The position numbers and the translations under genes were made by a program. A DNA stretch of 64,000 nucleotides from an uncultured Gemmatimonadales bacterium (GTDB lineage Bacteria; Gemmatimonadota; Gemmatimonadetes; Longimicrobiales; Gaopeijiaceae), in NCBI GenBank assembly GCA_963809895.1, contig CAWELD010000003.1, forward strand, positions 2,144,001-2,208,000. The letters run 5' to 3'. This document shows positions 1 to 64,000 of the stretch, one piece after another. Numbering within the stretch: the first letter of the stretch is position 1; every line of letters starts with the position of its first letter. A model generated the notes under the pieces. That model was not told the DNA's origin. It made no database searches and worked only from the letters and a program-made list of their open reading frames with translations.

Positions 1-67
1 CCACCAGGAGCGTCGGTCCACCCCCCTCGCCCAGATCCGCCAGCGCGCGTTGCTCGGTTTCCAGCAC
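1..67 (-). CDS. Possible 5' end of a succinylglutamate desuccinylase/aspartoacylase-family gene (runs off the window)
   Basis: GTG 8 nt after the upstream stop reads VLETEQRALADLGEGGGPTLLV; 'GPTLLV' resembles the start of AstE/AspA-family enzymes; only 22 codons visible. Confidence 0.3.
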   Translation of the reverse strand, partial: MLETEQRALADLGEGGGPTLLV

Positions 68-75
68 CGCGACCC

Positions 76-1989
76 CTATTCCTCTTCCCTCAAACGCTCC
101 TCCAGGAGCTCGTAGGCGATGGGCATGAAGTCACGTTCACTGACGATTCCCACCAGCCGTCCCTCCTTCACCACCGGCAGGCAGGACACCTTCTCCTCGC
201 GCATGAGACGGATGGCGTCCAGGGTCGGGGTGTGGGGCTGCACGGTCACCGGATCACGCTCCATGATGGTCTTCACCGGCCGGTCCAGATAGGTGCCGGT
301 GCCGGCCTGGGCGATGAGGCGCAGCACCGACCGGTACGAGACGATGCCCACCAGGCGGTGATCGTCGTCCTCGACCAGCACGTGCCGGATCTGCTTGCGG
401 TCCATGAGGAAGGCCACCAGCTCCACGAGCTCGTCCTCGTGGACCGTGAAGAGGTAGGTGGTCATGTACTGCTCCACCCGCAGATAGTTCTGCTTCCATC
501 CCCCCGCCTCGCGCAGGATCGCCGGGGGCCACTCGTGCACCGGCCGACCCTCCACCTGCAGGCGGACCGTGCTCGCGGTGACCGCCGCCAGGCGCTCGGC
601 CAGCGTGCCCTGATCCTTCATGCGGTGGAGCGATTGCAGGATCCAGCGGGAACCGGTCTGTCCGGACTCCACCCGGGCCTGGATCACGCCCAGGTAGCGG
701 TCGATGTCCTCGTCGACGATGCCGTAGCCCTCCAGCCCCCGGCGGGCCAGCGGCAGGAGCGTATCCAGGATGAGACGCGGGGCCGAGACCGTCTCCCCGC
801 CCACCCAGTTCAGCGCGGCCTTGAGCCCGAGCTTCGCCGCGGCGATGAAATTGCCCTTGGCGTCGTCGAACTCCATGACCTCGCGAATGTCGCCGTATTC
901 GTTCGCGGCGCCCACCACCGAGCCGATCCAGAAGGCGGCGTTGGCCACCTCGTCCAGCACCGTGGGCCCGGAGCCCAACGCCCGGCACTCGATGCGCAGG
1001 TGGGGATGCCCTTCGCTGATGCCGTAGCAGGGCCGGTTCCACCGGTAGACGGTGCTGTTGTGGAGCTGCAGCGCCTGCAGGCGAGGCACCTCTCCCCGGG
1101 CCAGGAGCTCCAGCGGATCCTCGTCCACGTGGCTCGCCAGCAGCACCCTGAAGCGCGCGATGTCCTCCTGGAAGAGCTCGACGACGGACTGGTCCACCCA
1201 CTGGTCCCCGAAACGGACCCTGGGCGACAGCTCTCGCATGTGGAGGGTGGCGCTGCGGGTGTCCAGGGACTGCTGGAAGAGGGCGATGCGCGTCTCCGCC
1301 CACAGGCGCTTCCCGAAGAGGAGCGGCGAGTTGACGGCTGCGGCCAGCACCGGCGCCGTGACCGCCTGGGCCACGTTGTACAGCCCCGCGAATTCCTCCG
1401 CCGACACCTGCAGGTGGACCTGGCAACTGGTGTTGCACGCCTCCAGCATGACCGAATCGTGCTCCACGTGCAGCTCGTCGGTGCCCTCGATGCGGAGCCG
1501 GTACGCCGTGCCGCCCCTCATCCGGGTCAACGCCTCGTTGAGCGCGTAATACCGGGGCCGAGGCGTGATGTTGTCCAGCGTGAGGTCGGACTTGGACAGG
1601 GTCGGGAGGATGCCGGTGAGCACGACCTGTGAGCCCTCGGCCGCCGCGGCTTCCCGGGCGCGGGCCACCAGCTCGTTCATGTGCTGCTCGAGCCGCCGGA
1701 AGGCGTCGCCCTCGAGCATCATGGGCGGGAGGTTGACCTCGAGGTTGAAGCGGGCGAGCTCGGTGGTGAACGGGTCACCGAGGCGCTCGAGCACCTCCAC
1801 CGCCGAGCGCGCGGGTCGCCAGCCCCGGTTGACCAGGAACATCTCCTGCTCGGCGCCGAAACGGCGCACGCCCGCCTCGATGCGGCCCTGCTCCAGCATC
1901 TGCTCCAGCGCCTGCAGGTCGCGCAGCAGCGCCCGGGTGAAGGCGCGTACGGCCTCCGGGTTGCGTTCGGGAACGAGGTCAACACCCAT
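76..1989 (-). CDS. Glutamate-cysteine ligase (GCS2)-like carboxylate-amine ligase with C-terminal CBS pair
   Basis: GAEQE, TELARFNLE, QVHLQV, WNRPCY, LRIECR motifs; C-terminal MTT..TVHED..GIVSYR / PVTVQP..GIVSERD CBS repeats. Confidence 0.85.
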   Translation of the reverse strand: MGVDLVPERNPEAVRAFTRALLRDLQALEQMLEQGRIEAGVRRFGAEQEMFLVNRGWRPARSAVEVLERLGDPFTTELARFNLEVNLPPMMLEGDAFRRLEQHMNELVARAREAAAAEGSQVVLTGILPTLSKSDLTLDNITPRPRYYALNEALTRMRGGTAYRLRIEGTDELHVEHDSVMLEACNTSCQVHLQVSAEEFAGLYNVAQAVTAPVLAAAVNSPLLFGKRLWAETRIALFQQSLDTRSATLHMRELSPRVRFGDQWVDQSVVELFQEDIARFRVLLASHVDEDPLELLARGEVPRLQALQLHNSTVYRWNRPCYGISEGHPHLRIECRALGSGPTVLDEVANAAFWIGSVVGAANEYGDIREVMEFDDAKGNFIAAAKLGLKAALNWVGGETVSAPRLILDTLLPLARRGLEGYGIVDEDIDRYLGVIQARVESGQTGSRWILQSLHRMKDQGTLAERLAAVTASTVRLQVEGRPVHEWPPAILREAGGWKQNYLRVEQYMTTYLFTVHEDELVELVAFLMDRKQIRHVLVEDDDHRLVGIVSYRSVLRLIAQAGTGTYLDRPVKTIMERDPVTVQPHTPTLDAIRLMREEKVSCLPVVKEGRLVGIVSERDFMPIAYELLEERLREEE

Positions 1990-2002
1990 GCTCGGCGACC
2001 TG

Positions 2003-2674
2003 CTAGAGAAACGTGGCGATCTCGGCGAGAGACTTCTTCGTGATATCGGGCACGGTGGCGTCGTCCGCCGGATGCCCCACGACCAGGAGCAGGAAGGGCC
2101 GCTCGTGGTCCGGACGCTTCAGAATGCGGTTCAGGAAGCCCATGGGGGAGGGCGTGTGGGTGAGGGTGGCGAGGCCGGCCTCGTGGAGCGCGGTGACCAA
2201 CAGCCCGGTGGCGATCCCCACCGACTCGGTCACGTAGTAGTTCTTGCGCCGCTCCCCACCGGGCAGGACCTCGTAGCTCTGCGCGAAGACGGCGATGAGC
2301 CATGGAGCCACGTCCAGGAAGGGCTTGTGCTCGTCGGTACCCAGGGGAGCCAGCGCCTCGAGCCAGTCGTCCGGCGCCCGCTCGCGGTAGAACGCGCGCT
2401 CCTCTTCTTCGGCGGCCTCGCGAATCCGCCGCTTGATCGCCGGATCGGCCACCGCCACGAAGTGCCAGGGCTGCCGGTTGGCACCGTTGGGTGCGGTGCC
2501 CGCCGCCTCCAGACAGGCCTCGATGACCTCGCGGGGCACCGGCCGGTCCGAGAAGTCCCGCACGGTGCGGCGACGACGGATCCCGGCCAGGAACGTCCGG
2601 GCCCGCGCCACCATCTCGTCATCGGACACGCGCGAGTAGCCCGACAGGGGGATGAAGCGGGGAGCCGAGGACAT
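2003..2674 (-). CDS. Nitroreductase family, iodotyrosine deiodinase-like flavoprotein
   Basis: [38 protein letters not shown] motifs. Confidence 0.85.
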
Positions 2675-2778
2675 GGGATGGGGCCAGAGGAGACGGAAGC
2701 CGGGCTGTGGTCAGCGAATGGGCAGAATCGATGCCCCGGACTCGTCCGTCAAGGAACCTGCCGCGACGAGGGCGCCGC

Positions 2779-3318
2779 TCAGCCTCCTCGTACCAGCAGT
2801 CGATAGGCGTCCGGCGCGGAGCCCGCGCGGACCATGGCCGCCAACACTTCCTCGGGCGAGCGTCGCAGCGCTTCCATCAGGAAGCGCAGGTTCACCAAGG
2901 CCACGATCTCCGGGTCATCGAGCCGGATGCCCGGCCAGGCCGAGCTGGGCTGCTGGCGGTACTCGTCGTAGGCGTGGGCGAGGGGTCCCAGATCGGCGGC
3001 GCCGTCGAGCTCCACGTGGAGCATCCCGGCGTGCACGCCGTAGCGCGAGCCCAGATCCGCCCAGCTCTTGCCCGATCGCCGCAGAGCCGCCACCGCATCG
3101 GCGGAGACACCGCCGCGGCGGGCCACGAAGAGCACCACCGGCACCTCTTCCGGCGGCAGGTTCCAGTCGGACAGGATCTGCACCTCGCCCGCGGTCACCC
3201 CGAAATGCTCGCCCGCCGCCCGGTAGTAGGCGTCCAATCCTCCGGCCTGGGCCGAGGCCCGGAATGGCAGCAGGGCCAGAAATCCCAGGACCAGGACAGG
3301 CAATGGGTGGCGATGCAT
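2779..3318 (-). CDS. Hypothetical secreted protein
   Basis: Signal peptide ending ASA-Q, GGAGGA RBS, protein-like composition. Confidence 0.7.
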   Translation of the reverse strand: MHRHPLPVLVLGFLALLPFRASAQAGGLDAYYRAAGEHFGVTAGEVQILSDWNLPPEEVPVVLFVARRGGVSADAVAALRRSGKSWADLGSRYGVHAGMLHVELDGAADLGPLAHAYDEYRQQPSSAWPGIRLDDPEIVALVNLRFLMEALRRSPEEVLAAMVRAGSAPDAYRLLVRGG

Positions 3319-3411
3319 GGGGATCCTCCGTCCGAAGAGACGTCCGTACTCTCGGGAATCCGTTCCTACACCAACCGTGCCAAAGGGTCCCCTCGGGCCG
3401 CGATTCGCAGC

Positions 3412-4479
3412 CTACCCCGAAGCGGGGCCCCGGGCCAGGATGCGGCTCACCCTCTCCTCGGCCGCATCCAGGGGTGAGACGTCCCGCTCCCGAGCCTCCC
3501 GGAAGATCTCCGTGAGCACGTCGCCGATCCCTTCGAGGCGTCTGCGCAGCCCGGGACCGTCGGGCTCGCCCAGCGACATGCGGCCCAACGCGAGCGCTCC
3601 CCCGCCGTTGATGACGTAATCGGGCGCGTACAGGATGCCCCGCGCGCGCAGTGCCTCGGCGTCGGCGGGCCCACCGAGCTGATTGTTCGCCGAGCCCGCG
3701 ACGATCCTGCAGCGGAGCGAAGGGATGGATCCTGCGTCGAGCACGCCCCCGACGGCACAGGGCGCCAGCACCTCGCAGGGCGTGCGCAAGGCCTCCGACG
3801 GCGATACGACGGTGCCGGCGAGCTCTGCCGCCACCGCCGCCGCCCGCGCCTCGTCCACATCGGCCACCAGAACCTCGGCGCCCTCGCGGGCCAGCAGCTC
3901 AGCCAGGCGTCGTCCCACGTCACCCACACCCTGGACGAGGATGCGGCGCCCCCGAACCACGGGATCCCGGAAGGCGTGGCCCAGCGCGGCCTTGATCCCG
4001 GCGAGCACGCCGAGCGCGGTATACGGCCCCGGATCGGGGGGAGCCGCGCCGGGACCCACCACCTGCCGGCTCACCGAAGCCAGAAAGGCCATGTCTTCGG
4101 GCGTGGTTCCCAGGTCCTCACCGGTTCCGAACGCACCCTGGAGCGTGTCCAGCAGCGCGCCGTAGCGGGCCAGCAACTGTCGACGCTCCTCCTGGCCCGC
4201 CAACGGGCGACTCAGCGCGATCACGGCCTTGCCGCCGCCGAACGGTAGGTCCAGCACGGCCCACTTGCGGGTCATGCCCTCGGCGAGCCGCATGGCGTCC
4301 AGCAGCCCGTCCTCCGGCCGCCCGTAAACCTTCATGCGCGTCCCGCCCACCGGCTGGCCCAGGGTGTCGTCGTGGAGCGCGACGAAGATCCAGGCCCCGG
4401 TGGGGGGATCGTGACGGATCACGACCCCCCGCCCCCGCCAACCCTGGAGGACCCCGGCGAACCCGGTGGTGGGCGTCAC
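3412..4479 (-). CDS. Glu/Leu/Phe/Val dehydrogenase (leucine dehydrogenase-like)
   Basis: GGTRM, GMTRK, GGGKAV, GEDLGT, GVGDVG Rossmann motif, GSANNQL, PDYVINGGG. Confidence 0.9.
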   Translation of the reverse strand: MTPTTGFAGVLQGWRGRGVVIRHDPPTGAWIFVALHDDTLGQPVGGTRMKVYGRPEDGLLDAMRLAEGMTRKWAVLDLPFGGGKAVIALSRPLAGQEERRQLLARYGALLDTLQGAFGTGEDLGTTPEDMAFLASVSRQVVGPGAAPPDPGPYTALGVLAGIKAALGHAFRDPVVRGRRILVQGVGDVGRRLAELLAREGAEVLVADVDEARAAAVAAELAGTVVSPSEALRTPCEVLAPCAVGGVLDAGSIPSLRCRIVAGSANNQLGGPADAEALRARGILYAPDYVINGGGALALGRMSLGEPDGPGLRRRLEGIGDVLTEIFREARERDVSPLDAAEERVSRILARGPASG

Positions 4480-4491
4480 GCTTGGGCTCCG

Positions 4492-6015
4492 TCAGTTCCC
4501 CTCGACGATCTCCTGGTACGACTGGGGATTCCACTGCGGCCGCTGGTCCCGATCCGCCACGTCGAGGCCCAGATAGAACAGCAGCCGGCCGATGCGCGCG
4601 GCCTTTTCGCCGTCGATCTTGTCCACCTCGTCGCTGGGGCGGTGATAGTCCTCGTGCGTGCCGTTGAAGAAGAAGAGGATGGGCACGCCCTTGCGCGCGA
4701 AGTTGAAGTGGTCGGAACGGCGGTAGAAGTTCTGCTCCGGCCAGCGATCGTCGATGGCGGTCATTCCGATCTCGGGGTGCGCCGCGTTCACCCGCTCCAG
4801 CGTCTCACCCAGGTCCGAGTGCTCCTTGCCGATGGCCACGATGGTGTCGGGCCAGTTGCGCCCCACCATGTCGGCGTTCAGATCGGCGGCCACGCTGTCC
4901 AGGGGCACGGTGGGGTGCTCGGCGAAGTAGCTGCTGCCCCACAGCCCCTTCTCCTCGCCGCTCACCAGCAGGAACACCATGGAGCGACGGGGCGCCCGCG
5001 GGAGCGAGGCCATGGCTTCGGCGATCTCCATGACGGTGGCCGTTCCCGAGGCATCGTCGTCGGCGCCGTTGTAGATGGAGTCTCCGGACTCGTCGGGGCG
5101 TCCCACGCCCACGTGGTCCATGTGCGCGCTGTAGATCACGTATTCCCCGCTGAGCGTAGGATCGCTGCCCGGGAGAATGGCCACGACGTTGGGGGCGCTG
5201 GTGTCGTCCAGCACCTGGACGGCGAGGCTCGCCGAGGCCTGGACATCGGTCTCGTGCAGGGCCAGCGGCTGGTCCGCGGCACCCATCAGGGCATCGACGT
5301 CGAGCCCGGCGGCGGCCAGGACCCGACGGGCGGCGGGCTCGCGCACGCTCAGGATGACCGCGCCGCCGCCGTCGCTGGGACGGATCGTACGTGAGCGGGT
5401 CGCGCGATCCGCCATGGACTGCCAGGCCTGGTCGTCACGCGTGTCCAGGGTCCAGATGGCCGTGACGCCCGTGTCCGTGAACTGCCCGGCGCCTCCACGG
5501 CGCCCGCCTCCGTCGGGCGTGCCCAGAACCAGGACCTGCTTGCCTTCCAGGCCCTGCGTCAGGGAATCGGGAACGGGCCCGGTGCCGGTGAGGACCACCA
5601 GCGGCCCCTGCACGTCCACCGCGCTGGCGCTGCCCAGGGGGAGGACCTCGGTCCCGACGGCGAGCGCGCCGTCGCCGATGCGCGCCGAAGAGCCCTCGGG
5701 ATCGAACGCCACCGTCTGGACCGGATAGCGCTGGATGTACTCCTGGCCCGCTCCGGGCTGGAGTCCCCAGTCCCGGAACTGCTCGGCGATCCAGGCCGCC
5801 ACCTCGTCCAACTCGGGACTGGGCGTGTTGCGACCACGCATGGAGTCGGCGGCGAGCACGCCGATGCGGCCCTTGAGCTCGTCTCCGGTGATGGTGGCAG
5901 CGGCGGTGGAGGCGTCCGCCTCCGGCACGGGGGGCACGGGTTGGGGAGCGTCGGGACCGCAGGCGGTCAGGAGCACGCCGGCACAGAGGACGCCGGCCGA
6001 GATCTTGGTGTGCAT
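4492..6015 (-). CDS. M28 family metallopeptidase, lipoprotein
   Basis: Lipobox LTAC; SAHMDH, GADDDASG, EEKGL, RSDH, YHRPSD; start moved to MHTKIS. Confidence 0.9.
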   Translation of the reverse strand: MHTKISAGVLCAGVLLTACGPDAPQPVPPVPEADASTAAATITGDELKGRIGVLAADSMRGRNTPSPELDEVAAWIAEQFRDWGLQPGAGQEYIQRYPVQTVAFDPEGSSARIGDGALAVGTEVLPLGSASAVDVQGPLVVLTGTGPVPDSLTQGLEGKQVLVLGTPDGGGRRGGAGQFTDTGVTAIWTLDTRDDQAWQSMADRATRSRTIRPSDGGGAVILSVREPAARRVLAAAGLDVDALMGAADQPLALHETDVQASASLAVQVLDDTSAPNVVAILPGSDPTLSGEYVIYSAHMDHVGVGRPDESGDSIYNGADDDASGTATVMEIAEAMASLPRAPRRSMVFLLVSGEEKGLWGSSYFAEHPTVPLDSVAADLNADMVGRNWPDTIVAIGKEHSDLGETLERVNAAHPEIGMTAIDDRWPEQNFYRRSDHFNFARKGVPILFFFNGTHEDYHRPSDEVDKIDGEKAARIGRLLFYLGLDVADRDQRPQWNPQSYQEIVEGN

Positions 6016-6116
6016 CGTGGTGCGGGGGTTCGGGGTGCGGAGGGTACGACGCAGCAAGGTACTGCCTCACCGGCCATCGCGCCCGCCTCCACCCCCGCCC
6101 TCGGGTCGCGGGGGGA

Positions 6117-8753
6117 TCAGTCCACGGACAACGCCCGTACCGGATCCACGCCGCTGGCGCGTCGCGCAGGCAACCAGCTCGCCAGGAAGCTCACCCCCGC
6201 CAGGACCGCCATCACCAGAGCGAACACCGCCGGATCCCGGGGATCGACACCGACGGCCAGCGTGCGGAGGGCACCCACCGCCGGCACAGCCAGGGCCAGG
6301 CCCAGCACCAGCCCCAGGATCACGCGGCGTGCACCCTGCCCCACCACCATGCGCAGGACGCTGCCGCGATCCGCGCCCATGGCCATGCGTACGCCGATCT
6401 CGTGCGTCCGCCGCCCCACGGCGTATGCGGTCACACCCCAGATACCCACCGCACCCAGAACCAGCGACAGCACGCCGAAGGCGCCCATGAGCTCGGCGAT
6501 GATCCGGAATCCCCCGACACGCTCCACGATCCAGTCGTCCAGGGTGCGCACGTCGGAGACCGGGATGTCGCGGTCCACCGCCCACACCGCCTCCTGAAGC
6601 GAGGGAATCACCGCGGCCGCATCGGTGGCTGCCTTCACCACCACCGTCCGCACGCGCACGCCGCTCCCCCTCATGGGCCGGTAGAGGGAGGGCTCGAACG
6701 GCCGGTCCACGCCGCGCTCCACGTGGTCCTGCACCACGCCTACCACGGACACGCTGGAGCCGTCGGAGAGCACCAGGCTGGCGCCCACGGGATCGCGCAC
6801 GGGCAGGTAACGACGCTGGAAGGCCTCGTTCACCACCACCGCCGCGTCGTCCGCGGCATCGCTGCTCTCGAGCCCACGACCGGAGCGCACCTCCAGGCCC
6901 ATGGTGCGGAAGTACGTGTCCGACACGTAACTCAGGCGAGCGGGAAGCTCCTCTTCGGCCTGGCGGTCTCCGCCGCCGGGCACCTGCACCGTGGTCGCCC
7001 AGTTGGAGCCCTGCAGCGGCGCCGACTGGATCTCGCCCGCGGCGGTCACGCCGGGCAACGCCTCCAGGCGGGCGTCGAGGTCCCGGTAGAGGGCGTCGAG
7101 CTCCTCGCTGGATTCGTAGCGCGATTGCGGCGGGGTCACGCGCATGTACACCACGCCGTCGGGTGCCCACCCGAAGTCCTGGCTCTGCATGCCCACGATG
7201 CTACGAGCCATCACGATCCCCGCCACCAGCAGCACCGCCGCCAGGGCGGTCTGTACCACGACCAGCGTCCCGCCGGCGCGTCCTCCGCCGGCGACGCGCC
7301 GGCCCTGGCGCAGGTCGCCAGCGGGTTGGGCGGTGCGGAGGGCCGGCACCAGTCCGAAGGCCAGAGCGGATCCCAGCGTCACCGTGAGCGCGAAGGCGAG
7401 CACGCGCCAGTCCATCTCGAAGCTGAGGCTCGGGGGGAGATTGGCGGGCAGTCCGGCCACGATGTAGCGCCGTCCCCACTCCGCCAGAGCCATCCCCGAG
7501 ATGCCACCGACGAGCGACAGCACGGCGCTCTCGGTGAGCATCTGACGCACGAGTCGCCCCCGTCCGGCACCCAGCGCCGTGCGCACCGCCATCTCGCCCT
7601 GCCGGCTGTCGGCCCGGGCAAGCAGGAGATTGGCCACGTTCACGCATGCCATCAGGAGCAGGAAGCCCACGGCCGCGCTGAGGACCAGGCTGGCCTGCTT
7701 CGCCACCGGGCCCAGGATCTCGTCGCGCAACGGGATGACCGAGGCCACCCACCCGTCGTTGGTGTCCGGGTGCTCCGCCTGCAGGGCCCGGGCCACCTCG
7801 TTCACGGCGCGGCGGGCGGCGCCCAGGTCCACGCCGTCCCGCAGACGCGCCACGGCCTCCATGTTGTGATCACTACGGGATGCCGTGCTGGGATCCTCGG
7901 TCAGCGGCGCCAGCACGTCCATGGGAGAGTCCATGAACCTGAAATCCCTGGGCAGGATGCCCACCACCGTGCGCGGCTGCTCGTTCAGCACGATCTCGGA
8001 CCCCAGCACGTCGGGATCGCCGCCGAAGCGGCGCTGCCAGAATCCATCGGTCAGGATCACCACGGACGGTGCGTCGGGCCCGGCGTCGGACTCGACGAAA
8101 TCGCGCCCCAGCGCGGGCCGCACCCCGAGAATGCCGAGGAATCCCGGCGTCGTCACCACGCCGGCGAGCTGTTCCGGGTGGTCGCCCCCGGTGAGCACCG
8201 GCCGGGTGGAGCCGTACACGGCCAGGTCCTGGAAGACACCGGCCCGGGCCCGCCAGTCCCAGGCGTCGGCCAGATTCACGTCCGTGTGGCTCCAACCGCG
8301 CTCCGGCTGCTCCGCCCAGACCTGGACGAGCCGATCGGCGTCGGCGTAGGGCAGCGGGCGAAAGAGCAGCCCGTTCACAATGCTGAAGATCGCCGTGTTG
8401 GCCCCGATCCCCAGCGCGAGCGTCCCGGCCGCCGCGACGGTGAGCACCGGCCTGCGAGCCAACGCCCGCAGCGCGTATCGAAGATCGCTCAGAACGCTGC
8501 GCATCCCCTCGCCTCCCCTTTGGTTCGAATTGCCGTCCCACGCGTCCCTCAGTCCACGTTCCCGCAGGCCCGAGCGTGCGGCATCCCACGACGCCCGCAG
8601 CCACACCCTGGCGACCGCCCAGGCACCCCGCTGCCGGGCTGCGCCCAGATGCCCGACGAAGGTGTCCTCCATCTCGGCCCCGAATCGCCGGCGAAACGCT
8701 GGCGGAAAGAGCCTCAGCAGGAGGGCGCGATACGGCCACGGAGCCCGTCTCAC
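6117..8753 (-). CDS. ADOP-type duplicated MacB/FtsX ABC permease
   Basis: DLRYALR, LALGIGANTAIFS, ACVNVANLLLAR, RTHEIGVRMAMGA, PARRAS..DP; GTG overlaps the padR stop (GTGA). Confidence 0.9.
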   Translation of the reverse strand: MRRAPWPYRALLLRLFPPAFRRRFGAEMEDTFVGHLGAARQRGAWAVARVWLRASWDAARSGLRERGLRDAWDGNSNQRGGEGMRSVLSDLRYALRALARRPVLTVAAAGTLALGIGANTAIFSIVNGLLFRPLPYADADRLVQVWAEQPERGWSHTDVNLADAWDWRARAGVFQDLAVYGSTRPVLTGGDHPEQLAGVVTTPGFLGILGVRPALGRDFVESDAGPDAPSVVILTDGFWQRRFGGDPDVLGSEIVLNEQPRTVVGILPRDFRFMDSPMDVLAPLTEDPSTASRSDHNMEAVARLRDGVDLGAARRAVNEVARALQAEHPDTNDGWVASVIPLRDEILGPVAKQASLVLSAAVGFLLLMACVNVANLLLARADSRQGEMAVRTALGAGRGRLVRQMLTESAVLSLVGGISGMALAEWGRRYIVAGLPANLPPSLSFEMDWRVLAFALTVTLGSALAFGLVPALRTAQPAGDLRQGRRVAGGGRAGGTLVVVQTALAAVLLVAGIVMARSIVGMQSQDFGWAPDGVVYMRVTPPQSRYESSEELDALYRDLDARLEALPGVTAAGEIQSAPLQGSNWATTVQVPGGGDRQAEEELPARLSYVSDTYFRTMGLEVRSGRGLESSDAADDAAVVVNEAFQRRYLPVRDPVGASLVLSDGSSVSVVGVVQDHVERGVDRPFEPSLYRPMRGSGVRVRTVVVKAATDAAAVIPSLQEAVWAVDRDIPVSDVRTLDDWIVERVGGFRIIAELMGAFGVLSLVLGAVGIWGVTAYAVGRRTHEIGVRMAMGADRGSVLRMVVGQGARRVILGLVLGLALAVPAVGALRTLAVGVDPRDPAVFALVMAVLAGVSFLASWLPARRASGVDPVRALSVD

Positions 8754-9103
8754 GCCGGCTCCATCCCTGCGGACCGATTGCGGGCGCGGGCGACCTGGGC
8801 CCATTCCGCCAACCGCTCCGCCTCTGCGGCCAGGGCCTCACGGCCCCTCGGCGTGATGGCGTAGAAGCGGCGCTTGCCACCCTCGGACGGCGCGTTGTCG
8901 GGGGCTTCGGTCTCACCGATCAACCCGCTCTCGGCAAGGTCGCGCAGGGAGCCGTACAGCGTGCCCGGCCACAGGTGCATCTCCCCGTCGGTGCGCTCCA
9001 GCACCTCTTCCATGATGGCCGTGCCGTGCAGCGCCTCTCCGGCCAGGGCCAGGAGGATCTGGAACCAGTGGGGCTTGAGTCCCTGATCGAGGGTGTCCGC
9101 CAT
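8750..9103 (-). CDS. PadR family transcriptional regulator
   Basis: HGTAI, PGTLYGSL, RRFYAIT..GR winged-helix motifs; coupled to the ADOP gene. Confidence 0.92.
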   Translation of the reverse strand: MADTLDQGLKPHWFQILLALAGEALHGTAIMEEVLERTDGEMHLWPGTLYGSLRDLAESGLIGETEAPDNAPSEGGKRRFYAITPRGREALAAEAERLAEWAQVARARNRSAGMEPA

Positions 9104-9131
9104 GAGCGACCTCTACGAAATACGGTTGAAT

Positions 9132-9153
9132 ATATATACCGACGAGTATACAT
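9132..9153. promoter_or_regulatory. Candidate PadR operator
   Basis: AT-rich inverted repeat ATATATAC-N6-GTATACAT (7/8) about 30 nt upstream of padR. Confidence 0.5.
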
Positions 9154-9237
9154 GCCGACGGGTTTCAGGACCAACCCGGAGATCGATTTGCGAGGACTCG
9201 GGGCGGTGGCGCTCCGGTCATGCCGGAGTCGGAACGC

Positions 9238-10920
9238 TCAGTGACGGCCGCTGCCGACGCGGAAGTCCACCAACCGGAAGGCGCGGGGCTCCACCGAAAA
9301 GGTGACCGGCTGCGACGACACGCCCTCCACGTGTGCCGCGACGGAATGCTCGACGCCGGCGGGCACCCCGCAGAAGCGGTACCGTCCCCGCGCGTCGGTG
9401 GTGGCGCGCGCGGGTGCCTCCCTACCACCGATATTGATCAGGAGCTCCACTTCGACGCCGTCCAGCGGCTCGCCCTGGGCGTCGAACACACGACCGGACA
9501 GCGTGCCGGTGCGCGAGGTGGGCCTCACGCCCGAGCACACCCGGCGCCACACGTCCACCCGCGGTGGCGAGAAGACGCGTAGGGAGTCGGACTCGAGGGG
9601 GACCCGGGCGTCCTCCGCCGCCGGGTAGGCGCCCAGGGTGTCCAGCAACGCGTGCGTGAAGGTCACCAGATAGGCACCGGGGTAGAGCCCCTCGAAGGCG
9701 AAGGAGCCGTCGGCGGCGCTGGTGGTCACGCGCGGCGTGCCGGACAGATGCACCACCGCCCCTGCCAGGGGCTCCCCCGAATCGCCGTCGACGACCCGCC
9801 CCTCCAGGCGCCCACCGCCGGGACGGGTCAGCGGCTCACCCGCATCGGAGTAGGCCTGGATGACCTCGCCTCCCTCCTCGCGGATCCCCGTCACCTCGGC
9901 GTGGTGGAAGAGCCCGAAGATGCGGCTGCGACGTTCCATGAGCGGCATAGAGATGAGCCAGCGTCGCACCACCCACGCCCCGTTGGGGAGAAGCTCGAAA
10001 TCCGCGCGTCCCCGAGCGACCTCCTCGGCCTCTTCCGGGTCGAGGTTCACGTAGTGGTACTCCAGCGAGCGCAGTTCTCCCGACGCCGCGTGGAGCCAGA
10101 GCGTCCCCGTCACGTCTGGAAGCGACGCCCCGGACACGGGCTGGAACGCCAGCCCCACCCAGGGCCCGTCCGGCCCCTGGCGGCCCACCACCCCGAAGCA
10201 GTGGCCGTCGAGGAACACATCGGACAGCGCCACCTCGGGGTCCGGCATGTAGTAGACGAAGCCGTCTCCCTCGGGCTGGACGAAACCGACCCGGGACAGG
10301 GAATCGGCGGGCAGACTGCGGAAGGGCCTGTCGAGATCGCCCTGGCGCAGGCGCTCCTCGTACACGCTGGTGCGCTCAGGGTCGAGCCAGCGCTCGTAGC
10401 GGGCGGCTTCCAGGCGAAGGAGGCCCTCCCGGTGGATGAGCGCCGTGACCTCCAGCGCCTTGCGCGCCTGAACCCAGAGGCGGGCGGTCTCTTCGCCGCG
10501 CCTGGGATCCACCTGACAGCGTCCCTCACCGGTGGCCACGAGAGGATCCAGCGCCACGGCCTCCACGCGCAGGTCCACGTCCAGCGGACCACGGGCCGCC
10601 GCCCGCGCACCCATGGGCTCCGACACCCAGGTGGCGTAGCCGATGCGAATCACCCGAAGGCGGACCTGTTCGCCGATGGGCAGTCGAATGGCGTAGCGTC
10701 CATCGACACGGGAGAGCACGGCGGTGACGCGCGAGGAGTCAGCCCGTATCAACTCCACCAGGGCGCCCTGGACCGGCGTGCCGGCACCCTCCTCGACCAC
10801 CCGCCCGCTGAGGATCTGGGCCGGGAGCGGCGCCGCCCACAGACAGCACAGGATCACCGACGCGGCGACTCGCCACGCCCCGCCCTTCCCTGGCACCGCG
10901 ACCCGGACGTACGTGCCCAT
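9238..10920 (-). CDS. Secreted protein with several carboxypeptidase-regulatory-like beta-sandwich domains
   Basis: Three (L)xGRV..G.P..GA.V.L repeats and a signal peptide; start uncertain. Confidence 0.75.
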   Translation of the reverse strand: MGTYVRVAVPGKGGAWRVAASVILCCLWAAPLPAQILSGRVVEEGAGTPVQGALVELIRADSSRVTAVLSRVDGRYAIRLPIGEQVRLRVIRIGYATWVSEPMGARAAARGPLDVDLRVEAVALDPLVATGEGRCQVDPRRGEETARLWVQARKALEVTALIHREGLLRLEAARYERWLDPERTSVYEERLRQGDLDRPFRSLPADSLSRVGFVQPEGDGFVYYMPDPEVALSDVFLDGHCFGVVGRQGPDGPWVGLAFQPVSGASLPDVTGTLWLHAASGELRSLEYHYVNLDPEEAEEVARGRADFELLPNGAWVVRRWLISMPLMERRSRIFGLFHHAEVTGIREEGGEVIQAYSDAGEPLTRPGGGRLEGRVVDGDSGEPLAGAVVHLSGTPRVTTSAADGSFAFEGLYPGAYLVTFTHALLDTLGAYPAAEDARVPLESDSLRVFSPPRVDVWRRVCSGVRPTSRTGTLSGRVFDAQGEPLDGVEVELLINIGGREAPARATTDARGRYRFCGVPAGVEHSVAAHVEGVSSQPVTFSVEPRAFRLVDFRVGSGRH

Positions 10921-10974
10921 ACCGCAGAATAGGGTGCAGGAGGTGTGCGGCCAAGGCCGCCGGCCGAACTCCGA

Positions 10975-12552
10975 TCAGCCCCCGGCCGGCTCCCGGGTGA
11001 CGGGATACTCTCCGCCGTCCAGCCACCGGTCCAGGAGGGCCCAATCCACCAGACCGTCGTCGGCCCGCGGCTCCAGGAGGTAGAAGGCCAGCCGGCCCAG
11101 GGGCTGCGAGGCGTCCACCACCGTGGTGCCCGCCGGGAGGGTGCGTTCCTCCGACACCCACTCGCCGAACAGCTCCCGCTCGTTGTGTCCCTGGAAGGCG
11201 CGCTCCGAAACGGCGGTGGAATCGATGCGGAACACCTGAAGCGTCAGGGTCCGGGGGGATTCCAGGCGGGTGGTGGCGATGCCATGGGCCTCGAGCCGAT
11301 CCAGCGCGGGCGTCAGCTCTTCAGGCACGAAGTAGCGCGCGGGCACGGTCTCGCTGTCCGTGGCGGCGAAGGTCCCGTACTCCCGCATGGGCGTGGGCGT
11401 CTCCACGTCCAACCGGTTCAGGATCACCTCGCCGGACCACGGGTTCTTCAGGCGCTCCACCTCGCCCATGAGGATGGTGCTCATGGTGTCGGCGGCCTCG
11501 AAGGTGGCGCGGGTCGGCAGCACCTGCCCCACGACGGAGCGGTCGGCGGCGGTCTCGACCTGGCGGATGCGGTCTGCATCGTCGCGGGCCCAGTCCAGGA
11601 TCTCCTCGACGAACCGGTAGGTGACGCGCACCCGCTCCTCGAAGGTCAGGTAGGCGTAGGCCTCGCTGAGGATCGCCACCCGGTTGCGCAGCCCGATGTA
11701 GTTGTTGTTGAAGCGGGGGCGGTGGTCGAAGGTGTACCAGCCCATCTCGCCGTTCGGCGTGGGTCGCGCATTACCGTAGTAGTAGAAGTTCCAGCCGTCC
11801 TTGTCGTGGATGCGCCGGGTCATGCGCGGCAGGGCCTCGTCACGCAGCAGGCCCACCAACGCCGCGTCGGTGCCGGGATGGAGCGGCGGCGAGTAGGTGA
11901 TCTGGTACGCGTGGTACGAGCCGTTGGTGGTGTGCAGGTCCACGGATACCTGGGGATCGTAGGCCGTCATCATGGCCGCCAGCGACCTGGCCTCGGGCGA
12001 GTCCAGCTTCATGTGGTCGCGGTTGAGATCCAATCCCTGGGCGTTGGGACGCTGCCCCATGCCCGCCAGGGGCCCGTTCTGCCGCGGGCGATTGGTCAGC
12101 AGCACCCGCTCACCACCGTCGGCGTTGTAGAGGGGCGTGACCAGCAGCACCAGGTCGTCGGTCCAGTCGGTGGCCGTCCCGTTGGCCATGGCCCGCATGA
12201 GCATGAGGAGGGCTTCCTTGCCCGGGACTTCGCCCGAGTGGATGCCACCCTGCAGGTAGACCCGGAGCTTTCCCGTGGCTCGCACCGCCTCGGGTGATGC
12301 GTCCGGAGCGCCCACCACCAAGAGAGGAATGGCCCGACCCTCCATGGTGTATCCCATGGTCGTGAGGTGCATGCGGGAATCCGCGGCCGCCACGCGCTCC
12401 AGGAAGGCCATCACATCGTCGTAACGGCTGGTTTCGATGAAGTCGGTGGCCTCGGCCCGCGTGGGCAGCGTGTTGGCGTCGAGGCGGGTCTGTGCCGCCA
12501 CGGGCGCAGCGATTGCGAGGGCGAGAGACAGGGCGGTCAGGCGCGAGACCAT
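10975..12552 (-). CDS. M14 family zinc carboxypeptidase, secreted
   Basis: HSGE, NADG, DLNRD, DLHT motifs; signal peptide from MVSRLTAL. Confidence 0.88.
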   Translation of the reverse strand: MVSRLTALSLALAIAAPVAAQTRLDANTLPTRAEATDFIETSRYDDVMAFLERVAAADSRMHLTTMGYTMEGRAIPLLVVGAPDASPEAVRATGKLRVYLQGGIHSGEVPGKEALLMLMRAMANGTATDWTDDLVLLVTPLYNADGGERVLLTNRPRQNGPLAGMGQRPNAQGLDLNRDHMKLDSPEARSLAAMMTAYDPQVSVDLHTTNGSYHAYQITYSPPLHPGTDAALVGLLRDEALPRMTRRIHDKDGWNFYYYGNARPTPNGEMGWYTFDHRPRFNNNYIGLRNRVAILSEAYAYLTFEERVRVTYRFVEEILDWARDDADRIRQVETAADRSVVGQVLPTRATFEAADTMSTILMGEVERLKNPWSGEVILNRLDVETPTPMREYGTFAATDSETVPARYFVPEELTPALDRLEAHGIATTRLESPRTLTLQVFRIDSTAVSERAFQGHNERELFGEWVSEERTLPAGTTVVDASQPLGRLAFYLLEPRADDGLVDWALLDRWLDGGEYPVTREPAGG

Positions 12553-12647
12553 GAAGCGCTCCGGCAGGTGTTTGCGGTCGGGTCGCCGCATGATACGGAC
12601 CCGCCCGGCCCGGGGCCAGGCGGGATGCGCCCGGTAGCCCACACGCA

Positions 12648-12682
12648 CGACGGCCCGGGCGGTCGAGCCGCCCGGGCCGTCG
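12648..12682. terminator. Hairpin after the ABC ATPase gene
   Basis: 15-bp perfect stem CGACGGCCCGGGCGG / CCGCCCGGGCCGTCG, 5-nt loop. Confidence 0.6.
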
Positions 12683-12725
12683 GAGCCCGTCGCCCGCGGA
12701 GAGACCCCGCGGGACGTGGGGAGTC

Positions 12726-13460
12726 TCAGCTGGTCATGTCGAAGCCGGCCTCTTCGAGCTCGTGCGAGCGCTTGGCGTCGTCCTCGCTCACCACCTGGCC
12801 GTCGAACAGGTGCACCTGGCGCTCCGCCACGTGCGCGTAGCGCGGATCGTGCGTCACCATGCAGATGGTCGCGCCCTCGTCGTGCAGCTCCCGCAGCAGA
12901 TCCATCACCGCGTTACCGTTCTTCGAGTCCAGGTTACCCGTCGGCTCGTCGGCCAGCAGGATCAGCGGCTTGCCCACGATGGCCCGCGCCACCGCCACCC
13001 GCTGCTGCTGACCACCCGACAGCTGGCTCGGGTAGTGCCCCATCCGGTGCGCCATCCCCACCCGCTCCAGCGCCGCCTGCACCCGCTCCTTCCGCTCCGA
13101 GCCCGGCATGCCCCGATACGTCAGCGGCAGCTCCACGTTCTCGTACACCGTCAGGTCACCGATCAGGTTGAACGCCTGGAAGATGAACCCGATGGCCTGG
13201 TTGCGGATCTTGGCCCGCTGGCCCGCGCTCAGATTCTCCACCGGCTCCCCGTCGAGCAGGTACTTGCCACCCGTCGGGCTGTCCAGGAGCCCCAGAATCG
13301 ACAGCATGGTCGTCTTGCCGCACCCCGACGGGCCCGCGATGGACACGAACTCCCCGCTGGCGACGTCCAGGTTGATCCCCGACAGCGCGTGCGTCTCCAC
13401 CTCTTCCGTGTAGAAGACCTTCGACAGGTCGCGCAGATGGATCAGGGGCTTCTCACTCAT
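12726..13460 (-). CDS. ABC transporter ATP-binding protein (MacB/LolD type)
   Basis: GPSGCGKT, LSGGQQQR, ADEPTGNLD, VTHD. Confidence 0.95.
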   Translation of the reverse strand: MSEKPLIHLRDLSKVFYTEEVETHALSGINLDVASGEFVSIAGPSGCGKTTMLSILGLLDSPTGGKYLLDGEPVENLSAGQRAKIRNQAIGFIFQAFNLIGDLTVYENVELPLTYRGMPGSERKERVQAALERVGMAHRMGHYPSQLSGGQQQRVAVARAIVGKPLILLADEPTGNLDSKNGNAVMDLLRELHDEGATICMVTHDPRYAHVAERQVHLFDGQVVSEDDAKRSHELEEAGFDMTS

Positions 13461-13502
13461 GGGGCTCTCCGTCCCGGGGTTCCAGTCGTCCGCAACACCT
13501 CG

Positions 13503-14432
13503 TCAATGATTGAGACGAAGTTCGCGGTCGAAAAGTTGCAGGTGGCCCTGCTCGCCGTCCAGAGCGTCGTTCCCGGGCCGGTCCATCGAGATGGGGTCGC
13601 GGGTGATGAGAATGCTCCCGCTGAAGGTCTCCAATTCCACGGTGGCGCCGCCGTTGCCCACCTGGAAGCGGGTCCGCTGGCCCCGGGGAAAGCGGGCCGG
13701 CGCACCGGGCACCGTGGCCCGCACGCTGCCGCGGATCGTGGCCACCGACACCTCGGCACCGGCACCCTCGGGGATGCGCATGGCCAGAGGGCCCCCGTGG
13801 GTCCCGAAGAGATAGCTCCCTCCGGGCTGCACCGTGCCGTCGTAGAGGATTCGACCCCCCACGGTACCGGCCTCCACCTTTCGGGAGCGCACGCCGTCGA
13901 AGACGACGTCCCCCCCAACGGACTCGGCGGCGATGTCGCCGCTCACGTTGATGATGCGTACCGTTCCGGCCACGGCCTCCACGTGCACCGAGGCTTCGGA
14001 GTCCTGGATGCGGATCTCGCCGTTGGTGGAGCTGGCCGAGACCATGCCCCGCCCGCCGACGATGAGCACGTCGCCCTGATTGGTCTCCGCCGACACCTCG
14101 CCCTGGGAGCCGCGCACCTCGATGCGCGTCCACATCCCTTCCAGATCCAGGTCCATGGACGCGGGCACGGTGATGACGTAGTCGACGATGGTCGCGGGCC
14201 CCATGCGGGCCTCGGCCTCCACGTCCAGGCGTTCTCCGTGACGATCGATGCTCACGTAGGTCCGCGACGAATGGTCCGCCTGGATGCGGATTTCGCTCCG
14301 GTCCCACGTGGACACGACGATGGAGCCTCCGGGCGCCTCGACGCTCAGCCTCGTCGCCCCCTGCACGGGGACGATGGTGTCGGTCTGGACAGCGAGGCTC
14401 AGGGCGACGGCTGCGCTGAGAAGGATGGACAT
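13503..14432 (-). CDS. DUF4097-like beta-repeat (adhesin-like) secreted protein
   Basis: Signal peptide; repeated G.V.AE(T/S)..G.I units; GGAG RBS. Confidence 0.8.
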   Translation of the reverse strand: MSILLSAAVALSLAVQTDTIVPVQGATRLSVEAPGGSIVVSTWDRSEIRIQADHSSRTYVSIDRHGERLDVEAEARMGPATIVDYVITVPASMDLDLEGMWTRIEVRGSQGEVSAETNQGDVLIVGGRGMVSASSTNGEIRIQDSEASVHVEAVAGTVRIINVSGDIAAESVGGDVVFDGVRSRKVEAGTVGGRILYDGTVQPGGSYLFGTHGGPLAMRIPEGAGAEVSVATIRGSVRATVPGAPARFPRGQRTRFQVGNGGATVELETFSGSILITRDPISMDRPGNDALDGEQGHLQLFDRELRLNH

Positions 14433-14474
14433 TGAATCTCCTTGAACGTCAGGGTCCGAGCCGGCCCGACGGGG

Positions 14475-15218
14475 TCATGTGCGAGGAACGAGCTGGGCCG
14501 TAGCCCGGCTCAGAACACGGTACTTGGTGCGTTGCTGGGTCAGGAGCATGTCCTGGAGAAGCGTGCTGCCGGGATCGGAAGCCAGGGCCGCACGCGCATC
14601 GGCGATGGCCGCATCGATGGTGGCCAGGCTCTCCTCCAACGTCTGAACCGTCACCGGATCCAGGCGCCCGCGGCCGCGTGCCAGGAAGGCTTCCAGATCG
14701 GCGATGGCCTCGTCGTACGCGCCGGTCGCCGCCTGGCGCCCCCGAAGCGGCGCGGCGTCCGGAGCTGTCAGCACGGCCGCGGCCGGGCCTGGAGTCACCG
14801 GGCGGACGGCCTGCCAGGTGAGCGCCCCCGACACGAAGGCCAGTACGAGTCCCGCCGCCAGCGCCAGAGGCAGCGGCATCGACACCCTCCGCCGCCACAG
14901 GACCGCACCCTTCGCGGGCGCTCCCACGTCGCGGTCGTCACCGGGCAGGACCGCGGCCTGTCGTACCGGGGTCACCGGGAGCGCGACCACGTCGGGCCCG
15001 TCGGCGATTCGCTGGCGGATGCCGGGCCACAGGTCGTGACCCGGGCGGCCGACCCGTGGCAGCGCATCGAGTCCCGTGCGTACCTCGGCCAGTCTGGCGA
15101 GCCGCTCACGGCAGGGAGCGCAGGCCACGACATGGGCCTCCACGGTCGTCCGCTCGTCGCCGGAGAGCTCGTCGTCCAGGTAGTCGTGAAACGTCACGGT
15201 CTTCGGGTGTCGCATCAT
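14475..15218 (-). CDS. Zinc-finger anti-sigma factor (zf-HC2), membrane-anchored
   Basis: YLDDEL..HVVACAPC (HxxxCxxC), one TM helix; ATG overlaps the sigma stop. Confidence 0.85.
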   Translation of the reverse strand: MMRHPKTVTFHDYLDDELSGDERTTVEAHVVACAPCRERLARLAEVRTGLDALPRVGRPGHDLWPGIRQRIADGPDVVALPVTPVRQAAVLPGDDRDVGAPAKGAVLWRRRVSMPLPLALAAGLVLAFVSGALTWQAVRPVTPGPAAAVLTAPDAAPLRGRQAATGAYDEAIADLEAFLARGRGRLDPVTVQTLEESLATIDAAIADARAALASDPGSTLLQDMLLTQQRTKYRVLSRATAQLVPRT

Positions 15219-15784
15219 CGGTCCAACGCCTCCTGCACCAGGCTCCGGGCCCGGTGGATCTGTGCCTTCACCGTCCCCAGCGCCACGCCGGTGAGATCCG
15301 CGATCTCGCGGTAGCGATACCCCTGCACGTCGCGCAGCACGAGCATGGTGCGCGCCCCCTGCGGCAATCCCGCAATGGCGCGCTCCAGGTCGACGCGCGT
15401 GCCCGGCATGGCCCGGACCGCTTCGTGTCCGTATCGCTCGAGGTCCGGTGCCGTGTGCTCGCGGTTGCGGCGGCGGCCGGCGCTGCGGCGGGCCTGGAGC
15501 ACGACGTTCACGGCGAGCCGGTGAAGCCAGGTGGAGAAGCGGCTGTCCCCGCGGAACTGGGCCAGATTCTGCCACGCCTTGACGAAGACATCCTGCGTGC
15601 GCTCCTCGGCCTCGCGCGGATCCGAGGTCATGCGCAGGCAGAGGGCGTAGATGCGGTCCACGTGCGCACGATACACCTCCTCGTAGGCGCGGTCGTCTCC
15701 CGCCCGGGCCCGCTCGAGAGCGGCGTCCACGGGGTCCACGGGTGACGCGTTCATGGCTGGGGAAGGCTCTGCAAGGGCTCCCAT
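15215..15784 (-). CDS. ECF RNA polymerase sigma factor
   Basis: AEERTQDVF, FSTWLHRLAVN, YREIA..GTVKAQIHRAR. Confidence 0.93.
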   Translation of the reverse strand: MGALAEPSPAMNASPVDPVDAALERARAGDDRAYEEVYRAHVDRIYALCLRMTSDPREAEERTQDVFVKAWQNLAQFRGDSRFSTWLHRLAVNVVLQARRSAGRRRNREHTAPDLERYGHEAVRAMPGTRVDLERAIAGLPQGARTMLVLRDVQGYRYREIADLTGVALGTVKAQIHRARSLVQEALDR

Positions 15785-15877
15785 CGGCTCACTCTGAGGG
15801 CGTCCGGACTTCGACCCCTTGGATGCCGGGAGCCCACAGGAGGTTTGAACCGAGCCGGGGCCGGCGGCGAGCCGTGC

Positions 15878-16321
15878 CTATGGCCGGTCTTCGCGGCGAT
15901 GAACGAAGCGCAGCCCCGACCAGTCCTCGTCGACGGCGCAGACCTTGTTGTCCACCAGGCCCGCGGCCAGTCCGTGGCTGCGAACCACGCCTCCGTCGAG
16001 ATCCTTCCAGAGAGACGACGACTTCTTGGGCCAGCAGATCCAGAGACCTCCGGTCCAGGCGAGCAGCCTCTGTGCGTGGTCGAAGTGCGGGGCCAGACAG
16101 GCGGTCTCGGGCACCGCGCACAGCACGACGTCGAAGGCGTCGTCCGTGCCCCGGAGCGGAGACCCGGGCTCCGCCGGATCCGCCACCACGGTGACGCCGG
16201 TGGGCAAAGGCGCGACGAGCTCGGCGAGGGAGCCCGGATCGAAGAGCACGGCGAGGCGGTGTCCCTCGCGGATCCCCAGCTTCTTCGGTAAGGGAGTTCC
16301 CGAATACCCGTGTGTCGTCAT
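15878..16321 (-). CDS. DUF3052-like protein
   Basis: GYSGTPLPKKLGI, LWICWPKK, GLVDNKVCAVD..WSGLRF. Confidence 0.8.
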   Translation of the reverse strand: MTTHGYSGTPLPKKLGIREGHRLAVLFDPGSLAELVAPLPTGVTVVADPAEPGSPLRGTDDAFDVVLCAVPETACLAPHFDHAQRLLAWTGGLWICWPKKSSSLWKDLDGGVVRSHGLAAGLVDNKVCAVDEDWSGLRFVHRREDRP

Positions 16322-16404
16322 CCCGTACCTCGCGTGTGAGCGTCCCCTGTGGGCTGCTAGCTTATCGTCTCCCTTCCCGCATCGTCACCTCCAGCCGGAC
16401 TCCC

Positions 16405-17155
16405 ATGGACTGGATCGCCCGACCCGACGCCTGGATCGCCCTGGCCACGCTCACCGTGCTCGAGCTGGTGCTGGGGATCGACAACATCGTCTTCATCTCC
16501 ATCCTCTCGGAGAAGGCCCGCACGGATCGGCGTGCCGTGGCGCGCAACGTGGGACTGGCCATGGCCATGCTCACGCGGGTAGCGCTGCTGTTCTCCATCG
16601 CCTGGGTGATGGGCCTCACGCGGACGATCCTGGAGGTGGGCGGGCGTGAGCTCTCGTGGCGCGACCTGATCCTCATCTTCGGCGGCGTCTTCCTGCTGAC
16701 CAAGTCGACCCGTGAGATCCACGGCAGGCTCGAGGGCGAGGTGCACGGAGACCAGGTGGGAGCCGGTGCGGGCCTGGCGGGGGTGATCCTCCAGATCGCG
16801 CTTCTGGACATGATCTTCTCGCTGGACTCGGTAATCACCGCCGTAGGCATGGCCGACGACCTGGGCGTCATGGTGACCGCGGTAGTGGTGGCCACCGGAT
16901 TCATGATGCTGGCGGCGGGACCGGTGAGCCGCTTCGTCATCGGACCATCCCACGGTGAGGATGCTGGCACTCAGCTTTCTCTTGCTCATCGGAATGACGC
17001 TGGTCGCCGAGGGTCTCGGGCAACACATCAGCAAGGGCTACATCTACTTCGCCATGGCTTTCTCGGTCTTCGTGGAGATGCTCAATCTGAGAGCGCATCG
17101 GGTGAGCGGACGGCCGGTCCGCCTGCGCGGCCCCACACTGGTCGAGGAGGAGTAG
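16405..17155 (+). CDS. TerC family membrane protein (one frameshift near 16940)
   Basis: [24 protein letters not shown]-terminal [23 protein letters not shown] continues in another frame. Confidence 0.88.
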
Positions 17156-17177
17156 CACCGCCCCCCATGACACGAAA

Positions 17178-17207
17178 CGGGCGCCGCCCCCGGAGGAGCG
17201 GCGCCCG
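17178..17207. terminator. Hairpin between convergent genes
   Basis: CGGGCGCCGC / GCGGCGCCCG 10-bp stem. Confidence 0.55.
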
Positions 17208-17230
17208 CGGCGTCCGATACGGGTCAGGGA

Positions 17231-17821
17231 TCACATGGCGCCGGTGACGCCAGCCTCCCCGTCGGCGGACACGTTGAAGTGCAGCCACATCCCGCTCACG
17301 GCGTGCCCCGGAATGAAGCAGACCATGGCGTACTGACCGGCAGTCGCAGCGGTGAAGGTCACCGTCTCGTCCTCACCGGGCAGCGTGGCATCGGTCATCG
17401 ACGTGGGATCCGCCGTGATGGCACCATCGAAGACCGGGGTCGGCTCGATGCTGGCGGGCGGCGTGCTGAACCCGTTCACGATCCCCAGCGAGTGCGCCAT
17501 GTTGGGATCGTTGTTGTGGAAATGGATCGTCACGTTGGCGCCCACCGGCACGGTGATGGTGACCTCGCCGTGCTGGTAGCCGTTGAAGTTCCAGTAGTTG
17601 CCCTTGTTGGTCTTCCCGGCGACGATCTCCAGCGTCACGTTCTGGCCGTCGGCCTGGAACCAGTCGGGCTGGGTCATCTCGCCGGACATGGCCTCCTGCT
17701 CGGCCGGCTGTTCGGCGGCGGCGGACTCTTCCATGGCGGGGGCGTTGTCTGCGGACTCGGAACCGCCGCATGCGGCGAGTCCCAGCAGCAGAGCCATGCC
17801 CAGAGGGGCGATGCGCTTCAT
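17231..17821 (-). CDS. Sulfocyanin/cupredoxin-like blue copper lipoprotein
   Basis: Lipobox LAAC; WNFNG, His in AHSL, C-x4-H-x4-M (CFIPGHAVSGM) type-1 copper ligands. Confidence 0.85.
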   Translation of the reverse strand: MKRIAPLGMALLLGLAACGGSESADNAPAMEESAAAEQPAEQEAMSGEMTQPDWFQADGQNVTLEIVAGKTNKGNYWNFNGYQHGEVTITVPVGANVTIHFHNNDPNMAHSLGIVNGFSTPPASIEPTPVFDGAITADPTSMTDATLPGEDETVTFTAATAGQYAMVCFIPGHAVSGMWLHFNVSADGEAGVTGAM

Positions 17822-17978
17822 AATGGTATCCTGTTCGGTGGCGTTGCGGTCTCGACAGGTTGGAAAGCCGTCTGATTTCGACGGAATCCTTACCCGGGCC
17901 TCTCCCGGATGTGCCGTAGCCTGGAAAATCTAAAGGCGGTCGAGGGCGAGGTACAGGCGCCCCCCCGCAGGGGAGCCG

Positions 17979-19157
17979 TCAGGACGAGTAGTACGCCGCG
18001 TTCTCGTCGATGTAGCCTTGTGAGAGATCGCAGCCCCACAGGCGTGCTGCGCCGCTCCCCAGACCCAGGTCCACACTGAGCTCCACCGGGTCATCGAGCA
18101 GGATCTGCCGGACCTCGGCTTCGTCGAAGGCGCGCCGCAAGCCGTCTCCGAATACTTCCACGCCACCGATGCGCGCCACCAGCCGGTCCACGTCCACCGT
18201 GCAGGTCACGCACTTGCCCACGGCCATGAGAATCCGGCCCACGTTGGGATCACCCCCGTGCACCATGGTCTTGATGAGCGGGGAGTTCACCAGCGATCGA
18301 CCGATGAGCCGCGCCTGTTCTCCGTCCACCGCGCCGGCCACACGGACGCGGAGCAGACGCGTGGCGCCCTCGCCGTCCCGCGCCAGCACCTCGGTCATGG
18401 CAGTGCACAGCTCCAGCAGCGCCGACTCGAACCGGGCGGCATCGACGGCACCCGCCGTCCCGCTGGCCAGGATGGCGCAGGTGTCGGACGTGCTCGTGTC
18501 CGAGTCCACCGACAGGCAGTTGAAGGTCTGGTCCACGACGCGGCGGAGCATCTCGTCCAACGCCCGGGCATCCAGCGCCGCGTCGGTGAAGACGTAGGCC
18601 AGCATGGTGGCCATGTCCGGAGCGATCATCCCCGAGCCCTTGGCCACGATGGTCAGCACGACGTCGCCGTCGTCGCCCCGCACGGTCGTGGAGAGGGCCT
18701 TGGGATGGGTGTCGGTGGTCATGATCCCCCGAGCCCCCACCAGCGGATCGTCCTGGAGCCGCGCCGACAATCCCCCGAGCCCCGCCTCGATGCGCTCGAT
18801 GGGAAGGGGCACCCCGATGACACCCGTGGAGCTCATGAGCACCAGCTCCGGGTCCACGCCGAGCTCCTGCGCCGCGGCCCTGCCCATCTGACGCGCCCGT
18901 TCCACGCCTTCCCGACCGGTGCCCACGTTGCTCACCCGGGAGTTCACGACCACCGCCTGCAGGCGGCCGGCGGCCAGGAGCTCTCGTCCCACCACGATGG
19001 GGGCGCCCGGGACCTGGTTTCGGGTGAAGACCGCTGCCGCCTGACACGGCGTGTCGGAGGCGAAAAGGGCGAGATCGTCACCGGTGGCTTTGATGCCACA
19101 ATGCGTGGCGGCACACCGGAAGCCGGGAGGAAAGCGGGGCGTCTCGTGGAGGGGCAT
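17979..19157 (-). CDS. argJ: Ornithine acetyltransferase / N-acetylglutamate synthase
   Basis: STGVIG, IMTTDT, KGSGMIAPDMATML, DTSTSD, DGEGAT, GCDLS.GY..ENA.Y. Confidence 0.93.
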   Translation of the reverse strand: MPLHETPRFPPGFRCAATHCGIKATGDDLALFASDTPCQAAAVFTRNQVPGAPIVVGRELLAAGRLQAVVVNSRVSNVGTGREGVERARQMGRAAAQELGVDPELVLMSSTGVIGVPLPIERIEAGLGGLSARLQDDPLVGARGIMTTDTHPKALSTTVRGDDGDVVLTIVAKGSGMIAPDMATMLAYVFTDAALDARALDEMLRRVVDQTFNCLSVDSDTSTSDTCAILASGTAGAVDAARFESALLELCTAMTEVLARDGEGATRLLRVRVAGAVDGEQARLIGRSLVNSPLIKTMVHGGDPNVGRILMAVGKCVTCTVDVDRLVARIGGVEVFGDGLRRAFDEAEVRQILLDDPVELSVDLGLGSGAARLWGCDLSQGYIDENAAYYSS

Positions 19158-19234
19158 GGCGCCCAAATATGGATCGAGCCCTGCCGGACGCAATCGGCAG
19201 GGCTCGTCTCATCCACACGAAGCGGGTGACGCGG

Positions 19235-19405
19235 CTACTCGGACGAACTCCCGAGCGCGGCCGAATCGAGGTGGCCCGTGCCCGAATCCAGGGGAAGCGC
19301 TTCACGCGCCATGCGGCGAAGCGTGGAGGCGACCCTGCGGTCACCCTCTCCCTCGGCCCGGGTCGCGGCCCGGAGCAAGAACCGGATCCTGTCTTCCATG
19401 GTCAT
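19235..19405 (-). CDS. Small hypothetical protein (56 aa)
   Basis: Strong RBS GAGGAGGAG before MTMEDRIRFLLRAA; helical composition. Confidence 0.6.
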   Translation of the reverse strand: MTMEDRIRFLLRAATRAEGEGDRRVASTLRRMAREALPLDSGTGHLDSAALGSSSE

Positions 19406-19563
19406 GGCTCCTCCTCGTCGTCCCAACCGGCGGAAGTCCCGCCGCCGATCACCCGTTCATGATTATCTACTGCCGGAACGCCCAAACTGTTTCACCACAA
19501 CGTTCGACAGGACTCCCGGGCGATCGAAGGGCGGGATCGGCCATCCGGTGCGGCGACGCTTCC

Positions 19564-19926
19564 TCAGGCTTTGAAGAAGCGCTCCTTCACCACCTTGCCG
19601 TCGCGCCAGTGGCGGACCGCGACCTGATCGAAGGTCTGCTCGCCCCACTCCTCGTGGGTGATGTCGAAGTGCCAGGTGGACATGGTCACGCCGTCGCCCA
19701 CCGCCCAGTCCGTCACCTTCAGGTTCCGGACCTCACTCACGTTGCTGAAGAACTCCTGTTCCCGTCGGCGATTCCGCTCCTTGCCGATGAAGGGCTCGTC
19801 GGAGCCCTCCTGCATCACCACGTCTTCGGCGTAGAAGTCGTCGAACGCCTCCAGGGCGTCACCGTCCATGATCGCTTGATTCAGATCCTTCTCCAGTTCC
19901 GCGAGCGTGCCTGTGGCAGTGCTCAT
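19564..19926 (-). CDS. SnoaL/NTF2-like protein
   Basis: FYAEDVVMQE, W.DGKVVKERF; GGGAGA RBS. Confidence 0.85.
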   Translation of the reverse strand: MSTATGTLAELEKDLNQAIMDGDALEAFDDFYAEDVVMQEGSDEPFIGKERNRRREQEFFSNVSEVRNLKVTDWAVGDGVTMSTWHFDITHEEWGEQTFDQVAVRHWRDGKVVKERFFKA

Positions 19927-20045
19927 GGGGTCTCCCGTGTCCTGAGGACGAAGTCGGCCTCACGGCCCGAAATCGTTCATGATGTACTACTTGTCTAGTC
20001 AAGCATTGTTCCGACGAAAAGGGCTCTTTGTCGGCACGGGGTCGC

Positions 20046-20546
20046 CTAATTCGCCCCCTGGTCCGCCTCGCGGAATCCCTCGCGCACACGGTCCAGAAGC
20101 CCGATCAGCGCGTCGAGATCGCCGCCGGAAAGGACGTTCTGCATCAGCCGGTCCCCGGCCTCGAACTCCTCGTCGAGGCGGGTGAGCAGCTCGAGCCCCT
20201 CGGAGGTGATGAAGCAGAACACCTGCCTGCGGTCCTCGACGCCACGCCGGCGGCCCACGAGGCTCTTGCGGATGAGACGATCCACGAGGCGGGTGACGCC
20301 GGGATGCCGCTCCACCATGCGCTCGCCGATGTCCAGGGTCGGGAGGCCGTCGGGCCCGGCGCCGCGCAGGATCCGGAGAACGTTGTACTGCTGGAGCGTG
20401 ATCCCGTCCGGCGCCAGACGATGGGCGAAGTAGTGACGAATGTCGTCGGCGGTCTTGAGCAGCGCGACCATGGCCTCCTGGCCGCGGCTGAGAGGGACTC
20501 GCTGACGGATCTCCTCGGCCACGGAACGGGGTCGGCCTGACGCCAT
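20046..20546 (-). CDS. MarR family transcriptional regulator
   Basis: ITLQQYNVLRILRG, VTRLVDRL, DRR..ITSEG; start moved to MASGRP. Confidence 0.9.
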   Translation of the reverse strand: MASGRPRSVAEEIRQRVPLSRGQEAMVALLKTADDIRHYFAHRLAPDGITLQQYNVLRILRGAGPDGLPTLDIGERMVERHPGVTRLVDRLIRKSLVGRRRGVEDRRQVFCFITSEGLELLTRLDEEFEAGDRLMQNVLSGGDLDALIGLLDRVREGFREADQGAN

Positions 20547-20764
20547 CGTAGGGCACCTGATGAGGTGGATTGGAAGCTGTGGGGCCGCGAGCAAGCTGCT
20601 CGTCCTCCCCCTGCGAGGCAAGCGAACGGCATACGATGTGCAGGCGCAGGACACGGGCCATTGGCTTGCGGATCGCGCCGCGAAGCCGTGAATTGCCATG
20701 GGGCCCCGTCGTATCGCGCGGCACAGGGATGAGCCCGGGCCCGAAGCCAACCCGGAGAACGCGC

Positions 20765-22891
20765 GTGTCCACCTCGGTTCGCAGCCCCCGCGTCCCCCTT
20801 CAGAAGGTGCTGGGGCTCTTCGACGTCTACGCAGTGGGGGCCGGAGCCACCCTGAGCTCCGGGTTCTTCCTGCTGCCGGGGCTCGCGGCCGCGGCGGCCG
20901 GTGCGGCCCTGCCCCTGGCCTACCTGTTGGCCGCGCTCCTGCTCTTTCCCGGATTCCTCAGCAAGACCGAGCTGGCCACCGCCATGCCCCGGGCCGGGGG
21001 TGTCTACTACTTCATCGATCGGGCCATGGGCCCGCTCATGGGGAGCATCGCAGGCTTCGGCACCTGGATCTCGCTGATGCTCAAGGCCGCCTTCGCCCTG
21101 GTCGGGGTCGGGGCGTATCTGGGTCTGGTCCTGCCCGAGCTCGAGATGGGGCCCGTGGCGGCCGGCTTTGCCGTGCTCTTCGGAGCCATCAACGCGCTGG
21201 GCGCCAAGAAGAGCAGCGCCTTCCAGGCGGGGCTCCTGGTGGCGCTCCTGGTGCTTCTGGCCTGGTTCATCGGCCTCGGACTGACGCAGGTGCGGGCCGA
21301 ACAGTTCGCGCACCTGTTCGCGGCGGGTCCCGCGGGCCTGGTGGAGGCCACCGGCCTGGTGATCGTGAGCTTCATGGGCCTCACCAAGGTGGCCAGCATC
21401 GCCGAAGAAGTGCGCAACCCGGAGCGCAACATCCCGCTGGGGCTCTTCCTGGCCTTCGGCTCGGTGCTCCTCATCTACGTGGTCGGGACCGCCGTCATGG
21501 TGGGCGTCGTGGGCGTGGAGACGCTGGCCCGGAACGGGGGTGACCTGACGCCGGTGGCCACCGTGGCCCGCACCCTAGTGGGCCCCTGGGGTGGGATGCT
21601 CATGGTGGCGGCCGCGGTGCTCGCCTTCTCGTCGGTGGCCAACGCCGGCATCCTGTCGGCGTCACGCTACCCGCTGGCCATGAGCCGGGACAGCCTCCTG
21701 CCCGCACGGCTCGCGCGCATCAGTGGGCGAGGCACGCCGCACCTCTCCATCGCGCTCACCGTGGCAGTGATCCTCGCCCTGGTGCTCGTCCTGGATCCGA
21801 CGAAGATCGCCAAGCTGGCCGGGGCGTTCATGCTGGTGACCTTCGGCCTCAACTGCCTGGCCGTCATCGTCATGCGCGAGAGCCGCATCCCGTCGTACGA
21901 TCCGGGGTTCCGCTCGCCCTTCTATCCGTGGATCCAGATCGTGGGCATCGTCACTCCCGTGTGGATGATCATGGAGATGGGCTGGCTGGCGTCACTGTTC
22001 AGCGGGCTGCTCATCACCTTCGGCGCCATGTGGTACACCTACTACGCCCGGGCCCGCGTGAGCCGCGAAGGAGCCATCTACCACGTCTTCGAGCGGCTGG
22101 GCCGGCAGCGAGACGAGGGGCTGGACCGGGAGCTGCGGGGCATCCTCAAGGAGAAGGGGCTACGTTCGGCGGATCCCTTCGACGAGGTGATCGCCGACGC
22201 CCTGGTCATCGACCTGTCCGAGCGCGCTCGCTTCACCGAGGTGCTGCGGCGGGCATCGGTAGGGCTCGGAGCCCGTCTGGGTCTCGATGCAGAGACGCTG
22301 GAGGAGGGATTCCTGAAAGGCACGGCGGTGGGCATGACGCCGGTCTCGCACGGCGCCGCCCTGCCGCATGTGCGCATACCAGGGCTGGCGGAGCCGGCGC
22401 TGGCGCTGATCCGCGGCGCGGAGGGCATCGACCTGGACGTGGCCATGGACGGCCTGGGGCGGTCAGGCACGGAGCCGGTGCACGCCGTCTTCTGCCTGGT
22501 GAGCTCCGAGGAGCAGCCGGGGCGCCATCTGCGCATCCTGGCCCAGATCGCCGGACGCGTGGACGACGACGACTTCATGGACGCCTGGCTGGCCGCCACC
22601 CATCCCCAGGAGCTCAAGGAGGTGGTGCTCCGGGACGAGCGCATGCTGGCGCTCCGGCTCCTGCGGGGGACTCCTTCGTCGGGGCTCATCGGCCACGCCA
22701 TGAGCGAGCTGGCCATGCCCGAAGGCACGCTGGTGGCGCTCATCCGGCGCTCGGGCGACTTCGTGGTGCCCCGGGGCGGCACGATCCTGTGCGAGGAGGA
22801 CCGCCTGACCATCATCGGCCATCCCGACGGCGTGCAGGCGCTGCGCGTCCGCTTCGGAGTGGCCGCGGGCGGGGGGCCGGGCTCGGACTGA
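20765..22891 (+). CDS. APC amino acid permease fused to PTS EIIA-like and TrkA-C (RCK) domains
   Basis: GATLSSGFF, ELATAMP.AGG.Y, AEEVRNPERNIP; GAALPH EIIA motif; LVALIRR..VPRG..D.L RCK-C; start uncertain (20729 or 20765). Confidence 0.85.
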   Translation: MSTSVRSPRVPLQKVLGLFDVYAVGAGATLSSGFFLLPGLAAAAAGAALPLAYLLAALLLFPGFLSKTELATAMPRAGGVYYFIDRAMGPLMGSIAGFGTWISLMLKAAFALVGVGAYLGLVLPELEMGPVAAGFAVLFGAINALGAKKSSAFQAGLLVALLVLLAWFIGLGLTQVRAEQFAHLFAAGPAGLVEATGLVIVSFMGLTKVASIAEEVRNPERNIPLGLFLAFGSVLLIYVVGTAVMVGVVGVETLARNGGDLTPVATVARTLVGPWGGMLMVAAAVLAFSSVANAGILSASRYPLAMSRDSLLPARLARISGRGTPHLSIALTVAVILALVLVLDPTKIAKLAGAFMLVTFGLNCLAVIVMRESRIPSYDPGFRSPFYPWIQIVGIVTPVWMIMEMGWLASLFSGLLITFGAMWYTYYARARVSREGAIYHVFERLGRQRDEGLDRELRGILKEKGLRSADPFDEVIADALVIDLSERARFTEVLRRASVGLGARLGLDAETLEEGFLKGTAVGMTPVSHGAALPHVRIPGLAEPALALIRGAEGIDLDVAMDGLGRSGTEPVHAVFCLVSSEEQPGRHLRILAQIAGRVDDDDFMDAWLAATHPQELKEVVLRDERMLALRLLRGTPSSGLIGHAMSELAMPEGTLVALIRRSGDFVVPRGGTILCEEDRLTIIGHPDGVQALRVRFGVAAGGGPGSD

Positions 22892-22895
22892 AGCC

Positions 22896-24664
<1,769 letters not shown>

Positions 24665-24717
24665 TGAGCCGTTTAATCTCGGGGATCGAGGCGACGGGTC
24701 AAGCCCGTACGTGAAGA

Positions 24718-24747
24718 GCGGCGCCCGCCGTGAGGGGCGGGCGCCGC
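24718..24747 (-). terminator. Terminator hairpin after RNase P RNA
   Basis: 12-bp stem GCGGCGCCCGCC / GGCGGGCGCCGC then TCTT. Confidence 0.65.
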
Positions 24748-25132
<385 letters not shown>

Positions 25133-25168
25133 TGAAGAATACGGCGGGAGGGCGGGCGAGTTCCACGC

Positions 25169-25354
25169 CTACCCGTACAACGACCTCCCCTTCCACTCCC
25201 ACCAGACGAACGTGATGAGCCCTCCGATCAGGACCGCCTTCCAGATGCCGCCCCATCCCGGGACGAGGCCGGCTGCCAGACCCAGCACGAGTGACACGAT
25301 CACGGTGTACAGCAACCGCACCGGCCATGAGAATCGCTTCGCTGTGGTGGTCAT
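25169..25354 (-). CDS. Small two-TM membrane protein (61 aa)
   Basis: GAGGGGAG RBS and two hydrophobic segments. Confidence 0.6.
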   Translation of the reverse strand: MTTTAKRFSWPVRLLYTVIVSLVLGLAAGLVPGWGGIWKAVLIGGLITFVWWEWKGRSLYG

Positions 25355-25498
25355 CTCCCCTCACTCGACGAGGATGCCGGAGGTCTGCGAATCTACCATG
25401 CATTGGTTACGTCGCGCGACCCCTCGTCCCGTGGGTCCCAACGTGATATATCTGGCATCTGCCGGCGCACTCCGTTGCCGAAAACCCAGGATTCTTCC

Positions 25499-27509
25499 AT
25501 GAACGTCCGCCGTCTCCATGCCTTCGCCCTCACGACGGTGCTGGCCTTCGCGGCCTCGCTGCCCGCAACCGCCTCGGCCCAGGACACCCGCGCCATCCGG
25601 CGCACCATCCCCATGACGGACATGATCCAGCGGGCCTTCGCAGCGGGCACGCGGGACTCCACGGGCGCGCCCGGGTCGCGCCTACTGGCAGACCCGAGTG
25701 GACTACTCCATCGACGCCGCGCCTCGACCCGTCCACGTCGGTCCTCAGCGGTACGGAGACGGTCACGGTCCACAACGGGAGCGATCAGGAGATGACGTCC
25801 ATCGTCCTGCGCCTGGACCAGAACATCTTCCGAGCCGAGTCGCCCCGTGCAGCGCCCTCGGCCCCCGCCGAGATCACCGACGGCATGGTCCTGACACGGA
25901 TGAGCGTGGACGGAGAGGCGGTGGACCTGGAGCCCGAGCCCGGCTCGATCCGCGGCCGCCGAGGCGCGCCGCCCGCCGTGTCCCGCCCCACGCTCGTGGG
26001 GGGCACGCAGACCGTCGGCCACCGTCCTCCTGCCGCAGCCGATCGCGCCTGGGGCGACGGCCACGCTCGAGGTGGCGTGGCACTTCAAGATGGCCGGCGG
26101 CGAAGGCGGGCGTGGACACCGCATGACCGCACGCTGGGCCGACTCGCTCTACCAGGCGACCCAGTGGTTCCCACGGGTGGCGACCTTCGACGACCTGAAC
26201 GGCTGGGACACCGAGCCCTACCTCGGTCCTGCGGAGTTCTACCACGACTTCGGCCGCTTCGACGTGCGTCTGACGGTGCCCGGCGGATGGCTGGTCGGCG
26301 CCACGGGCGTGCTCCAGAATCCCGAAGAGGTGCTCACCGCCGACGGCGCGGGAGCGTCTCAGCCACGTCCTGGAGTCCGACGACGACCCGCACCATCGTG
26401 GCAGAGGACGAGGAGGGGCCCGGCAGGGCAACCGCAGCCGGGCGACCGTCTCACCTGGCATTTCGTGGCGGACACGGTGAACGACTTCGCCTGGGGAACG
26501 GCGAAGCACTTCGTGTGGGAAGCGACGCGCGCCACCATCCCCGGAAAGGGGCCGGTGCCCATCCACATGCTCTACCTGCCCGGACGGGCGCGCCTGTACG
26601 AGAACGCGGCGGCGAACGCCCGCCACGCGCTGGAGTTCTACTCGAGGCTCTACATCCCGTACGCCTTTCCCAAGCTGACGCTGCTGGACGGCCCCGACAG
26701 CGGGATGGAGTACCCCATGGTCATCATGTCCAACCAGGGAGCGGCGGATCACGAGGCCGCGCACTCGTGGTGGCCCATGACGGTGGCGAACGACGAGACC
26801 CGCTACGGGTGGATGGACGAGGGCTTCAACCAGTACATGAACATCCTCTCGGATGCCGATGCGGCGGGCGAGGCGCCGAACCTGGACGGACTCGGCCAGC
26901 GCTACGGGCAGATCAGCGGCAACGAGCTCGAGCCGCCCCTGATGTGGCAGGCCAACTACGCCGGCTCCATGTACTCCTTCCAGACCTACAGCAAGACGCC
27001 GCTCATGCTGTCGATGCTGGGCGGCATCGTGGGCGACAGCGGCGGTGTGGCGAGCGCAGAAGGAGTACGCCGAGGAATGGCGCTTCAAGCACCCCTCGCC
27101 GTGGGATTGGATGTTCTCGATGCAGCGCTCCCTCGGGCGCGACCTCGGGTGGTTCTGGTACTACTGGCTCTTCACCACCGAGTCCGTGGACGGCTCCATC
27201 CAGAACGTGTCGAGCTCCGGCGGGCGCACGACCGTGACGGTCCGCCAGGACGGCGCGATGCCCTCGCCGGTGGTGCTCCGGGTGCGCCTGATGCCGTCGG
27301 GTCCCGAGATCCGTCCACCAGCGAACGCCGTGCGCATCGACGAGCTCACCTACGACGTGACCTTCCCCGTGGACGTCTGGCTCGACGGCGACCGCACGTA
27401 CGACGCGGTGCTCGACTTCGGCGGACGCGCCGCCGAGCAGGTCACCCTCGATCCCCGGGGGCGCTTCCCGGACCGCGATCCGGCGGACAACGTTTGGCCG
27501 AGGGGGTAG
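25499..27509 (+). CDS. M1 family aminopeptidase, secreted (about 5-6 frameshifts)
   Basis: Signal peptide, QWFPR, DFAW, GMEYP, HEAAH-x18-E (WMDEG), W.FKHP.PWD spread over three frames. Confidence 0.85.
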
Positions 27510-27518
27510 CGCGCGCCC

Positions 27519-28832
27519 TCACGGATTCCGATCCAGGCAGCCCGTGAAGTACGGGTTGTTCCGCTCCTGGAAGGGGACGGGCAGGTCGGTGTCGGGGCCG
27601 TAGGCGCCGCCCTTGTAGTAAGGGCCCGACGGGAAGACGTCGTCGGGCGCGCGGCCGTACTGGCGTACCAGCCGACGCAGATCGCCCAGGCGGTGCGACG
27701 ACGCGACCAGGGTGAAGGCCCGCTCCCGGAAGAGCAGATCCACACGGGCCGGGTCGTCGCCGGGATCGGCCAGGGGCGGCAGATCGTAGCGCTCCCGTAC
27801 CTCGTTCAGAAGGGACATCATGGTCGCCGCATCGCCGGCGTGGAGGGCGGCCTCGGCCTGGATGAGGCGGGCCTCGGCGCCCTCCGCCAGCGCGATGGGG
27901 GCATCGCGCGCCGGGTACTTGAGGAGGTCGTACTGGGGCGTGAAGAAGTCGAAGCCCAGGTCGCCGGAGGGATCCCGGGTCCATGGCACGCGGGGATCCT
28001 CGGCGCTGCGGTACGGCAGCCCGCGTCCGCCCTCGTCGTCCGCCAGCGACCAGCGCTCGTAGACCACGTTGAAGTCGTAGACCCCGTTCTCCTGACGCAC
28101 CGTGTTGGTGGAGTAGTAGACGAGATAGCGGAAGTCCGTGGGCACGCCGGCCACGGCCGCCCCGGCTTCGGCCCAGCGTCCTCGATCCAGCAGCGCCCTC
28201 CCCTTGCCCAGGCGCGCAAGGTACTCGGCGCCCTCGTCTCCGGCGGTGGCCGCCAGCGCATCGTCGAAGCGGGCTTCGGCCCGCTGGAACGTCTCGTCGG
28301 TAGTGGTGGGGTGCCCGAACAGAACGGTGCCCCCCACCACGTCGGAATAGGGCACGCCGGAGCAGTAGTTCTCGCCGAACATGACGTAGGTGTAGCCCGC
28401 CAGCGCCCACATCTCGGCCACGCGAGGGTCGGTGTCGCCCTCGTGCGCCGCGGCCAGCGCCCCTGCGGCGCCCTCCAACGATTGCCGCGCCCGCTGGAGG
28501 TTGGAGAACACGGTGGTCCCCACCTCGTTGTCCTCGCGCACCCCCCGGCGGTCCACCTCGGCCCGGGCCAGGAAGGTGCCCGAGTGCACGAACTCGTCGG
28601 CCAGTAGCCCCGAAAGCAGGATCTGCCCCTCGGTGCTGCCGCCGTCGCCGGCCAGCGCCAGGGCGAAATCCCCCAGCGCCCCGGCCCGCAGCGTGGCCAG
28701 GCCCGAGGCCCCGGAGAGGTCGCCGGGCGTGACCACGTCGGGATCGGACACGTCCAGGAGGCCACCCAGGTCGCAGGCGGCCAGCGCCAGCGGCAGGGTG
28801 AGCGCGACGACGAGGCCTGCGGCGCGGCGCAC
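27519..28832 (-). CDS. RagB/SusD family outer-membrane lipoprotein
   Basis: LAAC lipobox, GENYCSGVP, EARLIQAEA, RERAF..HRLGDLRR, PVP..E..NP; only the 3' part of the 2053-aa track ORF is real. Confidence 0.88.
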   Translation of the reverse strand: MRRAAGLVVALTLPLALAACDLGGLLDVSDPDVVTPGDLSGASGLATLRAGALGDFALALAGDGGSTEGQILLSGLLADEFVHSGTFLARAEVDRRGVREDNEVGTTVFSNLQRARQSLEGAAGALAAAHEGDTDPRVAEMWALAGYTYVMFGENYCSGVPYSDVVGGTVLFGHPTTTDETFQRAEARFDDALAATAGDEGAEYLARLGKGRALLDRGRWAEAGAAVAGVPTDFRYLVYYSTNTVRQENGVYDFNVVYERWSLADDEGGRGLPYRSAEDPRVPWTRDPSGDLGFDFFTPQYDLLKYPARDAPIALAEGAEARLIQAEAALHAGDAATMMSLLNEVRERYDLPPLADPGDDPARVDLLFRERAFTLVASSHRLGDLRRLVRQYGRAPDDVFPSGPYYKGGAYGPDTDLPVPFQERNNPYFTGCLDRNP

Positions 28833-28837
28833 GGCGC

Positions 28838-31800
28838 TCAGAACTCCACCCGCACCCGCAGCGACCACGTGCGCGTGGGAGGCTGCGTCATGAAGTCCCG
28901 GGACAGGAAGTTGGCCTGGCCGAACTGGTTCACCTCGGGATCCAGCCCCGTGTAGCCGGTGAAGGTGAGGAGGTTGCGGCCGGCCAGGGTGACGCTGGCG
29001 GCGTCGGCGCCGAGGCGGGCGGCCCACGAGCCCGGCAGCCGCGCGGTCGCGCTCAGCTCCCGGAGCTTCCAGAACGAGGCGTCTTCCATGAAGAGCGACT
29101 GGCTCTGGAAGCTCGAGGGCAGCACGGTCTGGGTGAGCGCCCGCGCCTGCTCCAGCAGCGGCGCCTCGGGATCGTTGAGCCCGCGGCAGATCCCGTTCTG
29201 GCAGCGGAACGCCTCGCCCTGGTTGCGCAGCCGGTAGCCGCCCCGGTACTCGGCCAACGCGTGCACCGACAGCCCCCAGGGGAGCGACAGCGCGCTGGTG
29301 ACACTCAGGTCCCGGTCCGGAAGCGCGCTTCCCTGATAGGTCTCGGTCACCCCCACGGTGAGCTCCGAGGCCACGATGCGGCCGTCGCCGTCGGCGTCCC
29401 GGTAGGTGATGGGCTTGGCCCAGTATCCCCCCAGGGGATAGCCCTCCACGAACCACTGCGTCCCCTGCTTCAGCGGCGGCATGGGATCCCCGCCGGGCAG
29501 CGTGCCCAGCTTCAGGAGCTCGTTGTGGTTGGCCCAGGCCTGCACCCCGACCTGCCAGCGCAGCCAGGGGAGCTCGAGCACGCGAGCGTCGAGGCCCGCC
29601 TCCACGCCGCGGTTCAGCACCTCGCCCAGGTTCACGAAGCGGCTCGCGCCCGCACCCGCCGACGGGGGGATGGGCTGCCGGAGGAGGAGGTCCGTGGTGG
29701 TCTTGCGGTACCAGGTGAAGCGGAGCCCCAGGCGGTCGTCCAGGAAGCCGGCATCGAAGCCCACCTCCACCTCCGACGAGCGTTCGGGCCTCAAGTCGGC
29801 GTTGCCCAGCGAGCCGAAGGTGACGCCGGAGCGGTCCACGCCGTCGGCGGTCACGGCCACCGGCTGGTAGAAGCGGAGCGCGTCGGTGGGGCCGGGCTGG
29901 GCGCCGGAGCGGCCCCAGGCGGCCCGCAGCCGCAATGCCGACAGGGGATCCCAGCGCGGCATGAAGGGCGCCTCGCCGAGCACCCACGACACGCCCAGCT
30001 TCGGGTAGACGATGACGTCGAAGTCGGCGCCGAAGGCGCTGTTGTCGTCGGCCCGGAGCCCGGCGGTGACGAAGAGCCGGTCGTCCAGCGCCAGCTCCTC
30101 CTCGAGGTAGAGCCCCAGGGTGCGGCTCTCGCTGGTGGTCTCCGAGGCCTTGGTCACGCTGGCGGCCGCCACCGAATGCGCGCCGGTGGGGATGTCCTCG
30201 CCGTGGGCGTCGGCCCGGTTGAAGCGGTCCAGGTAGAACTGGCTGCCCACCGTGGTGCGGGTGGTGAGGCGCTGGGTGAGCGCGCGGCGCGCGCTGGCGG
30301 CCAGGTCCACCGTGTAGCCGTGGATGCGGGCCGTGTTCACGTCCCGGAGCCCCACCGGAAAGACGGGGCCGTAGAAGACCCGGTCCCGGGGCACGTCCTG
30401 GATGTCGGTGCGGGTGGCCACGTCCAGCCCCAGCGAGCCCCGGAGCTCCAGCCAGTCGAGGGGCCGGCCGTCGAGCTGCACGCCGGCGACGACGCGGTCC
30501 AGCTCCTGCGACACGGCCAGGGCGAACACGTCGGCCGGCGCGAACAGGCCGTAGCCGTGGGCGGCGCCCCGGTCCGGCGAGGCGTAGCCCAGCATGCCCG
30601 ACGGCAGGATGCCCAGGACGTTGTTGTCGTTCTGCGGAAGGCGCAGGTCGGACGAGATGACGCCGGCGCTCACCCGGGCGTCGAGCCAGTCCCACACGCG
30701 CCCGCCGAAGTTGGCCCGGAGCGAGAGACGGTCCAGCCGGTTGGGATCGAACTGCGAGGCCGGGAGCTGGGCGTACAGGTCGCCGCCCAGCTCGGTCCGC
30801 AGGCGATCCCGCTCGAAGTCGGGCAGCCGGTACACGCCGTCCTGGCTCTCCCAGGCACCGGACAGGTAGTAGGTGAGCCGGTCCGAGCCGCCGGACACGG
30901 ACACGCCGTACTGTTGCCGCCATCCGGTCTGGAAGGGCGTGGTCCGGGGATCCCGCAGCGGGCTGAACATCTCCAGCTCCGCCTGATCGCACGCGCCGGC
31001 CACGGCCTGGAAGGTGAAGCACAGGCGACCGTCGGCCGTGCGGGCGCTGTAGTTGGCCGGGTAGTCGTGGACGTCCTGGGCGAGTCCGGCCTCGAGCCAG
31101 GCCGTCAGGCGCGTGCGCCCCGGCTCGCCACGTCGCGTGGTGATGCGCACCACGCCGTTGGCGGCGTCGGTGCCGTAGAGCGTGGACGCCGAAGGCCCCT
31201 TGACCATCTCCACCGACTCGATGTCCTCGGGAGCCAGGTCGTCGAGGCGCGACGGCACCTGGCCCCCCACGTCGATGGAGCCCGACTCCACCGAGCTCTC
31301 CAGCCGGACCCCGTCCAGGAAGATCACGGGGTCGTTGCCCAGCGAGATGGAGCTGGAGCCCCGGAGCCGGATGCGGGCGCCCGTGCCCACCGTGCCCGAG
31401 CCCGGCAGCACCGTGACGCCGCCGGCGCGGCCGGTCAGGAGCTCCGACATGGTGGTCACCGGGGCCGTCTCCATGACGGTGGCCACGTCGATGCGGGCGA
31501 CCTCGGTGGCCACCTGGCGCGTACGGCGCCGCCCGGTGGCGGTCACCACGAGCCGGTCCAGGGCGATGGCCTGGGACTGTAGCTCGACGGCCAGCGGGGT
31601 GGCGGCGCCGGCCCGCACCACGACGTCCACGCGCGCCTCCTCGTAGCCCAGGGCGCGAACGCGCACCCGCTGCGGCCCGCCGGGCACCGCCTCGAGGCGG
31701 GCTCGGCCCTGGCCGTCGGTGAGCGCGGCGAGCCGGGTCCCCACCACGGCGACCTCCGCCGTGGGCACCGGCCGGCCGCCGGTGCGGTCGGTGACGGTGA

Positions 31801-31924
31801 CGGTCAGCGTGCCCGGAGGCCCCGCCGGCCGCGTCTCCTGCGCGACGACTCCGGACGCCGCGAAGGCCAGCGTCAAGGCGACCACGGCCAGGAGCGCGGT
31901 CCCCCGGCGCCGCAGGACGCTCAC
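28838..31924 (-). CDS. SusC/RagA family TonB-dependent receptor
   Basis: IRLRGSSS, DIESVEMVKGPSASTLYG..AANGVV.ITT, LRPERS.E.E.G, C-terminal Phe; GTG overlaps the upstream stop. Confidence 0.92.
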   Translation of the reverse strand: MSVLRRRGTALLAVVALTLAFAASGVVAQETRPAGPPGTLTVTVTDRTGGRPVPTAEVAVVGTRLAALTDGQGRARLEAVPGGPQRVRVRALGYEEARVDVVVRAGAATPLAVELQSQAIALDRLVVTATGRRRTRQVATEVARIDVATVMETAPVTTMSELLTGRAGGVTVLPGSGTVGTGARIRLRGSSSISLGNDPVIFLDGVRLESSVESGSIDVGGQVPSRLDDLAPEDIESVEMVKGPSASTLYGTDAANGVVRITTRRGEPGRTRLTAWLEAGLAQDVHDYPANYSARTADGRLCFTFQAVAGACDQAELEMFSPLRDPRTTPFQTGWRQQYGVSVSGGSDRLTYYLSGAWESQDGVYRLPDFERDRLRTELGGDLYAQLPASQFDPNRLDRLSLRANFGGRVWDWLDARVSAGVISSDLRLPQNDNNVLGILPSGMLGYASPDRGAAHGYGLFAPADVFALAVSQELDRVVAGVQLDGRPLDWLELRGSLGLDVATRTDIQDVPRDRVFYGPVFPVGLRDVNTARIHGYTVDLAASARRALTQRLTTRTTVGSQFYLDRFNRADAHGEDIPTGAHSVAAASVTKASETTSESRTLGLYLEEELALDDRLFVTAGLRADDNSAFGADFDVIVYPKLGVSWVLGEAPFMPRWDPLSALRLRAAWGRSGAQPGPTDALRFYQPVAVTADGVDRSGVTFGSLGNADLRPERSSEVEVGFDAGFLDDRLGLRFTWYRKTTTDLLLRQPIPPSAGAGASRFVNLGEVLNRGVEAGLDARVLELPWLRWQVGVQAWANHNELLKLGTLPGGDPMPPLKQGTQWFVEGYPLGGYWAKPITYRDADGDGRIVASELTVGVTETYQGSALPDRDLSVTSALSLPWGLSVHALAEYRGGYRLRNQGEAFRCQNGICRGLNDPEAPLLEQARALTQTVLPSSFQSQSLFMEDASFWKLRELSATARLPGSWAARLGADAASVTLAGRNLLTFTGYTGLDPEVNQFGQANFLSRDFMTQPPTRTWSLRVRVEF

Positions 31925-33700
31925 GCCCCCTCCGTCCGGGCGTCCCACCGCTTGAGCGCGCGCAACGCGAGCCAGCCCCCGACCATGACGGCGGCCAGCA
32001 CCCCCGCCGTCGCGGGCCGCTGCAGGAGCGCGGCCCCCACGGCGAACATGGCCCCCATGCAGCACCGCCAGCCCCGCCAGCACGCGCAGGGCGTCGCGGC
32101 CCAGCGAATGGTCCGGCGCCAGACCGGTCGCCGCGCGCTGGCGGCGCCAGCCGGGCCCGGCCGGCCGCACCTTGCGGTAGAACGCCTCCAGGCGCTCCTC
32201 GGTCTCCGGCGCCGTCAGCAGCATGACCGGGAGCCAGATCGCCACCGAGACCCCCGAGGTGACCAGGAGCCGGAGGCCGAAGTCGGAGATCTGCAGCACC
32301 GGCACCACCGAGGTGGCCAGCCCCACCGCGAAGCCCGCCAGCATGGCCGCGAGCTCGGCCCAGGCGTTGATGCGCCACCAGAACCAGCGCAGGATCAGCA
32401 CCAGCCCCGGGCCCGTGCCCACGGCGATGATGAGACGGAACAGCGTGGTGACGTTCTCGCTGTTGAAGGCGGCCAGGGCGCCCAGGGCGGTGACCACGAC
32501 CGACGCCACCCGGCCCGCCAGCACCAGCTCGGCGGAGCCCGCCTCGGGCCTCAGGAAGCGTGCGTAGATGTCGCTGGTGAGGTACGAGGCGCTCCAGTTG
32601 ATGGTGGTGGACACCGTGCTCATGAAGGCCGCCACCAGCGACGCCACCACCAGGCCCAGCACGCCGGGAGAGAGGAAGTCCAGCATGAGTCGGGGATACC
32701 CCAGCTCCCGGTCGGACAGGTCCGGATAGAGGACCACCGCGGCCAGCGCCACCAGCACCCAGGGCCAGGTGCGCACCACGTAGTGCAGCAGGTTGAAGAG
32801 CCAGGCCGCGCGCTCGGCGTCGTCCTCGCTGCGCACCGAAGCCAGCCGCTGCACGAACTCGCCGCCCCCGTCGGAGCGGCGGAAGGACCACCACTGGAGT
32901 CCCACGTACGCCAGGAAGGTCGACGCGCTGATGCCGGCGCCGGCGGCCCAGGCGATGCGGAATCCCCCACGCCATTCCAGCGGGGTGAAGGCCAGCAGAT
33001 CCACGCCGCCGACGGCGCGGGCCTGCTCCACCAGCGCCCCCAGTCCCCCCACGTGCCCCACGGCGGCCCACGCCACCACCACCGCCCCCAGCATCCCCAG
33101 AACGAACTGGAGGAAGTCGGTCACGACCACGCCCCAGAGCCCCGCCACCCCGGCGTAGATCAGCACGAAGACGCTCACGCCCATCACGATCCACAGGCGG
33201 GCGTCGGAGCCCTGGGCCTGGATGCCCAACGCCGGCAGGACGCCCAGCGCGTCCACCACCTTGACCATGGCCAGCATGGCCAACCCCAGGGCGATGGCTC
33301 CCAGCACCACGGCGAACAGGAAGGCCTTCACGGCCCGGAGCACCGCCGCGGGACGCCCTCCGTAGCGCAGCTCGCTCATCTCGTTGTCGGTGACCACCTC
33401 GGCGCGGCGCCACAGGCGGGCGAAGACGTAGAGGAGCACCATGTGGGCCACCGCGAAGCTCCACCATTCCCAGTTGCCGGCGATGCCCCGGCTCCCCACC
33501 ACGCCCGCCACGTAGAGCGGGGTGTCGATGGAGAAGGTGGTGGCGGCCATGGAGGTCCCGGCCAGCCACCAGGGCAGGGTGCGGCCGCCCACGAAGAAGT
33601 CCACCATGCTGCCCGATGCGCGTCGGGCCAGCGCCACGCCCACGGCCAGGGTGGCGATCAGGTAGATCGCCACCACCCACAGGTCGAGGCGGGTCAGCAC
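31921..33700 (-). CDS. Sodium:solute symporter family protein (frameshift near 32060)
   Basis: FFVGGR.LPWW..GTSMAATTFS.DTPL, AAFMST..T..NW; true C-terminus MGAMFAVG..WDARTEGA* is in another frame. Confidence 0.88.
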
Positions 33701-33707
33701 GGGCGCC

Positions 33708-35160
33708 TCACCGGCGGCCGGCCAGCAGCGAGGCGGCGGCCTCCTGCATGAGGGGCTCCCCACCCCACGCCACCGTCACCGGCACCCCGTCGGGGATGTC
33801 GACCCGCCGCAGGGGATCGCCGAACAGCACGACGCCCACGGGCCGGCCACGCGTGCGCGCCTCGGCCACGAGCGTGGCAACCCGGGCGCGGGCCGCCTCG
33901 GAGAGCGCGGCGCGTCCCTTCCAGCCCCGGGGCTCGGCGAAGACCGCGATCAGGAGCCGATCCGCCTCGTCGTCCACCTCGATCCCCGCAGGGCCCAGCG
34001 CCTCGAGGAAGGCGTCCCGCGACCGGCGGGGGCCAGGGGCCTCCCAGGTCGTCGTCCACCACGGCCAGCGCCGCGCGGGGGGTGAGGTCGGGCCAGCCTT
34101 CGGGCACGCGCACGCAGGCTCGGGCCCAGGCGCGGGCGCGATCCAGGTCTTCGACGCGGCCCCACCCGGCGGGACGCGAGGCCGGATCCCGCGTGGGCTC
34201 ACGGCCATCCCCCGCCGCCGACGTCAGATCCGCCACCCGCGCCAGCGCGGCGTCCACCGCATCGTCGAGAAGCTCACCCCGCCCCACGGCCCGCTCCAGA
34301 GCGCGGGCTGCCTCCACCGGATCCGGCGGGTAGAGGAGCGCGTCCACACCTGCCCCCACCGCCTCCACCACCGCGGTCTCCAGCGAGTCCCCCACCCCCT
34401 GCATGATGAGGGCGTCGCTGGCCACCACGCCCTGGAAGCCCAGGCGCTCACGGAGCAGCCCCGTGATGATCACCCGGGAGCGAGTCGCTGGCCGGCCCGA
34501 AGGATCCAGCGCCGGATAGGCCACGTGGGCGGTCATGACCGAGGGCACACCGGCGGCGAGGGCGGCCCGGAAGGGCTCCAGCTCCGCGTCCAGCTCGGCT
34601 GCCGTGGCGTGCACGGTGGGGAGCGTGGCGTGGGAGTCCTCCAGCGTGCGGCCGTGCCCGGGAAAGTGCTTCGCGCACGTGAGGGCGCCCTCGCCGGCCG
34701 CCCCGGCGATCCAGGCGCTCACCCCCCGGGTCGCCTCGGCCGCGGTCCGGCCCAACGCCCGCGTGCCCACGATGGGATTGTCGGGCTCCACCGCCACGTC
34801 GGCCACGGGCGCGTACAGCCAATCCACGCCCATGGCGCGGGCCTCGCGGGCGGTGACGGCCGCGGCCTCGCGCACCACCTCGGGACCGAGACCAGCCAGC
34901 GCCAGGGCGGGCGGCAGCGGGGTGGCTCCCCGGAACTGCTGGCCGGCGCCCCGCTCGAGGTCTGCGCCGAAGAGGAGTGGGCGGCCCGCGCGCTCTCGCA
35001 GCTCACGGACCGTGTCCGCCGCCGCCTCCGCGTCGCCCCCGAAGAAGAGGAATCCCCCGACACCCGACTCCAGGAGCCTGTCCAGCGCGGGATCGTCCAG
35101 GCCGTAGCCCCGGTCCGGCGACCAGCGCAGGGCCGGGAAGACGAGACCTCCCGCTCTCAC
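33708..35160 (-). CDS. nagZ: GH3 beta-N-acetylhexosaminidase, NagZ-like (frameshift near 34024)
   Basis: ADLERG, APVADV, KHFPGHG-x4-DSH, MTAH, SDAL; C-terminal domain continues in the 33708-34208 frame. Confidence 0.8.
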
Positions 35161-36254
35161 CCGGGCCCCGGACCGGCGCCGATGCTGTCGGAGAGGTTCT
35201 CCGAAAAGAACTGGAAGACCGACTCCTCGAAGCGCTCCCGCACGCCGCGCACGTGCCCTCCGCCGAACTCGTGGAGGGCGTGGGGCACGTCGTGGGCGCG
35301 GAGTGCTTCGCTGAAGCCCTGGGCTTCGGTGACCAGGGGATCGTTGCGCCCCACCTCGATGACCAAGGGCAGCTCGCGGAGCGCCGCCGCCCGGGCATCG
35401 AGCTGGTTCACCAGGGCGCTGGCCTCCCACAGGGGCCAGATTTCGGGATCCCGGGCCAGATGATCGCCCTCGCGCACCCAGGGCAGGCGCGCGTAGAAGG
35501 GCGGTCGCGTGGGATCGGGAGCGAAGGCGGCGGCCTTGGCCCACAGCACCCGCTCCACCGGCCCCGCCAGATCCAGCGCGTCGGGATCCGTGACCGCCAG
35601 CGCCGCTTCCATGCCGGGGATGCCGAAGGGGTTGGTGCTCACCAGGTTCACGGGAGAGAGCGCCATGGCGGCCCCGAAGACGCCCGGATACCACATGGCC
35701 ACCCGCAAGGTGCCGTAGCCCCCCATGGACTGTCCCGCCAGCCCCCGCGCCCAGGGCTCGGGCACGGTCCGATACGCACGGTCCACCCAGGCGACCAGGT
35801 CGCGGGCGATGAAGTCGGTCCAGCGGCCCGTGGCCGAGGAGTTGGCGTACCAGCTTCCGCCGTACCGCGTGCGCGCGTCGGGCATGACCACGATGAACTC
35901 GTCGATCTCACCCCGATCCACCAGCGAATCCAGGGTGAGCGCCAGGTTCATGCCCTCGTAGCCGTCGGCGCCCAGCCAGCTCGCGGGCCCCGCCCCGAAG
36001 GCGTGCAGCAGGTAGACGACGGGAAAGCGCCGGTCCTCGTCCTCGTCGTAGGAGGGCGGAAGGTAGACGAGGGCGGGCCGCACGGCGTCTTCGCGCAGCA
36101 GGTTGCCCCGGAGCGACGGACCCGGCACCCGGGCCTCTTCGAGGCGGCCCTGCAGGGCCCGGCGCGGCGTGCCCGTGGGCAGCCCCGTAGAGGGCGTCAG
36201 GAGCAGGGCGGCGGCCAGGACGGCGCCGATCCGCGGAAAGGTCGATGAGATCAT
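35157..36254 (-). CDS. Secreted alpha/beta-hydrolase esterase (Fes/CE1-like)
   Basis: VYLPPSY, FPVVYLLH, GQSMGG nucleophile elbow, GRND, GGH. Confidence 0.85.
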   Translation of the reverse strand: MISSTFPRIGAVLAAALLLTPSTGLPTGTPRRALQGRLEEARVPGPSLRGNLLREDAVRPALVYLPPSYDEDEDRRFPVVYLLHAFGAGPASWLGADGYEGMNLALTLDSLVDRGEIDEFIVVMPDARTRYGGSWYANSSATGRWTDFIARDLVAWVDRAYRTVPEPWARGLAGQSMGGYGTLRVAMWYPGVFGAAMALSPVNLVSTNPFGIPGMEAALAVTDPDALDLAGPVERVLWAKAAAFAPDPTRPPFYARLPWVREGDHLARDPEIWPLWEASALVNQLDARAAALRELPLVIEVGRNDPLVTEAQGFSEALRAHDVPHALHEFGGGHVRGVRERFEESVFQFFSENLSDSIGAGPGPG

Positions 36255-36286
36255 GGCAGCAACCTATCGCCGCGGCGTCGTCGGGA

Positions 36287-36778
36287 CTACACGTCCGGGT
36301 CCGGCGGCCCGTGGGCTGCGATGATCTCCCGGGACAGGGCCTCCAGAAGCGGGGCCGCGTGGGCCAGCATCTCCACCTCGGCGCGCGATCGGCCGCTCAG
36401 GACTTCGCGCAGCGCCCGCAGGCGCCGCAGCCTGCCCTCGTGCAACACGCGCTCGCCCTCGTCCGTGGCGTGCAGCAGCCACGCGCGGCCGTCGGAGGGG
36501 TCCTGCTCGCGCCGCACCAGGCCGTCGGCCTCGAGTCCCTTCACCAGCCGGGACATGGTGGCCGCCGTGACCTGCTCGGCCGCGGCGAGGGCGGTGATGC
36601 GCAGCGGTCCACCGAAGACCACCACCGACAGCGCCGACAACCGGGGCGCCGTGAGCCCCGACGCGGAGTCCTCGACCCGCAGGGCGCGCAGCAGGTGGAT
36701 CGCCGCCGAGTGCAGGCGGTCGGCGATGGCGTCGACGTCTCGCTCCCCGCCAGGCTCTTGCGATGTGGAGTGGCCCAT
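36287..36778 (-). CDS. MarR family transcriptional regulator
   Basis: LAAAEQV..ATMSRLV..LE..GLV.R..D..DGR. Confidence 0.9.
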   Translation of the reverse strand: MGHSTSQEPGGERDVDAIADRLHSAAIHLLRALRVEDSASGLTAPRLSALSVVVFGGPLRITALAAAEQVTAATMSRLVKGLEADGLVRREQDPSDGRAWLLHATDEGERVLHEGRLRRLRALREVLSGRSRAEVEMLAHAAPLLEALSREIIAAHGPPDPDV

Positions 36779-36781
36779 GGC

Positions 36782-36806
36782 ATTTATTTAGCCGGGCTAA
36801 CTAAAT
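36782..36806. promoter_or_regulatory. Candidate MarR operator
   Basis: ATTTATTTAGCC-G-GGCTAACTAAAT, 11/12 inverted repeat between divergent marR and VOC genes. Confidence 0.7.
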
Positions 36807-36833
36807 TCGTCAACTCGATGAAGGAGGAGTGGC

Positions 36834-37214
36834 ATGACCGCGGGTGCGCAACTCGAAGGCGTCGGCCAGATCGCGGTGCCGGTGGACGACGTGGAACGCT
36901 CGCTGACGTTCTATCGGGACGTGCTGGGGCTGCCGTTCCTGTTCCAGGCACCGGGACTGGCCTTCTTCGACGGAGGCGGCGTGCGAATCATGTTCTCGCG
37001 GCCCGAGGGAGACGAAGCCGTGTACCCTCCCCTGCTCTACTACCGCACCCGCGACCTGGCCGGGGCCCACGCGCATCTGGGGTCTCAGGGGGTGTCGGTG
37101 GTCTCCGAGCCGCACGTGGTGCACCGCGACGACCGGCACGAGCTGCACATGGGCTTCTACCGGGACCCGGACGGGCACCTGTTCGGGCTCATGCAGGAGA
37201 TGCCGGTGGAGTGA
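36834..37214 (+). CDS. VOC/glyoxalase family protein
   Basis: QIAVPVDD, FYRDVLG, RDPDGH; AGGAGGAG RBS. Confidence 0.9.
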   Translation: MTAGAQLEGVGQIAVPVDDVERSLTFYRDVLGLPFLFQAPGLAFFDGGGVRIMFSRPEGDEAVYPPLLYYRTRDLAGAHAHLGSQGVSVVSEPHVVHRDDRHELHMGFYRDPDGHLFGLMQEMPVE

Positions 37215-37240
37215 GGACCCCTTCGACGGCCGGCACCCCC

Positions 37241-37280
37241 CCGAGCGAAGCCGCTCACGAGACCGCGCGATATCGCTCGC
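37241..37280. promoter_or_regulatory. Tandem candidate enhancer boxes (GAGCG-N4-CGCTCAC type)
   Basis: CCGAGCGAAGCCGCTCAC and CCGCGCGATATCGCTCGC, 22 bp apart, about 90-130 bp upstream of a sigma54-like promoter. Confidence 0.55.
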
Positions 37281-37366
37281 TCCGGGGTGTGGACGGCGCC
37301 GCAGCCGAGCCTGATCACATACCTTAACTCCATATCCCACATCGTCTTGTAGCATTCCGCGCCGAT

Positions 37367-37383
37367 CTGGCATCGCCCTTGTA
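37367..37383 (+). promoter_or_regulatory. Sigma54 -24/-12 promoter (GT variant at -12)
   Basis: CTGGCATCGCCCTTGTA: GG-N10-GT. Confidence 0.55.
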
Positions 37384-37437
37384 CTTCCATGAGGCCAGAA
37401 CGGACCCCACGACGGGATCCCTCACGCGGAGGACAAG

Positions 37438-38622
37438 ATGATCACCGAGACGACTTTCCGGACCGAACAACCCACCGAGACCCCGCTGCTCCTGAGGAGC
37501 ATCGGGCTCACCGGTCGGGTCGCGGTAAGCTGGACCATGGCGGGTGGCCTCCTTCTGGGCGGCGTGCTCGTCGCCGTGATGACGCTGGCCGGACGGCTGA
37601 GCGGACACGGCATCCTCGTCACTTCTACCGGCCTCTTCGTCATCGGCGCCCTGCTCGGGGCCCTGCACGGCAGCGTGCTGGGCATCCTGGGGCGCCCGTC
37701 CGACGTGAGCCGCAATGAGGCGCTCCACGCCCTGGGTCGCTCGGCCCTCTACGGCGTGCCCGGAGCCGCCGTCGCCTGGCTGGCCACGGTGTGGATCGCC
37801 ATGTCCATGGTGGCGGGCTATCTCGGCCGTCTGGGGCCCAAGATCCTGGTGGGAGGCGCCTGGGCCGTGGGTGCGGTCATGGTCCTCACCGCCGCCTTCC
37901 ACGGCTTCCGTGCGCTGCGCTACGCCTACGCCCGCTGGCCGGAGCGTGAGCTGGGCACGGCGCTGGTGGCCGCCAGCTTCGCCTCGCTTCTCATGGTGTT
38001 CCTGGCCGACCGGCCCACGCTGTGGCTGCTGCGGCTGCGCGTGACCGACGTCGGCGCCGTGCTGCTGGCCGCCCTGGTGGCCATCTGGGTCGCCGGCCCG
38101 CTGGTGACGCTGGCGCTGCGCCTGGTGAAGCAGCTCCCCGGTCGGGCACGGGCGACGGCGCGCGTCGCCGATCGCACCACCCTGGCCGACATCGGTGTCG
38201 GGCTCCTGGTGGGCGTGGTGGTCGGCCTGCTGGCGGTCCCCTTCGCCGGCCCGGCAGCCGGCCTGGTCGCCGGTGGCGTGGGTGGCTCGGTGGTGGCGGT
38301 GGCCCAGGCCGTGGTCAACGAGGTCCTGCTGCGGCTGGTGCTCCTCACCGGGCTGGCCTGGGTGATCCTCCGTTGGCGCCGCGTGCAGGCCGAAGAGGCC
38401 GCCGTCCTGGCCGTCACCGGAGTGGCCGTGGCCCAGGTCCTTCTCTACCTGCCGGGTGTGGTCGCCGCCGGATTCCCCTCGACGCTGGCCGCCGTGACCT
38501 TCATCGGCGCCGCCATCCTCCTGCCCGCCCTGGTCTTCGGAGCGGTCTTCTGGACGCGCGGTCTGACGGCCGCCCTGGTGGCCGACGTCACCGCCGCCCT
38601 GGCCCTCCTCCTCTTCATCTGA
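37438..38622 (+). CDS. Polytopic membrane protein of unknown function, degenerate CPBP/Abi-like C-terminus
   Basis: GGAGGA RBS; roughly 10-11 hydrophobic segments; VNEVLLRL resembles the CPBP EExxFR motif. Confidence 0.75.
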
Positions 38623-38660
38623 CATCGGGGCCGAAAGGGTGGAGCAACGCTTCTCCGCGG

Positions 38661-38689
38661 GGGCCGTGGGACGCACCGTCCCACGGCCC
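38661..38689 (+). terminator. Hairpin after the membrane protein gene
   Basis: 13-bp stem GGGCCGTGGGACG / CGTCCCACGGCCC. Confidence 0.6.
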
Positions 38690-38704
38690 TGCGGCCGTTC
38701 TGGT

Positions 38705-38773
38705 GTGAGCGCTGGCGCTCACCGCGCTGTTTCGCTCACTGCAAGTGCGTGTCCCGTGCGCACTTTCGCTCAC
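38705..38773. promoter_or_regulatory. Three more boxes ending in CGCTCAC
   Basis: GTGAGCGCTGGCGCTCAC (perfect 8-bp arms), CCGCGCTGTTTCGCTCAC, GTGCGCACTTTCGCTCAC. Confidence 0.55.
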
Positions 38774-38884
38774 AAGCCCTGAGAATCCCTTGACCCACGC
38801 GGCTTTCCGGTGAGAATTCATCGTACGGGTTTCGTGCCCCTCCCCACGCGATCCGGAGCGTCCACACCGGCCCGAGAGGCCCAC

Positions 38885-40342
38885 GTGTTCAGGTTCGCCC
38901 GGCTTCGCTCGCTGCCTTTGCGCAGCAAGGTCGTGCTCACGGTCGTCGGCGGTACGGCGGTCGTGCTCGGCGCGGCCACGTATCTCTCCTTCCGCTACTG
39001 GGAAGAAGAGGCGCTGTCGGCCGCCGAGCAGCAGGCCGTCCTGGCCGCCACCGCCACCCGCAGCACCCTGGAGTCCGCGTTCCGCCTGGGTCGGGAAGCC
39101 ACCGTCCGCCGCTATCTGCTGGATCTCCACGACCAGGCCCCCATCGTCTCCGCACGGGTCTACGCGAGCGATGGCCGCATCCTCTACTCCGCCACTCCCG
39201 GCGAAGAGGGCCGTCGCGACGCCTCGGTCTGGATCCCCGACGCCGGCGGTCTCCCCCGCGAAGGCGTGGTGCATCCCGACCCCGATGGCGCCACGGTCCG
39301 GGTCTTCCTGCCACTGACCTCGCCCGGCGCCTCGCTCCTCGAATTGGCCTTCTCCGTGGTCCCTCTGCGCGCCGCCATGCGCCGGGGCGCCCGCCTGGGC
39401 CTGGGATTGGTCGTGGGCTCTCTCCTGGCACTGGGCCTCATCATCGGCGCCATGTTGGAGAGGGAGGTGGTGACGCCGCTGCACCGGGTCGAGGGCGCCC
39501 TGGCGGCGCGCACCGGCCAGAACGAGAGCCGGCGCGACGAGGTACGGGGCATCGAGCAATCCCTCGAGCGGCTGCTGGAGCAGGAGCGCGAGGTCGTGGC
39601 CCGGGCCCAGGAGCGCGAAGGACTCGCCGAGGTGGGCCAGCTCGCGGCCGAGATGGCCCACGAGTTCAAGCGCCCGCTGGCCTCCATCCGCTCGGCGCTG
39701 GACATGTTGCAGCAGGAGTACCAGCTGGAGACGGGAGGCCGCGAGGTCATGGCGGCGGTGAATCAGCAATTGGTGCTGTTGGCCGACACGATGCAGGACC
39801 TCTTCACGCTGGCGCGCCCCGTGGACCTCCAGGACACGGCGGTGTCGATCCCCGAGACCCTGGACGAGGCGCTCCTGGAGTTCGCTGGCCAGCCCGGCGC
39901 CGGCCGGATCCAGGTGGTGCGCCGCTACGACCCCGACATCCCCACGGTGCGGGGCGACGAGCGCCGGCTCCGTCAGGCCTTCGCCAACCTCATGGTGAAC
40001 GCCCTGGAGGCCATGCCCGAAGGAGGTACGCTCACGCTGACCGTACGCGCCACGGAACACGGGCGCATCGCCGTCACCGTGTCCGACACCGGCGTGGGGC
40101 TGGACCCCCGCGAGATCGAGCGCGCCTTCCGACCGTTCTACTCCACCAAGCCCCTGGGCACCGGACTGGGCCTGCCGCTGGTGGCCCGCATGGTCGTGGC
40201 CCACGGCGGCGACATCTGTGTGGACAGCCATCCCGGCCAGGGGACCACCATCACCATCTTTCTGCCGACGACCCCCGGTGCCGGCGGAGAGGAGGATCCA
40301 TGTCCGAAGAGCGCATTCTCGTCCTCGACGACGACGCTCTGA
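38885..40342 (+). CDS. Membrane sensor histidine kinase (NtrB-like)
   Basis: Two TMs, AHEFKRPL H-box, NLMVNA, DTGVG, PFYSTK, GTGLGL. Confidence 0.92.
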
Positions 40343-41661
40343 TCCGCGACGTCCTGGCCGAGCGCCTGACGCGCCGGGGCTACCGGGTGGACAAGGCGTC
40401 CCGGCTGTCCGAGGCCCGTGAGTTCATCGGGCGCTCCACACCCGACGTGGCGCTGCTGGACGTGAAGCTCCCCGACGGCGAGGGCACCGAGCTTCTGGAG
40501 GAGCTGACCCAGGACGGCGCGGTGCCGTGCATCATGATGACCGCCCACGGCACCGTCACCTCGGCGGTGGAAGCGCTCAAGCTGGGCGCCGAGGACTTCC
40601 TGGAGAAGCCCTTCACGCCGGACCGCCTGGACACCACGCTGCGCCACGTGCTCGAGCGCACGCGCCTCAGGCGCGAGGTGCGGGCCATGCGGGAGCGGAG
40701 CAGCCTCGGCAGCACCATCGTGGGCTCGAGTCCGGCCATGAAGGAAGTGCTGGATCTCGTGCGCCGGGTGGCGTCGGCGGACACTTCGACGGTGCTGCTC
40801 CTGGGCGAGACGGGCACCGGAAAGGGCATGGTGGCCCACACCCTCCACGACCTGAGCCCCCGAGCCAAGGGACCCTTCGTCAACGTCACCTGCTCGGCCC
40901 TGGCCGAGTCCCTCATGGAATCGGAGCTCTTCGGCCACGAAAAGGGCGCCTTCACGGACGCTCGCACGCTGAAGCGAGGGCTGGTGGAGGTGGCGGCAGG
41001 CGGCACCTTGTTCCTGGACGAGATCGGCGAGCTGTCACTGGGCCTGCAGGGCAAGCTGCTGCGCTTCCTGGAGGACCGGAGCTTCCGTCGGGTGGGGGGC
41101 ACGGTGGACCTCACCGTGGATACGCGTATCATCGCCGCCACCAACCGCGACCTGGCCCGGGAAGTGGAGGAGGGGCGCTTCCGGGAGGACCTCTACTACC
41201 GGCTCCGCGTCCTTCCCGTTACCCTGCCCCCGCTCCGGCACCGACGAGGCGACGTGCGACCCCTGGTGCTGTCCTTCGTGGACACCTTCAACCGGGAGTT
41301 CGGCAAGCGTGTGCGCGAGGTGGCTCCGCAGGCGCTGGAGCTCATGGAGCACTACGCCTGGCCCGGAAACGTCCGTGAGCTGCGCAACGTGGTGGAGCGG
41401 GCGGTGCTCCTCACCGACGACGAGGTGCTCCTCCCGGAGGTGCTCCCCCCCGAGGTGCGCACGCCCGACGTGGACTCCGGCGGGGACGGCGAGATCGAGC
41501 TGGGACCCGAGGGTGTCGACCTCGAAGAACTGGAACGCCGGCTCCTCAGCGAGGCGCTGCGGCGAGCCGAAGGAAACCGTACCGAGGCGGGCCGGCTGCT
41601 GGGACTGAGCCGACACCAGATCCGCAATCGGCTGCACAAATTCGGAATGACGGATTGGTAG
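40300..41661 (+). CDS. Sigma54-dependent response regulator (NtrC family)
   Basis: REC domain, [38 protein letters not shown], Fis-type HTH. Confidence 0.95.
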
Positions 41662-41665
41662 AGCC

Positions 41666-42880
41666 ATGAGCGTTGCCGCACTCCTGACCCTGCTCCTGGT
41701 AGCCCCGGTGGCCTCTCCCGCCGCCCAGGCACCCCAGGTCGTTCCCGCCCGCGGTTCGGGCCTCGACTGCACCCTCTGTCACGGCGAGCTCGAGTTCCTG
41801 CGTCAGCACGTGGACCGCCTCGGCGAGGCGGAGGCGCTGCTGGTCACCGAAGGCCAGGTCGCGGCCTCGGCCCACGGCGGACAGAGCTGCACGAACTGTC
41901 ACCAGGGCTTCCGGCGCTGGCCGCATCCCGACAACGCCACTACCGCCACCTGCGCATCGTGTCACGAGGACGCGGCCGAGGTCTGGAGCGCTGGCGTGCA
42001 CGCGCGCGTGGACGAGGACGACACGGTGGCGGCGGAGTGCTCCGTCTGCCACGGTACGCACGACGTCGCGCCCAGGGAGGCGCTCCACGAAGGAGCTCCC
42101 ATGCAGCGCATGATGGCCCGCTGCGCCTCGTGCCACGAGACCGCGGTCCCACCGCCCACGAGTCCCCACGCGGACTCCGTGGCCTGCGTCTCCTGCCACG
42201 GAAGCCACGAGATCCGTGACGTGGACGCCCCCGAGTCCCTGGTTGCGCCCGATGCTCAGCCCTCGACCTGCGGGGCCTGCCACGAGGATCAGGCCGCGCT
42301 CTACGACGCCGACATCCACGGGACCCGCATGCGCGAAGAAGGCTCCATGGGGCTGTCGGCGTTGGCGCTGGGCACCGAGGAAGCCCCACCGGCTTGCACC
42401 ACGTGCCACGGAGGCCACGACACCCACGGCTCCGGCAAGGACGCCCCGGCCATGGATCAGGCCGCGGTGTGCGGCACCTGTCACGAGCCGTACGTGGAGA
42501 GCTTCGACCTGTCCTATCACGGGCAGGCGTCGGCCCTGGGCTCCGAGCTCGTGGCCACCTGCGCCGACTGTCACAGCGCCCACGGCGTGTATCCGAAAGA
42601 CGATGCACGCTCTACCGTGAACGAAGCGAACCTGGTCCAGACCTGCGGGACCTGCCACGAGCAGTCCAGTGCCAGCTTCGTCGAGTTCCAACCCCACGCC
42701 GATCACAACGACCGCGAGAACTACCCGGCGGTCTACTGGACGTACCGCCTCATGGCGGCGCTCCTCATCGGCGTCTTCGCCTTCTTCGGTCTCCATTCCT
42801 TCATGTGGGGTGGCCGGCTGGCCCTGGACCGCTTCCGGGCACCCCGCGACAAGCCCACCAGCTCAGGAGGTGCGCCGTGA
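41666..42880 (+). CDS. Membrane-anchored multiheme cytochrome c (11 CxxCH)
   Basis: Signal peptide, 11 CxxCH motifs counted, C-terminal TM helix containing His. Confidence 0.92.
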   Translation: MSVAALLTLLLVAPVASPAAQAPQVVPARGSGLDCTLCHGELEFLRQHVDRLGEAEALLVTEGQVAASAHGGQSCTNCHQGFRRWPHPDNATTATCASCHEDAAEVWSAGVHARVDEDDTVAAECSVCHGTHDVAPREALHEGAPMQRMMARCASCHETAVPPPTSPHADSVACVSCHGSHEIRDVDAPESLVAPDAQPSTCGACHEDQAALYDADIHGTRMREEGSMGLSALALGTEEAPPACTTCHGGHDTHGSGKDAPAMDQAAVCGTCHEPYVESFDLSYHGQASALGSELVATCADCHSAHGVYPKDDARSTVNEANLVQTCGTCHEQSSASFVEFQPHADHNDRENYPAVYWTYRLMAALLIGVFAFFGLHSFMWGGRLALDRFRAPRDKPTSSGGAP

Positions 42881-43811
42881 CGGACTCCGGCACGCCCGAT
42901 GCCGCCGCCGGCGCGGCCGCCCCGGGGGAGCTCCTCCCGCGAGTGAAGTCATACCCATGGACTCCGCCCAGCGGGGCGAGGGCCCCTACGTGTGGCGCTT
43001 CATTCTCTTCCACCGGATCACGCACGGGATGGTGATCGTCTCCTTCCTGCTCCTGGTCCTGACCGGGCTGCCGCTCCGCTTCAGCTGCGCCGTATGGTCG
43101 GCGCCGCTCATGCGACTCCTGGGCGGGGTGGAGATGGCGGGCATCCTGCACCGCATCGGAGCGGGCATCACCTTCGCCTACTTCGGCTCGCACGTGATCT
43201 TCCTGGCGCTGAAGCTCTACCGGGCGAAGAACCGGCGGGCGCTCCTGTGGGGGCCCGACTCGCTGGTGCCTCAGCCCCGGGACGCGCTGGACATGATCCA
43301 GCAGTTCCGCTGGTATCTGGGCCTCGGGCCGCGCCCGCGCTTCGGCCGCTACTCGTACATGGAGAAGTTCGACTACTTCGCCGTGTTCTGGGGCGTGGCC
43401 ATCATCGGTGGGTCGGGGCTCATGCTCTGGTTCCCCGAGTTCTTCGCGCGCTGGCTCCCGGGCTGGCTCTTCAACATCGCCACCGTGGTCCACGCCGACG
43501 AGGCGTTGCTGGCCGCCGGCTTCATCTTCACCGTGCACTTCTTCCACGTGCACCTGCGGCCGGAGAAGTTCCCGCTGGACGCGGTCATGTTCCACGGCCG
43601 CGCCACCGTCGAGTACATGGAGGAGGAGCACCCCATCGTCCTCGAGGGCATGCCCCGGGACGCCGAGCTTTCCGTCGAGCCTCGCGCCGACGCGCTCGCC
43701 CCCGCTCCCACCCACCGCCAGTCCATCATCGGCGCCACGCTGGGCTTCATCGCCCTGACCATCGGCGTCGTCTGCATCGGGTTGATCCTATGGGCCGTTT
43801 CGTTCTGCTGA
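42877..43811 (+). CDS. Cytochrome b subunit, FdnI/HydC-like (probable frameshift near 42935; in-frame ATG at 42957)
   Basis: HRITH, HRIGA, EKFDYFAVFWG, HADEALLA..HFFH, LRPEKFPLD. Confidence 0.88.
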
Positions 43812-45181
43812 CCGCCGGGCGGGCGGGCCGCGCCGGGCTGTTCCTGGCCGCCCTCTCCGCTCTCGCCGCCGCCGGGTGTGCCGAGCCGGCGCTCCAGCGC
43901 ACCGCCCGCGCCGACGGCGACCCCCACGCCGACGTGTCGTGCTCCACCTGCCACGACGGCCCGCTGGCCCAGGTGGGCGAGGCTGCCGTGCCCGCCCAGG
44001 CCTGCACCGCGTCGGGCTGCCACACCGACGGCGGCCCCCGCGAGGTGAAGCTGTCGTCCGTGGAGTTCCAGCACCGGGGCCACGGCGGCGACAGCACCAT
44101 CGTCGCCACCGCCTGCGCCGGCTGCCACACCCACGACGCCGGCAACGAGCCGCTGGTGGCCAACGTCGACGCGTGTTCGCTGTGCCACCTGAATCAGCAG
44201 GCCACCGGGGGCGGCGGCGAGTGCCGCACCTGCCATCAGGCGCCCTCGCACGTGGGCTTCACCAGCCAGGGCGTGGAGGTGCCACACCAGGGTCTTCCGT
44301 GGGTCGAGGGGGGATGCGTGCGCTGCCATTACGACGTGACGCGCCCTCCGGTCGAGGTCTCGGTGACCCGCTGCTCGAGCTGCCACACGGATCTGGACGC
44401 CGCGGTGGCGGGCGGGATCGGCGAGGATCTGCACCAGACCCACACGGGATCGGCGTGCACCGCCTGCCACGACGGGGGCACGCACCGCATCCAGGCCATG
44501 ACCTCCAGCGTGGATCTGCAGTGCACGGACTGCCACGCGCGCGAGCACGACCTGGAGCTGGCCGCTGATTTCCCCGACCCCGCCACCTGTGACGCCTGCC
44601 ACGGCAGCGCGCACCAGGCGGAGCAGCGCATGGTTCTGGGACTCGTCCCCGACCTGCCGGGCCCCGCACCGAGCGAGAAGTTCATGGACGGCCTCACCTG
44701 CCGGTCGTGCCACGGAACGCCCGGCGACACCGACCCGGCGACGCTGGTGCAGAGCGTGTCACAGGACTGCGTAGGCTGCCACCGGCCCGAGTACGCCACC
44801 GTGCTGCGCTGGTGGCGGCAGGGCTCGTCGGATCGCCTCGGTCGCACCGACCAATTCGTCTCCACCGCCCGGCGCAGGCTGGGCAACGCGTCGGACACGG
44901 TGGCCGGCGAGCTGGCGGCCGCGACCCGCATGGTGGACCTGGTGCGGGACGGGGGCGCGGTGCACAACCTGCCTCTGGCCCACGAGCTGCTCACCGAGGC
45001 GACCCAACGGGTGAGCGAGGCCTATCGGCTGGCCGGCGTGGACACGCCCGCGCCACCGAACCTCGGCCCCCAGCCCCGCATGGGCCTGTGCTCGTACTGC
45101 CACTACCGGCCCAACGACCCGTGGCTCTACGAAGAGATGTCCGGGTCCTTCCACAGAGACGTGCTGCGGATCGGAGGATAA
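43790..45181 (+). CDS. Multiheme cytochrome c lipoprotein (12 CxxCH + 1 CX4CH)
   Basis: Lipobox AAGC; motifs counted in the translation; GAVHN and helical C-terminus; start approximate. Confidence 0.88.
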   Translation: MGRFVLLTAGRAGRAGLFLAALSALAAAGCAEPALQRTARADGDPHADVSCSTCHDGPLAQVGEAAVPAQACTASGCHTDGGPREVKLSSVEFQHRGHGGDSTIVATACAGCHTHDAGNEPLVANVDACSLCHLNQQATGGGGECRTCHQAPSHVGFTSQGVEVPHQGLPWVEGGCVRCHYDVTRPPVEVSVTRCSSCHTDLDAAVAGGIGEDLHQTHTGSACTACHDGGTHRIQAMTSSVDLQCTDCHAREHDLELAADFPDPATCDACHGSAHQAEQRMVLGLVPDLPGPAPSEKFMDGLTCRSCHGTPGDTDPATLVQSVSQDCVGCHRPEYATVLRWWRQGSSDRLGRTDQFVSTARRRLGNASDTVAGELAAATRMVDLVRDGGAVHNLPLAHELLTEATQRVSEAYRLAGVDTPAPPNLGPQPRMGLCSYCHYRPNDPWLYEEMSGSFHRDVLRIGG

Positions 45182-45189
45182 GCCGCCCG

Positions 45190-45453
45190 TCAGAAGAGCT
45201 TCTTGATCCTCCCGAAGCCCTCCTTGATCTCCTCGGCCACGAGGTCGAAGGCCGCGCCCACGTCGCCGGACGCGTCCTTCGCCTCGCCGCCGAGCACCTT
45301 GAGACGCCCGCGCAGCTTCTGAAGCTTCTCCTCCAGCTCCTGCCACTCCTCGCGGGCCTCGAGCTTCGCCAGTCCCAGCTTGACCTTGAGCTCGTCCCGC
45401 TCCTTCTCCAGACGCTCGAGCAGCCGTTGGCGATTGGTGTCCTGGTCGGTCAT
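45190..45453 (-). CDS. Small coiled-coil hypothetical protein (87 aa)
   Basis: GAGGTG RBS; RDELKVKL.LAK.EA.EEW..LE.K heptads. Confidence 0.75.
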   Translation of the reverse strand: MTDQDTNRQRLLERLEKERDELKVKLGLAKLEAREEWQELEEKLQKLRGRLKVLGGEAKDASGDVGAAFDLVAEEIKEGFGRIKKLF

Positions 45454-45495
45454 GAGATGTCACCTCGATGTTCGGTTTCGGGGGATTCCCGCTAG

Positions 45496-45796
45496 CAGGT
45501 CGCTGAAGAAGGGGAGCACCCCGCGTTGGGAGCGCCACGGCCCCTCATCCTAGGCGAAGTGACGAAGGCATAGCCAAAGCTACGTCGAGGCGCTTCAACG
45601 ACGGAGGAGGGGCCGTGCCGCCCCAACCCACCACCTGCCAGGTTCATAGAGTGCATGTTGACGGGCGCATGGCGGTTCCGCGGTTGATCCATCGTCTCTC
45701 CTCCTCGCCGTAGCGCTGCTACGACTCGTCGTCTTTCCTTGCCTGAACGCGCGAAAGCGCCATGCGCGCGGGGTACTCCCCTTCTTCAGCGACCTG
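45496..45796. mobile_element. MITE (non-autonomous IS derivative), 301 bp
   Basis: 30-bp terminal inverted repeats CAGGTCGCTGAAGAAGGGGAG(C/T)ACCCCGCG (29/30), flanked by CTAG on both sides; no transposase. Confidence 0.85.
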
Positions 45797-45838
45797 CTAG
45801 AAGATACAGCACCGGCGGGAGGCGTGGGTTCCAGAGGG

Positions 45839-46918
45839 TCAGGTCCAGTCGCGGTCGGGAAGCTCTGTCCACGGGACGACATCGACGCCGTCCCTGTGCT
45901 GAGAGGTCTCGCCACCGTAGACCAGACGCAGCGCCGGCTCCGCCACATCCGCTTTGGCGACCAGCGCTTCCCGGAACATGCGCAGACTCCTCAGGAAGTC
46001 CGAAGCCACCGTGGCCCCCGACTTGACCTCCACCCCCATGATCCCGTCGCCGGCCTCGACCACCAGATCCACCTCCAGACCTCTCGTCTCCCGAAGGTGG
46101 TGCAGGCCCGAGGCCAACCCCCGATGTACGCGCGCCTTCAGGATCTCGGACGCCACCCAGCTCTCGAAGATCGCGCCGCGCAATGGATGGGTACGTAGCT
46201 GGTCCGGGCTTCGAATCCCCAGGAGGTGGCACGCGAGGCCAGAGTCCACGAAGTGCATCTTGGGTGCCTTCACGGCCCGCTTGCGCGTGTTGCGAAACCA
46301 GGGCGGTGCCGTGAAGACGATGAAGCTGGCCTCCAACACGGAGATCCAGGATCGAATCGTCGGGTGGGACACTCCCACGTCGCCGGCCAGGGCGGATAGG
46401 TGGAGCTCCTGCGCCGTGCGACCGGCCGCCAGCCGCAGAAAGGTGGCGAAGGCGTGGAGGTCGGACACGTTCAAGACCTGGCGCACATCCCGCTCCACGT
46501 AGGTCGCCTCGTAGTCCGCAAGCCAGCGATCCGCAGTCAGGTTCCGGTCATGGATCCTCGGGTACCCCCCGGTCCACACCGTCGGCCACAGGTCGTCGTG
46601 CGGAGCCGAGAATCCGCGGAGCTCGTCCAGGCTCATGGGCAGCAGGTGGAGGAGGGCCACGCGTCCAGCCAGCGACTGGCTGATCGCATCGGAGAGGCCG
46701 AAGTGCTGCGAGCCCGTCAGGATGAAGCGACCCGGGGTCGCGTCCCGATCCAGGTCTTCCTGAAGGTAGCTGAACAACTGCGGCGCCCTCTGCACCTCGT
46801 CCAGGATCGTCGCTCGGTGATACTGGCTCAGAAAGCCCCGAGGATCCGAGACGGCGTATTCGCGTACGTCCAGCGGTTCCAGCGTCACGTAGTCGTGGTC
46901 CGGAAAACACGCCTTGCA
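45839..46918 (-). pseudogene. 5'-truncated AAA_14/DUF4143 ATPase
   Basis: ILDEVQR, ILTGSQ, SLAGR, GGYP, YVERDV, GAIFES, EVD..EVKS present; start codon and Walker A missing before CKACFP. Confidence 0.8.
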
Positions 46919-46953
46919 ATCTCTGACAATCGCGCCGCTTCCTACACGGCGAA

Positions 46954-46986
46954 GGCCCGCCCCCACGACCAGCGTGGGGACGGGCC
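46954..46986 (-). terminator. Hairpin after the fused cytochrome gene
   Basis: GGCCCGCCCCCACG / CGTGGGGACGGGCC (13/14). Confidence 0.55.
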
Positions 46987-47043
46987 CGTTCGTTCCCGGA
47001 GCCGCGGCGCCGGAACGCCGCGGTCCCGGTGATGCGGCCGCGC

Positions 47044-49188
47044 CTAGCTCGAAGGCGTGGGCTCGGCGCCGCCGGGGAAGAGCTCGTCGTACTCCAGCTC
47101 GTGCTCTTCCTTGAGCCGTTCCAGGCTGATCTTGCCCGTGAACATGGTGGTGTCCAGGGGGAACACCTCCGGCCTGAGCATCACGCCGTAGGAGTGCCAC
47201 AGGATCACCACCAGCACCGCGAAGGTGGCCTCCAGGCCGTGGGCCACTCGCGCCGCTGCCAGGAAGATGCCCGGCAGCACCGTCGACGCCGCCTCCGGGA
47301 AGAGGAGGATGACGCCGGTGACGGTCATGAGCGTTCCGCCCAGGAAGAGTCCCCAGTACTCGAACTTCTCGCGGAAGTCGAACTTGCCGGACTTGGGCTT
47401 GGGCCCGCCCTTCAGCGCGTGCTTCAGGGTGCCCAGCGCCGTGTGGAAGTCCTGTTTCCGGAACATGATCTCGGGCAGCTTCCTCCGCTTGATGGCGCCC
47501 GCGATACCCCGGCTCAGGTGCATGGCCAGGAGCCCGACGAAGACCACGCCGGTCACCCGGTGCACGATGCGCGTGGGTCCGATGCCACCCCAGAGCTGGA
47601 TGAGCCAGTGGGCCAGCGGGGAGTCGGGCCGCGTCTGCGGTAGCCCCGTGACGATGAGCAGGATGAAGGTGGACGCGGCGCCCATGTGCTCCACCCGCTC
47701 CATGATGTTGAACCTGGGCACCATGGGATGCCGTTCTCCTTCGTGACGACGGCGGGCGAAGAAGGCGCGGATCTTCTGCGCTCCCTCGGAGGCCAGGAGC
47801 CGCGCTCCGGTCCGACGCTGGTGCTGCACGTCGAAGAGGATGTTCAACAGCAGCCCGAAGAGTACGAAGGGGATCATCACGTAGTAGAAGGATCTCAGAC
47901 CCCAGATGACGATCTGATTGCGGGGTCCGGGCGGCGTGTGCCCGAGCCAGGCACCGGCGAACTTCGCGTCGGCCTTCTCGTGGCAGCCCTGACACACCGC
48001 GCTCACGTCGGCCATGGTGCCGTGCCATCCCACCGCGTGGGCACCGTGGCAGTCGGAGCAGACCAGCACGTCGGGCTGAAGCCCGTCGTCACCGTGACCC
48101 TTCAGGAAGCTCACCGTGGCGCCGTGGAAGTCGTCCTTCCACGTCACGCCCATCCCTCTGGGCAGGTCGTACTTCTCCACCAACGACGCCTCCGAATGGC
48201 ACTGGAGGCAGCGGGTGGTCTCCTGCACGGGGATGGCTCCCACGTCGCCGGCCTCGGGCCCATGGGCCTGGTGGCAGGTCACGCAGGTGGGCAGATCCGG
48301 GTTGGGATCCACCGCGGCCAGGCCGTCGGCGTGTCCCCCCTCACGGTACTGCGCCAGCTCCTCTTCGTGGCAGGTCCCGCAGCGCTGGGCCACCGCCGTC
48401 TCGGCCTCCGGAAAGCCCGGGTCCGTCGCGAAGGCGTGGCACTGCGTGCAGGTGGGACCGTCCTCTGCGTTCACGTGGGCCGGCGTCACCGCCTCGTGGT
48501 CCTCGTGGCACTGGAGGCACGCCTGCTCCTGCACCTCCGGAGGCGCCAGCGCCGGTCCGTCGTGGATGGCGTGGCACTGCGAGCACGAGGCCTCGCTGTC
48601 CTCACCCTGCATGTGCAGGGGGTGGGCGTCCTCGTGGCACGAGCCGCAGCTCGCCGCCGGCGAGGCCGCGGGCACGAGGCCCGGCGCGCTCGGATCGGGG
48701 TGTCCGGTGTGGCACTGCACGCAGGCGGGGCCGTCCTCCAACTGGCCCGGATGCGTGTGGTCCACGGTCTCGTGGCACTGCTGGCATCCGTCGGTCTTGA
48801 GGAGGAAGTCGTCATCCGCCACCGCGCCATGGTCCGTACCCGAACCATGGATCGAGTGACACGACGTGCACACCGGCGCGTCACCACCCACGTCCGGGTG
48901 TGCCGGATGAACGTCCTCGTGGCAGCTCACGCACGCGTCCAGCCTGCGCGCCTGGGCCTGCTCGGGGTCGTTGGTGAAACCCACGTGGTGACACGACAGA
49001 CACGACACCGTGTCCCCGTGGAGCGAAGCCCGCCGGGCGCGGATGTCCACGCTCGGATGGCAAGACTGGCAGACCTGCGCCTCGTCTCCGGGCTTCGCTG
49101 TCTGGGCCGGTGCCGGCATGGGCGACGCGGCCAGGCTCAAAGCCATCAGCCCCGTGATCCATGCCGGCCCGGCAATGGTGGAACGCAT
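47044..49188 (-). CDS. Fused multiheme cytochrome c (15 CxxCH) and cytochrome b, CbcL-like
   Basis: Signal peptide; 15 CxxCH counted; then ERVEH, HRVTG, EKFEYW, HGLEA..WHSY, LRPEVFPLD membrane domain. Confidence 0.92.
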   Translation of the reverse strand: MRSTIAGPAWITGLMALSLAASPMPAPAQTAKPGDEAQVCQSCHPSVDIRARRASLHGDTVSCLSCHHVGFTNDPEQAQARRLDACVSCHEDVHPAHPDVGGDAPVCTSCHSIHGSGTDHGAVADDDFLLKTDGCQQCHETVDHTHPGQLEDGPACVQCHTGHPDPSAPGLVPAASPAASCGSCHEDAHPLHMQGEDSEASCSQCHAIHDGPALAPPEVQEQACLQCHEDHEAVTPAHVNAEDGPTCTQCHAFATDPGFPEAETAVAQRCGTCHEEELAQYREGGHADGLAAVDPNPDLPTCVTCHQAHGPEAGDVGAIPVQETTRCLQCHSEASLVEKYDLPRGMGVTWKDDFHGATVSFLKGHGDDGLQPDVLVCSDCHGAHAVGWHGTMADVSAVCQGCHEKADAKFAGAWLGHTPPGPRNQIVIWGLRSFYYVMIPFVLFGLLLNILFDVQHQRRTGARLLASEGAQKIRAFFARRRHEGERHPMVPRFNIMERVEHMGAASTFILLIVTGLPQTRPDSPLAHWLIQLWGGIGPTRIVHRVTGVVFVGLLAMHLSRGIAGAIKRRKLPEIMFRKQDFHTALGTLKHALKGGPKPKSGKFDFREKFEYWGLFLGGTLMTVTGVILLFPEAASTVLPGIFLAAARVAHGLEATFAVLVVILWHSYGVMLRPEVFPLDTTMFTGKISLERLKEEHELEYDELFPGGAEPTPSS

Positions 49189-49211
49189 GATCGTCTCCGT
49201 AGTGCGGCAGG

Positions 49212-49880
49212 TCACTCGGCCCGGGCGATGGCGCCCCAGACGGTCTCACCCATCACCCAGAAGAGCGCGCCGACGCCGATGACGGGCAGGAAGATCACGA
49301 ACGCCAGCCCCAGGATCGGCGCGGCGATGAGTCCACCCACGGTCTCCAGCGCACCCAGCACGCCGCCCCGGCTCTGCTCCTCCACCTCCACCGCCTCGAG
49401 GAGCGTCGCCAGCTCCCGCTCCACCTCCGTTGCTTCGTCCAGTACCGCAGCCGCGGCCTCGGGCGTGGCCGCCGCCACCTCACCCTGGATCTTCTCCTCG
49501 CCTTCCAGCAACCCGAGATGCAGCGCCGCCGTGATCACGTTGGCCAGCGTGTCCGGACCGATGGGCTTGTTGAGGAAATCGAACGCGCCCAGCTCCTTGG
49601 CCCGGTCCTCCACGCTCGCGTCGCCGTAGCCGGTGACCAGTACGAACGGCGTCTCCGGCTGCTCGTCGTGCACCCACTCGAGAAGCTGAAGTCCGTCCAC
49701 CGTGGGCATGCGCAGATCGGAGATCACGATGTCCGCGGGATTGCGCCTGAGCTCGGAGATGGCGCTCTCTCCGTCGACGGCGGTGGTGACCTCGTAGCCG
49801 CGCCCGGTCAGGAACCGGTCCCAGCTGTCGCGGACCCCCGCCTCGTCGTCGACCAACATCACCCTCGTGTTCGCCTTCAT
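49212..49880 (-). CDS. Response regulator receiver with C-terminal hydrophobic hairpin and no DNA-binding domain
   Basis: LVDD, SDLRMP, VTG, KP; acidic linker; LIAAPILGLAFVIFLPVIGVGALFW tail; AAGGAGG RBS. Confidence 0.85.
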   Translation of the reverse strand: MKANTRVMLVDDEAGVRDSWDRFLTGRGYEVTTAVDGESAISELRRNPADIVISDLRMPTVDGLQLLEWVHDEQPETPFVLVTGYGDASVEDRAKELGAFDFLNKPIGPDTLANVITAALHLGLLEGEEKIQGEVAAATPEAAAAVLDEATEVERELATLLEAVEVEEQSRGGVLGALETVGGLIAAPILGLAFVIFLPVIGVGALFWVMGETVWGAIARAE

Positions 49881-49935
49881 GATGTCCCTCCTTCCGGGAA
49901 CGAACGGCCTGTCCTGCATGGTTTCCTGCTCCATC

Positions 49936-50346
49936 TCAACTGGCTGGTGTGGTGGCCCACAGAGACCGCGCTTGAACGCGGCGCACGGCGTCGACCAGCC
50001 GGTCCAGCTCTTCGTCGTCACCTTCCGATCGCACCAGGTCGACGCCGCAGGAGATGAGATACTCCAGCACGGGAAGGGGGAGGGGACCTTCCACGACGAC
50101 GACCTTCTGCAGCTCCGGGTACTCCAGCGCCATGCGGGCCACCACGGCCAGCATGCTGCCCCGGGGCACGGGTCGGAGGTCGAGCACCAACACGGAAACG
50201 GAGGAGAGCGACTGCTCCCTCAGGAGTTCCTCGAGGCTGGTGTGCCAGGAGAAATGCGCGTCGTCGCCGGCGAGACCCGCCGCCAGCGTCGCGGCTCCTT
50301 CGGTGTCCGAGAGCAGGACCGTCGATCCGGATTCTGCCACCAACAC
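49936..50346 (-). CDS. Atypical receiver-like small protein
   Basis: AAGGAGG RBS before GTG; alternating beta/alpha pattern with VLVLD; lacks canonical DD and KP. Confidence 0.6.
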   Translation of the reverse strand: MLVAESGSTVLLSDTEGAATLAAGLAGDDAHFSWHTSLEELLREQSLSSVSVLVLDLRPVPRGSMLAVVARMALEYPELQKVVVVEGPLPLPVLEYLISCGVDLVRSEGDDEELDRLVDAVRRVQARSLWATTPAS

Positions 50347-50427
50347 GTTGCCACCCTCCTTCGGCCCCGGGGGTGGTCGACCGCCACCCTGTCGGGACTC
50401 GCTTCCGTGTACTCGACCACGAACAAG

Positions 50428-50444
50428 GGCAAGCGGTGTGCCGT
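50428..50444 (-). promoter_or_regulatory. Sigma54 -24/-12 promoter
   Basis: Minus strand CGGCACACCGCTTGC: GG-N10-GC. Confidence 0.75.
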
Positions 50445-50538
50445 AAATCACGAGATTTGCGTTATCGCCGTAACTTCTTGTGCACGAGCTATTTACGGCC
50501 CAGGCCCGCGACACGCGGTGGCGGCCGGAAAGCGTCAG

Positions 50539-50673
50539 GTGTATGCGGCGCATATACAGCTCGACCCCCGCCGGTGAGCGGAGGTCGCGGCCCGCAAGGG
50601 ATCAAATCGTTGTGGGACAGTTACTTAGGGAGATCGGTGCCGCTGGGGGAGGGCGTATACGCGCCACACACGC
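50539..50673. promoter_or_regulatory. Two related palindromic boxes flanking an IHF-like site
   Basis: GTGTATGCGGCGCATATAC (50539-50557) and an inverted 15/19 copy (50655-50673); GATCAAATCGTTG at 50600-50612 is one mismatch from WATCAANNNNTTR. Confidence 0.5.
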
Positions 50674-50698
50674 CCCCGGAGCGGGGGCAAGACCAGGG

Positions 50699-52159
50699 TC
50701 AGGACCCCGCCTCCGCCTCGTCGGCGTCGTCCTGGTCGGCACCTCCGGGAGTGGTGATCCCGTGTTTGCGCATGAGGGCGTGCAGGTTGGGGCGCTGCAT
50801 GTCCACCTCGCGCGCGGCGCGGGACACGTTCCAGCGAGCCTTCCTGAGCGCCTTGAGCACGAAGAGCTTCTCCAGCCGCTCCACCGACTCGGCCCTGAGC
50901 TCCTTCTTGCGCAGCGCCAGCGTGCGTGCGTCGTCGGGGACGTCGTTCCACTCCTCGGTGGGCACCTCGCCCACGACGGTGGGCACGTCGTCGATGTCGA
51001 TGACGTGGTCGTCGGCCACCAGCACGGCGCGCTCGATGACGTGCTCGAGCTCCCGCACGTTGCCGGGCCAGTCGTGGACCTCCAGCGCCGTCATGGCCCG
51101 GGGCGTGATCCCGTCGATGCGCTTCTCGAACTCCTCGGCGTAGCGCTTCATGAAGTGATGCGCCAGCAGGGGAATCTCCTCGGTACGCTCCCGGAGCGGG
51201 GGCAGCTGGATGGTGAAGACGCTGAGTCGATAGTAGAGGTCGTCGCGGAAGGCGCCCTCCTCCACCAGCCCCTGCAGGTCCACGTTGGTGGCGGCGATGA
51301 GGCGCACGTCCACCGGGACCGCTTTGTCCGAGCCCACGGGGCGGATCTCCCGCTCCTGGATGAGCCGGAGCAGGCTTCCCTGGATCTGGGGCGACAGCGA
51401 GCTGATCTCGTCCAGGAAGAGCGTGCCGCCCCGGGCGGTCTCGGCCAACCCCTTGCGATCCTTCACGGCGCCGGTGAACGCACCGCGCACGTGTCCGAAG
51501 AGCTCCGACTCCAGCAACGACTCGCTCAGCGAGGCGCAGTCCGCCACCACCAGGGGGTGGTCCTTGCGGGGGCTGTTGTAGTGGATGGCCCGGGCGATGA
51601 GCTCCTTGCCCGTGCCGGTCTCGCCGGTGATGAGGACCGTGCTGTTGGTGGGCGCGACCTTGGCCACGAGCTGCATGACCTTGCGCATGGGCGGCGACGA
51701 GCAGATGACGTTGCCGATGCGGTAGCGCGTCTCGAGCTCGGAGCGCAGCCGGCGGGTCAGGTCCAACAGATGCCGTCGCTCCAGCGCCCGGGCCACGGAC
51801 ACCAGGAGCTGCGGTGGGCTGACCGGCTTCTGCAGGTAGTCGAAGGCGCCGAGCTTGATGGCCTCCACCGCCGTCTCGATGGTGGCGTAGCCGGTGATGA
51901 TCACCACCTCGGTCTCGGGCGACGCATCGCGCGTCGCGCGCAGCAGCTCGATGCCGTCCAGCTCGGGCATCTTGATGTCCACCAACAGCAGGTCGAAGGT
52001 CTCCCTGCGGATCTTGTCCAGGCCCTCGCGGGCCGAGGTGGTGGTGGTGACGTCGTAGCCCTCCGCCGAGAGCACCCGGCGGATGCTCTCGCAGACGACC
52101 TCCTCGTCGTCCACGGCGAGGACGCGAGGCGGCTCGGTCCAGGTGCGTTCGTCGGTCAT
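50699..52159 (-). CDS. Sigma54-dependent response regulator (NtrC family)
   Basis: REC domain, [34 protein letters not shown]. Confidence 0.95.
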   Translation of the reverse strand: MTDERTWTEPPRVLAVDDEEVVCESIRRVLSAEGYDVTTTTSAREGLDKIRRETFDLLLVDIKMPELDGIELLRATRDASPETEVVIITGYATIETAVEAIKLGAFDYLQKPVSPPQLLVSVARALERRHLLDLTRRLRSELETRYRIGNVICSSPPMRKVMQLVAKVAPTNSTVLITGETGTGKELIARAIHYNSPRKDHPLVVADCASLSESLLESELFGHVRGAFTGAVKDRKGLAETARGGTLFLDEISSLSPQIQGSLLRLIQEREIRPVGSDKAVPVDVRLIAATNVDLQGLVEEGAFRDDLYYRLSVFTIQLPPLRERTEEIPLLAHHFMKRYAEEFEKRIDGITPRAMTALEVHDWPGNVRELEHVIERAVLVADDHVIDIDDVPTVVGEVPTEEWNDVPDDARTLALRKKELRAESVERLEKLFVLKALRKARWNVSRAAREVDMQRPNLHALMRKHGITTPGGADQDDADEAEAGS

Positions 52160-53778
52160 GATGCAGCCGAGATCATGGAGAGAGCGGGAACGGGCAACAG
52201 CACGGTGAACTCCGCACCGGACCTCCCGTCGCTGGAGGCGAGAATGGCCCCGCGGTAACGCCGGACCAGCCCCATGGACACCGACAGCCCCAGTCCCGAC
52301 CCCTGGCCCACGGGCTTGGTGGTGAAGAAGGGATCGAAGATACGGCCCAGGTCTTCGGGAGCGATGCCCGTCCCGGTGTCCCGGACGCGGATCCGCACCA
52401 GCGAGGTTCCGTGGTGCGGGGGAAGCTTGACGTTGGCGTAGTCCCCCCGGCTGGCAATATCGGCCTTCACCGTGAGCCTTCCGCCGTCGGGCATGGCGTG
52501 GATGGCGTTCATCATGAGGTTCACGAACACCTGTTGGAGTTGGACCTCGTTGGCTTCCACCATGGGCAGGTCGTCGGGGATCGACGTTCTCAGCTCCACA
52601 CCGGCGTTCTGCAGCTCGATCTTGAGGAGCTCCACCGCCTTCTGCAATGCCCGCTGTACACTGGAGGGCTCCGGCTCCGGCAGCTCGTCCTGCTTGCGGG
52701 AGAAGTCCAGGAGCTGGCGGATGATGGCGGCGCAGCGGTTCGCCTCACGCACGATCATCTGCACGTCGTCCCGGGCCTGGGACTCCGAGGGGAGCGTGTC
52801 GTGGACCAGGTGCGCGTAGGTGATGATGGCCATGAGGGGGCTGTTGAGCTCGTGGGCGATGCCCGCCGCCACCAATCCCACGGACGACAGCTTCTCCGCC
52901 TGCACCACCTGGTACTGGGCGGCCCGGAGCTGCGACGCCTTCTCCGCAACGTTCTGTTCCAGCGTCTCCACCCAGTCCTCGATGTGCTGGCTGGAGCTGC
53001 TCAGGCTCGCCACCATGTCGTTGAAGGAGCTCACCAGGAACCCGATCTCGCCGGTGGCTCCACCCGAGACCGGATGTCGAAAGTCGCCGCTGGCGACCCG
53101 GCGGGTGGCGGCGATCATGCGGTTGATGGGCCGTCGCACCCGGTGTGAGATGAGGAAGAAGAGCCCGGCGGAGATCATCAGAACCGCCAGCAGCGAGGTC
53201 AGGAACGCGCTGCGGGTGGCGTCCAGCAGGCGGGCCTCGGCCGGTTCCAGCGACATGGTCACGTCCAGTACCCCGAGCACGCTCTGTTGCGCGGGCGAGG
53301 CGTGGCAGCGGGCGCCGGAGCACCCGGCTTCGTTGCGGATGACCTGAATGGTGCTCAGCACCCGGCTCCCGTCGGGATTGGTGAAGACGCGGGAGCGGTC
53401 CTCGGGATTCAGGTGCGCGTTGGGCGACGGACCGTAGTGGCAGGTCACGCACGCCTCCGCCCGCTTGTCCACCACGGTCCCCACCTCGGTGGAGTCCGAG
53501 GAGTGCGTGATCTCGCCTTCCTTGTTGTAGATGCGCACGCGCTCGATCCCGGCGTGCTGGCCCACGGACTCCAGCATCTCGCGCACACCCTCCTGCCGGT
53601 TGGCGCGCATGTCCTGCTTGATGCTGAGCCCGATGGTCTCGGCCAGGCTCTCGGAGCCCACGATCACCTCGTCCTGCAGGTGGCGGCGCTCCGAGCGGAT
53701 CTGGATCGTGGAGAGCGCCGCCACCCCGACGAGGGCCAGGACACCGGCCGAGAGGGCGATTCGCGTGCTGAGGAGCAT
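52156..53778 (-). CDS. Sensor histidine kinase with heme-c motifs in the periplasmic domain, plus HAMP
   Basis: CVTCH and CSGARCH between two TMs; AHELNSPL, NLMMNA, DTGTG, PFFTTK, GSGLGL. Confidence 0.92.
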   Translation of the reverse strand: MLLSTRIALSAGVLALVGVAALSTIQIRSERRHLQDEVIVGSESLAETIGLSIKQDMRANRQEGVREMLESVGQHAGIERVRIYNKEGEITHSSDSTEVGTVVDKRAEACVTCHYGPSPNAHLNPEDRSRVFTNPDGSRVLSTIQVIRNEAGCSGARCHASPAQQSVLGVLDVTMSLEPAEARLLDATRSAFLTSLLAVLMISAGLFFLISHRVRRPINRMIAATRRVASGDFRHPVSGGATGEIGFLVSSFNDMVASLSSSSQHIEDWVETLEQNVAEKASQLRAAQYQVVQAEKLSSVGLVAAGIAHELNSPLMAIITYAHLVHDTLPSESQARDDVQMIVREANRCAAIIRQLLDFSRKQDELPEPEPSSVQRALQKAVELLKIELQNAGVELRTSIPDDLPMVEANEVQLQQVFVNLMMNAIHAMPDGGRLTVKADIASRGDYANVKLPPHHGTSLVRIRVRDTGTGIAPEDLGRIFDPFFTTKPVGQGSGLGLSVSMGLVRRYRGAILASSDGRSGAEFTVLLPVPALSMISAAS

Positions 53779-54050
53779 CGGCGGATCCGGGCGGACAGGG
53801 ACCGTCGCGACAGGGGAGGGTCGGGGATGCTTCTATCCACCTTCAAGTCTGTGCCCAACCGCCACTTCCGACCTATCGGGGTTCTGCGGACGTTCCGTGT
53901 AGGGGGAATCCCCACCCGCATCCGGGCTCCCGAGCCTAACACATCCGGAGGCAAAGGTGTCCCCGTAAACAAATCGCCCCTGAAGCATACGACGCCCGTA
54001 AGACGCGACGGCGCGTCCGAGCACCCACACTCCCGCCACCCCGCCCTCGC

Positions 54051-54278
54051 ATGGCTCTACTCTATTTCGGACCCGAGGTCATGATGCCGCTGGCATCGGC
54101 CGCCGCCGCTTTGCTGGGCGGTCTGCTGATGTTCTGGCGGCGAGTCGTCGGCTGGGTCAAGGCCGTCGCTCACCGTGTCGCCGGCCTCTTCGGGCGCGAC
54201 CCTGGCAGCCTCGACATGCCTCCGACCGCGGCCGGACCGCAGCGGCGGAAGCGCCCGGCCAAGAGGCGGGTGGGGTGA
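54051..54278 (+). CDS. Small single-TM protein leading the phosphodiesterase operon
   Basis: LYFGP then a hydrophobic helix and basic tail; stop overlaps the next GTG. Confidence 0.6.
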   Translation: MALLYFGPEVMMPLASAAAALLGGLLMFWRRVVGWVKAVAHRVAGLFGRDPGSLDMPPTAAGPQRRKRPAKRRVG

Positions 54279-56116
54279 ATCGGGTCCTGGCCGTCGGCCT
54301 CGACGGCTTCGCCCCCCCCATCGCCGAACCCCTGCTCGCGGCCGGCGAGCTGCCGAATCTCGCCCGCCTGCGCGAGACCGGTGGGTACGCACGCATCCGG
54401 ACCACGGCCCCCGCGCAGACCCCTGTAGCCTGGTCGTCGGTGGCGGTGGGCACCAATCCCGGCGGTCACGGAATCTACGACTTCCTGACCCGGGATCCCC
54501 GCACCTACCGCCCCGAGATCGCCCTCCACGGCTACGAGCGGAAGAACGCCTTCCTCCCTCCGAAGGCGGTGAATCGGCGGGGGGGCGACGCGCTGTGGGC
54601 GGTAGCCAGCGAGGCCGGGGTGCCGGCGACGGTGATCCGCCACCCGTGCACGTACCCCCCGGAGCGGGTCTACGGGCGCATGCTCGCCGGAGTGGGCGTC
54701 ACGGACCTGCGCGGCGGCTTCGGCACGTCGACCGTGTACACCACCGAACCGGATCTGCGACCCGGCGAAGGCGAGCGGATCCTGCCGCTGCAGGAGGGTC
54801 GTGACGGCATGCTGCGTGCGCACCTCGTAGGCCCCCTGCGGCCCGATGGAGAGGACGCGCGCCTGGAGCTGGGGGTCCAACGCGGCGACGACGGTGGCGT
54901 CAGGATCCTCCTGGCGGGACAGGAGGCGGTGCCGGCGCTCGCGCCGGGACAGTGGAGCCCCTGGGTGGGCCTGCGCTTCCGGATGGGCGCGCTCCAGTCG
55001 GTGCGGGGGCAGGTCCGATTTCTCCTCGTCCGGACCCGGCCGCACGTCCTCCTCTACGCCAGCCCCGTGAACTTCGACCCGGCCGCGCCCCCCTTCCCCA
55101 TCAGCCATCCCTGGGACTACGCCAAGGAGTTGGAGGACGCCCTGGGCCCGTTTCACACGCTGGGCATGGCGGAGGATCACGGCGGCCTCAACAACGGACG
55201 CTTCACCGAGGAAGAGTTCCTGGCGCAGTGCGGCGACGTCCTGGACGAGCGACGGGCCATGCTCCGCTACGAGCTGGAGCGATTCCAGGAGGGACTCCTC
55301 TTCTGCGTCTTCGACACGCCGGACCGTCTTCAGCACATGTTCTGGCGATTTCTGGAGCCGGATCATCCGGCCAACGGGGCCCATGGCTTCGACGCGGGCC
55401 TCGCCGACGTCATCCGGGAGCACTACCACGCCTGCGACCGTATCGTCGGCGAGGTGATGGACGCCGTCGACGACCACACGCTGCTGGTGGTGCTGAGCGA
55501 CCACGGCTTCGGGACCTTCCGGCGCGAAGTGCACCTGAACCGGTGGCTCCATGAACAGGGTCTCCTGGTCCTGAAGACCGGGGTCGGGCCCGGGGCGGAC
55601 GCCGGCGAAATGCTGAGGGCGGTAGACTGGGACCGTACCCGCGCCTACGCCGTGGGACTGGCGGGCATCTACCTGAACCTCCGCGGCCGGGAGTCCCGGG
55701 GCATCGTGGATCCCGACGAAGCCCCCGCGCTTCGCCGGGCGTTGGCGGAGCAGCTGACGGGCCTCCGGGACCAGGACACCGGTCGGGAAGCGATCCGGAG
55801 CGCCGCCTCGCGGGACGACCTCTACCGTGGACCCCACCTGGACACGGCGCCCGACGTGGTCGTGGGGTGCGCCACCGGCTACCGCGTGTCCGCTGCGACG
55901 GCGCTGGGCGCAGTGCCGACGGCATCCTTCGAGGACAATGTGCGCCGCTGGTCCGGGGACCACGTGATGGACCCCGCGCTCGTGCCCGGTGTCCTGTTCA
56001 TGAACCGACCGTTCGACGAGAACAGCCCCCACCTGACCGACGTGGCGCCCACGCTTCTGGATGCCCTGGGCGTTCCCGCCGCGCCGGCCATGGAAGGACG
56101 ATCGTTGTTGCCGTGA
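54275..56116 (+). CDS. Alkaline phosphatase superfamily, type I phosphodiesterase/NPP-like
   Basis: GLDG, QTPVAWS, GTNPG.HGIYDF, DRLQH, SDHGF, WSGDH, DVAPT. Confidence 0.88.
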   Translation: MNRVLAVGLDGFAPPIAEPLLAAGELPNLARLRETGGYARIRTTAPAQTPVAWSSVAVGTNPGGHGIYDFLTRDPRTYRPEIALHGYERKNAFLPPKAVNRRGGDALWAVASEAGVPATVIRHPCTYPPERVYGRMLAGVGVTDLRGGFGTSTVYTTEPDLRPGEGERILPLQEGRDGMLRAHLVGPLRPDGEDARLELGVQRGDDGGVRILLAGQEAVPALAPGQWSPWVGLRFRMGALQSVRGQVRFLLVRTRPHVLLYASPVNFDPAAPPFPISHPWDYAKELEDALGPFHTLGMAEDHGGLNNGRFTEEEFLAQCGDVLDERRAMLRYELERFQEGLLFCVFDTPDRLQHMFWRFLEPDHPANGAHGFDAGLADVIREHYHACDRIVGEVMDAVDDHTLLVVLSDHGFGTFRREVHLNRWLHEQGLLVLKTGVGPGADAGEMLRAVDWDRTRAYAVGLAGIYLNLRGRESRGIVDPDEAPALRRALAEQLTGLRDQDTGREAIRSAASRDDLYRGPHLDTAPDVVVGCATGYRVSAATALGAVPTASFEDNVRRWSGDHVMDPALVPGVLFMNRPFDENSPHLTDVAPTLLDALGVPAAPAMEGRSLLP

Positions 56117-57582
56117 AGATCCTGGTGATGGGCCTCGACTGCGCCGCGCCGGAGATCCTGCTCGATGACCGGGCCCTGGACCTCCCCAACCTGCGCCGTC
56201 TCATGGAGGCGGGCACGTACGGCCGCCTCGAGAGCGTGGTTCCGCCGATCACGGTGCCGGCCTGGATGTGCATGGCCACCAGCCAGGATCCCGGGTCGCT
56301 GGGCGTGTACGGCTTCCGCAACCGCGCCGACCACTCCTACGAGGGTATGGGCACGGTCAACAGCCGCTCCTTCGACGCGCTCACCGTCTGGGACCAGGTG
56401 GCCCGCCAGGGTGGCCGTTCGATCCTGATCGGGGTGCCGCCGTCCTATCCCCCTCGACGGGTGAACGGCCTCAGCGTCGGTTGTTTCCTGACGCCGGACT
56501 CCAGCCGGGACGTCTTCACGCACCCGCCCGAGCTCTCGGACCGCATCCGCGAACTGGTGGGCGACTACCCGGTGGACGTGAAGGACTTCCGCACGGACGA
56601 CAAGGACCGCCTCCGTGCGGACATCTTCGAGATGACGGAACGGCACTTCGAGGTGATCCGTGATCTCATGGTCACCGAACCCTGGGACTACTTCCAGTTC
56701 GTGGAGATCGGCCTGGACCGTGTACACCACGGCTTCTGGAAGCACCACGATCCCGCGCACCGCAAGCACGACCCGGACAGCCCGTACCGGAACGTCATCC
56801 GGGACTACTACCGCATGCTCGACCGGGAGCTGGGCTCGGTGCTGGAGCTCCTGGACGACGACACCGCCGTGCTGGTGGTCTCGGACCACGGCGCCCGCGC
56901 GCTGGACGGGGGATTCTGCGTCAACGAGTGGCTGGTGCGAGAGGGTGATCTGGCGCTGGCGGCGTACCCCGAGCGTGTCACACCGCTGGATCAGCTCGAG
57001 GTGGACTGGTCACGCACCCGTGCCTGGAGCAGCGGGGGGTACTACGCCCGCGTCTTCATGAACGTGCGGGGGCGCGAGCCCGAGGGCGTCATCGAGCCCG
57101 AGGACTACGAAGCGGCGCGGGACGATCTGGCGGCGCGACTGGAGGCCACAACCGATCCGGAAGGCCGGCCCCTGGGCACCCGGGTCTTTCGCCCGCAGGA
57201 GATCTACCGCGACGTGCGGGGCGTGGCGCCGGACCTCATCGTCCACTTCGGCGATCTGGCCTGGCGGGCCGTGGGCGGGGTCGGGTATCCCGGCGTCCAC
57301 GTGGAGGAGAACGACACGGGGCCCGACGACTGCAACCACGCCCAGTACGGGGCGTTCATCCTGGCCGCCCCGGGCCTGGCGCCCGCCGGCGAGATGGAGG
57401 GCGCCCGCCTCCTGGACGTCGCCCCCACGCTGCTCGAGCTCGCGGGCTACGACGTGCCGGGCTCCATGCAGGGTCGGTCGCTGGTGGGCTCACTTCCCCG
57501 GGCGCAGAGCCCGGAGGGCCCGTCCGACGAAGACGAGGCCGTGATCCGGGAACGGCTCACGGGCCTGGGCTACATCGCCTGA
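56113..57582 (+). CDS. Alkaline phosphatase superfamily, type I phosphodiesterase/NPP-like
   Basis: GLDC, PPITVPAW, DRVHH, SDHG, DDCNH, DVAPT, C-terminal RLTGLGY; GTGA overlap. Confidence 0.88.
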   Translation: MKILVMGLDCAAPEILLDDRALDLPNLRRLMEAGTYGRLESVVPPITVPAWMCMATSQDPGSLGVYGFRNRADHSYEGMGTVNSRSFDALTVWDQVARQGGRSILIGVPPSYPPRRVNGLSVGCFLTPDSSRDVFTHPPELSDRIRELVGDYPVDVKDFRTDDKDRLRADIFEMTERHFEVIRDLMVTEPWDYFQFVEIGLDRVHHGFWKHHDPAHRKHDPDSPYRNVIRDYYRMLDRELGSVLELLDDDTAVLVVSDHGARALDGGFCVNEWLVREGDLALAAYPERVTPLDQLEVDWSRTRAWSSGGYYARVFMNVRGREPEGVIEPEDYEAARDDLAARLEATTDPEGRPLGTRVFRPQEIYRDVRGVAPDLIVHFGDLAWRAVGGVGYPGVHVEENDTGPDDCNHAQYGAFILAAPGLAPAGEMEGARLLDVAPTLLELAGYDVPGSMQGRSLVGSLPRAQSPEGPSDEDEAVIRERLTGLGYIA

Positions 57583-57593
57583 GGGCTCCGGCG

Positions 57594-59507
57594 ATGCCGT
57601 CGTCCTCCCCTCCCCCGCCGGAGCGGCTGTCGCCGCTGGCGCTGCTCAGAATGGCCCTGGGATTCGGCCTGGCCGTGGGCCTTCTGGAGACGGCTCCATT
57701 GGCGCTGGCCGTGGAGTTGGGGATCCGTATTCGCATGAGCCCTCAGTTCGTGTGGATGACCCCGGTGGGCGACACCCTCCTCTTCCTTCTGGTGGGATTG
57801 CTGCTCGTGCTGGCCGGCCGCCGCCGCCCCACCCTCACCGGCCGCAGGGTGGCACTGGGCGTCTTCGTGGGGCTGGGCGTACTGTGCCTGGGCCTCATCA
57901 TCGAGTCCCTCTACGACCTGGCGGTCCTGGTGCTCGCCACCGGGGTGGGCGTCCAGGTGGCCCGCACGGCCGACGGGCGCGTGGGTCGCTGGCTCACCCG
58001 CGTGGTGCCCCGCGCCGCGCCGGCGCTGGCGCTGGTGGTGCTCCTGCTGGGGCTCGGGGTACGCTGGCGCACGGCGGCCGGAGAGGAGGCCCGCATGGCG
58101 GCGCTGCCCGAGCCCGAGGCCGGCGCCCCCAACATCCTCCTGCTCATCCTGGACACGGTGCGGGCGTCGAGCCTCGAGCTGTACGGCGGACGGCGAACGA
58201 CGGCGCCACACCTGGACAGCCTGGCCCAGCGCGGTGTGGTGTTCGACGAAGCCATGAGTGCCTCACCGTGGACCTTCCCCTCTCACGCGACGCTCTTCAC
58301 CGGGATGTGGCCCTTCCAGGTGCACGCCGGTTGGGAGGCTCCCCTGGGCGACGAGTTCCCCACGCTGGCCGAGGCGCTGGCGTCGGACGGCTACGCCACC
58401 GGCGGGTTCGTGGGCAACATGCTGAACGCCTCCAGCATGCGTGGGCTGAGCCGGGGCTTCGCCCACTACGAGGACTACGTGCCGGGATGGGGCGAGCTGA
58501 TCCTGAGCACCTCGGTGGGCCGGGCGCTGGCCTACAGCACTCGCTTGCGCTGGCTGGTGGGCGTTCACGAATTGCTGAACCGGAAGCACGGGGGCGACGT
58601 CAATCGGGCGTTCCTGTCCTGGCTCGCCGACGAGAAGGAAGACCACCCCGGCCGTCCCTGGTTCGCCTTCCTGAACTACTACGACGCCCACGAACCCCAT
58701 TCCCCTCCCGACACCCTGCTGTCGTGGCGCGAATGGAACGACTTCAAGCACCTGGGCGGCATCGCCGTGGGCAACGACGCCTGGGTCGCCGACAAGTGGA
58801 CCATGCCCGGCCGGCGTGTAGCGCTGCACACCCTGTCCTACGAGGCGGCCATCCGACGTGCCGACGCCGCCATGGGACGCCTCTTCCGGGAACTGGACGC
58901 ACGGGGCGAGCTGCAGAACACGGTCGTCGTGGTCCTCTCGGATCACGGTGAGCAGCTCGGCGAGCGCGGACTCTTCGAGCACAACAACAGCCTGTACCTG
59001 CCCACTTTACACGTGCCCCTGGTCATCGCCTGGCCGGGACGCGTGCCCGCCGGAGTGCGTATCGACGAGACGGTGAGCCTGCGCGACGTTCCCGCCACGA
59101 TCCTCGATCTGTCCGGTTCGGTGGCGGCGCTGCCCGGCACGTCGCTGGCACCGCTGTGGCGCGCGACCGACGAGGACGCGCCGCCGGTGCCCCGCTCTCC
59201 GGCCATCGCCCATCTGACCCGGGGCTACGTCGAGCAGCCGGGGACTCCGATTTCGCTGGGGCAGACGCCGGAGATGCACTCCATCGTCGACATGCCCTAC
59301 CAGTACATCCACAACGGCGACGGCACCGACGAGCTCTACGACGTGGGCCAGGACCCCGCCCAGGGGCCCAACCTCGCCGGCACGCCGGCCGGCGATTCGA
59401 TCCTCGTGCGCCTGCGGGCGGTGCTCTACCGCGAGGTCACCGGCGAGCTGGTGCCCGAGGGGCTCCCCGTGTATCCCGCCAGCCCGCGCCTGCCCGGCCG
59501 GCGCTGA
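57594..59507 (+). CDS. Membrane-anchored sulfatase-like protein
   Basis: N-terminal TMs; PNILLLILDTVRA, SPWTFPSHATLFTG, DAHEP, SDHGE, HVPL, ELYD. Confidence 0.85.
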   Translation: MPSSSPPPPERLSPLALLRMALGFGLAVGLLETAPLALAVELGIRIRMSPQFVWMTPVGDTLLFLLVGLLLVLAGRRRPTLTGRRVALGVFVGLGVLCLGLIIESLYDLAVLVLATGVGVQVARTADGRVGRWLTRVVPRAAPALALVVLLLGLGVRWRTAAGEEARMAALPEPEAGAPNILLLILDTVRASSLELYGGRRTTAPHLDSLAQRGVVFDEAMSASPWTFPSHATLFTGMWPFQVHAGWEAPLGDEFPTLAEALASDGYATGGFVGNMLNASSMRGLSRGFAHYEDYVPGWGELILSTSVGRALAYSTRLRWLVGVHELLNRKHGGDVNRAFLSWLADEKEDHPGRPWFAFLNYYDAHEPHSPPDTLLSWREWNDFKHLGGIAVGNDAWVADKWTMPGRRVALHTLSYEAAIRRADAAMGRLFRELDARGELQNTVVVVLSDHGEQLGERGLFEHNNSLYLPTLHVPLVIAWPGRVPAGVRIDETVSLRDVPATILDLSGSVAALPGTSLAPLWRATDEDAPPVPRSPAIAHLTRGYVEQPGTPISLGQTPEMHSIVDMPYQYIHNGDGTDELYDVGQDPAQGPNLAGTPAGDSILVRLRAVLYREVTGELVPEGLPVYPASPRLPGRR

Positions 59508-59584
59508 GCTCCGACCGTCACGACGGCGGCCCCACGATCGTTCTCTCCATGGGTGATTGCTGACGATCGACGAGGGGAGGAGAG

Positions 59585-59977
59585 ATGAAGCGTTTGTTGT
59601 CCGTCGCAGCCGTGCTCCTGGCCATCGCGGGGTGCGCCGACGCCACGGGGGTGCCCGACGACCAGTTCGGCATCGTCTCCGTGGATCAGGGGCTGGAGAT
59701 CACGAATTCGTCCAGCGTGGATCTCTTCTACGAGGCCATCGACATCGAGGTACTGGCCCAGTGGGTCGGACCCACGGCCATCACCATGTGCAGCGACCCC
59801 GACTGCCCCCACGTGGCGCCCGGGCAGACCGTGATCGTGCCCTGGGACCAGGTCCTGGGATGGCGTGACGAAACGACCAGGATCGCCGTCTACTGGTGGC
59901 GTGTCGTCCCCGACGGCAAGGGCGGCTGGCGGGTGGCCAGCGACGACGTCCACTCGCGGGAGATCGACGTTTCCTAG
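59585..59977 (+). CDS. Hypothetical lipoprotein
   Basis: GGAGG RBS, lipobox IAGC. Confidence 0.7.
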   Translation: MKRLLSVAAVLLAIAGCADATGVPDDQFGIVSVDQGLEITNSSSVDLFYEAIDIEVLAQWVGPTAITMCSDPDCPHVAPGQTVIVPWDQVLGWRDETTRIAVYWWRVVPDGKGGWRVASDDVHSREIDVS

Positions 59978-59986
59978 CAGGACCGG

Positions 59987-60634
59987 CTAGTTCGACTGAC
60001 TGGCCGTGACCGGCGCGACGGCGGTCCGATCGCCGACGATCAGCGTCAGCTCGGTATCCCCCTGGAAGACGACCCCCAGGACCACTTCGGGCTCGGTGTT
60101 CGTGGCAGAGCGGATCGACGCCACACGTGCGTTGCCGATCTTCCAGGAGATCCTGAATCCCTCGGGAGAAAGCTCGTCGCCGACGTCGTCGCGCAGAACG
60201 GCCCTGGCCACCGCCGTCTGCGAGCCCACCAGATCGAAAGAAGGCGGGTCGATGGCGATGCTGGCGAGGCCCGCGGGGTGGACGTAGACCGGCACCGGTA
60301 CCGAGAGATCCGCGAGGTGGGCCCGCACCACCGCCGATCCGACCCCGGTGGCCGTGACCTCCGCACCGGTCGCGGTCCGCTCGACGGTGGTCACCTGCGT
60401 GTCGTCGCTTTCCCACTCCACCCGTGACAGGCGGTCGTCCAGCGACTCTCCACCGGGGCCCAGGATACGGAGTTCGAGAGGACCGCTGCTCCCCACGCCG
60501 AGGTGGAGTGAATCCTGGACGATGTCGAGGGCGGCCACCTTCTCGGGACCGGTCCCGCCCGAGCACGCCCCGAGAAGGGCGGCCCCCACCGCCACCAGTA
60601 GGCCGGCCATGCGCGCGCCGTATCGCTTCGCCAT
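59987..60634 (-). CDS. Lipoprotein with Ig-like (Big_2-type) domains
   Basis: Lipobox LGAC; VEWESDD..V, G.A.V.A beta-sandwich pattern. Confidence 0.7.
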   Translation of the reverse strand: MAKRYGARMAGLLVAVGAALLGACSGGTGPEKVAALDIVQDSLHLGVGSSGPLELRILGPGGESLDDRLSRVEWESDDTQVTTVERTATGAEVTATGVGSAVVRAHLADLSVPVPVYVHPAGLASIAIDPPSFDLVGSQTAVARAVLRDDVGDELSPEGFRISWKIGNARVASIRSATNTEPEVVLGVVFQGDTELTLIVGDRTAVAPVTASQSN

Positions 60635-60758
60635 CCATCCGTCCTGCGTCGGAGTCAGTACGCGCCCCGCGGTGGGGCGGCTCCGTCGAAGGGACGGTCC
60701 AGCAGCGCGCATTCTGCCGACAGCCGCATCCGAGGCGGCGGGGGCGGCTCCGGTAAGG

Positions 60759-61190
60759 CTAACTCACCCGACTCATCTGGATCGTCACCGGCGTGCTGTC
60801 GATGCTCCCGGTCCAGGTCATGTTGGAACCGCTGATGCTGTAGCTGAAGGTGGTGGAGTCGGCGGAACCCGCATCGATGGTCACCTGGCTCGACGTGTAC
60901 GTGAAGGCCCCGTTGTTCTCACAGTCGGTGGTGGTATCACCGCAGACGCCGACCTGATCGTCCGTGACGCTGATCGTGTACATGCCGGTGTCGGCCAGCG
61001 TAATGGTGAGATCCATGCCGAGGGCGACGAAGTCGACGCCGTTGGCGGTGAACCCCGTCGCATGCCAGGTGCCCAGGATCGCGTCCTGGTCGTCGTTCGG
61101 CCCACTGGAATCGTCGCTGGAGCACGAGGCCGATACCGCCAGGAGCACGAGCAGGAGGAGGGGGAACACACGGGTGCGCATGCGGGACAT
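60759..61190 (-). CDS. Lipocalin-like lipoprotein
   Basis: Lipobox SASC, ILGTW motif, beta-rich. Confidence 0.7.
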   Translation of the reverse strand: MSRMRTRVFPLLLLVLLAVSASCSSDDSSGPNDDQDAILGTWHATGFTANGVDFVALGMDLTITLADTGMYTISVTDDQVGVCGDTTTDCENNGAFTYTSSQVTIDAGSADSTTFSYSISGSNMTWTGSIDSTPVTIQMSRVS

Positions 61191-61339
61191 GAGAGGGTCT
61201 CCGTAGAGGGTGGGCTGTTTGGCCGCGCTTCTTCAGCCTAGTGCCGATGCACGGAGCGGGCCAGCCCCCCGTGACGGTTCGGGCCCCGGGTTCTGCGTTG
61301 GAGGGAGGTGGACCCGGCAGCAGAAGACCTCCTTGAAGC

Positions 61340-63035
61340 TCATCGACCCGAGGAGCGGCGTGTAGGTGATCCGCGCCGCGCTTCGGCCAGGCGTAGCGCC
61401 CGGTCCCGGTCGTACACGTCCGGGTAGAATCGGACCATCCCGTCCTTCCCGACCCAGGCGGTGAAGTACGCGATGTAGACCGGGATGGGCTGGTCCAGAT
61501 CGAGGCGGGTACGCTCGCCCTGGCGCACCAACTCGTCCAAACGGCCAGGCGGCGTGTCCGAGGCGTTCCGGAGCACGTACCGGGCGAGCTTCTGCGGCTC
61601 CTCGACGCGAATACACCCGTGGCTGAAGGCACGGAAGTCCCTGGCGAAGAGGTGGTCCGCCGGGGTGTCGTGCAGATAGATGTCGTGTGTGTTGGGCAGC
61701 ATGAACTTCACGATCCCGAGCGCGTTCGTCGGCCCCGGCTTCTGGCGGAAATCGTAGGGGAACGACGCGGTGTCCACCGAGACCCAGTCGATGTCCTCTG
61801 GCGAGCGCGCAGGCCCGAAGGCGTCGCCCTCGTCCACCAGTTCCAGGCGCCGGTCATCGAGATACGCGGCGTCACGACGCAGCGCCGGGAGGATCTCCTC
61901 GCGCTCGATGGACTCCGGCACGTGCCAGTACGGGTTCACCACCAGGTACTGCAAGGTGTCCTGGAAGATGTTGGTCCGCTTGTCCGGCTGTCCGACCACC
62001 ACCCCCATCTCCATGACCGGGCGGTCGTGTTCGAGAACCTCCAGCTCGAATCCCGCGACGTTCACGAGGATGGCACGATCCCCCAGGCTCCGAGGCATGC
62101 GACGCATGCGATCGAGGTTGAGCTCGAGGTCGGCGACCCGCTCGGACGCGGAGATGTTCATGGTGGATACGGTCGTCTCCCCCACGACGCTGTCCGCCGG
62201 GATGCCGTAGCGGCGCTGGAAGCGGGCCACCGCGGCGGCGAGATCGGCGTCGAACCGCTCCGGTGACCGGTTCCCGCCCTCGGCGAGCTCCGCGACCTCC
62301 GGGTCCATGCCAGCCCGCAGCCTGGCTCGGACGGCGGCCACGCGGGGGCTCGAATCCCCGTTCTGGAGAACCGGCCCCGGCGGCACGGACGGCCAGCCCC
62401 CGGCACGCTCCTGCTCGCGGTACGCCGCCAGCGCATCGCGGAGTTGGCCGTACCAGGGAAAGGTCGGTCGCAGGCCCTCGAGAACGCGCTGGGGATCGAC
62501 GCCCTGGGCCACGCTGTCCAGCAGGCTTCGCCACGGCACCGAGTCGGGCCGGATCTCCCAATCCAGTCCCGCGTCGGCGGGATCCGTCCACCCCCGGGCC
62601 AGGGCGTCGGCCAGACGCAGGTAGGCGTCGGACAGGAGCACCTCCGCCCGGGCGGAAGTTTCCGGCGAGTCGCGTTCGCCGAGCTCCCTGACGGCCTGGA
62701 TCACGGCCTCGGTGCGGAAGTTCGCCGGGTCCAGCCCTTCGGACGTCGCGGCGTCGAAGGCCTCGTCGAGCCGGCGCCCCCGCGAGCTCAATCCGTCGCC
62801 CCGGACCCAGAGCACGGGTCCTGCCGAATCAGCGTAGAAGTCCCGTAACTCCTCGACGTGGGCCAAGGGTCCGCCGCTCGGGTGACGACGCGAGCAACGT
62901 CTGCGCGCTGCGGCGCACAGCCGGATCACGCATCCCTCCACCGCCGAAGAACGACCATGGGCCCATGGTGGCGACGGCCCAGAGCACGGCGATGCAGACG
63001 ACGGTGATGGCGGCGAGCGTTGCAGTTCGGTTCAT
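61340..63035 (-). CDS. L,D-transpeptidase, YcbB-like with peptidoglycan-binding domain (frameshift near 62880)
   Basis: AVARFQ..G..AD..VG, VNPYW.VP, NALG.VKF, YLHDTP, SHGCIRV; signal anchor is in the 62829-63035 ORF. Confidence 0.88.
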
Positions 63036-63086
63036 CTATCTTGTCGCGTCGAGAAGTCGTTGGCGTCGAGTGTCATCCCCTGGAAA

Positions 63087-63103
63087 CGCAAGGGCCGTTC
63101 CAG
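63087..63103 (-). promoter_or_regulatory. Sigma54 -24/-12 promoter for the L,D-transpeptidase
   Basis: Minus strand CTGGAACGGCCCTTGC: GG-N10-GC, about 50 nt before the ATG. Confidence 0.6.
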
Positions 63104-63141
63104 TTACCGTGAAGGCTCCACAGTCGTCAGCCGGAGCGCCC

Positions 63142-64000
63142 ATGAGTCGCTGGAAGGGTCTGGACATCGAAGCGGAAGGGACCGGGATCTCCCGTCCCCT
63201 GAGCGAGCAGGTCAACCTTCTGGGGGCGATGCTGGGAGAGGCCGTTCGCCAGCGCTACGGCGACGAGGGGCTGGAGCGGGTGGAGCGGCTCAGGCGCTTG
63301 TGTCGCGAATCGGCCCGGACAGGCGACCCCGAGGGGCTGCGCCAGGCCACCGCCCTGGTGGGCGAGCTCGAGCTCGACGAGATCGTGCCACTGCTGCGGG
63401 CCTTCACCTCCTTCTTCCACCTGGTGAACCAGGCCGAGAAGCAGGAAATCGTGCGCATCAACCGGGAGCGGTCCCGCTCCGGGCCCCGCCCCGAGTCGGT
63501 GGGAGAGATCCTGGAGCGCCTTCACCGCGATGGCACCTCTTTCGACGACCTCCAGAGGCTGCTCGCCCGCCTGGACATTCAGCCGACGCTGACCGCGCAC
63601 CCCACGGAGGCACGTCCGGCGGCTGTCCTCGAGAAGCAGCGGGAGCTGGCGGATCTCCTTCTCTCGTTGCGCCGCGACGACCCGCCGCCGGTGGAGAGGG
63701 ACCGGATCCTGGACGCCATCTACAACCTCATCGCGCTCCTCCTCGCCACCGACGAGATCCGGACCGAGCGGCCGCAGGTGGAAGACGAGGTGGAGCAAGG
63801 CCTCTATTTCCTCCTGGGCACCATCTGGGATGCCGTCCCCGCTCTCTACGACGACATGGCACGCACCGTGGAGCGCTGCTGGGGCGACTCCATCGAGATC
63901 CCGCCCTTCCTGCGATACCGTTCGTGGATCGGGAGCGACAGGGACGGCAACCCCAACGTCACCGCACAGGTGACGCGGGCCACCATCCGCACACAGCGCT
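63142..64000 (+). CDS. ppc: Phosphoenolpyruvate carboxylase (5' part, runs off the window; absent from the ORF track)
   Basis: Own translation: LLGAMLG, RAFTSFFHLVNQAE, PTLTAHPTE, TDEIR..RP.VEDE, SWIGSDRDGNPNVT. Confidence 0.93.
   Translation, partial: MSRWKGLDIEAEGTGISRPLSEQVNLLGAMLGEAVRQRYGDEGLERVERLRRLCRESARTGDPEGLRQATALVGELELDEIVPLLRAFTSFFHLVNQAEKQEIVRINRERSRSGPRPESVGEILERLHRDGTSFDDLQRLLARLDIQPTLTAHPTEARPAAVLEKQRELADLLLSLRRDDPPPVERDRILDAIYNLIALLLATDEIRTERPQVEDEVEQGLYFLLGTIWDAVPALYDDMARTVERCWGDSIEIPPFLRYRSWIGSDRDGNPNVTAQVTRATIRTQR

Follow-up and report, generated by a model that had tools for sequence, protein, structure and literature searches.

The DNA analysed here (the window) is a 64,000-nt stretch of the forward strand of contig CAWELD010000003.1 (positions 2,144,001–2,208,000) in assembly GCA_963809895.1, which represents an uncultured Gemmatimonadales bacterium of the Gaopeijiaceae. 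Two operons on opposite strands occupy window positions 37241–53778. The forward operon encodes, in order, a 394-aa membrane protein, a sensor kinase, a sigma54-dependent activator, an 11-heme cytochrome, a cytochrome b and a 13-heme cytochrome. The reverse operon encodes a kinase, a sigma54-dependent activator, a degenerate receiver, a receiver protein with a transmembrane (TM) helix, and a fusion of a 15-heme cytochrome c with a cytochrome b. Across the six frames of the locus, 40 CxxCH motifs were counted, compared with a mean of 0.66 and a maximum of 4 in 100 shuffles. Among these motifs, 38 lie within the three cytochromes and one within the reverse kinase.

The first gene of the forward operon (37438..38622, +) encodes a degenerate Rce1/CPBP-like protein with about 10 TM helices. 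It has no Pfam or NCBIfam match. Rce1-like Atlas clusters were retrieved at 0.91–0.96, which is a lead only, and of the Rce1/CPBP protease motifs only E295/R299 is conserved among 40 sequences. Sensor histidine kinase 1 (38885..40342, +) has two TM helices and no heme motif, and the sigma54-dependent response regulator 1 (40300..41661, +) carries a GAFTDA loop. The 11-heme cytochrome c (41666..42880, +) possesses a signal peptide and a C-terminal TM helix and corresponds to the N-terminal half of a CbcL/MtrH/MtoC-type protein divided between two genes. Its heme spacing is 40...25,30,28 with the TM helix at +35, compared with 40/41...25,30,28 and +41/42 in MtoC/MtrH. The C-terminal half is an FdnI/HydC-like diheme cytochrome b (42877..43811, +), which matches PF01292 (E = 5e-5) and TIGR01583 below their cut-offs. 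The assembly places its ATG at 42957; the true start is probably the GTG at 42877, which overlaps the upstream stop. Three of four public runs contain one extra G in the G-run near 42923, bringing 42877 into frame. A frameshift as the origin of the split was ruled out, since the stop lies ahead of the variant G-run and relatives frequently show the same division (in Gemmatimonadota loci, 52 b domains are split and 39 fused). The last gene (43790..45181, +) encodes a 13-heme predicted lipoprotein cytochrome c with 12 CX2CH motifs and one CX4CH, a putative periplasmic relay. Of 58 homologous segments, 57 retain the CX4CH and the other has a canonical CxxCH; the protein is found in 52 of 56 Gemmatimonadota loci. 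One relative (G009) seems to encode a 1187-aa fusion, but this is an artefact caused by a stretch of N.

In the reverse operon, the 15-heme cytochrome c/cytochrome b fusion (47044..49188, −) belongs to a five-TM subfamily of CbcL/MtrH/MtoC. Its b domain shares 34% identity with the forward b domain and matches PF01292 above cut-off (E = 7e-14), TIGR01583 below cut-off and FdnI (1kqf_C) with E = 0.0012. Four heme-b histidines (His23/65/179/194 in the forward protein) are invariant in 123/123 homologues. The forward pair has 1+5 TM helices and the reverse protein five; simple hydropathy gave five and four, respectively, and one His-bearing helix in each was assigned by alignment. The operon also encodes a receiver-domain protein with a C-terminal TM helix (49212..49880, −), a 136-aa protein (49936..50346, −) that resembles a degenerate receiver domain by inspection, has no family match and is conserved in three homologous loci, and the sigma54-dependent response regulator 2 (50699..52159, −) with a GAFTGA motif.

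Sensor kinase 2 (52156..53778, −) contains a periplasmic Cache-fold domain with two heme-c-type motifs, CX2CH (C110/C113/H114) and CX4CH (C153/C158/H159). Of 112 homologues, 111 have the first motif and all have the second. The AF2 model of the sensor shows a Cache fold (pLDDT 84), and Foldseek matched it to WalK and GSU0935 (3b42, E = 1.4e-5). A sequence search against the PDB matched only kinase cores, and among the families searched PF11845 gave no match and only PF21563 was hit (E = 0.003). Like the sCache_heme sensors GSU0582/GSU0935 and Tll0287, described in the available part of a preprint (PMC12889525), kinase 2 fuses a Cache fold to a HAMP-kinase. One heme-type motif lies in the same loop before the last strand, but it is CX4CH in kinase 2 and CXXCH in those sensors; kinase 2 also has a second invariant motif, CX2CH, on an earlier helix. 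Kinase 2 is a candidate two-heme redox or NO sensor.

Between the operons lie a gene for an 87-aa coiled-coil protein (45190..45453, −), which is outside the system in relatives, a 309-bp MITE-like element (45492..45800, no strand assigned) with 34-nt terminal inverted repeats and nine near-full copies in the genome, and a 5'-truncated AAA_14/DUF4143 gene (45839..46888, −) that adjoins the end of the reverse operon and possibly marks a rearrangement junction. The repeat and the truncated gene had been missed in an earlier note on this DNA.

Sigma54-type −24/−12 promoters were identified for both the forward operon (37368..37382, +), where GT replaces GC at −12, a change shared by many homologues, and the reverse operon (50429..50443, −). 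Using a relaxed pattern that was picked after viewing the homologues, the forward site was found in 24 of 37 homologous upstream regions (2.1 expected) and the reverse site in 3/3 homologous loci (0.17 expected). The control regions upstream of kinase 1 and of the 11-heme cytochrome gave 2/41 (2.8 expected) and 6/63 (4.3 expected). The source genome encodes rpoN. A palindrome, TGTAT-N9-ATACA (50539..50559, no strand assigned), occurs once in the genome and is a candidate binding site of regulator 2; similar sites lie upstream in loci L021, L047 and L023 (L and G numbers denote homologous loci and genomes of relatives). The earlier note had listed 11-, 13- and 15-heme cytochromes, two FdnI-like cytochrome b domains and two kinase/NtrC-type regulator pairs. 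The open reading frames and motif counts place the cytochromes where they were claimed, PF01292 matches both b domains (one above and one below cut-off), and both pairs are kinase/sigma54-activator pairs. Its claim of sigma54 control agrees with the conserved predicted promoters.

Both modules fit the CbcL/MtrH/MtoC family catalogued by Zhong and Shi (2018; PMC6295460). In the available text of that paper, the family is defined by 3–23 CX2CH motifs N-terminal to a membrane part with six TM helices, or five or four in a few members; the modules described here have 11 and 15 CX2CH motifs. The family occurs in Fe(III) reducers and Fe(II) oxidisers, including quinone reductases of the latter, and mtrH/mtoC genes sit in mtrAB/mtoAB clusters. 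One Gemmatimonadetes member is listed (MAF27600.1, 19 motifs). CbcL (GSU0274), MtrH and MtoC likewise combine an N-terminal multiheme c part with a HydC/FdnI-like b domain, with conserved histidines and TM spacing, and an association with porin-cytochrome genes is common to both. The terminal spacing 25,30,28 is the same in MtoC, MtrH, MAF27600.1 and the forward module, as judged from published motif coordinates, which served as a proxy for the GSU0274, MtrH and MtoC sequences. The c and b parts form one polypeptide in the known family and in the reverse gene, whereas the forward pair is naturally split and its close relatives are both split and fused. The forward operon further differs by its dedicated 13-heme lipoprotein and Rce1-like membrane protein, and the reverse copy by its five TM helices and 15 hemes; the partner barrel is other than MtrB/MtoB.

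The second close relative is CbcBA of Geobacter sulfurreducens, which is induced by the sigma54 activator BccR (10.1101/2021.04.15.440034, available part). Shared features are a two-gene c+b module with a C-terminally anchored c subunit, a sigma54 promoter with an adjacent activator, and an extra receiver-type gene in the operon. CbcB, however, has four TM helices and three histidines, the fourth lying on CbcA, whereas all four reside in the b subunit here; CbcA has seven hemes compared with 11, and CbcB lacks homology to CbcL. According to the same source cbcL is constitutive, whereas both operons here have predicted sigma54 promoters. The claim of an undescribed system type is not supported, since the family is catalogued with a Gemmatimonadetes member (PMC6295460) and sigma54 control of such a module has been shown for CbcBA. 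The components and the principle are already known from Geobacter, and the locus is a variant of a known system type.

A further multiheme cluster lies outside the window. It starts 30 kb past the window end, 49 kb downstream of the operons (C3:2238197–2245249; C3 and C10 are contigs of the source genome), and comprises a pair of a 16-heme cytochrome and a predicted 22-strand barrel, an 8-heme lipoprotein and a 17-heme protein, with a paralogue on C10. The 49 kb in between are partly a low-GC integrase/tRNA-Lys element, and the convergent orientation of operon and conduit cluster is the same as in G001, G004 and G009. The AF2 model of the 488-aa barrel (C3:2240555–2242021; pLDDT 86) shows 22 long strands by manual count and no plug. 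Its whole-length structural matches are 22-strand transporters (Z 18, rmsd 4.1–4.3 over ~360 residues); MtrB (Z 15.2) does not rank ahead of TonB-type barrels (Z 18), so the fold search cannot assign the barrel's family. The barrel has no Pfam or NCBIfam match, its Atlas clusters are mainly from Gemmatimonadota, and a search of the non-Gemmatimonadota loci with its profile yielded no convincing homologue (lowest E = 0.046, in L104). The 17-heme protein shows weak NapC/NrfH matches (E = 0.003 and 7.5e-5) and is a candidate quinol interface of the conduit's own. TIGR03508 (DmsE-type decaheme) matches a conduit cytochrome far below cut-off. The MtrB/PioB barrel of MtrCAB/MtoAB has 28 predicted strands, compared with 22 in the barrel model here. 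By predicted structure and gene order, closer parallels are the Pcc clusters (OmbB-OmaB-OmcB; Shi et al., 2014, PMC4245776), which in the available text likewise combine an 18–22-strand barrel with periplasmic and lipoprotein multihemes, some also including FdnI-like membrane cytochromes. The differences are the 16 hemes here, against a published range of 5–14, and the extra 17-heme NapC-like protein. Gemmatimonadota are not mentioned in the available text of that paper.

In an RNA run (X4, contigs only; DNA possibly present), near-identical pieces of both operons were found. A 1553-nt contig over the 8-heme lipoprotein gene has a depth of 152, compared with 0–23 for other pieces and near 0 for the integrase, values that cannot rank expression and give no more than a hint.

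The distribution of the operons was examined in relatives. The forward operon is widely conserved. The reverse operon occurs in few relatives, often without linkage to the forward one, yet members of both subfamilies are found together in several phyla. The operons are unlinked in three of five relatives having both, so the single self-contained 16.5-kb island proposed earlier resolves into two separable units. In 61 genomes, the barrel family is present in 22/22 that have the cytochrome b and in 10/39 without it; the genomes are related by descent, and 22/22 therefore overstates the association. The barrel lies within 10 kb of the operon in 9/21 relatives, at ~30 kb in two more and on a different contig in 10/21. 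In a wider set of Gemmatimonadota loci, the barrel falls within the flank in 4/56 and any conduit gene in 13/56, or in 11/27 of the loci of at least 19 kb. The ten genomes with the barrel but without this cytochrome b, together with the conduit's own candidate quinol interface, indicate that the conduit can do without the operons. No sigma54 site was found upstream of the cluster in the source genome, which leaves co-regulation with the operons unsupported. Near-identical pieces of the locus were retrieved from soil, wetland, salt-marsh and sediment runs of four studies, one of them possibly the source of the assembly.

The earlier note had described a quinone interface without a catalytic subunit. 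This view is sustained: none of the genome's four molybdopterin-family matches lies in the window, its hydrogenase is encoded elsewhere, no Fe-S subunit was found by Pfam among the island genes, and no catalytic, molybdenum, hydrogenase or Fe-S neighbour recurs in 69 Gemmatimonadota loci. The cytochrome c maturation (Ccm) genes are present. An MtrB-like porin is absent from the window as claimed, and MtrB/PioB (PF11854) was not found in the source genome (95% complete), but the non-MtrB barrel with its multihemes is encoded beyond the window end. Given the co-occurrence of this barrel family, the idea of a heme wire that ends in the periplasm with no porin is not supported.

We consider it somewhat probable that the two operons encode CbcL/MtrH/MtoC-type menaquinol oxidisers that feed a predicted outer-membrane porin-cytochrome conduit, with a separate predicted sigma54 two-component system controlling each operon. 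They are probably regulated quinol-side entry points of this conduit, with electrons probably flowing outward for respiration on extracellular solids. The FdnI-like diheme b domains with their four invariant histidines, to which 15 c-heme motifs are fused (reverse) or 11 TM-anchored ones stand alongside (forward), would carry out quinone chemistry as in FdnI and CbcL. The 13-heme lipoprotein, judging by gene order, may carry electrons across the periplasm. Co-occurrence and linkage suggest that the electrons then pass to the pair of 16-heme cytochrome and 22-strand barrel and to the 8-heme lipoprotein (or to the C10 paralogue), and in a heterotroph the flow would be outward, with Fe(III), Mn(IV) or humics as acceptors. 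The conserved promoters point to separate switching. With an activator encoded within the forward operon and the reverse accessory module switched by the candidate heme-sensor kinase, the operons would serve different conditions; the tuning of two branches to different redox potentials, as suggested in the earlier note, is a hypothesis.

The same conduit might instead run inward, the modules acting as MtoC-like quinone reductases that take electrons from Fe(II), reduced humics or partner cells. The forward heme spacing is identical to that in the MtoC proteins of Dechloromonas and Gallionella (it matches MtrH too), an aa3-type oxidase, ACIII and NosZ are available in the source genome as electron sinks, and the available text of PMC6295460 gives no feature distinguishing oxidases from reductases. 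The conduit, however, includes a lipoprotein multiheme, a type that PMC3903129, in its available part, reads as a sign of reduction and not of oxidation. Next to the pair in other phyla are proteins that look like ImcH, a family reported only in reducers. Inward flow is quite unlikely. An unlikely but slightly better candidate is that the modules store electrons or feed soluble periplasmic enzymes (clade II NosZ, an octaheme protein, peroxidases), the barrel co-occurring through a low-oxygen lifestyle. NosZ scores above cut-off in the source genome with no NosG/NosH-like gene evident around it in the gene list by eye, kinase 2 is similar to the Cache_heme sensors that bind NO, the operon stands alone in most Gemmatimonadota loci, and two to three tandem operon copies in Gemmatimonadales would add heme capacity. 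Yet NosZ occurs in only 14/22 carriers, being not found in G029, G040, G050 and G058 (95–97% complete), the octaheme protein occurs in 7/22, and no such enzyme recurs beside the operon, whereas conduit genes do.

It is very improbable that a formate dehydrogenase or hydrogenase whose genes lie elsewhere uses the cytochromes b as orphan membrane anchors, in the manner of Fdn/Hyd or Hmc/Tmc. Apart from the FdnI similarity, the distance to a hydrogenase gene is ~10 kb in L090 and ~20 kb in G060, and in the non-Gemmatimonadota loci L121 and L124 an Fe-S plus NrfD-type-looking pair (by eye) adjoins the cytochromes. Against this, the source genome's hydrogenase operon has its own cytochrome b, the b domains score far below the FdnI cut-off, and the adjacent catalytic or Fe-S subunits of FdnGHI/HydABC are missing here and do not recur in the 69 loci.

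Published accounts of the Gemmatimonadota, an abundant phylum, portray aerobic or facultative heterotrophs, and no physiology was found for any carrier of these operons. A broader and rather doubtful proposal is that Gemmatimonadota commonly respire extracellular solids through their own barrel family, choosing by two-component control among up to four quinone-side entries (split CbcL-type, fused CbcL-type, NapC-like 17-heme and Rieske/b6), with the accessory entry switched by an undescribed two-heme Cache sensor kinase that directly senses the redox potential of the periplasm. As a small, soluble and expressible domain (residues ~26–184), the kinase 2 sensor makes it testable how cells detect which of their inner-membrane cytochromes is needed, and the conserved cytochrome b and −24/−12 site supply markers for metatranscriptomes and electrode enrichments. 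If the broader proposal is true, the phylum would hold an independently built, genetically switched counterpart of the potential-tuned ImcH/CbcL/CbcBA set of Geobacter. A common soil and sediment phylum would then have an unrecognised role in Fe, Mn and humic redox cycling, one overlooked for want of a Pfam or NCBIfam model of its barrel.

The genome under study (G000; 5.3 Mb, 95% complete; window at C3:2144001–2208000) contains every part listed for the two-operon region by the earlier note: the multiheme cytochromes, the b domains and the regulator pairs. The Ccm genes for cytochrome c maturation were also found. A six-frame count gave 40 CxxCH motifs in the region against a shuffle mean of 0.66, distributed as 11, 12 and 15 in the three cytochromes, 1 in kinase 2 and 1 in a shadow frame. 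Counting a CX4CH that is also conserved in the 12-motif cytochrome, 13 hemes are reasonable for this protein. An 87-aa gene, a truncated AAA/DUF4143 gene and a MITE-like 309-bp repeat with 34-nt terminal inverted repeats (window 45492–45800) lie between the operons. The genome carries 9 near-full copies of this repeat (81–100%) and partial ones, which probably explains why it shows the greatest depth of the window stretch among contigs of the public RNA run X4. A 1620-aa single frame (window 28838–33700, reverse strand) is presumably a sodium:solute-symporter-like N-terminus joined to a SusC/TonB-receptor-like protein. Comparable frames of 1461–1481 aa occur in relatives G012 and G014, and G004 has a separate 587-aa gene instead; the frame may be a fusion or a read-through. 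Genes for a small membrane protein, two phosphodiesterase-family proteins and a sulfatase-like protein form a block (window 54051–59507, forward strand) that in G003 sits beside the forward operon, as part of it does in G005.

Members of the CbcL/MtrH/MtoC family have 3–23 hemes and usually six TM, and occur in 15 phyla, according to the available part of Zhong and Shi (PMC6295460). The forward 11-heme protein (c11) resembles MtoC/MtrH in its first heme interval (40) and last three (25, 30 and 28). It has one TM, and its cytochrome b partner supplies five more; judged by sequence, c11 and b are a split family member. The b domains of both operons resemble FdnI. Four histidines are invariant across 123 aligned b domains, and their layout differs from that of CbcBA (10.1101/2021.04.15.440034, main text). 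Among Gemmatimonadota loci, the split form accounts for 52 b domains and the fused form for 39, most lying within one clade; some may be misassigned, since open frames were used. Three of four public runs carry an additional G near 42923, with which the start of the b gene would coincide with the stop of the gene before it. In an unrooted FastTree, the reverse 15-heme fusion belongs to a different clade, with five TM, and its b domain shares 34% identity with the forward one.

Scanning a genome collection with the forward cytochrome b confirmed at least 521 relatives, of which 79 loci were kept; the top 56 are from Gemmatimonadota. The named homologues are Gemmatimonadota, many of them Longimicrobiales, and the lineage of G000 is deduced from these relatives. 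All 56 loci have c11+b, 52 also the 13-heme gene, 43 the kinase and activator in addition, and 35 the complete six-gene set, although many run out at contig edges. Several Gemmatimonadales loci (L088, L091–L095, L097–L101) carry two to three tandem c11+b copies; these tandem operons combine split and fused forms within one operon. The reverse-type protein was identified in 5 of 60 relatives (this panel and the locus panel have at least four genomes in common), where its distance from the forward type is <10 kb (G029, G032) or 2.7 Mb (G009), or the two lie on different contigs (G004, G035). The kinase 2 gene is next to it in G004 and G035 and elsewhere in G009. In locus L047 the entire reverse unit follows the forward operon co-directionally, and both subfamilies occur together at 7 of 23 non-Gemmatimonadota loci. 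The convergent arrangement is thus particular to G000, contrary to the idea of one self-contained island, while the pairing itself recurs. Proteins of ~500 aa with 5–6 hemes, which we take to resemble ImcH, adjoin CbcL-type genes in other phyla (L103, L105, L110, L114, L121); L121 additionally carries a kinase 2 homologue.

The proposed sigma54 control is supported by predicted -24/-12 sites conserved before both units (37368, forward strand; 50443, reverse strand) and by the presence of rpoN. Upstream of the first gene, 24 of 37 homologues show a relaxed form of the motif, against 2.1 expected; all three homologues of the reverse unit show it as well, and control regions have no excess. A palindrome at 50539 occurs once in the genome and again in homologues. 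The kinase 2 periplasmic domain has a predicted Cache fold, with the heme-c sensor GSU0935 among its matches. Of 112 homologues, 111 keep the CX2CH motif and all keep CX4CH, suggesting a sensor with two hemes, although the CX4C pair could form a disulfide instead. One-heme Cache-type domains show NO-sensor properties in a 2026 preprint, the available text of which lacks the terms 'two heme' and 'second heme' (PMC12889525).

The stated absence of a porin holds for the window itself but not beyond it. A predicted conduit cluster (C3:2238197–2245249) begins 30 kb past its end, encoding an 8-heme lipoprotein, a protein of 17 hemes that weakly matches NapC/NrfH, a 488-aa protein, a cytochrome with 16 hemes, a TPR lipoprotein and a monoheme protein. 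No family assignment was found for the 488-aa protein; its predicted fold is a plugless barrel with 22 strands by manual count (pLDDT 86). No MtrB was found in the genome. One RNA-run contig covers the 8-heme lipoprotein gene at depth 152. The barrel family is present in 22/22 genomes with the cytochrome b and 10/39 without (61 genomes, which are kin and hence not independent). In 21 relatives, the barrel lies <10 kb from the forward operon in nine, ~30 kb in two and on another contig in ten. The two are directly convergent in G001, G004 and G009, an orientation that G000 retains over 49 kb. Within this stretch lie the reverse operon and a low-GC integrated element (C3:2222190–2233984), which ends at an integrase-like gene and tRNA-Lys. 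Against general linkage, only 4/56 Gemmatimonadota loci hold the barrel and 13/56 any conduit gene. A paralogous conduit (C10:1137370–1145546) has 8, 9, 16 and 9 hemes and a barrel, and genes for Rieske and cytochrome b6 proteins stand in line with it; a further cluster (C3:569291–577533) includes a ferredoxin/flavin oxidoreductase.

We moderately favour a reading in which both operons are regulated and feed the porin-cytochrome conduit from the quinol side, the b/c modules handing electrons outward. Family, motifs, gene order and co-occurrence are seen in the sequences themselves; the quinone chemistry, the partners, the flow direction and any tuning of the modules we infer. Inward flow has a small chance of being correct; in the available text of PMC6295460, organisms that reduce Fe(III) and organisms that oxidise Fe(II) both carry the family.

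The FdnI likeness of the b domains would also suit an orphan dehydrogenase anchor, but this reading is very improbable. The lack of a linked catalytic subunit is supported: when 848 neighbour proteins from 69 loci were clustered, none of the Mo, hydrogenase and Fe-S families recurred. Single loci have such genes nearby (L026, L072, L090), and the G000 hydrogenase possesses its own cytochrome b. That the modules instead feed periplasmic enzymes or store electrons is rather unlikely. G000 encodes a clade II nosZ cluster (C3:1024256–1030450), an HAO-like octaheme protein plus membrane partner (C10:1160032–1162127), and an Fe-S/membrane protein with a 997-aa molybdopterin-family enzyme (C3:1963186–1967678). 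NosZ occurs in 14/22 cytochrome b carriers versus 7/39 others, and the octaheme protein in 7/22 carriers.

No description of the operon or barrel was found in the literature searched, most subscription papers lying outside that search. The examined text of two Gemmatimonadota genomics papers (PMC10581226, PMC11651109) describes no such system, and the available parts of PMC11495043 and PMC12133095 hold nothing relevant to either. Multi-heme proteins are listed for Gemmatimonadota MAGs in the part seen of PMC9769843, without detail. The accessible text of PMC13264449 reports 36 PCC-bearing MAGs, naming the group for 26, and its Figure 6 may include Gemmatimonadota. The suggestion of an undescribed type of system is not upheld, as the CbcL/MtrH/MtoC family is already published with one Gemmatimonadetes member (PMC6295460, in the part available). 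What this locus adds is a conserved sigma54 operon, split/fused variation, the 22/22 co-occurrence with the barrel and a sensor kinase with two motifs.
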